From IMG/VR virus record IMGVR_UViG_3300028833_003470, positions 1 to 25,117 of that record: a stretch of DNA of 25,117 bases. One strand, 5' to 3'. Source of the stretch: a virus. A model generated the notes under the pieces. The model had not been told where the DNA came from. It did no database searches and saw nothing but the letters and a program-made list of their open reading frames with translations. Position 1 is the first letter of the stretch. Every line of letters starts with the position of its first letter. Below, in pieces: positions 1 to 25,117 of this stretch. The position numbers were made by a program, and so were the translations under genes.

Positions 1-1
1 C

Positions 2-17
2 AGAAAACTTTATATAT
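2..17 (+). promoter_or_regulatory. Candidate archaeal promoter (purine-rich BRE followed by TATA box TTTATATA at 9-16)
   Basis: AGAAAAC-TTTATATAT matches the methanogen BRE/TATA consensus; it lies at the window edge, so upstream context is unknown. Confidence 0.5.
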
Positions 18-25
18 TATAGGTT

Positions 26-723
26 TCCTGAATGTACCAAGTTGTTGTCTTGTGCTTATTATGTGGGGGGTAGTTTTTATATGATATTTGTTAGTATTAT
101 ATAAAAACTGGGGGTTTTGGGGTATTGAATATTACTGTTTTTTCAATATAAGCTATTTTTTTATTATTTGTGGTTGTCTTTTTCGATGTGCAATACTTTT
201 CTTTTCGTACACTTTACACTTGAAATTGTACTTTAAGGGAGCATTGGTATGTTTTGGGGCATATAGAGTACCATACAAGTGTAGATTAAATCTACACCAT
301 TTTTCGTGTTGAGTAAATTACCCCTTTTGTTGCATTTTTTACCCTTTTTGTTGCAGATTTTCGGTAAATGTTGAGTAAATTTGGTGTAATGTTGAGCATA
401 TCGATGGATTGAAAATGATGGTATGGTGCTTATTTTCTTGTTTGGAGTATGAAAACCGATATGCAAGGTTTGACTATCGCTATTTTTCGGCAGAAACTTA
501 ATTTTTTTTTCGGAAAAATTTTTAGTATTTGGGGGGGGTATTGAAGATTCTAGTTTTTGAAAACATAACTTTCATAAGTATCATAAATTTTTTTTATGTT
601 TCTTATGTTTTTTGTCAGATGTTTTGATTATCTCTGATTTTTTGTTTTTGCAGATTTTTTTTGTTCGTTAGATACCTAACAATAGTGTGGTTATCCTGAA
701 TGTACCAACTTACTGTCTTGTGC
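26..723 (+). repeat. 30-bp imperfect direct repeat, copies at 26-55 and 694-723
   Basis: TCCTGAATGTACCAAgttgtTGTCTTGTGC vs TCCTGAATGTACCAActtacTGTCTTGTGC, 27/30 identical, both preceded by GGTT. Confidence 0.9.
307..398 (+). repeat. Cluster of short direct repeats in the non-coding left end
   Basis: TGTTGAGTAAATT at 307-319 and 369-381, partial TGTTGAG at 390-396; near-tandem ACCC(C/T)TTTTGTTGCA at 320-334 and 341-356. Confidence 0.8.
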
Positions 724-774
724 GATGATTGATTACTATAAATTTTTTAGGGTTATTATTTTTTCACCGATGAC

Positions 775-850
775 CCCCCCATCATAATCATTTTATCATC
801 TCCCAATATATCCCCCCACCACACATACACCCTATTATTTTGATGGGGGG
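775..850. repeat. 10-bp perfect inverted repeat upstream of the first gene
   Basis: CCCCCCATCA (775-784) and TGATGGGGGG (841-850) are exact reverse complements. Confidence 0.8.
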
Positions 851-883
851 CGAGGGAGAATATAATTTTTTGGAGAGTGCAGA

Positions 884-1102
884 ATGGATAAAGGAAGATT
901 AACAACATTAATCAGCGATTTAGGACTGATACTAGTCGCTATTGCAACCTTGCTTGGCATTAGTCTTGATCCTAACTTGGCAACTGCGATAGTGAGTGCA
1001 GTAGTATTGATTATTATCGCATTACTGGATGTTTACCATCCTGAATACAAGGACATAATTGATAATATTGATGATTCAGAGGAGTTGGATGGAGAAGAGT
1101 AG
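884..1102 (+). CDS. Holin-like small membrane protein (72 aa)
   Basis: Two hydrophobic helices (LGLILVAIATLLGI; LATAIVSAVVLIIIALL) and a highly charged C-terminus; GGAG RBS at 872-875. Holin function is inferred from topology. Confidence 0.6.
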   Translation: MDKGRLTTLISDLGLILVAIATLLGISLDPNLATAIVSAVVLIIIALLDVYHPEYKDIIDNIDDSEELDGEE

Positions 1103-1436
1103 TCCGACTTTTTATGACCATCTTGACTTGAATAATCGTGTAACCAAACTGGAATCAGAGAACAAGACACTCTTCAATGAGATAAGGGAAATCAAGGATG
1201 CTTTAGGTGAGAATACTGATGCTTTGAATAATCTGAACAGTACCTTGAATGAGGAGCGAGTCAATAATACCAAGGCGATTAACGAGTTAACTACCTTGTT
1301 GCACGAGGAGAAGTTAAGGGTCGAGTTGATGAATGAGAAAGAATCCACCGAACTGGGCATCAGGAGTACTATTTATACTGGTGTCATTGTGGGTGTTGCC
1401 TTGTTGATTGTTGAGGGATTATTGAGGATATTGTGA
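1089..1436 (+). CDS. Coiled-coil protein with C-terminal TM anchor (XhlA/holin-accessory-like)
   Basis: Heptad-rich body (RVTKLESENKTLFNEIREIKDAL...) and C-terminal hydrophobic helix IYTGVIVGVALLIVEGLL. ATG 1089 follows AGGAG and is preferred over the track start at 1059. Confidence 0.6.
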   Translation: MEKSSPTFYDHLDLNNRVTKLESENKTLFNEIREIKDALGENTDALNNLNSTLNEERVNNTKAINELTTLLHEEKLRVELMNEKESTELGIRSTIYTGVIVGVALLIVEGLLRIL

Positions 1437-1909
1437 TTTTTATGACTGATGATGATAATAAGATTGAAGAGAGGAATATGGTTCAGGGGAAGAAGCCCCC
1501 ATTATTCATTAAAGAGCCTATCCTTAAGCAGAAGCTTTTGTCTATGATTGAAAAGGGCAATTATATTAGTACTAGTTGTGAGGCTTGTGGTATTAATCCA
1601 TCTACTTTGACTTATTGGAGAACCAAGGCTAGAGAGGGTAAAGAGCCTTATGTTAGTTTTTTTGCAGAGTTGCGAGAAGCCGAGAGAAAGGCTGAAACTG
1701 TTATAGCAGAGGGAATCTATGATATCGGTTTCGATAAGAGGAATTGGACTGCCCTTGCTTGGTTATTAGAGAGGAAGAACCCTGAAAGATGGGGTAGGAA
1801 AGACAGAGTTGATGTCGCTTCTGATAAGGAGTTTAAGATTGAGATTACTAGTACTAAATCCGAGCATAAGATGAGTGAAGAGGATAGGAAGAACCTAGAA
1901 GAGGAATAG
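1433..1909 (+). CDS. terS: Terminase small subunit
   Basis: HTH-like segment (ISTSCEACGINPSTLTYW) and AWLLERKNPERWGRKD motif typical of TerS; immediately upstream of terL. Start may be ATG 1442. Confidence 0.8.
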   Translation: MIFMTDDDNKIEERNMVQGKKPPLFIKEPILKQKLLSMIEKGNYISTSCEACGINPSTLTYWRTKAREGKEPYVSFFAELREAERKAETVIAEGIYDIGFDKRNWTALAWLLERKNPERWGRKDRVDVASDKEFKIEITSTKSEHKMSEEDRKNLEEE

Positions 1910-1910
1910 T

Positions 1911-3128
1911 ATGCCAACAGTTGAGTGGAAGTTGAGTGAGAAACAAGCCGAGTATTTGTATGATAAGCATAGGTATTTGGTTGTTGAGGGTAGTGCTGGA
2001 TCTGGAAAAACCCTGTTTGCTTGTCATAAGGTTTTATTGTATGCTTTCACTCATAAGAATGCGAAGATTGGTGTTTTTAGGTTGACTTTACCGAGCCTTA
2101 AGCAGACTGCTTGGTTGGAGATTAGGCAATTGTTGGATAAGTATGATTTGCCTTATCAGGAGAATAAGACCGAGGGTGTTATGACTTTCCCTAATGGTAC
2201 AACCATCATATTCAGGGCTTTAGACGATATGAGGAAAATTCGTAGTCTTAACCTTGATCTAGTCTATGTGGAGCAATGTGAGGAAATTGATAAGGATATC
2301 TTTATGGAGTTGGATTCAAGGGTAAGAGGACAAGCTAGTATTGATGATTATGGTCAATTATTGCTTGTTGTTACTCCTGAAATGCAATCTCATTGGATTT
2401 ATAAAAGATTTCATAAGATTGAGGATGAGGATGCTTGTGTTGTCCATTTCCATTATACAGAGAATCCTTTTGTTGATGATAAGTATATCAAGATGGCAGA
2501 GGATAGGAAGAAGTTTGATTATGATACTTATGCACGATTAACACTTGGTAAATGGGGCTTGGTTGGTGATATTATTTATCAGAACTGGGATATCAAGGAA
2601 TCCAGTAGAGGTTTCGAGTATTATACTGGTGGTTCTGATTTTGGTTTCAACAACCCAAGTTGTTTCTTATTGGTTGGTTGGTTGGATAATGAGGCTTATG
2701 TTATTGATGAGGTTTACGAGCGAAACCTTATAAATTACCAGTTTATTGGCAAGGTTAATGAGATGTTGAAGAGGAATAATCTTAACCCAAGCAACCTTGA
2801 TACTGTTTATGGTGATAAGGCAGAGCCTGACCGAATCCAAGAATTTAATGAATATGGTTACAATATGGTTGGTGGAATCAAGGATGTTAATGCGAAGATC
2901 AATGCCACCAAATCAGTTAAAATCCACATAAGCCCAAAGTGTGTGAATACTATTAAGGAGATTGAGAATTACTGCTATCAAAGGGATAAGGATGGCAATG
3001 CTATTGATAAGCCAATAAAATACAATGACCACAGTATGGATGCATTGGGTTATTGTGTTTATGGTACTGTTGGAATCTTAAGCCCTGAACGAAGTATGCC
3101 TGAAAAGGCTACAATCTATGGATACTAA
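1911..3128 (+). CDS. terL: Terminase large subunit (PBSX/Terminase_3-like)
   Basis: Walker A GSAGSGKT, Walker B-like LVYVEQCEE, HW motif, LGKW linker, and RNase-H-like nuclease acidic motifs SDFGFNNP, GDKAEP, NDHSMDAL. Confidence 0.95.
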   Translation: MPTVEWKLSEKQAEYLYDKHRYLVVEGSAGSGKTLFACHKVLLYAFTHKNAKIGVFRLTLPSLKQTAWLEIRQLLDKYDLPYQENKTEGVMTFPNGTTIIFRALDDMRKIRSLNLDLVYVEQCEEIDKDIFMELDSRVRGQASIDDYGQLLLVVTPEMQSHWIYKRFHKIEDEDACVVHFHYTENPFVDDKYIKMAEDRKKFDYDTYARLTLGKWGLVGDIIYQNWDIKESSRGFEYYTGGSDFGFNNPSCFLLVGWLDNEAYVIDEVYERNLINYQFIGKVNEMLKRNNLNPSNLDTVYGDKAEPDRIQEFNEYGYNMVGGIKDVNAKINATKSVKIHISPKCVNTIKEIENYCYQRDKDGNAIDKPIKYNDHSMDALGYCVYGTVGILSPERSMPEKATIYGY

Positions 3129-3146
3129 ATGGAGAGATGAATATAT

Positions 3147-4469
3147 ATGGGAATTTTTGATAGGATATATGGGTTCAGACAACGAGAGGTTCGCAACAGT
3201 TATCCTAACGAGGTCAGATTGGCTGATATAAGTGCTAAAGAACCTGATAATCCAAGTGGGAAAGACCTTTACGAGATAACCCCATCTCATATTAATAGGA
3301 CAGTAAGGAACTGCCGATATGCCACACGAGATCCACAAGTACACGGTGTACTGTTGGATATTATGGTGAAATCCAACACTCATTTCGAGATAATTGGGGA
3401 TAATGAACAAGCAGTAAACCATATCAAGAAGATGGATGAGGATTACTGGAATATTAATAAGATTATTGATGAGATGTTTTGGAAAGGGGCAGTTGATGGT
3501 CAAGCCTTTATGAACCTGCGAATCAAGGAGAATCATATATGTCCACGATGGCTTGAATGGGATGGAGAATCCTATAATATTATGGAGATATATGACTCTG
3601 ATGAGGAATTATTAGGTTACAAGCAAGTTATTCAGAAGAATGCGAAGACTAATAATGGTTGGCTTCGCAGGAAATTCGATGAGTTGAAGAACGAATCCTC
3701 CGAGGAGGTTGAGATAAACTTTGAACCATCCGAGGTAATTCATATGAAATACCTTGAGAGGGATGGAATAGGTCATAGTCTTGTAGTGAATGTACTTGAT
3801 GATGTGATGTACAAGAGGAAGCTCAAGGAACTTATGACTTTGACTGTTTATAAGAATAGTAATCTTGTTGTTGTTACTATGGGTAACGAAGACAAGATGA
3901 ACACTTACCTTGATGAGGATGCACGAAATATGGTAGTGGAAACTGTATCCGACTTCGACCATAAAGGTGCAGTAGTAGTGCCATATGGAATAGGTCTTGA
4001 AGTGCTTAAGGGTGGAACATTACCTGAAATCCAAGACTACCTCAAATACTATGAGAGATGCATTTATGTAGGATTGAACACTCCTGAAGCTGTATTCAAC
4101 TCCGAATCAAGTAACAGAGCAACAGCCGACATCCAACTTGACAGTAAGACAAGTGGTAGAATACTCTTCTTCCAATACAATCAAGAATGGGTTACCAAGT
4201 ATATTGAAGAACTGTTCAGAAGAGAACTTGAACTTCAAGGCATAAGTGGATATGTGACTATTGAATTCGAGAACCTCACAGAAGATGAAGATGGGGATGA
4301 GAATTCTGATGATACTGATCCTGAAAGCTTACACAAGCCAATAACAAAGAAAGGTCAAGAGGATATTGACAAGACTGGCACTACTGGGATAAAGAAAACC
4401 AGTACGAACTCTGATAATGTTCATAATGATGTTAAGAATCGAAGTCAAACGAATACTGCAGGAGGTTGA
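3147..4469 (+). CDS. Portal protein
   Basis: 440 aa directly after terL; helical core with SNRATADIQ-type stem motif and a disordered acidic C-terminal tail; GGAG RBS at about 3131. Confidence 0.85.
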   Translation: MGIFDRIYGFRQREVRNSYPNEVRLADISAKEPDNPSGKDLYEITPSHINRTVRNCRYATRDPQVHGVLLDIMVKSNTHFEIIGDNEQAVNHIKKMDEDYWNINKIIDEMFWKGAVDGQAFMNLRIKENHICPRWLEWDGESYNIMEIYDSDEELLGYKQVIQKNAKTNNGWLRRKFDELKNESSEEVEINFEPSEVIHMKYLERDGIGHSLVVNVLDDVMYKRKLKELMTLTVYKNSNLVVVTMGNEDKMNTYLDEDARNMVVETVSDFDHKGAVVVPYGIGLEVLKGGTLPEIQDYLKYYERCIYVGLNTPEAVFNSESSNRATADIQLDSKTSGRILFFQYNQEWVTKYIEELFRRELELQGISGYVTIEFENLTEDEDGDENSDDTDPESLHKPITKKGQEDIDKTGTTGIKKTSTNSDNVHNDVKNRSQTNTAGG

Positions 4470-4474
4470 AGTGA

Positions 4475-5266
4475 ATGGTTAGTGATGGATTAAAACATCT
4501 TATCAAGACTCCTGCTGATTTAACTGATGAGGTTTTTGATTTCAAGAACCTTGACTCTGATGAACAAGCCTACATCATCGCTTTATTATTTTATTATAAT
4601 GATTTTGCCTTGAAGTATCAGGGCAAGACAAGAGCATATATTGAATCTCATTACGAGGATGATATTGATGCCTTGCAAGAGAAACTCCTTAAGGCTAATG
4701 AGAAACAATTCGAGAAGATGTTTGAAACTTTCAAGAGAAAACAACTTGAGAATGATAAGAACCTCCCAAGTAGCAAGTATGGTAAGGTTACTTGGAAAGG
4801 CTTCAATAAGGCAAGTATGAGCAAGAAACTCACATTCGAGGTTGTTACTCAAAGCATTAAGGACATCTGCTCTGAATTGAAGAGAGAAATAGGTTTGCAA
4901 TTGAAAGTCCACGAAGACATCAATTATAAGGCTTCTGACTTCTCAATCAAGGCGAAACTTGACAAGGGAGCGAAGAAGCTTAAAAAGGCAGGGAAGTTTA
5001 CTGCAGGTAGATTAAGGCAGAAGACAGAACGAGCCTACCAAGACTTCCAAAACAAGCCACAAACCCTCTACAAATGGCAATGCTCATATGTAAGGAATGT
5101 GCCTTGTGCTTGGTGCGAATACCAACAATTACAACCACCAAGACCAATCGATGACTGGGAATATGACCACCCAAATGGACATTGCACACTAGTACCAATA
5201 AATGGAACAGAAGCCTATTCCGATGATTATCTTGCAATAGCAGAATTCCTTGATGAGGAAGATTGA
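4475..5266 (+). CDS. Head morphogenesis/minor head protein (Mu gpF / SPP1 gp7-like)
   Basis: Follows the portal; C-terminal YKW..CAWC...HPNGHC matches the family CxxC...HPNCRC motif. Confidence 0.8.
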   Translation: MVSDGLKHLIKTPADLTDEVFDFKNLDSDEQAYIIALLFYYNDFALKYQGKTRAYIESHYEDDIDALQEKLLKANEKQFEKMFETFKRKQLENDKNLPSSKYGKVTWKGFNKASMSKKLTFEVVTQSIKDICSELKREIGLQLKVHEDINYKASDFSIKAKLDKGAKKLKKAGKFTAGRLRQKTERAYQDFQNKPQTLYKWQCSYVRNVPCAWCEYQQLQPPRPIDDWEYDHPNGHCTLVPINGTEAYSDDYLAIAEFLDEED

Positions 5267-6132
5267 TATTTATGAAATTTATTAACCTTTTTGGAGTTGG
5301 TACAGTTGATTATGCTGATGAGGGATTCGACAAGCCAGTAAGGTTCAGTAGTGAAACCCTCAAATATCTAGCCGAAAACCTAGGCGAAACCAAACTCACA
5401 AGAGAACATACAGATGAGAATATTGGATCATACAATAATTTCCGATTCAAAGATGATTTCCTCCAAGTCGAAGTACCTGATGATTTCGAGGGTGGATTAT
5501 CACCAGTATTCCAAGCAGATTGGAATCTTGTTGGAGATTACTATGAACCAGTACCGAATAGTTTACGAATGACCAGTATTGGATTAACAAATAATCCACG
5601 AACTGGAATAATCTACAACAGTAATAAGGGAGATGATACTGTGGATGATAATAAATTCAATGACTTGTTAACTAGGAAAGATGAGAGAATCACCGAACAG
5701 CAAGAAGAGATAGCAATACTACGAAAACAGTATGAAGAATTACAAGATAAATTTAATGATTCCAGTAAAGAATCCAAGGAGTTACAAGCAAAGATAAAAG
5801 AATTAACAAACTTGGAAACCGAACTGGAATCTTACAAAGCCGATGCAGAAAAGTACAGAGTACAAGAAGCTGAAGCGAGGGCTGAACTCATCACACAAAT
5901 TGCAGGTGATGATGAAAAAGCCAAAGAAATCTTCAAAGACACTAGTGTTGAGGATTTAAAGTATATGCTTGAGCAGAAAACAGTAACCGAACCTCCAAAG
6001 GGTGCGACTACTAATAATGCTCAAGGGAATGTGCAAGATGGTTCTGAACCACCTGCAAGTAAAGTGAATGAGGATGATAAATACACTTATGAGGCTTTCA
6101 AGGAATGGGAAGACTCATTAGATGAATGGTAG
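5263..6132 (+). CDS. Prohead protease fused to a scaffolding domain
   Basis: N-terminal EHTDENIG (His) and SIGLTNNPR (Ser) resemble Mu gpI/HK97-type protease motifs; the C-terminal half is a charged coiled coil. Start may be ATG 5272. Confidence 0.75.
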   Translation: MIFMKFINLFGVGTVDYADEGFDKPVRFSSETLKYLAENLGETKLTREHTDENIGSYNNFRFKDDFLQVEVPDDFEGGLSPVFQADWNLVGDYYEPVPNSLRMTSIGLTNNPRTGIIYNSNKGDDTVDDNKFNDLLTRKDERITEQQEEIAILRKQYEELQDKFNDSSKESKELQAKIKELTNLETELESYKADAEKYRVQEAEARAELITQIAGDDEKAKEIFKDTSVEDLKYMLEQKTVTEPPKGATTNNAQGNVQDGSEPPASKVNEDDKYTYEAFKEWEDSLDEW

Positions 6133-6176
6133 TCCTCAAATGAAAAACAACTAATATATATTATGGAGAATAGAGA

Positions 6177-6737
6177 ATGACCGAAAATACATTAGGAACT
6201 TTCTATGACAAAGAACAAGGTAAAACCTACGAAGTCAACGAGGGCGATGTAACTGTCGCAGAGGGCTACAGTACCTTAAATGCAAGTAAACAGAAATTCA
6301 TCTCCTTTGAAAACCCAGTAGGTGCAGAGAACTTTTTAGAATTTGATTTCAGCGATGACTTATTAGTCAAGGGTGCAACTACCAAAGCAACCCACATCAC
6401 AATGTACGAGCCTGAATTCCCATATGGAAAACTCCCACAAGAAGATGTTGAAGATGGAAGCTACAGAAGATTCGTAACTGCATTCGAGTTAAAAGTAGGA
6501 GAAGTACAATTACCACTTTCCGATACTAACTCTGCAATCGCAAAAGGTAATGGATTAAAGATTACTGATTACCATACTGGATTGGACAAGCATACTAATG
6601 ACTCCGAAATCGTAGCACTTGAATCCAAACCTGCAAATAGTGGTGGATACATCATCGCATACCTCAAAGTACCATACTTGACTGTTGGTGGAGCATCAGC
6701 CTCTTCTAGTGGTAGTGGATCAGGTAGTGGATCATAA
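6177..6737 (+). CDS. Probable capsid decoration/cement protein
   Basis: 186-aa beta-rich protein between scaffold and MCP, a common decoration-gene position; GGAG RBS; ends in a Gly/Ser tail. Confidence 0.55.
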   Translation: MTENTLGTFYDKEQGKTYEVNEGDVTVAEGYSTLNASKQKFISFENPVGAENFLEFDFSDDLLVKGATTKATHITMYEPEFPYGKLPQEDVEDGSYRRFVTAFELKVGEVQLPLSDTNSAIAKGNGLKITDYHTGLDKHTNDSEIVALESKPANSGGYIIAYLKVPYLTVGGASASSSGSGSGSGS

Positions 6738-6788
6738 TTACAAACTTAACTTTTTCAATTATTAAACTTATAATGGAGAATCACAATA

Positions 6789-7748
6789 ATGGCTAACGAA
6801 AATCAATTACAAAAAGTGGATGGAGCATACCATAGTGGATACTATACTGCTAAAATCAGAAAAGATGTAGCAAAAGAATTCAAGATGGCAGGACTCTTCC
6901 CAACCCAAAAAGTATCTGATAAGAACATCACAGTAACTGATGTAAACACTTATGATGAGATTGAAGACCAAGTAAAAGGCAGAAAGAAAAAACTGGAAGC
7001 AAAAGGAACTAGTCTTCGTAAAATCAGAGCAAGAGTAGTCACCCCAGAGGGTTTCAGACTTGAGCAATATGGTATCGAAATGGATATCGAACAGAGAGAT
7101 TTGCTTGAACAAAGAATATCCATTACTGATGTTATGAAACCAGTAACCAAGTACCTTGCACAAGAAATCGACAACAATGTATACCAATCTGCAGTTTCCT
7201 ATGCTACTGATGAAAGCACCAATTATGGATTAACCAACAACTGGACTAACTCCGAAATCGAGGACATCCTCCACGATATCATCACCATCAAAAACAAGAA
7301 ACTGGAAGAGGGTTACGATATCAACCACATAATGCTTGGTATGGATGCAAAAACCAAACTTGACATCTTAAGTGCATCCAAAGACATTGTAACCTCCAAA
7401 TACATCTTCGGACACAACAACTTCGAGTTAGACAACACCATCACCCTGAATGATATGGTATTCAGTTGGGGTGGAAAAACAATGGATGGTAAAGAATTAT
7501 TAGCATTCTGTACCGATGCACCTGCACTTGAAATCTTCTACCTTGACTTCTTCAACCCTAATGTGCAAAGAGTACCATCTATTGGTCAATATGAAAAATA
7601 TGCACCATTAATCAATGTCTTGAAGTACGATAATGCTAAAGAAGAACACGAACCTATCATCAAGATGAAATTCGCTACTGCAGTAGGTACTTACCCATTA
7701 GAAAAAGGTAAGAGAATGCTTAAAGTACCTAATGTAATGGGTAACTAA
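6789..7748 (+). CDS. Major capsid protein (HK97 fold expected)
   Basis: 319 aa at the expected position; GGAG RBS at about 6775; E-loop/P-domain-like pattern (LAQEIDNNVYQSA; YDINHIMLG). Confidence 0.85.
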   Translation: MANENQLQKVDGAYHSGYYTAKIRKDVAKEFKMAGLFPTQKVSDKNITVTDVNTYDEIEDQVKGRKKKLEAKGTSLRKIRARVVTPEGFRLEQYGIEMDIEQRDLLEQRISITDVMKPVTKYLAQEIDNNVYQSAVSYATDESTNYGLTNNWTNSEIEDILHDIITIKNKKLEEGYDINHIMLGMDAKTKLDILSASKDIVTSKYIFGHNNFELDNTITLNDMVFSWGGKTMDGKELLAFCTDAPALEIFYLDFFNPNVQRVPSIGQYEKYAPLINVLKYDNAKEEHEPIIKMKFATAVGTYPLEKGKRMLKVPNVMGN

Positions 7749-7778
7749 ACCTGATAATACTTTTTAAGGAGATATTCA

Positions 7779-8774
7779 ATGGAAAACAAGATGGAAGACT
7801 ATTATAAAGTAATGCAATATCTCCGAGAAATGTTCGTAGACAGACAATATCCTTATGAGTTTGAAGATGAGGAACTGTTGGGTTCTGATTCTTCAATATC
7901 TCTTGTTGATTCCGAGTATGGTGACTTCGAGAAAAGCCTACAATTGGAAAGTATCAAGAGTGGTGATGTACTCCGAATGACATTACCCAAACCAAGAGAT
8001 TTCACCGATTGCACAAGCTTTGAAGTCAGTTTCTATTGTAGTGAGGAGTTTGATCCACAGAACCTTGTCATTGGTTTCAGTAATAAGAAGAAAGGCTACA
8101 TTAATCAAGTCGAGCTTGATAGTGGCAATATTATTGAGGCTGAAACCTACTTGAACAAGGGTGGGCATTACCTCATCAAATACAACCTAAAGGATACTAA
8201 TACCAAGATGGCTAAAAAGGATAGAAGATTATCCCATACCGAGTCAATTAATCTGATATTTGGGCAGGAAGTTAATGAGTTAATCCTTTATGATGCAGTT
8301 TTACGAACTGCTAATAATCATATTACCCTTGAGGACTTGGATGAAACAATATTGATGGGTACATATTATATTCAAAACCAATTATTATTGGAAGATGCAG
8401 AAGATATTCCATTGCCATTGCAACACTTGAATTATAAATCTGCAGGTGCTTACACTTGGTTGATATGGTGGGAGAACGAGAGCAAAGTTATGGATGATGC
8501 CACTAAAGAGGGCAGAAACTATGCCACAAGACTTTTCGACCAAATCGACCTCTTCCTACAAAAATGGTTAGAAGCTCACCCAACTGGAAACACCGACCCA
8601 AATATGAAACTCTTGGGATTCACAACCTACCAAGACTTCCCAATCAAACGAAGAATCCACGAAATAGGAAACAACCAAATCTATGTCTATGACCCTGAAG
8701 ACCTACGAAACTATAATACAATGAGATTAGTCATCAGTAACCGACTTGACTTATTAGGTGCAAAAGGAGGATAA
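7779..8774 (+). CDS. Head-tail adaptor-like protein with an inserted beta-sandwich domain
   Basis: First gene after MCP; helical C-terminal part (TLEDLDETI...YATRLFDQIDLFLQKW) resembles gp36/gp6-type adaptors; aa ~35-177 are beta-rich; AGGAG RBS. Confidence 0.6.
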   Translation: MENKMEDYYKVMQYLREMFVDRQYPYEFEDEELLGSDSSISLVDSEYGDFEKSLQLESIKSGDVLRMTLPKPRDFTDCTSFEVSFYCSEEFDPQNLVIGFSNKKKGYINQVELDSGNIIEAETYLNKGGHYLIKYNLKDTNTKMAKKDRRLSHTESINLIFGQEVNELILYDAVLRTANNHITLEDLDETILMGTYYIQNQLLLEDAEDIPLPLQHLNYKSAGAYTWLIWWENESKVMDDATKEGRNYATRLFDQIDLFLQKWLEAHPTGNTDPNMKLLGFTTYQDFPIKRRIHEIGNNQIYVYDPEDLRNYNTMRLVISNRLDLLGAKGG

Positions 8775-8778
8775 ACTT

Positions 8779-9246
8779 ATGAGTGTCTTAAAAGAAATAC
8801 TGGAAAACCTTGCCGAATATATGGCAAACCATCCTGAATTCAAAGACTACTCCGACCTAGAATTCTACTTCCACGAGGCAGAGATGAATGGGAATACTGA
8901 AGTGCCTTGCATCTGTTTCCAAGTAGGTTACAATGATGATAACAGCGAAAAGAAGACAATTAATCGTGATTGTCGAGAATTCTTCAGAGGAATGAAGATA
9001 GAGTTGCATACACGAACCATCGACCATTCAACCTTGCAAGATGAGTTATGGAACTTCGAGGAAACCTTATTCAAGGTATTCAGTAATATTGCCTTTGAAA
9101 ACATCCATCCAAACTTGCACGATGTCAAATATGTAGGCACAAACCCAATCGCCCACATATACTGGCAACCATTCAAGGATGAAAAAGAAGAGGAATGGTT
9201 TAGCAACTGCATAACAATACTCTACGAACTAGACTACACAATATAG
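8779..9246 (+). CDS. Probable tail terminator / tail completion protein
   Basis: About 155 aa with alternating alpha/beta pattern (PCICFQ...IELHT...ITILYELDY) before the tube gene. ATG 8779 follows GGAGG and is preferred over 8758. Confidence 0.65.
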   Translation: MSVLKEILENLAEYMANHPEFKDYSDLEFYFHEAEMNGNTEVPCICFQVGYNDDNSEKKTINRDCREFFRGMKIELHTRTIDHSTLQDELWNFEETLFKVFSNIAFENIHPNLHDVKYVGTNPIAHIYWQPFKDEKEEEWFSNCITILYELDYTI

Positions 9247-9250
9247 CGAG

Positions 9251-9460
9251 ATGATAATTATGAAAATGGAATACATAGGGACATCCCACAAAAACATCCT
9301 AGAGCTTATCGCCCTAGGAGTAACCAACGAACCCCTGATTAATGGAAAAGTATATGATATTCCATCTAACCAAACTGCTCTTATCGAAACCTTGATAAAG
9401 AGTGAGTTTTTCAAACCAGTAAGCAAGAAACAACAGAAGAAAAAAGATAAAGAGGAATAA
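9251..9460 (+). CDS. Small hypothetical virion-associated protein (69 aa, basic C-terminus)
   Basis: Fills the gap between terminator and tube genes with short spacers; codon style matches its neighbours. Confidence 0.7.
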   Translation: MIIMKMEYIGTSHKNILELIALGVTNEPLINGKVYDIPSNQTALIETLIKSEFFKPVSKKQQKKKDKEE

Positions 9461-9464
9461 TATT

Positions 9465-10613
9465 ATGGTAAAATCATACTCAAAAACTTATCACAGATGG
9501 AATGTAGCCCTCAAACCAGCCGATGCGACTTATCCTGCCAGTATGGGTGGAAAAACTGCTAGAGGAACTGATTTCGAGGGTGAGCCTGATATGGACACAA
9601 CCGATTGGGAGGGTCATACTGGTACAAAAACCATCAAACTTGGATCAGACAGAACCTCTGTAACATCCGAGCCTGAATTCGAGCAAAAATTAGTCTTTGG
9701 TGAATGTGCCGAGGAATACTTCTTTATGTTGCTTGGTAATGTTGACAATAATGGAACATTATCCAATACCCCTACCCCTACTACTCTTGTGCAACCTGCC
9801 GAGGGTACAGTTGGTATCTATGAATGGAACTTCGCACAGAACCTTACCAATCCAACACCTATCCCAAAATCCACCATTGTCAACACTTACAATGTAGCAA
9901 TCAATGGAACACCTATCAATGACAGTATCATTTACGATAACTGTACCATATCAGAGTTGGAATTGAATATTGATGATGATGGAGTAACCATCCACCCTAC
10001 TTGGAGAAGTGATGCACCAATCATCAATCAACCAAACCCAGTAACCAGTTTCGGTGAACACATCAGTAAAATAGGTACTGGTAGTGTTGAATTCTATATG
10101 GCAGACTTCGGAACAAACTTGAATGAGAAAACTAATGAACAGTTAGCACTCTACAAATACGATTGTTTAGTATCTGCATCCAACACTTTCAACACCAACC
10201 TAGATGACTTCACTTGTCTAGGATCAGAGTTTGGAGCAAATGCCTCCGATGAGGGTAACTTCGAGATGGATGGAGAAGCCGAAATCATATGGAACGAGAA
10301 AAGCCAACACCTGATTGATAAATGGTATACTGGCGAAGCCAATGGAACACACATCACCCAAGAATCACAATACCAAGAAGTACTCATAAGACTCAATGGA
10401 AAAACCTTGAATGATGACTACACAGAACTCTTCGAGATGTACTTCCCAAAGGTCGAGCTGATGAAAGCTTGGTCAGACCTTTCAGGTGATGACACCAAAA
10501 CAATCAATATTGAGTACAACTTGGCTTACAATGGAAGTGTATCCCCAGTTAAAGTCAAATTCATTAGCAATACTGATGAGCTGACTTATGGAGTAGCAAC
10601 ACAACCATCATAA
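9465..10613 (+). CDS. Major tail tube protein
   Basis: 382 aa, beta/Thr-rich, located before the chaperones and tape measure; GAGG RBS. Confidence 0.8.
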   Translation: MVKSYSKTYHRWNVALKPADATYPASMGGKTARGTDFEGEPDMDTTDWEGHTGTKTIKLGSDRTSVTSEPEFEQKLVFGECAEEYFFMLLGNVDNNGTLSNTPTPTTLVQPAEGTVGIYEWNFAQNLTNPTPIPKSTIVNTYNVAINGTPINDSIIYDNCTISELELNIDDDGVTIHPTWRSDAPIINQPNPVTSFGEHISKIGTGSVEFYMADFGTNLNEKTNEQLALYKYDCLVSASNTFNTNLDDFTCLGSEFGANASDEGNFEMDGEAEIIWNEKSQHLIDKWYTGEANGTHITQESQYQEVLIRLNGKTLNDDYTELFEMYFPKVELMKAWSDLSGDDTKTINIEYNLAYNGSVSPVKVKFISNTDELTYGVATQPS

Positions 10614-10644
10614 GAGCCTTTGTAATCGCTCAATTTCAACCATT

Positions 10645-10692
10645 ATAACCCTAAATCCTTTTTATTAGGGTTATTCCTTTACTATTTTTCTA
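10645..10692 (+). terminator. Stem-loop plus T-rich tract after the tube gene (terminator or operator)
   Basis: ATAACCCTAA (10645-10654) / TTAGGGTTAT (10665-10674) perfect 10-bp inverted repeat followed by TCCTTTACTATTTTTC. Confidence 0.55.
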
Positions 10693-10758
10693 ACCCTTAT
10701 TAACCTTTCCCCCTATATGTAAAAAACTAATTTTATTAAAAAGTGGAGATGATAAAGT

Positions 10759-11352
10759 ATGAAATTCACAAAAACAACAGTAGAGATTTGTGGAAAAGAC
10801 TTCAAATATGCAAGATGCACCAACAAACAATTATTGGAACATCAAAAGGCTATCGAACATAAAACTAAAAAGTTTGAAGAATTATCCGAGATTGCTAACA
10901 AATACTCAAGAGATGTTGAGGCAATTGATAATGAGATAAAAGCAAATGCGATGTATATGGAAACCATTAATCGTAAACAAGATCCATCCGATAAGGAACT
11001 GGATAGTGTGGCTGAATTAAGCCTTAAGCAAATCGACCTCTTCAATAAAAGAAGAGATATTATTGAAAAATCCGAGGCATTAGACAAGGAACACGAGAAA
11101 GAAATTAAACAATTAACTGATTACATTAATGAGGAATATGGGGAACTTGCCGAGTTACAATTCGAGGGAATGACCAAGGAATATTATATGGAAAACAGTA
11201 CAAGCTTTGACAATGAAATAATCAGATTACTTGCTAGTATCAGACAAATGGCAGAGGCAGGAACATCTTCCAAATCAATTGAAAGATTCGTTCGCAAGAA
11301 TGCCGAGGCTAATGCAAAGAATAGGCTTGATAATTCCTTTCAGAGAGAGTAA
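10759..11352 (+). CDS. Tail assembly chaperone (gpG-like)
   Basis: Helical, charged 197-aa protein right after the tube gene; GGAG RBS at about 10745; overlaps the next ORF in another frame. Confidence 0.75.
   Translation: MKFTKTTVEICGKDFKYARCTNKQLLEHQKAIEHKTKKFEELSEIANKYSRDVEAIDNEIKANAMYMETINRKQDPSDKELDSVAELSLKQIDLFNKRRDIIEKSEALDKEHEKEIKQLTDYINEEYGELAELQFEGMTKEYYMENSTSFDNEIIRLLASIRQMAEAGTSSKSIERFVRKNAEANAKNRLDNSFQRE
11335..11352 (+). other. Candidate programmed ribosomal frameshift site (+1 or -2)
   Basis: TCC TTT CAG AGA GAG TAA at the end of gpG; the downstream ORF is in the +1 (= -2) frame. Confidence 0.6.
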
Positions 11353-11674
11353 GGATATTGAAGAGGAAGAGGATGATGATGGTTTTCTCCATTACCCAAG
11401 TGACACATTAGAAGAGATATTATTAAATAAGTATTTCCTACTAGTTAAGCGAGTAGAGGGGATAGGATTATCCTTGAATGATTTTTGGGAAATGGATACA
11501 AAACAATTCAACCTACTCTACAACAACGAACTGGAAATAATCCAAGCCGAACAAAAAGAAATAGAAAAACACGAACTAGCAAACAGAAGTAAAAGCACTA
11601 AAGGAAAAATGGTAACCACAAAAGGAACAGACAACCCTGAAATGAGCGATGCATACGAAAGCCTAATGAAGTGA
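11342..11674 (+). CDS. Tail chaperone gpT-like extension (likely translated as a gpGT fusion)
   Basis: Open from 11231 but without a convincing RBS/start; the segment after the gpG stop has a gpT-like pattern (LSLNDFWEMDTKQFNLL). Confidence 0.65.
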   Translation, partial: RESKDIEEEEDDDGFLHYPSDTLEEILLNKYFLLVKRVEGIGLSLNDFWEMDTKQFNLLYNNELEIIQAEQKEIEKHELANRSKSTKGKMVTTKGTDNPEMSDAYESLMK

Positions 11675-11679
11675 ACAAT

Positions 11680-12141
11680 ATGAAAGCAAAATTCATACTA
11701 AACCCCATCGAATTCCAAAAAAAACTAGAAACCTACAAAGACAATGTACGAGCAAAAGCAGAATCAGAAATAAGAGCAACAATGTTCGACCCAGTCATAG
11801 AAACAAGTATACCCTATGCACCTGAAAGAGAGGGAGGTTTCATAGAAGAAATGGAAATATTCAATGGAGTAAGGAGATCAGGCAAAGACAGATTTATGAC
11901 AAGAATCATAATCGACCCTGAAAATGAAGAATGGAATGACCTCTACGAGATGCCTGAATATATGGTATTAGATAAGAAATACCCTTACCTTAAAGACCTC
12001 AACACAGAGGGAAGATATGGGCTTCATGCTTACTACAACTCCTTTAGTGGAACAAGTGCTTTCTTCAGGGTAAGTATGCCAAAAGCTATGAAAACTGTTT
12101 ACGAGAATATTGGAAAATTTGTTGTTAGGGGAGGATTATAA
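11680..12141 (+). CDS. HK97 gp10-like / virion morphogenesis (tail completion) protein, tentative
   Basis: N-terminal helical pattern (EFQKKLETYKDNVRAKAE), AP-x-x-x-G motif (YAPEREGG) and C-terminal FF..MP.AM..V..I resemble the gp10 family. GTG 11671 is an alternative start. Confidence 0.5.
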   Translation: MKAKFILNPIEFQKKLETYKDNVRAKAESEIRATMFDPVIETSIPYAPEREGGFIEEMEIFNGVRRSGKDRFMTRIIIDPENEEWNDLYEMPEYMVLDKKYPYLKDLNTEGRYGLHAYYNSFSGTSAFFRVSMPKAMKTVYENIGKFVVRGGL

Positions 12142-12144
12142 AGA

Positions 12145-15100
12145 ATGACAACTAATATTGTTGGTGGAGTAGAAGCGAAACTTATACTTGACACATCAGA
12201 GTTTTCATCTGCTATTGATGGTGCTATTAAAAAGGCTGAAGAGTTAGCAGAGGGTTTGGCAAATATTAAACCAAACAGTAATCTTGAGGGTTCGCTTAAT
12301 GAACTCAAGGGATTGTTGGAAAGTTTAAACAAGCCAATTAAGGAAACTGTTAATTCATTCAAGGAAATGGCTTCCCCTCTCCCAAAAGTGAAAAAAGAAA
12401 CAAGCAGTATTATTGAAGAGTTTAACAAATTCAGTAGTGCAGTTTCGCAGAATACTGCTAGACTGGGTGAAATGACTACTATGATGGCTAATGCCAAACG
12501 AGAAGCCTCTTCAATGAACCAAACTGCTATGGCAAAATCAGGGGCAGGATTATCATTAACATCATTCGAGAGAGAACTTGTTGCATTGAATAACCTTGCA
12601 AAAGGAATCCAAGAATATGGATCTGAATTAACTTCAATCATCTTGAAAAATGAAAACCTTTCAAGGTCAACAGTTAATGTTGAGGAAGCATACCTTAAGT
12701 TAACTACTGGAATGCGAGAAACTACAGCAGAAATGGAATCGCTAACTAATTTAATGGTTGAAAGCATTAGTATGCCCCTAGCAGGACTAGACAAGATGTG
12801 GAGCAACCTCCTCCGAAATGGACTTGGCACAGAATATGGAATGGAAATCGACAAGATGATAGCCAAGAACGAGGAACTTGCAACATCAACCGAGGTAAGC
12901 CTGAAAAGAGTCAACACCCTGATGAAAGAAAGCATCAGTATGCCAGTTTCAGGACTGGACAAGATGTGGAGTAGTTTATTGAAGAGTGGTCTTGGTCAGT
13001 ATGAGATGGAAATCGATAAAGTCATCGCAAAGAACGAGAAACTGGCAAGGTCAACCAAGGAACTGGAAGCCTCTTTCCAAGCATTCAAAGAGGGTAAATT
13101 ATCAATAATGGGATTACAGCGAGAGATTGATAGTTTGAAACTTTCAGAGGATCAAGTAATCACCTTGAATAAAAGGTTGGGTATGTCACTTGTTGAATCC
13201 TTTAAAGAGGGGGAAATAGGCATAACCGAACTGGTTGCGAAGATGAAAGAACTAACCCTTACAGATGAGCAGATATCTGAAATGACCAAGATGATGGGTG
13301 ATGCTTTCAAGATGGCATTTGAGAATGGTAGTCTTGGGGCAGAACAGTACATCAAATCCCTTGAAGAGATTGGAGTAGCGACAGAGGAAATCATTGCACA
13401 GAATAAGGAGTTACAAGCTTCTATGACTAGGACTCCTATTTTGAGCGAGGGTAGTGTGTCTAATAGTAAGAATAAGGGTACTGGTGCAGGTTTCGGTGGT
13501 GTTATTGACAGAACTGTCAACCTTGTTAAGATGATGGCTATGCTTGAAGCCTTTATGGGAGTGTGGGAAGCTACCGAGTCTTATATGGAATCAAGTAGTG
13601 CTATCAGAGGTTTCTATGACTTACTCTCAAAGAGAAATGATGCTACAAGATGGAATAGTAAGAACCTAGCAGAGTACAATCAAAGATTATCCTACTTGCA
13701 AGGCACTTACAGTAAGTTAAATGTCAGGGAAACTGGTGCAGAAGTAATGAAGATAGGGCAGATGTATGGTTTAACTGCCAAGGAAATGTACTCCAATACC
13801 AAGGACTTGAAAAAGGGTCAGAAAGACTTTGTTGAAACTGCTTTGATATTTACTGATGCTATGGCTAATGAGGGCAGAAGTGCAAGAGATGCTAGTTTAG
13901 CCCTTAAGGATTTAATCGACCAAGGTGCAGGATGGTCTAGAAGAACACAAGAAGTAGGTATCACCGAAGATGTTCTCAAAGCCCAAAAGGACAAGAATGG
14001 AAAAGCCTACTGGAGTGGTGATAAACAAGATAAAGAGGGTTTAATCAAAGCACTTGGTAGTGCAGAAACACAACTTCACCTTGATGAAAGAGCAAAACAA
14101 ATCAACACCATAGAGGATGGTGTACAAGCACTCTACAATAGTCTAGGAGCATTACTAGGAGGATTACTAGACCTAGCAAGTCCAAGCCTTATTCAAATGT
14201 TCAAACAATTAAGTGGAATATTCTTTGAACTGAATGGATACATTGTCCAAATTAGTGGTTGGTTCAACAGTTTGAAAGACACAAGCCCTTGGCTGTACAA
14301 TCTAGGTGTTTGGGGTGGTGAATTCGCAATCGCTCTTGGAGTTGGAGCATTAGCAATCCGAAGATTCGGAGGAGGCATAACTGGTCTTGGTGGCAAGATA
14401 GGTGGCTTGTTCAAGAAGATTCCGAGTGGTGGATTGCTTGGCAGACTCTTTGGTAGTGGCAGTAAGGGTACTGGTGGTATTGCAGAGGGTACTGGTGGTG
14501 TTGCTAGTGAAACTGGTGGTGCTACTAGGACTCTTAAATCTACATTGACTAATATTAAGAGTAATCTTCTTCTTGAGGCAGAAGTTTTTGTTAGTTTAGT
14601 TGCAGGTATTACTATGGCACTTGCAACCTTGTGGATTGCTAGTGAGGAATTGGCTCTTGTTGGTCAAAGATATGAGCAGATTAAGACTAATGTTAACAAG
14701 GGTATGAATGCTTTAAGGGATTATGAGAAACTGATTGAAGACATTTATCCGATGTTGATTGGTTTTATGGCGACTGCAGGTATTCTTGGAGCAGTTACAA
14801 TGGCTACTGATGGTATTGGTCTTGTGGCTATTGAGATAGGTTTAGGCATACTTGTTGGTAATATTTTGGCTCTTATTCCTACTATGAAATTGGTGGGTAA
14901 TGCTCTTGCAGACCTTGGTGAGAGTATTGGTGGTCAGAAAGCCAACTTTGACAAGGGGTGCAAGGCACTTAAGGAGATTAGTGAGATGATGGGTGTTCTT
15001 GCTATTGCAGTTGGTGAGATGGCAAAAGCAGATTGGAATGCCTTATCTGATAATATTGCAAGTGCATTGGCTAAAATGACTGGTGGAGATGCCTTAAATG

Positions 15101-16809
15101 ATGTATTGAAACTGGCAGATAAATTCAATGGAAATGACAGTAACAGTTTCATCAGCCAATTCAATGCAAAGACAAAGAATATTGGAAAATTGAACACCGA
15201 GTCTGCGAAGAAATTCTCCGAAGTAGTCAAGAGTGTTGGAGAAATATTCAAAGGGATAAATAACTTGAATAAAGCTCTCAAGGAAGAGCCACAGAATCCA
15301 AGCCAGTTACTGGATCAGAGGGGTAGTCATCTTGGTGAAATCATTAGTGGAATTAATAAGTTTAACTGGAGATTCCAACAACAGATTGGTAAGTTGACTA
15401 CATCAATTGATATTAATAAGGCTAATAATCTGATTCATAGTGCTAATGCTATTAAGAACATCAATACTGCTATTCGCAATCTTGTTAAGGATATGAAAGC
15501 AGATGAGAATATTGTAGATACTGCTAATTTCAGGGCAAGTATCACTAATCTTGGTACTCAAGTGGGTATTGTTAGTGGTTTCTTGGCTAGGATGGGCAAG
15601 TATAATGCTGATGCTTTCAGTTATAATAATTTTCAATCTATTGTGACTAGTATTAATAATATTAAGAATATTAGTGACAGTATGCAAGGTTTGATGGGTA
15701 GTTTCTCATCTGATAGTGTTTTTGGTAGTATTAAGAGAGTGTTGGTTGGTGGTACTAATGATTTGGGTTCTGCTTTGCCGAAGTTGGCTCAACAAGTTAG
15801 TCAGGTTAAGACCTTTGTAGTGCAAGTGAATGCTTATGGAGTAGGTAATTTAAGTGTCAACCTAGCACCGATTAATACTGCTATTAATCAAGTCAGAGCA
15901 ATCAGTAACAGTATGAATAACTTGACTAATACATTGACTACTAGTTTTGATTATACTACATTGGCTTATAACTTGTGGACTATGGGTAATGCTATAGTGC
16001 AAGTTAAGAAGTTTATGGATAGGGTTAATGCATCAGGAGTTGGAAATACTGCAAAGGGTAATGCAGTAGCAGGAATAAATGGATTAGTAACACAATTGAA
16101 GAAGACACTTGATGAGTTTGCTAGTGAGGTTGCTAGTGCTAAACAACAACTGCATACTGATGGTCAGACACTTGGTAATAGTTTCAAACGAGGTTTAAGC
16201 AGTACAAAGGCAGGAACTATCAGTACTGCGAAGAGCATTATGACTAGTGCAGTAGCAACTATTCGTTATTATGCTCAAAGATTCTACCAAACTGGACAAT
16301 ATAATGGTAAGCGATTGGATGCAGGTTTCAAGAGTGGTGTTAGTAAGCTTGGAAGTACATTGAAGAATAAACTGGACAGTATCATCAAGACTATAAGGGG
16401 TTACAGTAGTCAATTCTATAATGCAGGTGACTTGCTTGGTGGTAAATTCAGAGATGGTTTCCTAGCAGGGCTTGGTACTATTGATGTGAATGGTCATATC
16501 AATGAGGGCAGTTATGGTGGTGAGTATCGTAAGGTTCAGGATTTCAACCTCCAATCTGCGATGCTTAAACAAGCGAATAATAAGCAGACACCTAATGTCA
16601 AGCAGACTGTTATTAAATCCGAGAAGACTACTACACAGACCGAGAAGACTGTTGAAAAGGATAAGAGTAAAGAACAAGCACCAGTTATTAATATTAGTTT
16701 TGAGGGTGCGATTATTAATGGATCAAATGAATTCAGGGAGAGTATTCAACAGATTGCAGAGGAAGTTATGCTTAATTACTTATCTCCTAATCCTGCAACT
16801 GGATACTAA
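12145..16809 (+). CDS. Tail tape measure protein (1554 aa)
   Basis: Very long helical Ala/Gly/Ser-rich ORF after the chaperones, with central hydrophobic segments and internal repeats; GGAGG RBS at about 12131. Confidence 0.93.
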   Translation: MTTNIVGGVEAKLILDTSEFSSAIDGAIKKAEELAEGLANIKPNSNLEGSLNELKGLLESLNKPIKETVNSFKEMASPLPKVKKETSSIIEEFNKFSSAVSQNTARLGEMTTMMANAKREASSMNQTAMAKSGAGLSLTSFERELVALNNLAKGIQEYGSELTSIILKNENLSRSTVNVEEAYLKLTTGMRETTAEMESLTNLMVESISMPLAGLDKMWSNLLRNGLGTEYGMEIDKMIAKNEELATSTEVSLKRVNTLMKESISMPVSGLDKMWSSLLKSGLGQYEMEIDKVIAKNEKLARSTKELEASFQAFKEGKLSIMGLQREIDSLKLSEDQVITLNKRLGMSLVESFKEGEIGITELVAKMKELTLTDEQISEMTKMMGDAFKMAFENGSLGAEQYIKSLEEIGVATEEIIAQNKELQASMTRTPILSEGSVSNSKNKGTGAGFGGVIDRTVNLVKMMAMLEAFMGVWEATESYMESSSAIRGFYDLLSKRNDATRWNSKNLAEYNQRLSYLQGTYSKLNVRETGAEVMKIGQMYGLTAKEMYSNTKDLKKGQKDFVETALIFTDAMANEGRSARDASLALKDLIDQGAGWSRRTQEVGITEDVLKAQKDKNGKAYWSGDKQDKEGLIKALGSAETQLHLDERAKQINTIEDGVQALYNSLGALLGGLLDLASPSLIQMFKQLSGIFFELNGYIVQISGWFNSLKDTSPWLYNLGVWGGEFAIALGVGALAIRRFGGGITGLGGKIGGLFKKIPSGGLLGRLFGSGSKGTGGIAEGTGGVASETGGATRTLKSTLTNIKSNLLLEAEVFVSLVAGITMALATLWIASEELALVGQRYEQIKTNVNKGMNALRDYEKLIEDIYPMLIGFMATAGILGAVTMATDGIGLVAIEIGLGILVGNILALIPTMKLVGNALADLGESIGGQKANFDKGCKALKEISEMMGVLAIAVGEMAKADWNALSDNIASALAKMTGGDALNDVLKLADKFNGNDSNSFISQFNAKTKNIGKLNTESAKKFSEVVKSVGEIFKGINNLNKALKEEPQNPSQLLDQRGSHLGEIISGINKFNWRFQQQIGKLTTSIDINKANNLIHSANAIKNINTAIRNLVKDMKADENIVDTANFRASITNLGTQVGIVSGFLARMGKYNADAFSYNNFQSIVTSINNIKNISDSMQGLMGSFSSDSVFGSIKRVLVGGTNDLGSALPKLAQQVSQVKTFVVQVNAYGVGNLSVNLAPINTAINQVRAISNSMNNLTNTLTTSFDYTTLAYNLWTMGNAIVQVKKFMDRVNASGVGNTAKGNAVAGINGLVTQLKKTLDEFASEVASAKQQLHTDGQTLGNSFKRGLSSTKAGTISTAKSIMTSAVATIRYYAQRFYQTGQYNGKRLDAGFKSGVSKLGSTLKNKLDSIIKTIRGYSSQFYNAGDLLGGKFRDGFLAGLGTIDVNGHINEGSYGGEYRKVQDFNLQSAMLKQANNKQTPNVKQTVIKSEKTTTQTEKTVEKDKSKEQAPVINISFEGAIINGSNEFRESIQQIAEEVMLNYLSPNPATGY
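12751..13062 (+). repeat. Tandem 168-nt (56-aa) duplication in the tape measure gene
   Basis: LMVESISMPLAGLDKMWSNLLRNGLG...MEIDKMIAKNEELATST vs LMKESISMPVSGLDKMWSSLLKSGLG...MEIDKVIAKNEKLARST; copies start at 12751 and 12919. Confidence 0.9.
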
Positions 16810-16828
16810 TTTTCCCTTTTAATTTTTT
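16810..16828 (+). terminator. Oligo-T tract after the tape measure gene (archaeal-type terminator candidate)
   Basis: TTTTCCCTTTTTAATTTTTT directly after the stop codon. Confidence 0.35.
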
Positions 16829-16857
16829 AAGATAATAATATAATGAGGTTATTGAGT

Positions 16858-17487
16858 ATGGCAGATTTTTACAATTTTACATTCCAACCGAACTTTCACA
16901 TTTGGAGAGATTTCAATGTTAAGTTTAATTGTCAGCAGATGAATTGGACTGATACTGATAATGATAGTGTGATGGATATTGGTGAGAGAGCAGGTTTCAG
17001 ATTAATCTTGGCATCTAGTCTTTCCAATGTTGATATGGAGATTACTAAAGAGAGTGATATTGGCGATGATAGTATTATTAATTATGATGGGTACTTGAAT
17101 GCTGATGGTGAGCATATGACTAGTCTTGCTTTTGAGGGTCTTCGAGAGGAGGTTACTGATGAGAATAGTGAGGTTGAGTTTAAGTATTATTACAAGCCGA
17201 TTTATTTGGATTTCCACGAGAATGATGGTGGTTTTATTATTACTGTTGCAGGTACATCCAATGAGGGCGAGAATATTATTAGTGACAATACCGACATCAC
17301 CCTTTCTATGCTTGGTGATAGTCCTCAAGACCTAGAAGCCATCTTTATTGGAACTGATGAGTCTAATCCTTATATCATCGCTTATGCAAAGGCTACTAAT
17401 AAGGTTAAAGTTAGGGATGTTTTATCTATTCCATTAGACACACAAATCCTATCTGTGGGTGTTGATGAGTACGATGAATATCAATAA
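16858..17487 (+). CDS. Acidic tail-associated hypothetical protein
   Basis: Beta-rich, strongly acidic ORF between TMP and the giant tail gene. ATG 16858 follows GAGGT and is preferred over 16843. Confidence 0.7.
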   Translation: MADFYNFTFQPNFHIWRDFNVKFNCQQMNWTDTDNDSVMDIGERAGFRLILASSLSNVDMEITKESDIGDDSIINYDGYLNADGEHMTSLAFEGLREEVTDENSEVEFKYYYKPIYLDFHENDGGFIITVAGTSNEGENIISDNTDITLSMLGDSPQDLEAIFIGTDESNPYIIAYAKATNKVKVRDVLSIPLDTQILSVGVDEYDEYQ

Positions 17488-17506
17488 TACTGGGGTTGGA
17501 TAATTT

Positions 17507-20500
17507 ATGAGTTATCAAACAATCGAACCAGTTAGTGTGAAACAATCTGATGAGAATCGTTTGTGGTATAATCTTGCTACTCTTGTGCCTCAAGATACTG
17601 TCTACGATAATACTACAGAATTGGTGCAGACAAGGAGTGGTTATGCCGAGTGCATCTTGAATGGTTTCTATTACGATGAGAACAAGCCTAATAGTTTGAC
17701 CTTTGATTTCGGAAGTACCGAGATAACCGATACCACTAATATCAATAATGTCAGATTCTATTTCAGAATGTATGTTATTGGTGATGGTAGGACTAATATG
17801 GTTTCACAGACTCCGAAGCCGAATGTGAAGCTTTGGACTCATCTTGACCCTGATAGGACTTATGATTGGCACGATAGTGATGAGTATTTGAAGCTTGTTG
17901 ATGAGATGGATCATAATTATTATGTTGATGCCGAGGCTAGTTATTTGAATGATAATTATGATAGTGGTTATACTGATTTTACTGTTACTTTTAATAATAT
18001 TAGTATGGGTAATGTCTTGTCTTCTAGTTTCTTCAATAATGGGTTCGGTATTAGTTTGGAGTTTCCTCCGAGCAAGTGTATGGTTGAGCATCGTGTTATC
18101 TTTGAGAGTGTTTATTGTGTATTGAATTATGGCACTGATGGTGGAATGACTGTTACTTGTGATAATGAGGAAACTTATACTGTTAATACACTTAACACTA
18201 TTCAATTCACTATCGTTGAAGATACTGATGTTGACAGTAGGATCAGTTTTGAGGCTGATGGTGATGGATTATATATTAACCCTTACAATAATGTGGGGGT
18301 TGAGAATGGTCACCCTTTGAGTACTGATGACCCTTATAAATTTGCAGAGGTGCAGACTTATGGTGGTAATACTGTTGTTGTTACTTTGCATTTTGTTCCG
18401 ACAAAGGTTGGTGATTGTAGTTTCAAGGTTACTGTTAATGAGGAGTTGACTCCGAGAGTATTCAATTTTACTGTTGTTGGTAATGATGAGGATACTTATT
18501 ATCCAGTTTATGATTTTGAAGAGAACACATTAACATTTTATGGTGATTTCACAAGTGATACCGAGGCTTATGTTCAAGATGGAACAATAAGGTACAAGGA
18601 TGTGAAAAGCATCAAAGCAGAAGCCTTATTACCAAATTACATTATCGTTAATGGAGAACAACACTCTAATGACCCTAATGATTTTATCTTCAGAGTTACT
18701 GTGGAATTATGGAATAATGTTGATGGAACAGTTAACTATGATGGACATCCTATCTCATTTACTGGTTCATTCACAGAAACCCTCATAACTGAAACAGTAT
18801 CTTCTGATTCAGTAGTTGTAACTACAGAGGATGATGAGAGAGAAATACCTATTGACTTATCCACTATAACTAAAACTGGTACATATAATAATGATACTGG
18901 AGCAATGACTGGTGCTACTGTTTTCACAGAGAGTTATCAGGAAGTTCATTCTTATACTCCAAGCTTAAACCTTTATGATAGTTTATTGAAGATTCATAAC
19001 ATTGGCACTACTGATGCTCAAGGAATAACCACACCATTATTCAGTATTGGTAATGTTGAAGTGTATAGGAAGTATTCAAGTGGAAATTATAGATTGTTAG
19101 ACCCTCATTTTTATTCATTATCTGTAAGTGATGGTGAGTTATTATTGAAGACTTTTGAGGGCAGATACTATGATGATGGGGAATCCCCTGATAGCACTAT
19201 CCAAGATATCAAAACATACAATAAGGATTATCACGATAAGGTAGTAGTCCACATAACACCTTTAAGGAACGAATACAACTTCCAATTAACTAGTCAAGGA
19301 ATGAGCAACACCACACAAAAAACCAACACCTACTACCAACTCATATCCCCAAACAAATATACTGTTGGCTCTGTCTTGAACCTCCTACCTGCAACTGCTT
19401 ATATGCAAGAGAGGACAAAAGTCACAATTGAAAACTTTGAAACTGGTGAGAATGATATAATCCATTACTATGCTTATATCAAGGATGGAGTTCAAATCAA
19501 TAAATCTGATGCCTTGAACGAGGATGGCACACTTAAAGAGGGAGTGACTTTTGAGGAAGTGACAGAAGATGAAGCTTATATTACTTATTACTGGTTTAAT
19601 AATACTGCTTTCTCTGAAGAAGAAGTACTAACTCTGATAAGTGACTTTGAAGACTGTACTCTTGGACTTGACCCAAGCCAATACGAGAACTTGGGAACTA
19701 CTAATGTTCGTATGATGAGATTGATGAGAACAACAATCATACCAAAATACGAGTCTGTTCTTTCATTGGATTTCAGTAAATGCCACTTCATACTCAAAAA
19801 ACCACAAAATGATATCAGAGTAGAACTGCCAGTACCTTACATTGGAGCAGTTAGATTGCATCGTTGCCACAAGGCTGATGTGACAAACACAACCACCAAC
19901 AGCCTAATCCGAGAAGTCTACCAAAACAGACAATACTATGGTAAAAAAGGTGACTGGGAAGAAAAAATCACAATGACACTTCGTATGCCTTGGCAAGACA
20001 TCGTAACCCTACAAGGACACACAAGAGCAGATATGCCAATCCCAATCGACATCAACCCATTACACCCTGATGGTGACCCACTCAACCATAGAGGATGGGC
20101 AGAGATAAGCAGTACTGGAGAAATCACAAAAATTAATGATATGCTCTACCAATGCAAACCTGAAGTCACTTATTTGACTCACGAGCTTATTGGAAGATTT
20201 GCTATTACTCAAGATCCTGATAGAATCTGTAATCAAGACCCTCCAATCAATATGCTTAAAACCCACGAGTATTGGGAGGATGACAGAGAAGTCCTAGACT
20301 TATCAAGTTACTTGAATTTCCATAATATGCCAATCGGCGATGGAATGTTCAAAGGAGTATACACAGTAGCAGATGATAATGAATATGTCTTTGATTTGAA
20401 AGGAACTGTTTCCAGTATTGGTAGATATAATTGGAGATGGAGAAACATATTACCTGCATTGGGTACTACTGCTCACGATGATAATCGTTGGCAGACTGCT

Positions 20501-23500
20501 ATCAGAGTATTGGGTGCATCTGATGATTCCCTGCTCTTCGAGTACTTGTATAAGGATTTCAAACACTATGATGGAGATAACTTGCTTAACGAGTCAGATG
20601 TAAGAGTACTGCACAAGAACCCAGTAACTGGACTCTTGGACACTATCGATTACACCCATATGAACCTTGACTTCGATGAAGTTGGAGCAGAAGTCAGTAT
20701 TGACAAGACAAACACTTACATTGAGATTCCAAAACAAGACCAAACACTATTTGAGAAAGGTAGAAACCTCTACTTCACCTTGAGAGATAGCAGAGGATAT
20801 GGAATACCAAACAAGGATGTTGATGTTAATATTATAAATAATCACGATGAGGTAATATATTCAATCCCTGCCTTGACTGATGTGAATGGTAATCGTGATG
20901 TTGAGCTTAATCTTGAAAGTGGAGATTATACTGCTCAATTATTGTTTAGTGGTGATGATAAGTACAATCCTTGTTCAATCGAGTATTACTTTACTGTTGA
21001 CCTTGTATACAGACAAGGAACAGAACTTGCTATATACAATGAGTATGGTGGATATGGATATGACATCAACAACGAGTACATCGAGGGAAGATTACTAACA
21101 GATGATGACCGACCAATAGCAGGTGAAAAAGTCTATGTAAGCATCTACCAATACACCCCAACAACCCTCAAAGTCAATGGAAAAAGAAAAACCTTTAATT
21201 TCAAAACAACAATATCTTCAGAAGTAGAATGCACAACAAGTGCTAGAGGATGGTTCAAGGCAAAAGTAAACCTATTAGGTGTTCAAGCAGGAACATTTAC
21301 TGCCGAGGCTGTCTACAAGGGAACTGATTATTATCAGAAAAACAGTTATAGCAGAACTTTTACTATGCACCAATGGTACAAGCATAAGACTTCCATTACT
21401 ACTAGCGACCAAAAATACGAGCAAGGTAAGGAATACAATTTCGTAGCAACCCTCAAAGACCATAAAGGAAAACCAATCAAAGGAGAAACACTACGATTCG
21501 GTATCCACAATTACCAAACTGGTATCAACCAAAGATTCGCAATCAAGACAGATAAGAATGGTCAAGCAAAGATTCCAGTAATGTTCAATAGTGGAAACCA
21601 TCAAATAGACACCTACTACAATGGTAGCAGTAGGTATGAGTACAGCCCTGCAAGAAACACCAACAAGATAACCACTTATGCAAAGGGAAAGGAAACCACC
21701 ACTATAACTGCATATATGATGCATATAGTGGATTATGTGAATGATGAGTACAATGCTTGGTTGAAAGACAGTAGTGGCAAGGGAATCCCTAATGTTCCAA
21801 TCACTTTTGAGATATACGAATTCATTAGAAGCTCCGAGAAAGCAGATGCAGATGGAACTTATAGTGGTAAGAAAGGAGCATTGAAAGAAAGAGGACAAAG
21901 ATTAACCGATGCGAGTGGTCAAGCAGAATGGAACATCAACCTACCTACTGGAGATTATATGGGTTATGCCTATTACGAGGGTGATAACAAGTATGCTCCA
22001 TCAAGTAGGGGAAGAGCAATCCTCATCAGCCGACCACCAACAACTCACAATCTTGACATAACATTCCCACAAGCAAGTGGTGGAACAATACAAGTAACAC
22101 GAGATGAGCAGACTGGTGACCTATCACCAATCATCATACAGTTAACTGCTACTCCGAAGAGTGGTGGAGCAAGTATAAATCCAAAAGGAATCGATGGAAA
22201 AATCACCTACACAAACCTCTCTACTGGAAAACAATACGATGGATCATTAGTGAACACAACAATCACAAGTGATGCAAATGGTCAGATAACAATCTACCCT
22301 ACTCTTGAGAAAGGCAACTATCGTATGAATATTGAAACCTATGGAGCTTCAATCGATAAGAACCACGATGGTGTGTTTGAAACAGTATTCGCAGGTAAGG
22401 AGTCAAGTGTTCAATTGAATGTGACTAATGACTGCTATATGGATACCCTTATTGATGTTGTTGAGGCTAATGATAATGTTGTGGATGTTCGTAAGGATAG
22501 TAGCGAACCTATAAGGATTTTGCTTAAGGGTATTGATGAGGCTACTGGAGAACCTTTCCTTATTCCGAACAAGAGAGTGAGTGTTCAATATGCTTATACT
22601 TACAATAATAAGACAATCACTTCAAGTAAAGAATACTTCACAACCGATGAGAATGGATTAATCAATTACACTAGGAAAATCGGTTATACTGGAACATTAA
22701 CAATCAGTTATAGTGGAGATATCGGTTATGACAGTTGCTTGAAAACAATAACTGTAAGTGTACACGATAAGAGCCAGTATATTCCACATTTCAGTTACAA
22801 GATGAACACCGACACCATAAGGTATGAAGCATTGCCTTTAAACATCAGAAGCTTCTATAAAAATGGTGACACCAAGTACCCTACTTCAAATACACGAGTG
22901 AGGATTCAAGTTACTCATAGCAACCCACTAGTTTATAATAAAAGTTTCACTAGATACACAGATGGCAATGGTTATATTGATATTAATCTTGTTTTCCCTG
23001 AAAATGGAAAATACACTATCAACTTGTATGCTATCAAGGAAGTGGATAATGTAACATCAGAGGTTCTTGTCAAGACTTTGCCAACTGTTAATGTGGATGG
23101 TGCAAACAAGGGTACAGATACAGAGCCAGTAGAATACTTGCCTAACAAGTTACCTACTACTCTTGAATTCGTAAGCCCTGACAAATCTGTTGGTGGATTA
23201 GTCAAAGAACCAATCCAACATACTGTGACTAGATTCCCATACCTACTCAAAGCAAAGGTCAGTTACTTCGATGAGGGAGTAAAAAGAGTACTGCCAAACC
23301 ACAGATGCAGAATATACTTCACACTCACAAATGGAGTGATTGAAGAGTATCAGCGATATACTGATACTGATGGAATAATGACATATGAAAGTCTTCCATT
23401 GAGTTATGGAGAATACCCAGTAACCATCGAGGTAGAAACTGATGACACCTATGCAACAAGCAACATCAACACAGTATTAATCGTTACCGAAGAAGCCGAG

Positions 23501-25117
23501 AAAAGCTTCGATAGTCCATCCCCTGCAAAAGCACACTTGCAGAAGAAGAAAGGACAAGTAACACCACTTGAAACACCACTTGTAGAAACTTATGATGGTA
23601 TTGAGTATGGATCAACTGCCGAGATGACATTCAATGGAAACTTGCTTGATTTCCAAGATTATGGGTTAACACAGAACACTAGTCTTGTTGGAGCAAAGAT
23701 ATCATTAACTGATATTGAGTTACCTAAAGATGAGAAAGGCTACAAACTACAATTCCTTACACGATACAATAATGATGTTGACAACACAGTAGATGAACTA
23801 CTAGGCACATTGCAAGTTGAAATAACAGATGACAAAATAAGCAAACTGTACCAACAATTCTATGAGAACCTAGTTGTATCCCCTGCTCCATTGTACAACC
23901 ATAAACTGATGTTCACTAGAGAGGCTGAAGATGGAACATTATATTACTATGATGTAACCAGTAACATTGATGTGAAACGATACAGACTTTCTCCATTCCT
24001 ACAATACAAGGGTGGAGTAAACCTAGAAACTGCATCAGGGGTAAGCATCTTCGACCTAGAAACTGGAGTAAGCCCAGTTATCATCAATAATGGATTAATC
24101 AAGGCAGAATTCAACAAGAGAAGTGGATTCGTAAGAGTAGCAAGATACGATGACAGAACAAAAACTTGGAACTGGGTCAGATGGCTACAAGTCGAGGAAA
24201 ACTTCTACAAGATGGAATTACTCCATTACTCAACCGATAAGATAAGCTTGAAAATGGGCAACACCACTTGGACTGTATGGAGAGGCAGACCTTGGATAGA
24301 AATCAAACACGAAGATGATGACATCAGGATCATCGGAGAAACCAACAAGACCTATGCAGAAATCCTCCATAACGATACAAGGTATCAGATAATGAGTGAA
24401 GTGGATACTCACAATGGAATATTCAATACCTACAATGCAATCAATTACTTCGGTAAGGAATTGAATATCACAGAGAATATTAAAAGGGATAACTTCACAA
24501 TTACTGGTGCAACTGCATCTACTCCAATTGACATCAGCCTTATCGGTGAAACTTGTCTTAAGGTGGATGCTAATAGTGATGAGTATCATATCAAGCTTCC
24601 TCAAGTACAAAGACCATCAGATGATATCTTCACATTCCTTATCGATAGATTGAAGATGGATAATGTTGATAATATCAAGATTACCTGCAATGCTTATGAT
24701 ACCAAGGGTGGAGAGTTTGTAGCAAGTGCTTACAAGGAATTTGATGTTGAAACTACTGGCGATGAAACTGTTACTGATTTAGTTTCAGATGGCAGATTGA
24801 ATACTGGTTTCAGGTCAGTATTCGACTTATCAGATTTCAAAGACAAGGACAATAATTCAATAAAGGAAACCACTTACTGGCATAATAATGAACAAGTAAG
24901 TAAAGAAGATGCATATGTCACCATAATTGATGAGGAAGATGGCACTACATACACAGAACTTAAGGAAAATATCGAGATTAAGGAAACTTTCGGTGCGAAG
25001 TATGAGAAGTGTAATTTCCTAGAATTTGACATTGAATTGCATAAGACAGTTAGTAGTAATAACAGTTATGCGATAATCAATCACCTGATGTTGTCCGATG
25101 GTGATAACAGACTAGGT
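17507..25117 (+). CDS. Giant multidomain tail-tip/adhesin protein, at least 2537 aa, 3'-truncated by the window
   Basis: Read by hand from ATG 17507 (MSYQTIEPVSVKQSDENRLWYN...) to the last base (...LSDGDNRLG) with no in-frame stop. Absent from the ORF track, presumably because no stop lies in the window. Confidence 0.9.
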   Translation, partial: MSYQTIEPVSVKQSDENRLWYNLATLVPQDTVYDNTTELVQTRSGYAECILNGFYYDENKPNSLTFDFGSTEITDTTNINNVRFYFRMYVIGDGRTNMVSQTPKPNVKLWTHLDPDRTYDWHDSDEYLKLVDEMDHNYYVDAEASYLNDNYDSGYTDFTVTFNNISMGNVLSSSFFNNGFGISLEFPPSKCMVEHRVIFESVYCVLNYGTDGGMTVTCDNEETYTVNTLNTIQFTIVEDTDVDSRISFEADGDGLYINPYNNVGVENGHPLSTDDPYKFAEVQTYGGNTVVVTLHFVPTKVGDCSFKVTVNEELTPRVFNFTVVGNDEDTYYPVYDFEENTLTFYGDFTSDTEAYVQDGTIRYKDVKSIKAEALLPNYIIVNGEQHSNDPNDFIFRVTVELWNNVDGTVNYDGHPISFTGSFTETLITETVSSDSVVVTTEDDEREIPIDLSTITKTGTYNNDTGAMTGATVFTESYQEVHSYTPSLNLYDSLLKIHNIGTTDAQGITTPLFSIGNVEVYRKYSSGNYRLLDPHFYSLSVSDGELLLKTFEGRYYDDGESPDSTIQDIKTYNKDYHDKVVVHITPLRNEYNFQLTSQGMSNTTQKTNTYYQLISPNKYTVGSVLNLLPATAYMQERTKVTIENFETGENDIIHYYAYIKDGVQINKSDALNEDGTLKEGVTFEEVTEDEAYITYYWFNNTAFSEEEVLTLISDFEDCTLGLDPSQYENLGTTNVRMMRLMRTTIIPKYESVLSLDFSKCHFILKKPQNDIRVELPVPYIGAVRLHRCHKADVTNTTTNSLIREVYQNRQYYGKKGDWEEKITMTLRMPWQDIVTLQGHTRADMPIPIDINPLHPDGDPLNHRGWAEISSTGEITKINDMLYQCKPEVTYLTHELIGRFAITQDPDRICNQDPPINMLKTHEYWEDDREVLDLSSYLNFHNMPIGDGMFKGVYTVADDNEYVFDLKGTVSSIGRYNWRWRNILPALGTTAHDDNRWQTAIRVLGASDDSLLFEYLYKDFKHYDGDNLLNESDVRVLHKNPVTGLLDTIDYTHMNLDFDEVGAEVSIDKTNTYIEIPKQDQTLFEKGRNLYFTLRDSRGYGIPNKDVDVNIINNHDEVIYSIPALTDVNGNRDVELNLESGDYTAQLLFSGDDKYNPCSIEYYFTVDLVYRQGTELAIYNEYGGYGYDINNEYIEGRLLTDDDRPIAGEKVYVSIYQYTPTTLKVNGKRKTFNFKTTISSEVECTTSARGWFKAKVNLLGVQAGTFTAEAVYKGTDYYQKNSYSRTFTMHQWYKHKTSITTSDQKYEQGKEYNFVATLKDHKGKPIKGETLRFGIHNYQTGINQRFAIKTDKNGQAKIPVMFNSGNHQIDTYYNGSSRYEYSPARNTNKITTYAKGKETTTITAYMMHIVDYVNDEYNAWLKDSSGKGIPNVPITFEIYEFIRSSEKADADGTYSGKKGALKERGQRLTDASGQAEWNINLPTGDYMGYAYYEGDNKYAPSSRGRAILISRPPTTHNLDITFPQASGGTIQVTRDEQTGDLSPIIIQLTATPKSGGASINPKGIDGKITYTNLSTGKQYDGSLVNTTITSDANGQITIYPTLEKGNYRMNIETYGASIDKNHDGVFETVFAGKESSVQLNVTNDCYMDTLIDVVEANDNVVDVRKDSSEPIRILLKGIDEATGEPFLIPNKRVSVQYAYTYNNKTITSSKEYFTTDENGLINYTRKIGYTGTLTISYSGDIGYDSCLKTITVSVHDKSQYIPHFSYKMNTDTIRYEALPLNIRSFYKNGDTKYPTSNTRVRIQVTHSNPLVYNKSFTRYTDGNGYIDINLVFPENGKYTINLYAIKEVDNVTSEVLVKTLPTVNVDGANKGTDTEPVEYLPNKLPTTLEFVSPDKSVGGLVKEPIQHTVTRFPYLLKAKVSYFDEGVKRVLPNHRCRIYFTLTNGVIEEYQRYTDTDGIMTYESLPLSYGEYPVTIEVETDDTYATSNINTVLIVTEEAEKSFDSPSPAKAHLQKKKGQVTPLETPLVETYDGIEYGSTAEMTFNGNLLDFQDYGLTQNTSLVGAKISLTDIELPKDEKGYKLQFLTRYNNDVDNTVDELLGTLQVEITDDKISKLYQQFYENLVVSPAPLYNHKLMFTREAEDGTLYYYDVTSNIDVKRYRLSPFLQYKGGVNLETASGVSIFDLETGVSPVIINNGLIKAEFNKRSGFVRVARYDDRTKTWNWVRWLQVEENFYKMELLHYSTDKISLKMGNTTWTVWRGRPWIEIKHEDDDIRIIGETNKTYAEILHNDTRYQIMSEVDTHNGIFNTYNAINYFGKELNITENIKRDNFTITGATASTPIDISLIGETCLKVDANSDEYHIKLPQVQRPSDDIFTFLIDRLKMDNVDNIKITCNAYDTKGGEFVASAYKEFDVETTGDETVTDLVSDGRLNTGFRSVFDLSDFKDKDNNSIKETTYWHNNEQVSKEDAYVTIIDEEDGTTYTELKENIEIKETFGAKYEKCNFLEFDIELHKTVSSNNSYAIINHLMLSDGDNRLG
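20702..23490 (+). repeat. About 8 tandem degenerate Ig-like repeats (~100-130 aa each)
   Basis: Recurring T-x-I/L ... L(K/R)D..G..I ... TD.NG ... G.Y ... Y.G...Y motif, e.g. LKDHKGKPIKG..TDKNGQA..GNHQIDTYYNGSSRY and LKDSSGKGIPN..TDASGQA..GDYMGYAYYEGDNKY. Confidence 0.8.

Follow-up and report, generated by a model that had tools for sequence, protein, structure and literature searches.

Genes and keto/amino domains of the window

The stretch of DNA analysed here (25,117 nt, hereafter the window) belongs to a tailed virus whose hosts are rumen methanogens; the host order is probably Methanobacteriales, judging from the stated host of the best annotated TerL relative. All genes of the window are co-oriented on the (+) strand. 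Reference genomes yielded no close prophage relatives, with TerL matches of 27–28% only, in Lachnospiraceae. We compared the window with nine related genomes (including G001, the outgroup G002, L028, L030, L032 and L033) and with two control phages, T7 and psiM2. Among ~40 G001 proteins examined with Pfam, we identified a dCTP-deaminase-like protein, a split C5-methyltransferase, a primase-polymerase-type protein and an XPF-type nuclease, and no polymerase, DNA-acting deaminase or NucS. The silent third letters of codons proved patchy along the window, with G/T-preferring (keto) and A/C-preferring (amino) regions, i.e., a GRINS-like recoding of silent sites, region by region, within the co-oriented genes of this (probably Methanobacteriales) virus. 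The following domains and patches were delineated:

1–883 (+): G/T-rich non-coding leader, T-rich, keto fraction about 0.64–0.66
1059–3923 (+): keto domain with a small ORF, TerS (1433–1909), TerL (1911–3128) and the first half of the portal gene; third-position keto fraction 0.67–0.73
3924–12954 (+): mostly amino domain with short keto islets; head and tail-shaft genes
13894–14382 (+): amino block inside the tape-measure gene (HMM), directly followed by a sharp amino-to-keto switch at ~14380
14383–18574 (+): 4.2-kb keto domain, the purest stretch of the window; third-position keto fraction 0.70–0.83
18575–25117 (+): fine mosaic of 10–25-codon keto and amino runs, mostly amino; rest of the giant tail gene, open at its 3′ end
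19096–19179 and 21526–21621: patches that differ in state between strains
23722–23801 (+): similar patch, A/C-ending in the window and G/T-ending in G001

The leader starts with the window's only BRE/TATA-like consensus (4–16) and contains direct repeats of 24–42 nt (14–55/682–723 and 119–142/535–558). To its right, the genes of the first keto domain are also keto-rich (0.58–0.82) in relatives with saturated silent sites. Throughout the left half, gene means fall gradually from 0.71 to 0.35 (0.37 in the MCP-like gene at 6789–7748), a gradient that is mirrored in relatives (r = 0.60–0.85, TerS to tail tube); within-gene structure there spans just 1–3 codons, the remainder being this gene-level gradient. 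The amino dip within the tape-measure gene is common to G001, L033, G002 and L030, and the switch that ends it is among the sharpest in the window.

The 4.2-kb keto domain covers the C-terminal half of the tape measure, a gene at 16843–17487 (214 aa, placed as a distal tail protein would be, on position only and with no family assigned) and the first ~356 codons of the giant tail protein. This domain is kept in G001, L032, L033 and G002 and, more weakly, in L030, with third-position identity to the window down to 0.5–0.6, but it is absent from L028 (third-position keto fraction 0.40–0.62) despite 70–72% protein identity. The correlation with L028 is also weak in the fine mosaic downstream (r = 0.16).

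Statistics of the patches and the axis along which they vary

The initial annotation had described runs of nearly pure G/T- or A/C-ending codons, some of them crossing gene junctions. All four stretches that it quoted (17882–18013, 18362–18421 and, within the fine mosaic, 19319–19357 and 19883–19936) lie in the frame of the giant ORF with the composition claimed, a recount of 11521–11580 gave exactly 33 A, 13 C, 9 G and 5 T, and 14 of the 14 blocks that it listed fall inside segments of the corresponding type in a two-state HMM, which also places blocks across the gene junctions 9246/9251 and 11674/11680. The segments holding these blocks are:

3924–4286, 5000–5260, 6100–7847, 8496–9521: A/C segments
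11350–12087, 13894–14382, 21398–21706, 21995–22366: further A/C segments
1059–2900, 13378–13602, 14383–15093, 16096–17433: G/T segments

Near-purity, in turn, characterizes selected short runs and 17800–18550 but not the window overall, where the states differ mostly to a moderate degree (P(keto) of 0.37 and 0.71 in the two-state HMM, about 60 codons, and of 0.30, 0.59 and 0.75 in a three-state HMM). The two-state model yielded ~80 segments in 25 kb, many within single genes, and only 13 switches were sharp, i.e., showed a change of at least 0.66 between flanking 12-codon windows.

The patchiness far exceeds that of synonymous shuffles. Specifically, the lag-1 autocorrelation of the third-position keto state was 0.18, compared with 0.038 ± 0.010 in within-gene synonymous shuffles, and runs of at least 10 codons numbered 76 (vs 25.5 ± 4.0) and those of at least 14 codons 21 (vs 4.5 ± 2.0), with the longest A/C run extending over 22 codons (shuffle tail 0.003) and the longest G/T run over 27 (tail 0.025). 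The third base depends on the next base (keto 0.64 before G and 0.40 before C); nevertheless, with that base (the 3-1 junction dinucleotide) fixed in the shuffles as well, the autocorrelation persisted (z = 12.9 at lag 1 and 5.5 at lag 20), so that amino-acid composition combined with CG/TA junction avoidance was rejected as the cause, and the view of the initial annotation that the pattern is not gene-specific codon bias stands. An assembly or chemical-conversion artefact was likewise dismissed, since independent assemblies at 84–97% identity share the pattern (r = 0.81–0.88 in 20-codon windows), transversions are involved and the long ORFs are intact. The giant tail protein displayed neither internal repeats nor periodicity of the pattern, which removes repeat or domain periodicity as its source, and no ramp or other effect was detected at gene starts or ends. 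The shared motif for which the initial annotation had suggested searching was not found at the switch points: the leader repeats are not shared with other switches, and GGCC is wholly absent, which excludes GGCC anchoring.

The contrast between the two block types is concentrated in third positions (keto 0.72 vs 0.36), with little movement in first (0.52 vs 0.49) and second (0.43 vs 0.42) positions. GC3 is unchanged between block types and shows no autocorrelation, while T/(T+C) and G/(G+A) co-vary (r = 0.43–0.57; odds ratio 2.0 for adjacent codons), which together define a single keto/amino axis; G/(G+A) reaches up to 0.57 in keto blocks. The compositions of the two block types are roughly complementary, and transversions between A and T make up most of the switch at fourfold sites. 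Leu codons track the axis at their silent first position as well, in contrast to the A/C-neutral pair CGA/AGA. The usage of amino acids changes to a small extent with block type (odds ratio 0.83, p = 0.007): in keto blocks, Gly, Val, Asp and Ala are 1.15–1.19-fold higher, and Pro (0.63-fold; 2.3% vs 3.6%), Gln (0.80-fold) and His (0.87-fold) are lower. Consistent with the strand-linked behaviour that had been proposed, GC and TA skews correlate in the window (r = 0.48, 150-nt windows), compared with 0.00 in both T7 and psiM2; among relatives, the value was 0.39 in G001 and 0.04 in L028. The pattern is not general to the virus family or to the two control phages, being absent in the latter and weak in distant relatives, and the window is more heterogeneous than the outgroup G002 and the distant relatives. 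Intergenic DNA follows its flanks weakly (r = 0.35).

Polarised substitutions and exchange between strains

We polarised 629 outgroup-supported silent singletons, with the local state computed without the focal site. Keto-to-amino changes occurred at 23.9 per 1,000 in keto blocks and 47.2 in amino blocks (z = −4.65), and the implied equilibria (0.65, 0.55 and 0.44) follow the actual keto fractions (0.71, 0.54 and 0.41), the blocks being slightly more extreme than their equilibria. The initial annotation had attributed the patches to single-strand exposure alternating between strands, with C>T and A>G deamination on the exposed one, and this explanation was not supported. Among three models of the silent changes, a reverse-complement spectrum fitted worst (LL −73.5), a common spectrum reached −68.3 and a one-parameter keto/amino class shift reached −60.7, which puts it ahead of the other two by 12.8 and 7.6 log-likelihood units, respectively. 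Block types thus differ by a bias on keto/amino class and not by a mirrored mutation spectrum. In addition, C>T is not raised in keto blocks (42 vs 51 per 1,000), and the block-dependent bias (log ratio-of-ratios) of 0.84 ± 0.21 at silent sites falls to 0.05 ± 0.29 among non-synonymous singletons. The keto-rich leader changes at a slower pace than silent sites, and its polarised changes put the equilibrium at 0.47 vs 0.66 observed, indicating that its G/T richness is not maintained by a G/T-favouring substitution regime.

These results also bear on the broader proposal of strand-asymmetric mutation, linked to replication, transcription or repair through single-strand exposure of varying polarity, with the leader as an origin or promoter flip point. 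The roughly complementary compositions agree with it, as do the direction in which Leu first positions and amino-acid usage move and the leader itself, where the strongest amino-to-keto switch of the whole G001 genome lies at the BRE/TATA-like site, decays over ~4–5 kb on both sides and recurs as a jump in three distant relatives. The virus shares the excess of G over C together with T over A on one strand, the classical leading-strand signature, which splits codon usage (PMC2671203), and the leading/lagging-strand codon dialects of Borrelia, Chlamydia and Lawsonia likewise comprise one G/T-ending and one A/C-ending dialect (PMC2671203, PMC2089121). However, such dialects follow gene orientation relative to the fork, flip solely at the origin or terminus and affect all three codon positions, whereas in the virus the genes are co-oriented, the state changes inside genes (dozens of polarity changes with no common motif and no gene-start or gene-end effect, and a single origin-like jump, at the leader), first and second positions barely move and the spectra are not mirrored. 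Together with the large A<->T share, the unbiased non-synonymous changes, the leader equilibrium and the weak tracking by intergenic DNA, this makes strand-asymmetric mutation an improbable source of the patches. Vertebrate mitochondrial deamination gradients and the transcription-associated G+T excess of coding strands are transition-driven and of a single polarity. They resemble the virus in a keto excess graded with distance, as to the right of the leader, but the virus shows transversions and both polarities on one strand and fails the spectrum test.

Co-circulating strains swap short tracts, some of which (~80 bp) flip patch state through silent changes alone. For example, at 23722–23801 the window and G001 differ by 16 same-direction keto/amino changes (A>G 6, C>T 7, A>T 3) and 3 class-preserving ones, with no amino-acid change; overall, strain-differing patches carry 14–17 one-way differences. 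Neighbouring keto/amino differences between strains are co-directional (0.175 vs 0.003 ± 0.026, 6.6 SD), a tendency that is partial and not absolute. Along with the recombination haplotypes shared among strains, this directly supports the fine-scale mosaicism that the initial annotation had offered as an alternative. Such mosaicism might be passive, i.e., an assembly of tracts from lineages of uniform and opposite skew with no force acting in the present lineage. The kilobase domains match exchangeable modules (packaging; head and tail shaft; tail tip), and the greater heterogeneity of the window and the slight excess of blocks beyond their implied equilibria also fit. On the other hand, none of the nine related genomes is keto or amino throughout, substitution regimes continue to differ by block (z = 3.97), the left-half pattern outlasts silent-site saturation, and the origin of skewed parental lineages would still want explanation. 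We therefore regard a purely passive mosaic as quite improbable; instead, the pattern resembles a bias in the survival of variants, with recombination reshuffling the result, and not alternating strand damage.

Proposed mismatch filtering, its possible rival codon selection and the relation to GRINS

The closest known system is GRINS, duplicated regions of >500 bp with >80% identity within a cluster, which show correlated GC/TA skews, are tied to gene conversion, are commonest in Streptomyces and are mechanistically unexplained (Nivina et al. 2021, PMC8256042). Both systems display intense, positively correlated GC and TA skews (G+T-rich vs C+A-rich) that peak at third codon positions and take either sign on a single coding strand less than 1 kb apart, and an amino-acid drift in which Gly and Val rise with positive skew and Pro, His and Gln (in GRINS also Thr) with negative skew. 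Mean absolute skews exceeded the GRINS threshold of 0.15 in 150-nt windows (GC 0.191 and TA 0.182 over the whole window), although this measure does not discriminate, since psiM2 gave 0.177 and 0.150. A link with recombination may be common to both; in the virus, clear tract exchange takes place between strains rather than between paralogous modules. In contrast to GRINS, the virus is AT-rich and archaeal-viral (GRINS: GC-rich and actinobacterial), its skew correlation is lower than the 0.70 of GRINS (0.09 in non-GRINS regions; PMC8256042), and it contains no >500-bp, >80%-identity duplication, the longest internal self-match being 136 nt at 74% (12760–12895/12928–13060); with paralogous copies absent, conversion between such copies is impossible.

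The reading that we prefer, at a probability of roughly 0.35, is that EndoMS/NucS of the host filters recombination heteroduplexes in a strand-polar way. EndoMS/NucS is the sole known repair enzyme with a substrate range split at the keto/amino line (PMC4838380, PMC8228993); it prefers G-T, G-G and T-T mismatches, has little or no activity on A-C, suppresses homeologous recombination, is carried by Actinobacteria and is encoded by no virus (PMC8228993). EndoMS/NucS is abundant in Methanobrevibacter smithii (PMC12134362); that the virus's own host carries it and that it acts on viral DNA is presumed, with the biochemical premises drawn from the literature. Homeologous recombination between co-infecting strains would be the step at which the bias arises: the host enzyme would cleave duplexes with G-T, G-G or T-T mismatches and ignore those of A-C type, so that the surviving allele would depend on which strand had invaded. 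Invasion by one strand would pass G/T-to-A/C differences only and invasion by the other only the reverse, exchanged tracts would become strand-coordinated, and one dominant invasion polarity might build a standing keto or amino domain, candidate regions being those beside the leader or packaging end and the often-exchanged tail-tip module. The class axis, the class-shift model, the co-directional patches, the shared haplotypes and the A<->T and Leu first-position changes on the axis all count for this mechanism. The partial co-directionality of strain differences counts against it, no polarity-setting site or motif was found in the window, and the literature searched held no published link between EndoMS/NucS and compositional patches.

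The main rival is selection on codon choice, i.e., silent-site selection on late mRNA that produces a codon-usage landscape which recombination just shuffles. A/C-ending codons, pairing Watson–Crick with G34 and U34 tRNAs, would be favoured in the abundant head and tail-shaft proteins, and the low-copy terminase, portal, tape-measure C-terminus and tail tip would carry G/T-ending codons, either because selection is relaxed there or because slow decoding or a less stable mRNA is selected for. The effect is indeed nearly restricted to silent positions, with intergenic DNA following its flanks only weakly, and since a mismatch filter would be blind to codon position, the unbiased non-synonymous changes favour silent-site selection roughly 10:1 on that test alone. 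The conserved left-half gene pattern (terminase keto, capsid amino, despite saturated silent sites) also fits expression-linked codon selection and speaks against EndoMS/NucS. Phage head and tail genes favour host-preferred codons (PMC2266997), and phage codon 'genome landscapes' share with the virus a long-range, non-random synonymous usage with distinct structural genes, resembling its left-half gradient (Lucks et al. 2008, PMC2266997). These landscapes run along GC3 or host-preferred-codon axes, whereas in the virus GC3 is flat, the axis is keto/amino, a sub-gene component exists and close strains differ. In favour of codon selection, non-synonymous and non-coding sites imply equilibria of 0.38–0.47, an apparent mutational baseline near which the amino blocks lie, so that only the keto blocks need a special force.

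Several observations weigh against codon selection. No known translational reason links T-ending with G-ending codons, and relaxation in an AT-rich genome should yield T and A rather than the G/(G+A) seen in keto blocks. Conserved residues showed no significant excess of A/C-ending codons (Akashi-type accuracy test, Mantel-Haenszel odds ratio 1.17, Z = 1.58), the tail-tip genes of L028 differ in codon pattern although their proteins are similar, close strains differ in patch state at corresponding codon positions, and amino-acid usage and Leu first positions shift with the blocks. Selection against local mRNA structure was excluded, as the folds of native genes exceeded those of synonymous shuffles in stability (z = −6.2 for the portal and −5.1 for the tape measure); these shuffles did not preserve dinucleotides, and the excess stability itself is left uninterpreted. 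On balance, codon selection appears possible but unlikely.

Returning to EndoMS/NucS, we propose more tentatively that the patches may be a footprint of strand-polar biased gene conversion imposed by its keto-only specificity and that the same process may underlie GRINS in Actinobacteria. If so, GRINS would gain a mechanism, silent-site composition would record the polarity of past recombination, and strand-specific, heritable domains of composition within genes would be the product of a repair enzyme's substrate range. The virus presents the GRINS signature without repeats, in an archaeal system with both close and distant relatives to compare, and the present analysis is its first population-genetic dissection: class-based regimes that include transversions and spare non-synonymous sites remove strand-specific deamination and leave silent-site selection or a conversion-type bias. 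A virus population with many co-circulating strains would be the most tractable proving ground for strand-polar biased conversion. For archaeal viruses, a practical consequence is that host prediction from codon adaptation, dS estimates and the location of origins by skew are distorted by such patches.

Silent third positions switch along a single keto/amino axis

Third codon positions in the window fall into blocks of keto (G/T) and amino (A/C) state that span gene junctions, as claimed in the initial annotation; the codon stretches quoted there are in frame and read as it stated, its base count for 11521-11580 is exact, and each block it listed sits in an HMM segment of the named type. Runs of at least 10 codons numbered 76, compared with 25.5 ± 4.0 in synonymous-shuffle controls, and those of at least 14 codons numbered 21 (4.5 ± 2.0 in shuffles). 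The lag-1 autocorrelation of the keto state was 0.18 versus 0.038 ± 0.010 for within-gene synonymous shuffles, and a shuffle that also fixed the base after each codon gave z = 12.9 at lag 1 and 5.5 at lag 20. The blocks are real, but "almost pure" proved too strong as a general description: a two-state model (dwell times of ~60 codons) yielded P(keto) of 0.37 and 0.71, a three-state model (0.30/0.59/0.75) fitted slightly better, and only 13 switches are sharp. Third-position frequencies of A, C, G and T were.17,.11,.23 and.49 in the keto state and.39,.25,.12 and.25 in the amino state, with GC3 unchanged and codon positions 1 and 2 near constant.

We found that T/(T+C) in pyrimidine-ending codons co-varies with G/(G+A) in purine-ending codons (r = 0.43-0.57; 0.34-0.46 within genes), and that neighbouring codons couple T with G and C with A (odds ratio 2.0), while neither GC3 nor purine content has comparable structure. 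The silent first position of Leu also obeys this axis (C-starting, 13% vs 32% for CTA vs TTA and 13% vs 30% for CTG vs TTG); the choice between CGA and AGA, which swaps one amino base for another, is independent of it. The correlation between GC and TA skews in 150-nt windows was 0.48 in the window and 0.39 in its relative G001, followed by 0.32, 0.18 and −0.28 in the farther family members L022, L023 and L024, respectively, 0.04 in L028, and 0.00 in both control phages, T7 and Methanothermobacter virus psiM2. Similarly, the spread of gene means was 0.135 in the window, 0.086 in the outgroup G002, ~0.085 in distant relatives and 0.035 in T7. The pattern is thus neither universal among phages nor general to this virus family.

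Intense, correlated GC/TA skews of both signs inside genes have been described for bacterial GRINS, in which they are strongest at third positions, are accompanied by amino-acid drift and are linked to gene conversion, with the mechanism unknown (PMC8256042). The window shows the correlated skews that characterise GRINS, at a lower correlation, and the same third-position focus, and its amino-acid usage drifts slightly in the GRINS direction; however, it lacks the repeats by which GRINS are also recognized, its longest self-match being 136 nt at 74%, and for this reason we do not count it as a GRINS member despite the same skew signature.

Three layers along the genome and its relatives

The 25,117 bases form the entire viral contig, with all genes on the (+) strand.

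Genes of the window referred to in the text
1433-1909, +, TerS (terminase subunit)
1911-3128, +, TerL (terminase subunit)
3147-4469, +, portal
between portal and tape measure, +, head and tail-shaft genes
6789-7748, +, major capsid protein (MCP)-like gene
12145-16809, +, tape-measure protein, 1554 aa
16843-17487, +, 214-aa gene
17507-25117, +, giant tail protein, 3′ end open

Close relatives come from rumen-type metagenomes and include G001, a 56.7-kb complete genome with terminal repeats (89-94% identity to the window), the outgroup G002 (~84-86%) and, for the right half, L032 and L033. Farther family members are L022-L024 (portal, 43-56% identity), L028 (tail-tip proteins, ~70%) and L030/L031. 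The protein clusters of the portal and of the 214-aa gene comprise 144 and 200 members, respectively. The best annotated relative of TerL is that of Caudoviricetes sp. vir249 (48%), whose host is given as Methanobacteriales. Since G001 and its relatives also encode an XPF-type ERCC4+HhH nuclease, a primase-polymerase-type protein and TFIIB-type zinc ribbons, we read the window as an archaeal virus, the host of which is probably Methanobrevibacter.

The keto/amino pattern has three layers: kilobase-scale, a 10-25-codon mosaic and a 1-3-codon coupling. At the kilobase scale, a non-coding leader rich in G/T comes first; TerS, TerL and half of the portal are keto-rich, and from there keto content declines gradually into the amino-rich genes of the head and tail shaft. 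Next comes a keto domain of 4.2 kb that stretches from the C-terminal part of the tape measure across the 214-aa gene into the N-terminus of the giant protein; beyond it the sequence is mostly amino. This left-part pattern recurs in relatives with saturated silent sites (gene-mean r = 0.60-0.85), in each of which the structural operon opens with keto-rich genes after A-rich upstream DNA, and the leader-side amino-to-keto jump is the strongest in the whole G001 genome. In the window, the jump coincides with the sole BRE/TATA-like consensus match (AAAACTTTATATA, 4-16, at the leader start), although one such match could well occur by chance. The tail-tip keto domain is retained in G001, L032, L033 and G002, weaker in L030 and missing in L028.

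In the left half, the within-gene component spans only 1-3 codons, the remainder being the gene-level gradient; lag-1 coupling is also present in psiM2 and L024. The 10-25-codon mosaic is located in the tape-measure and giant genes, where it bears no relation to protein repeats or to gene starts and ends, and no motif was shared by the switch points. The tape-measure gene also contains a degenerate tandem duplication of ~165-168 nt (12760-12895 vs 12928-13060, 74% identity), and its start is overlapped by a 287-aa antisense ORF (12099-12962, − strand), probably a by-product of skew rather than a gene because it lies within an A/C-rich block whose complement is A-poor.

Evolution of the blocks and candidate explanations

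We polarised 629 silent changes, each restricted to a single ingroup sequence and backed by an outgroup, and assigned block state from the consensus of neighbouring codons with the focal site left out; a first analysis with blocks taken from the window itself was dropped as circular. Keto-to-amino changes occurred at 23.9 per 1000 keto sites in keto blocks versus 47.2 in amino blocks (z = −4.65), while amino-to-keto rates were nearly equal (43.5 vs 37.3). The implied equilibria (0.65/0.55/0.44) track actual keto values (0.71/0.54/0.41) but lie slightly nearer the mean, indicating that the blocks are maintained in this clade.

Mutational strand asymmetry, put forward in the initial annotation as alternating single-strand exposure and deamination, accounts for the axis itself but failed four tests, on the spectrum, the transversions, the non-synonymous changes and the leader. 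Specifically, a single parameter shifting every class-changing substitution raised the log-likelihood from −68.3 to −60.7, whereas forcing amino blocks to the reverse complement of the keto-block spectrum gave −73.5, below both. C>T was not elevated in keto blocks (42 vs 51 per 1000), and at fourfold sites the switch consisted chiefly of A<->T transversions. Block bias (log ratio-of-ratios) was 0.05 ± 0.29 for non-synonymous private changes versus 0.84 ± 0.21 for silent ones, and the keto-rich leader had an implied equilibrium of 0.47 versus an observed 0.66. We therefore consider this origin of the blocks unlikely. Intergenic DNA tracked the flanking state weakly (r = 0.35). Silent sites evolve three to four times faster than the leader, so that the leader is constrained, not neutral, and functional, whether it serves as long 5′ leader, origin or packaging region. 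This T/G-rich stretch of ~880 nt (1-883) carries 24-42-nt direct repeats (14-55/682-723, 119-142/535-558 and 324-361/642-658).

Eight-strain alignments revealed shared patch haplotypes, as is typical for recombining phage populations. Between the window and G001, adjacent keto/amino differences were co-directional well above chance (0.175 vs 0.003 ± 0.026), and the most extreme tracts (~80 bp) contained 14-17 one-way differences that altered few amino acids or none. At 23722-23801, for instance, the window codons TTA, GGC, AAA, CTA, CAA, ACA, CGA, TAC, AAC, GTA and GAA correspond to TTG, GGT, AAG, TTG, CAG, ACT, AGG, TAT, AAT, GTT and GAG in G001. A passive mosaic of oppositely skewed parental lineages, also raised in the initial annotation, is nonetheless quite improbable: none of nine genomes is a uniformly skewed relative, and block-specific regimes persist. 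Two window segments had no DNA alignment to G001 despite flanks of 89-94% identity, namely 11930-13450 (tail-chaperone end and tape-measure N-terminus; the tape-measure protein is 74% identical overall) and 18586-18972 (a piece of the giant tail gene), and are typical module replacements.

Two explanations are left. Selection on silent sites fits the restriction of the effect to silent positions, the conserved gene-level gradient and the similarity to known phage codon landscapes (PMC2266997). However, local state can differ among close strains at identical codons, a finding that strictly position-specific selection does not readily accommodate; these flips and the missing tail-tip domain of L028 stay unexplained, the conserved-residue test failed, and selection gives no reason to couple T-ending with G-ending codons, leaving it somewhat less probable than the second explanation. 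Avoidance of mRNA structure was excluded as a cause, since native coding sequences were more stable than synonymous shuffles. Against shuffles that did not preserve dinucleotides, 120-nt windows of the native portal gene gave −24.1 versus −20.3 kcal/mol (z = −6.2), with a similar excess in the tape measure (z = −5.1) and the MCP-like gene (z = −3.1); the complementary composition of adjoining G/T and A/C runs may explain it.

We tentatively prefer, at a probability of roughly 0.35, a conversion-type bias exerted by the mismatch endonuclease EndoMS/NucS on heteroduplexes. NucS acts preferentially on G-T, G-G and T-T mismatches, shows at most slight activity towards A-C, and keeps homeologous recombination down (PMC8228993); Methanobrevibacter smithii produces it abundantly (PMC12134362). 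Only differences giving amino-amino mismatches would pass, and the invading strand would determine which differences these are, so that strand-coordinated tracts would result, with standing domains where one polarity prevails. Such a bias agrees with the class shift and with the share taken by transversions, as well as with the one-way tracts and the tie to recombination; the unbiased non-synonymous changes weigh against it.

Possible restriction-site avoidance in the window, and additional genes in G001

GGCC occurs 0 times in the window (1-25117) versus 32.3 ± 5.9 expected from dinucleotide-preserving shuffles, which suggests that the site is avoided because of a host restriction enzyme specific for GGCC.

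Features of G001 (L018 and L019 are slices of this genome)
L019:1821-2780, primase-polymerase-type protein with CHC2 zinc finger
L019:4194-4715 (G001 44194-44715), dCTP-deaminase/dUTPase-family protein (Pfam DCD, E = 5e-32)
L019:7303-7998, ERCC4+HhH (XPF-type) nuclease
L019:9413-10006, split methyltransferase, N-terminal motifs
L019:10295-10843, split methyltransferase, C-terminal part
L018:14503-15195 (G001 34503-35195), peptidase C39-like protein, 3′ of the tail genes

The dCTP-deaminase/dUTPase-family protein could alter nucleotide pools during infection. The C5-cytosine DNA methyltransferase (G001 49413-50843) is broken into two ORFs ~290 bp apart. The C39-like gene, strongly A/C-ending (third-position keto fraction, 0.31), encodes a candidate lysin for a pseudomurein wall. 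At the right end of G001 (56241-56676), ~100-bp tandem repeats, 98% identical, adjoin the terminal repeat called by IMG/VR.

Follow-up and report, generated by a model that had tools for sequence, protein, structure and literature searches.

Palindrome avoidance was reportedly described by Gelfand and Koonin in 1997, and Meisel et al. are said to have found in 1992 that the EcoP15I Type III sites of phage T7 all lie in one orientation. In double-stranded DNA viruses of prokaryotes, restriction-site avoidance affects mostly orthodox Type II sites and is strongest in non-temperate viruses, and strand-asymmetric avoidance has also been discussed (Rusinov et al. 2018, PMC6286503). For Methanobrevibacter, a REBASE-based table of methyltransferases predicts the Type II specificities GGNCC, CCCGC, CCTTC, GATC and GGATG, and Methanobrevibacter sp. 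YE315 is credited with a Type III system, CAGAAA (PMC11033074). Restriction-site avoidance itself is well known; the case described here is unusually complete and occurs in an archaeal virus.

The sequence analyzed, hereafter the window, is the whole stretch of 25,117 nt at positions 1-25117 of the IMG/VR record IMGVR_UViG_3300028833_003470, with a G+C content of 37.7%. Judging from its genes (Table 1), it appears to hold the structural-gene half of the genome of a tailed virus infecting Methanobrevibacter, a gut methanogen with a pseudomurein cell wall. The best named match of the terminase was Caudoviricetes sp. vir249 (host Methanobacteriales, 48% identity), and every gene in the block around the tape-measure-sized ORF lies on the plus strand. 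A further host hint came from the complete 56.7-kb relative G001, whose lysin shares 47-54% identity with C39 peptidases from named Methanobrevibacter genomes and 49% with endolysin PeiR of the M. gottschalkii virus vir075; its orthologue of the giant tail-region ORF is 2592 aa long. The window had no megablast match among GenBank phages, and a terminase search of genome contigs returned only distant Lachnospiraceae prophages. The Pfam integrase model had no match in G001, and a 396-aa ORF after its lysin gene matched the PHROG phrog_1 integrase family (E 2.5e-8). In the integrase-bearing viruses vir075 and vir249, site avoidance was much weaker.

Table 1. Coordinates of genes and exceptional sites in the window.
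Feature	Position	Strand	Basis or remark
Large terminase subunit	1911..3128	+	Pfam Terminase_3 and Terminase_3C; used as probe for relatives
Portal protein	3147..4469	+	tblastn against a phage collection matches only portals of Methanobacteriales viruses
Only VCGB site (ACGG)	3343..3346	+	Codons CAC-GGT (His-Gly) in the portal gene; conserved in G001 and G002
Only CATG site	12025..12028	+	Codons CAT-GCT (His-Ala), ORF 11671-12141
Tape-measure-sized ORF, 1554 aa	12145..16809	+	ORF list; position corresponds to the vir249 tape measure gene
Giant tail-region ORF, at least 2537 aa	17507..25117	+	Open at the window end; obeys the same CG rule

An exact count gave 366 CG dinucleotides in the window, a number that the preliminary description had put too low at roughly 300, and in 365 the CG is part of TCG or CGA, which bears out its central claim that VCGB (CG neither preceded by T nor followed by A) is essentially absent. 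By tetramer, we counted 84 ACGA, 93 CCGA, 50 GCGA, 63 TCGA, 26 TCGC, 19 TCGG, 30 TCGT and the single ACGG, with ACGT, CCGG, GCGC, CCGC, GCGG, ACGC, GCGT and CCGT at zero. Eight of the nine VCGB words are thus missing, and the nine form six double-strand classes (ACGT, CCGG, GCGC, ACGC/GCGT, ACGG/CCGT and CCGC/GCGG). First-order flanks predict that VCGB should make up 44% of CGs, in agreement with the earlier estimate of roughly 40-45%. When synonymous codons were shuffled within genes, a null that preserves both proteins and codon usage, 183.4 ± 9.8 VCGB sites were expected (n = 500, minimum 152) against the one observed, a depletion that exceeds what codon usage predicts; a second run gave 183.7 ± 10.2. 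Codon usage can be ruled out as the cause, as the rule is obeyed by CGs with their C at codon position 1 (65), 2 (43) or 3 (236) and by the 22 between genes. An assembly or sequencing artefact is ruled out as well, since the pattern repeats in independent assemblies and shows in protein sequences. CGs of the TCG/CGA type remained close to codon-shuffle expectation (114 versus 130 for the ACGA class, 112 versus 99 for the CCGA class and 76 versus 71 for the GCGA class), and the CG deficit is therefore a loss of specific words. Relative to base composition, VCGB stood at 0.00, TCG-type CG at 0.78 and CG over the whole window at 0.42. The temperate Methanobrevibacter viruses vir075 and vir249 have CG ratios of 0.42 and 0.37, with all NCGN classes lowered alike, and the equal total deficit in the window may be a coincidence.

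The purge takes precedence over protein sequence. For His-Gly, the only codings are CAC-GGN, containing ACGG, and CAT-GGN, containing CATG; both words are purged, and one of them is therefore forced at position 3343. In G001, four of the five ACGG sites encode His-Gly. The CATG at 12025 is a forced conflict too, because His-Ala requires CATG or ACGC. Furthermore, dipeptides that impose purged words were removed from the window proteins: Ala-Ala (GCNGC) was found 0 times versus 21 expected, Gly-Pro (GGNCC) and Pro-Gly (CCNGG) 0 versus 15 each, leaving none of these three across 7,700 residues, while His-Val, His-Gly and His-Ala occurred 0, 1 and 1 times versus 7, 8 and 6 expected. Control viruses without the purge carry the same dipeptides at expected levels. 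Our literature search found no earlier report of dipeptide loss caused by site avoidance.

The near-absence of VCGB recurs in close relatives. In at least seven further IMG/VR samples, contigs whose terminases were 96-99% identical contained 2-10 VCGB sites among 54-230 CGs, and G001 contained 20 among 773. The purged classes added up to exactly VCGB in the window, G001 and L030-L032. In G002, which shares 86% nucleotide identity with the window, the three palindromes were at zero and 55 non-palindromic VCGB sites were present. More distant relatives (terminase identity 45-68%) have dropped the classes in differing combinations. For example, G006 (46.3 kb) had none of the ACGT, CCGG, GCGC, ACGC and CCGC classes and 64 ACGG/CCGT sites; CCGC/GCGG was the sole free class in L039 (30 sites); and G008 (39.9 kb) was free for CCGG (56) and ACGG/CCGT (81), with ACGT at 0 and GCGC and the CCGC class at 1 each. 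ACGT was free in L036 and L042, and G004 avoided none of the six classes. Words without CG varied too, CATG occurring once in the window versus 116 times in G006 and CTNAG 0 versus 40 times. Four-base classes containing TCG were purged in none of the relatives compared. Among the NCGN classes, the six that were purged are precisely the ones lacking TCG, a split whose chance, calculated post hoc, is about 1 in 80 to 1 in 210; a plain stack of restriction-modification (R-M) systems does not predict it. Genes for C5 methyltransferases, one of them split, and for a dCTP-deaminase-like enzyme occur in relatives; homologues of this deaminase pointed to actinomycetes, not to the host.

VCGB is only part of the purge, as the lineage has lost about 30 word classes of restriction-site type, including some two dozen without CG. 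Compared with codon-shuffle expectation, the window contained 0 versus 17 GGCC, 1 versus 48 CATG, 0 versus 77 (76.9) CTNAG, 0 versus 30 GGNNCC, 0 versus 51 (50.7) CCTTC/GAAGG, 0 versus 32 GTCTC/GAGAC, 1 versus 41 CASTG, 1 versus 65 GACG/CGTC, 0 versus 16 TTCGAA and 24 versus 70 GATC. GGNCC, CCNGG and GCNGC, among others, are also missing from the lineage, and G001 lacks 35 of the 64 six-base palindromes. Longer words containing TCG were purged as well, namely, GACGA (1), CCCGA (0), ACGAC/GTCGT (0 versus 15), CGATC and the TTCGAA already mentioned. Both strands are affected, with palindromes and either orientation of asymmetric words gone. Of the Type II specificities predicted in Methanobrevibacter, four (GGNCC, CCCGC, CCTTC and GATC) were purged or depleted and the fifth, GGATG, was not.

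CGAG behaved differently on the two strands. On one DNA strand, CGAG and CTCG were found 107 and 0 times in the window, where the codon-preserving shuffle predicts 23.5 CTCG, 195 and 0 times in G001, and 98 times and once in G002. The minus-strand gene block of G002 contained three CGAG and no CTCG, and a cause at the mRNA level is ruled out, since these genes follow the DNA strand and not the transcript. The sister lineage L030-L032 has removed both orientations of CGAG. In the window, all 16 copies of CAGAAA lie on one strand.

We consider it probable that the absence of VCGB results from the avoidance of many restriction sites recognized by separate host R-M specificities. Many different specificities of this kind would select against their short recognition words in viral DNA, and six CG-centred ones, one for each class listed above, would sum to exactly VCGB. 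With the six classes lost, the remaining CGs are therefore only TCG or CGA. The agents would be host R-M enzymes, whose repertoire probably varies across Methanobrevibacter strains. The preliminary description had proposed a stack of CG-containing R-M systems as an alternative to one VCGB enzyme; the stack is favored because the classes vary separately and some two dozen non-CG words are purged too, and the single enzyme is not. We also agree that no four-cutter of VCGB specificity is known, and none is needed.

The single-enzyme version, a host nuclease or R-M system of degenerate VCGB specificity from which virus methyltransferases exempt single classes in some relatives, appears very unlikely. 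It would suit the genomes whose purged union is exactly VCGB, and a homodimer rejecting an outer T would yield this degenerate palindrome. Moreover, G006 tolerates only ACGG/CCGT and encodes an N6/N4 methyltransferase, and G002, with its relaxed non-palindromic classes, carries an extra intact C5 methyltransferase of 314 aa. However, in G002 a single methylase would need to shield three asymmetric classes and none of the three palindromes, and no C5 or N4/N6 methylase turned up in L039, L041 or the searched 69% of the G008 genome, although G008 tolerates CCGG and ACGG/CCGT. The many purged non-CG words show these viruses to be exposed to numerous separate specificities. A single enzyme would also be expected to keep or lose the six classes together across relatives; they do not vanish and reappear together, which leaves it unsupported. 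An even less likely possibility is that all CGs are threatened and an adjacent T protects, by a virus TCG methyltransferase or modified thymidine, so that only unprotectable VCGB is purged. On one strand or both, each surviving CG indeed reads TCG, the relatives encode the C5 methyltransferases and dCTP-deaminase-like enzyme noted above, and none of them purges a four-base class containing TCG. Nevertheless, the loss of GACGA, CCCGA, ACGAC/GTCGT, TTCGAA and CGATC, and of the T-containing words CATG, CTNAG, GATC and CCTTC, makes thymidine hypermodification or TCG methylation improbable as a protection, and a general CG threat does not predict independent variation of the six classes from one relative to another.

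Least probable of all is mutation without selection, by host C5-methylation at VCGB followed by deamination to TG or CA, a route that the preliminary description had also raised. TG (1.29) and CA (1.16) are over-represented in the window, and 5 of 11 aligned sites with VCGB in G002 alone read TG in the window and G001. Half of the aligned differences, however, are transversions or changes elsewhere, and CA was found at only 1 of the 11 sites. Deamination would give a graded loss, replacement by TG or CA and retention of forced sites, whereas the loss was all-or-none, the replacements were mixed and forced dipeptides were purged, the removal of whole dipeptides requiring selection. One site versus about 183 expected, with eight of nine words at zero, lies far below any mutational equilibrium, and deamination alone could not keep the count at one with TCG/CGA-type CGs near expectation. 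Furthermore, the temperate Methanobrevibacter viruses, at CG ratios of 0.37-0.42, lose NCGN classes evenly and not VCGB alone.

Returning to separate host R-M specificities, virus methylases could account for some differences between viruses, such as the free ACGG/CCGT of G006 alongside its N6/N4 methyltransferase. More tentatively, and with some doubt, the purged words might be read as a negative imprint of the combined Methanobrevibacter R-M repertoire, including undescribed specificities for asymmetric sites of just four bases (ACGG/CCGT, ACGC/GCGT, GACG/CGTC and CCCG/CGGG) and an orientation-dependent system for the four-base word CGAG, with the unpurged TCG classes explained by related CG-centred enzymes that do not accept an outer T. 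To our knowledge, no restriction enzyme has been described with a bare four-base site ACGG/CCGT, ACGC/GCGT, GACG or CCCG, and we know of no enzyme for which CGAG is an orientation-dependent site.

These results point to restriction as a dominant barrier to gut methanogen viruses. Words missing from viruses offer a route to the R-M repertoire of hard-to-culture methanogens, and a list of words to avoid would be useful for the design of DNA for Methanobrevibacter transformation and for virus-based methane mitigation. No earlier report of such a pattern in methanogen viruses was found in the literature. Compared with generalized CpG depletion, as in vertebrate genomes and their viruses and in some low-G+C prokaryotes, the window has a similarly lowered overall CG ratio, but its deficit is all-or-none according to the flanking base. 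As with T7 and EcoP15I, nearly all CGAG copies in the window, G001 and G002 lie in one orientation, although CGAG, with four bases, is shorter than described Type III and Type ISP sites, for which 5-7 bases would be expected. The closest likeness is to restriction-site avoidance, in which short palindromic and asymmetric restriction-type words are eliminated or nearly so and the set of words differs between related viruses; here, the words are depleted against both composition and codon nulls, independently of reading frame, and the sets differ in G006, G008, L039, G002 and G004. The present case goes beyond known avoidance in scale, with about 30 word classes affected, all six VCGB classes among them, and more than half of the six-base palindromes gone from 56.7 kb, and it is unlike known cases in that site-forcing dipeptides have been removed from the proteome and the host is archaeal.

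An exact count gave 366 CG dinucleotides in the window (25,117 nt, 37.7% G+C), of which 365 have a T before or an A after, bearing out the preliminary description that CG survives only as TCG or CGA with one ACGG exception. That ACGG is the sole VCGB (a CG neither preceded by T nor followed by A), and ACGT, CCGG, GCGC, CCGC, GCGG, ACGC, GCGT, and CCGT have zero copies in the whole window. From first-order flanks, VCGB would be expected to make up 44% of CGs. The codon-preserving null proposed in the same description for NCGN counts was built by permuting synonymous codons within genes, which keeps all proteins and codon usage, and was run twice; it predicted 183 ± 10 VCGB, with a lowest value of 152 among 500 shuffles, against the single one observed. 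The ACGA, CCGA, and GCGA classes were at expectation (114 observed versus 130 in the shuffle, 112 versus 99, and 76 versus 71, respectively), and TCGA was mildly low (63 versus 106). Every CG with its C at codon position 1 (65) or 2 (43) obeyed the rule, which was also kept at position 3 (236) and between genes (22). Arginine codons CGT and CGC were found only where the preceding codon ends in T, and GCG, CCG, and ACG were always followed by A. Since VCGB is lost at every codon position, the purge acts on DNA words, and both this result and the shuffle rule out codon usage as its cause.

The purge reaches into the encoded proteins. Ala-Ala, Gly-Pro, and Pro-Gly have no encoding free of a purged word (GCNGC, GGNCC, and CCNGG, respectively), and the pairs His-Val, His-Gly, and His-Ala require CATG or else ACGT, ACGG, or ACGC. 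Among the 7,718 residues encoded in the window, Ala-Ala (21 expected), Gly-Pro (15), Pro-Gly (15), and His-Val (7) were all absent, and His-Gly and His-Ala occurred once each (8 and 6 expected). The only ACGG is the one His-Gly (CAC-GGT in the portal gene, kept in the close relatives G001 and G002), so that the lone exception noted previously is explained by a forced codon pair; likewise, the only CATG is the one His-Ala (CAT-GCT), and four of the five ACGG of G001 are His-Gly. Loss of forced dipeptides was common to G001, G002, L030, L031, L038, and L039 and was not seen in the methanogen virus vir075. These results show that selection against the words is strong enough to override protein sequence. 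Met-Ile (3 versus 12 expected) and Pro-Met (1 versus 5) are also low, and no word explains them.

Many other words are missing from the window. Relative to the codon-preserving shuffle, with both orientations added, observed/expected counts were 0/17 for GGCC, 1/48 for CATG, 0/77 for CTNAG, 0/30 for GGNNCC, 1/41 for CASTG, 0/32 for GTCTC/GAGAC, 0/51 for CCTTC/GAAGG, 24/70 for GATC, 1/65 for GACG/CGTC, 0/12 for CCCG/CGGG, 0/15 for ACGAC/GTCGT, and 0/16 for TTCGAA; GGNCC, CCNGG, and GCNGC had zero copies. G001 lacks 35 of the 64 six-base palindromes, and three or more sites were expected for 21 of these 35; its GATC is found only in three non-palindromic hexamer contexts (GGATCA/TGATCC, AGATCA/TGATCT, and AGATCC/GGATCT). 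All four palindromic NGATCN hexamers and any CGATC are absent from that genome. Methanobrevibacter is a genus rich in restriction-modification (R-M) systems, and its REBASE-predicted methyltransferase words include GGNCC, CCCGC, CCTTC, GATC, and GGATG (PMC11033074); four of these five are purged or depleted in this lineage, GGATG being the exception.

The host of the window virus is very probably a Methanobrevibacter, judging by terminase, portal, and lysin matches. All long ORFs of the window lie on the + strand and are arranged like the structural module of a tailed virus. Caudoviricetes sp. vir249, with Methanobacteriales as its recorded host, has a terminase sharing 48% identity with that of the window, and the portal of the window had matches in the phage collection only among Methanobacteriales viruses. 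Close IMG/VR relatives have terminases 96-99% identical to that of the window; among them, the 56,676-bp genome of G001 is complete, carries direct terminal repeats, and shows 89-95% nucleotide identity to the window. Its lysin, a peptidase of C39 type that weakly matches the pseudomurein-binding repeat, shares 47-54% identity with proteins from named Methanobrevibacter genomes and 49% with PeiR, the endolysin of M. gottschalkii virus vir075. All G001 ORFs of at least 100 aa outside any longer + strand ORF are on the + strand. The Pfam integrase model had no match in this complete genome, and the ORF after the lysin gene matched a PHROG integrase family.

Coordinates of features in the window and its close relatives
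Feature	Source	Position	Strand	Details
Large terminase	window	1911-3128	+	Pfam Terminase_3
Portal, then capsid genes	window	downstream of terminase	+	ORF order of structural module
Tape-measure-sized ORF	window		+	1554 aa
Tail ORF	window		+	at least 2537 aa
Only ACGG	window	3343-3346
Only CATG	window	12025
VCGB cluster	G001 (L016)	801-2312		8 of 20 VCGB in first 2.3 kb
C5 methyltransferase, split or frameshifted	G001 (L018)	9395-10843
ORF after lysin gene	G001 (L017)	15400-16590		396 aa; PHROG integrase family, E 2.5e-8
Additional intact C5 methyltransferase	G002 (L019)	7369-8313		314 aa; full-length alignment to M.HhaI, E 1e-41
Oppositely transcribed gene block	G002	about 9.4-12.5 kb

Near-absence of VCGB recurs in the related viruses, where the preliminary description had suggested looking: 20 among 773 CGs in G001, 9 among 318 in G003, and 2-8 apiece in short contigs from five further samples. 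The VCGB-rich start of G001, upstream of the part aligning with the window, may be a recently acquired segment. Overall, CG is as depleted in the methanogen viruses vir249 and vir075 (observed/expected 0.37 and 0.42) as in the window, but there all NCGN classes are evenly lowered, and VCGB accounts for 36% and 47% of CGs, respectively. Relative to base composition, the window lineage keeps TCG-type CGs at 0.74-0.78 of the expected number and VCGB at 0.00-0.02. The even deficit is a different regime from all-or-none loss, despite the equal overall ratio. It extends over all NCGN classes, with an observed/expected CG ratio of about 0.4, in the integrase-bearing vir075 (L108) and vir249 (L001) and in IMG/VR contig L040.

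Six double-strand classes together make up VCGB (ACGT, CCGG, GCGC, ACGC/GCGT, ACGG/CCGT, and CCGC/GCGG), and we compared them in relatives with 45-68% terminase identity and in G002 (86% identical to the window). Among the former, the six classes vary independently.

VCGB classes lost and retained in related viruses
Virus	At or near zero	Present
L030-L032	all six classes	none
G006 (46.3 kb)	ACGT, CCGG, GCGC, ACGC class, CCGC class (all 0)	ACGG/CCGT 64, genome-wide
L039	five classes	CCGC/GCGG 30
G008 (39.9 kb)	ACGT 0, GCGC 1, CCGC class 1	CCGG 56, ACGG/CCGT 81
L036, L042	several classes	ACGT
G004	none	all six classes
G002	three palindromes (0)	55 asymmetric VCGB

Two readings had been offered previously, a single VCGB enzyme (acting by restriction or by methylation and deamination) and a stack of CG-containing R-M systems. 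The independent losses support the stack and not the single enzyme, which predicts joint loss of the six classes. One enzyme could still be reconciled with this pattern if class-specific virus methylases exempted some classes, and indeed G006, which tolerates ACGG/CCGT, encodes an N6/N4 methyltransferase and G002 carries its additional C5 enzyme. However, neither C5 nor N4/N6 methylases were found in the examined parts of G008, L039, and L034, and this explanation is weakened only, as these genomes are incomplete. Other words vary as well, with CATG at 1 in the window versus 116 in G006 and CTNAG at 0 versus 40.

The deamination route, or any mutation bias, is not supported as the source of VCGB loss, because removal of forced dipeptides from proteins is beyond its reach; moreover, of 11 aligned sites with VCGB in G002 only, five read TG in both the window and G001, and the rest carry other changes there. 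Across more than 12 related viruses, no purge affects any of the four NCGN classes that contain TCG, whereas each of the remaining six is often lost; reckoned post hoc, the odds of exactly this split lie between about 1 in 80 and 1 in 210. A TCG-methylase or modified thymidine shielding CGs next to T would account for this, but the purged GACGA, CCCGA, ACGAC, and TTCGAA all hold TCG, which argues that an adjacent T is not protective per se.

The C5 methyltransferase is broken alike in G001 and G003 (L024): frameshifts separate an N-terminal part with motifs I-VIII from a C-terminal part with the target-recognition region and motifs IX-X, and in G001 the gap includes about 13 G in a row. This enzyme may be phase-variable or the decayed form of a multispecific one. 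G001 has a further methyltransferase-like ORF. The additional predicted enzyme of G002 sits in the sole close relative with relaxed asymmetric VCGB classes.

CGAG is locked to one strand: the + strand of the window has 107 CGAG and no CTCG (23.5 CTCG expected by the shuffle), and the corresponding counts are 195 and 0 for G001 and 98 and 1 for G002. The oppositely transcribed block of G002 keeps the bias (3 CGAG and 0 CTCG on the + strand), so the DNA strand governs and a transcript-level cause is ruled out. Both orientations are removed in the sister lineage L030-L032. Phage T7 escapes EcoP15I because two head-to-head sites are needed and DNA with all sites one way is left uncut. The CGAG copies of the window lineage nearly all point one way too, which suggests evasion of an enzyme that would require head-to-head sites, although four bases are short for the recognition words of such enzymes. 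Strand-asymmetric avoidance has been discussed, and Type III sites are reported to be avoided only very rarely (PMC6286503). CAGAAA, a Type III motif listed for Methanobrevibacter sp. YE315 (PMC11033074), occurs 16 times on the + strand versus 0 on the - strand in the window and 31 versus 6 in G001, a skew partly due to the purine-rich coding strand.

Restriction-site avoidance is widespread, mostly concerns orthodox Type II sites, and is strongest in non-temperate viruses (PMC6286503). The purge in the window is best read as an extreme case of this known phenomenon.
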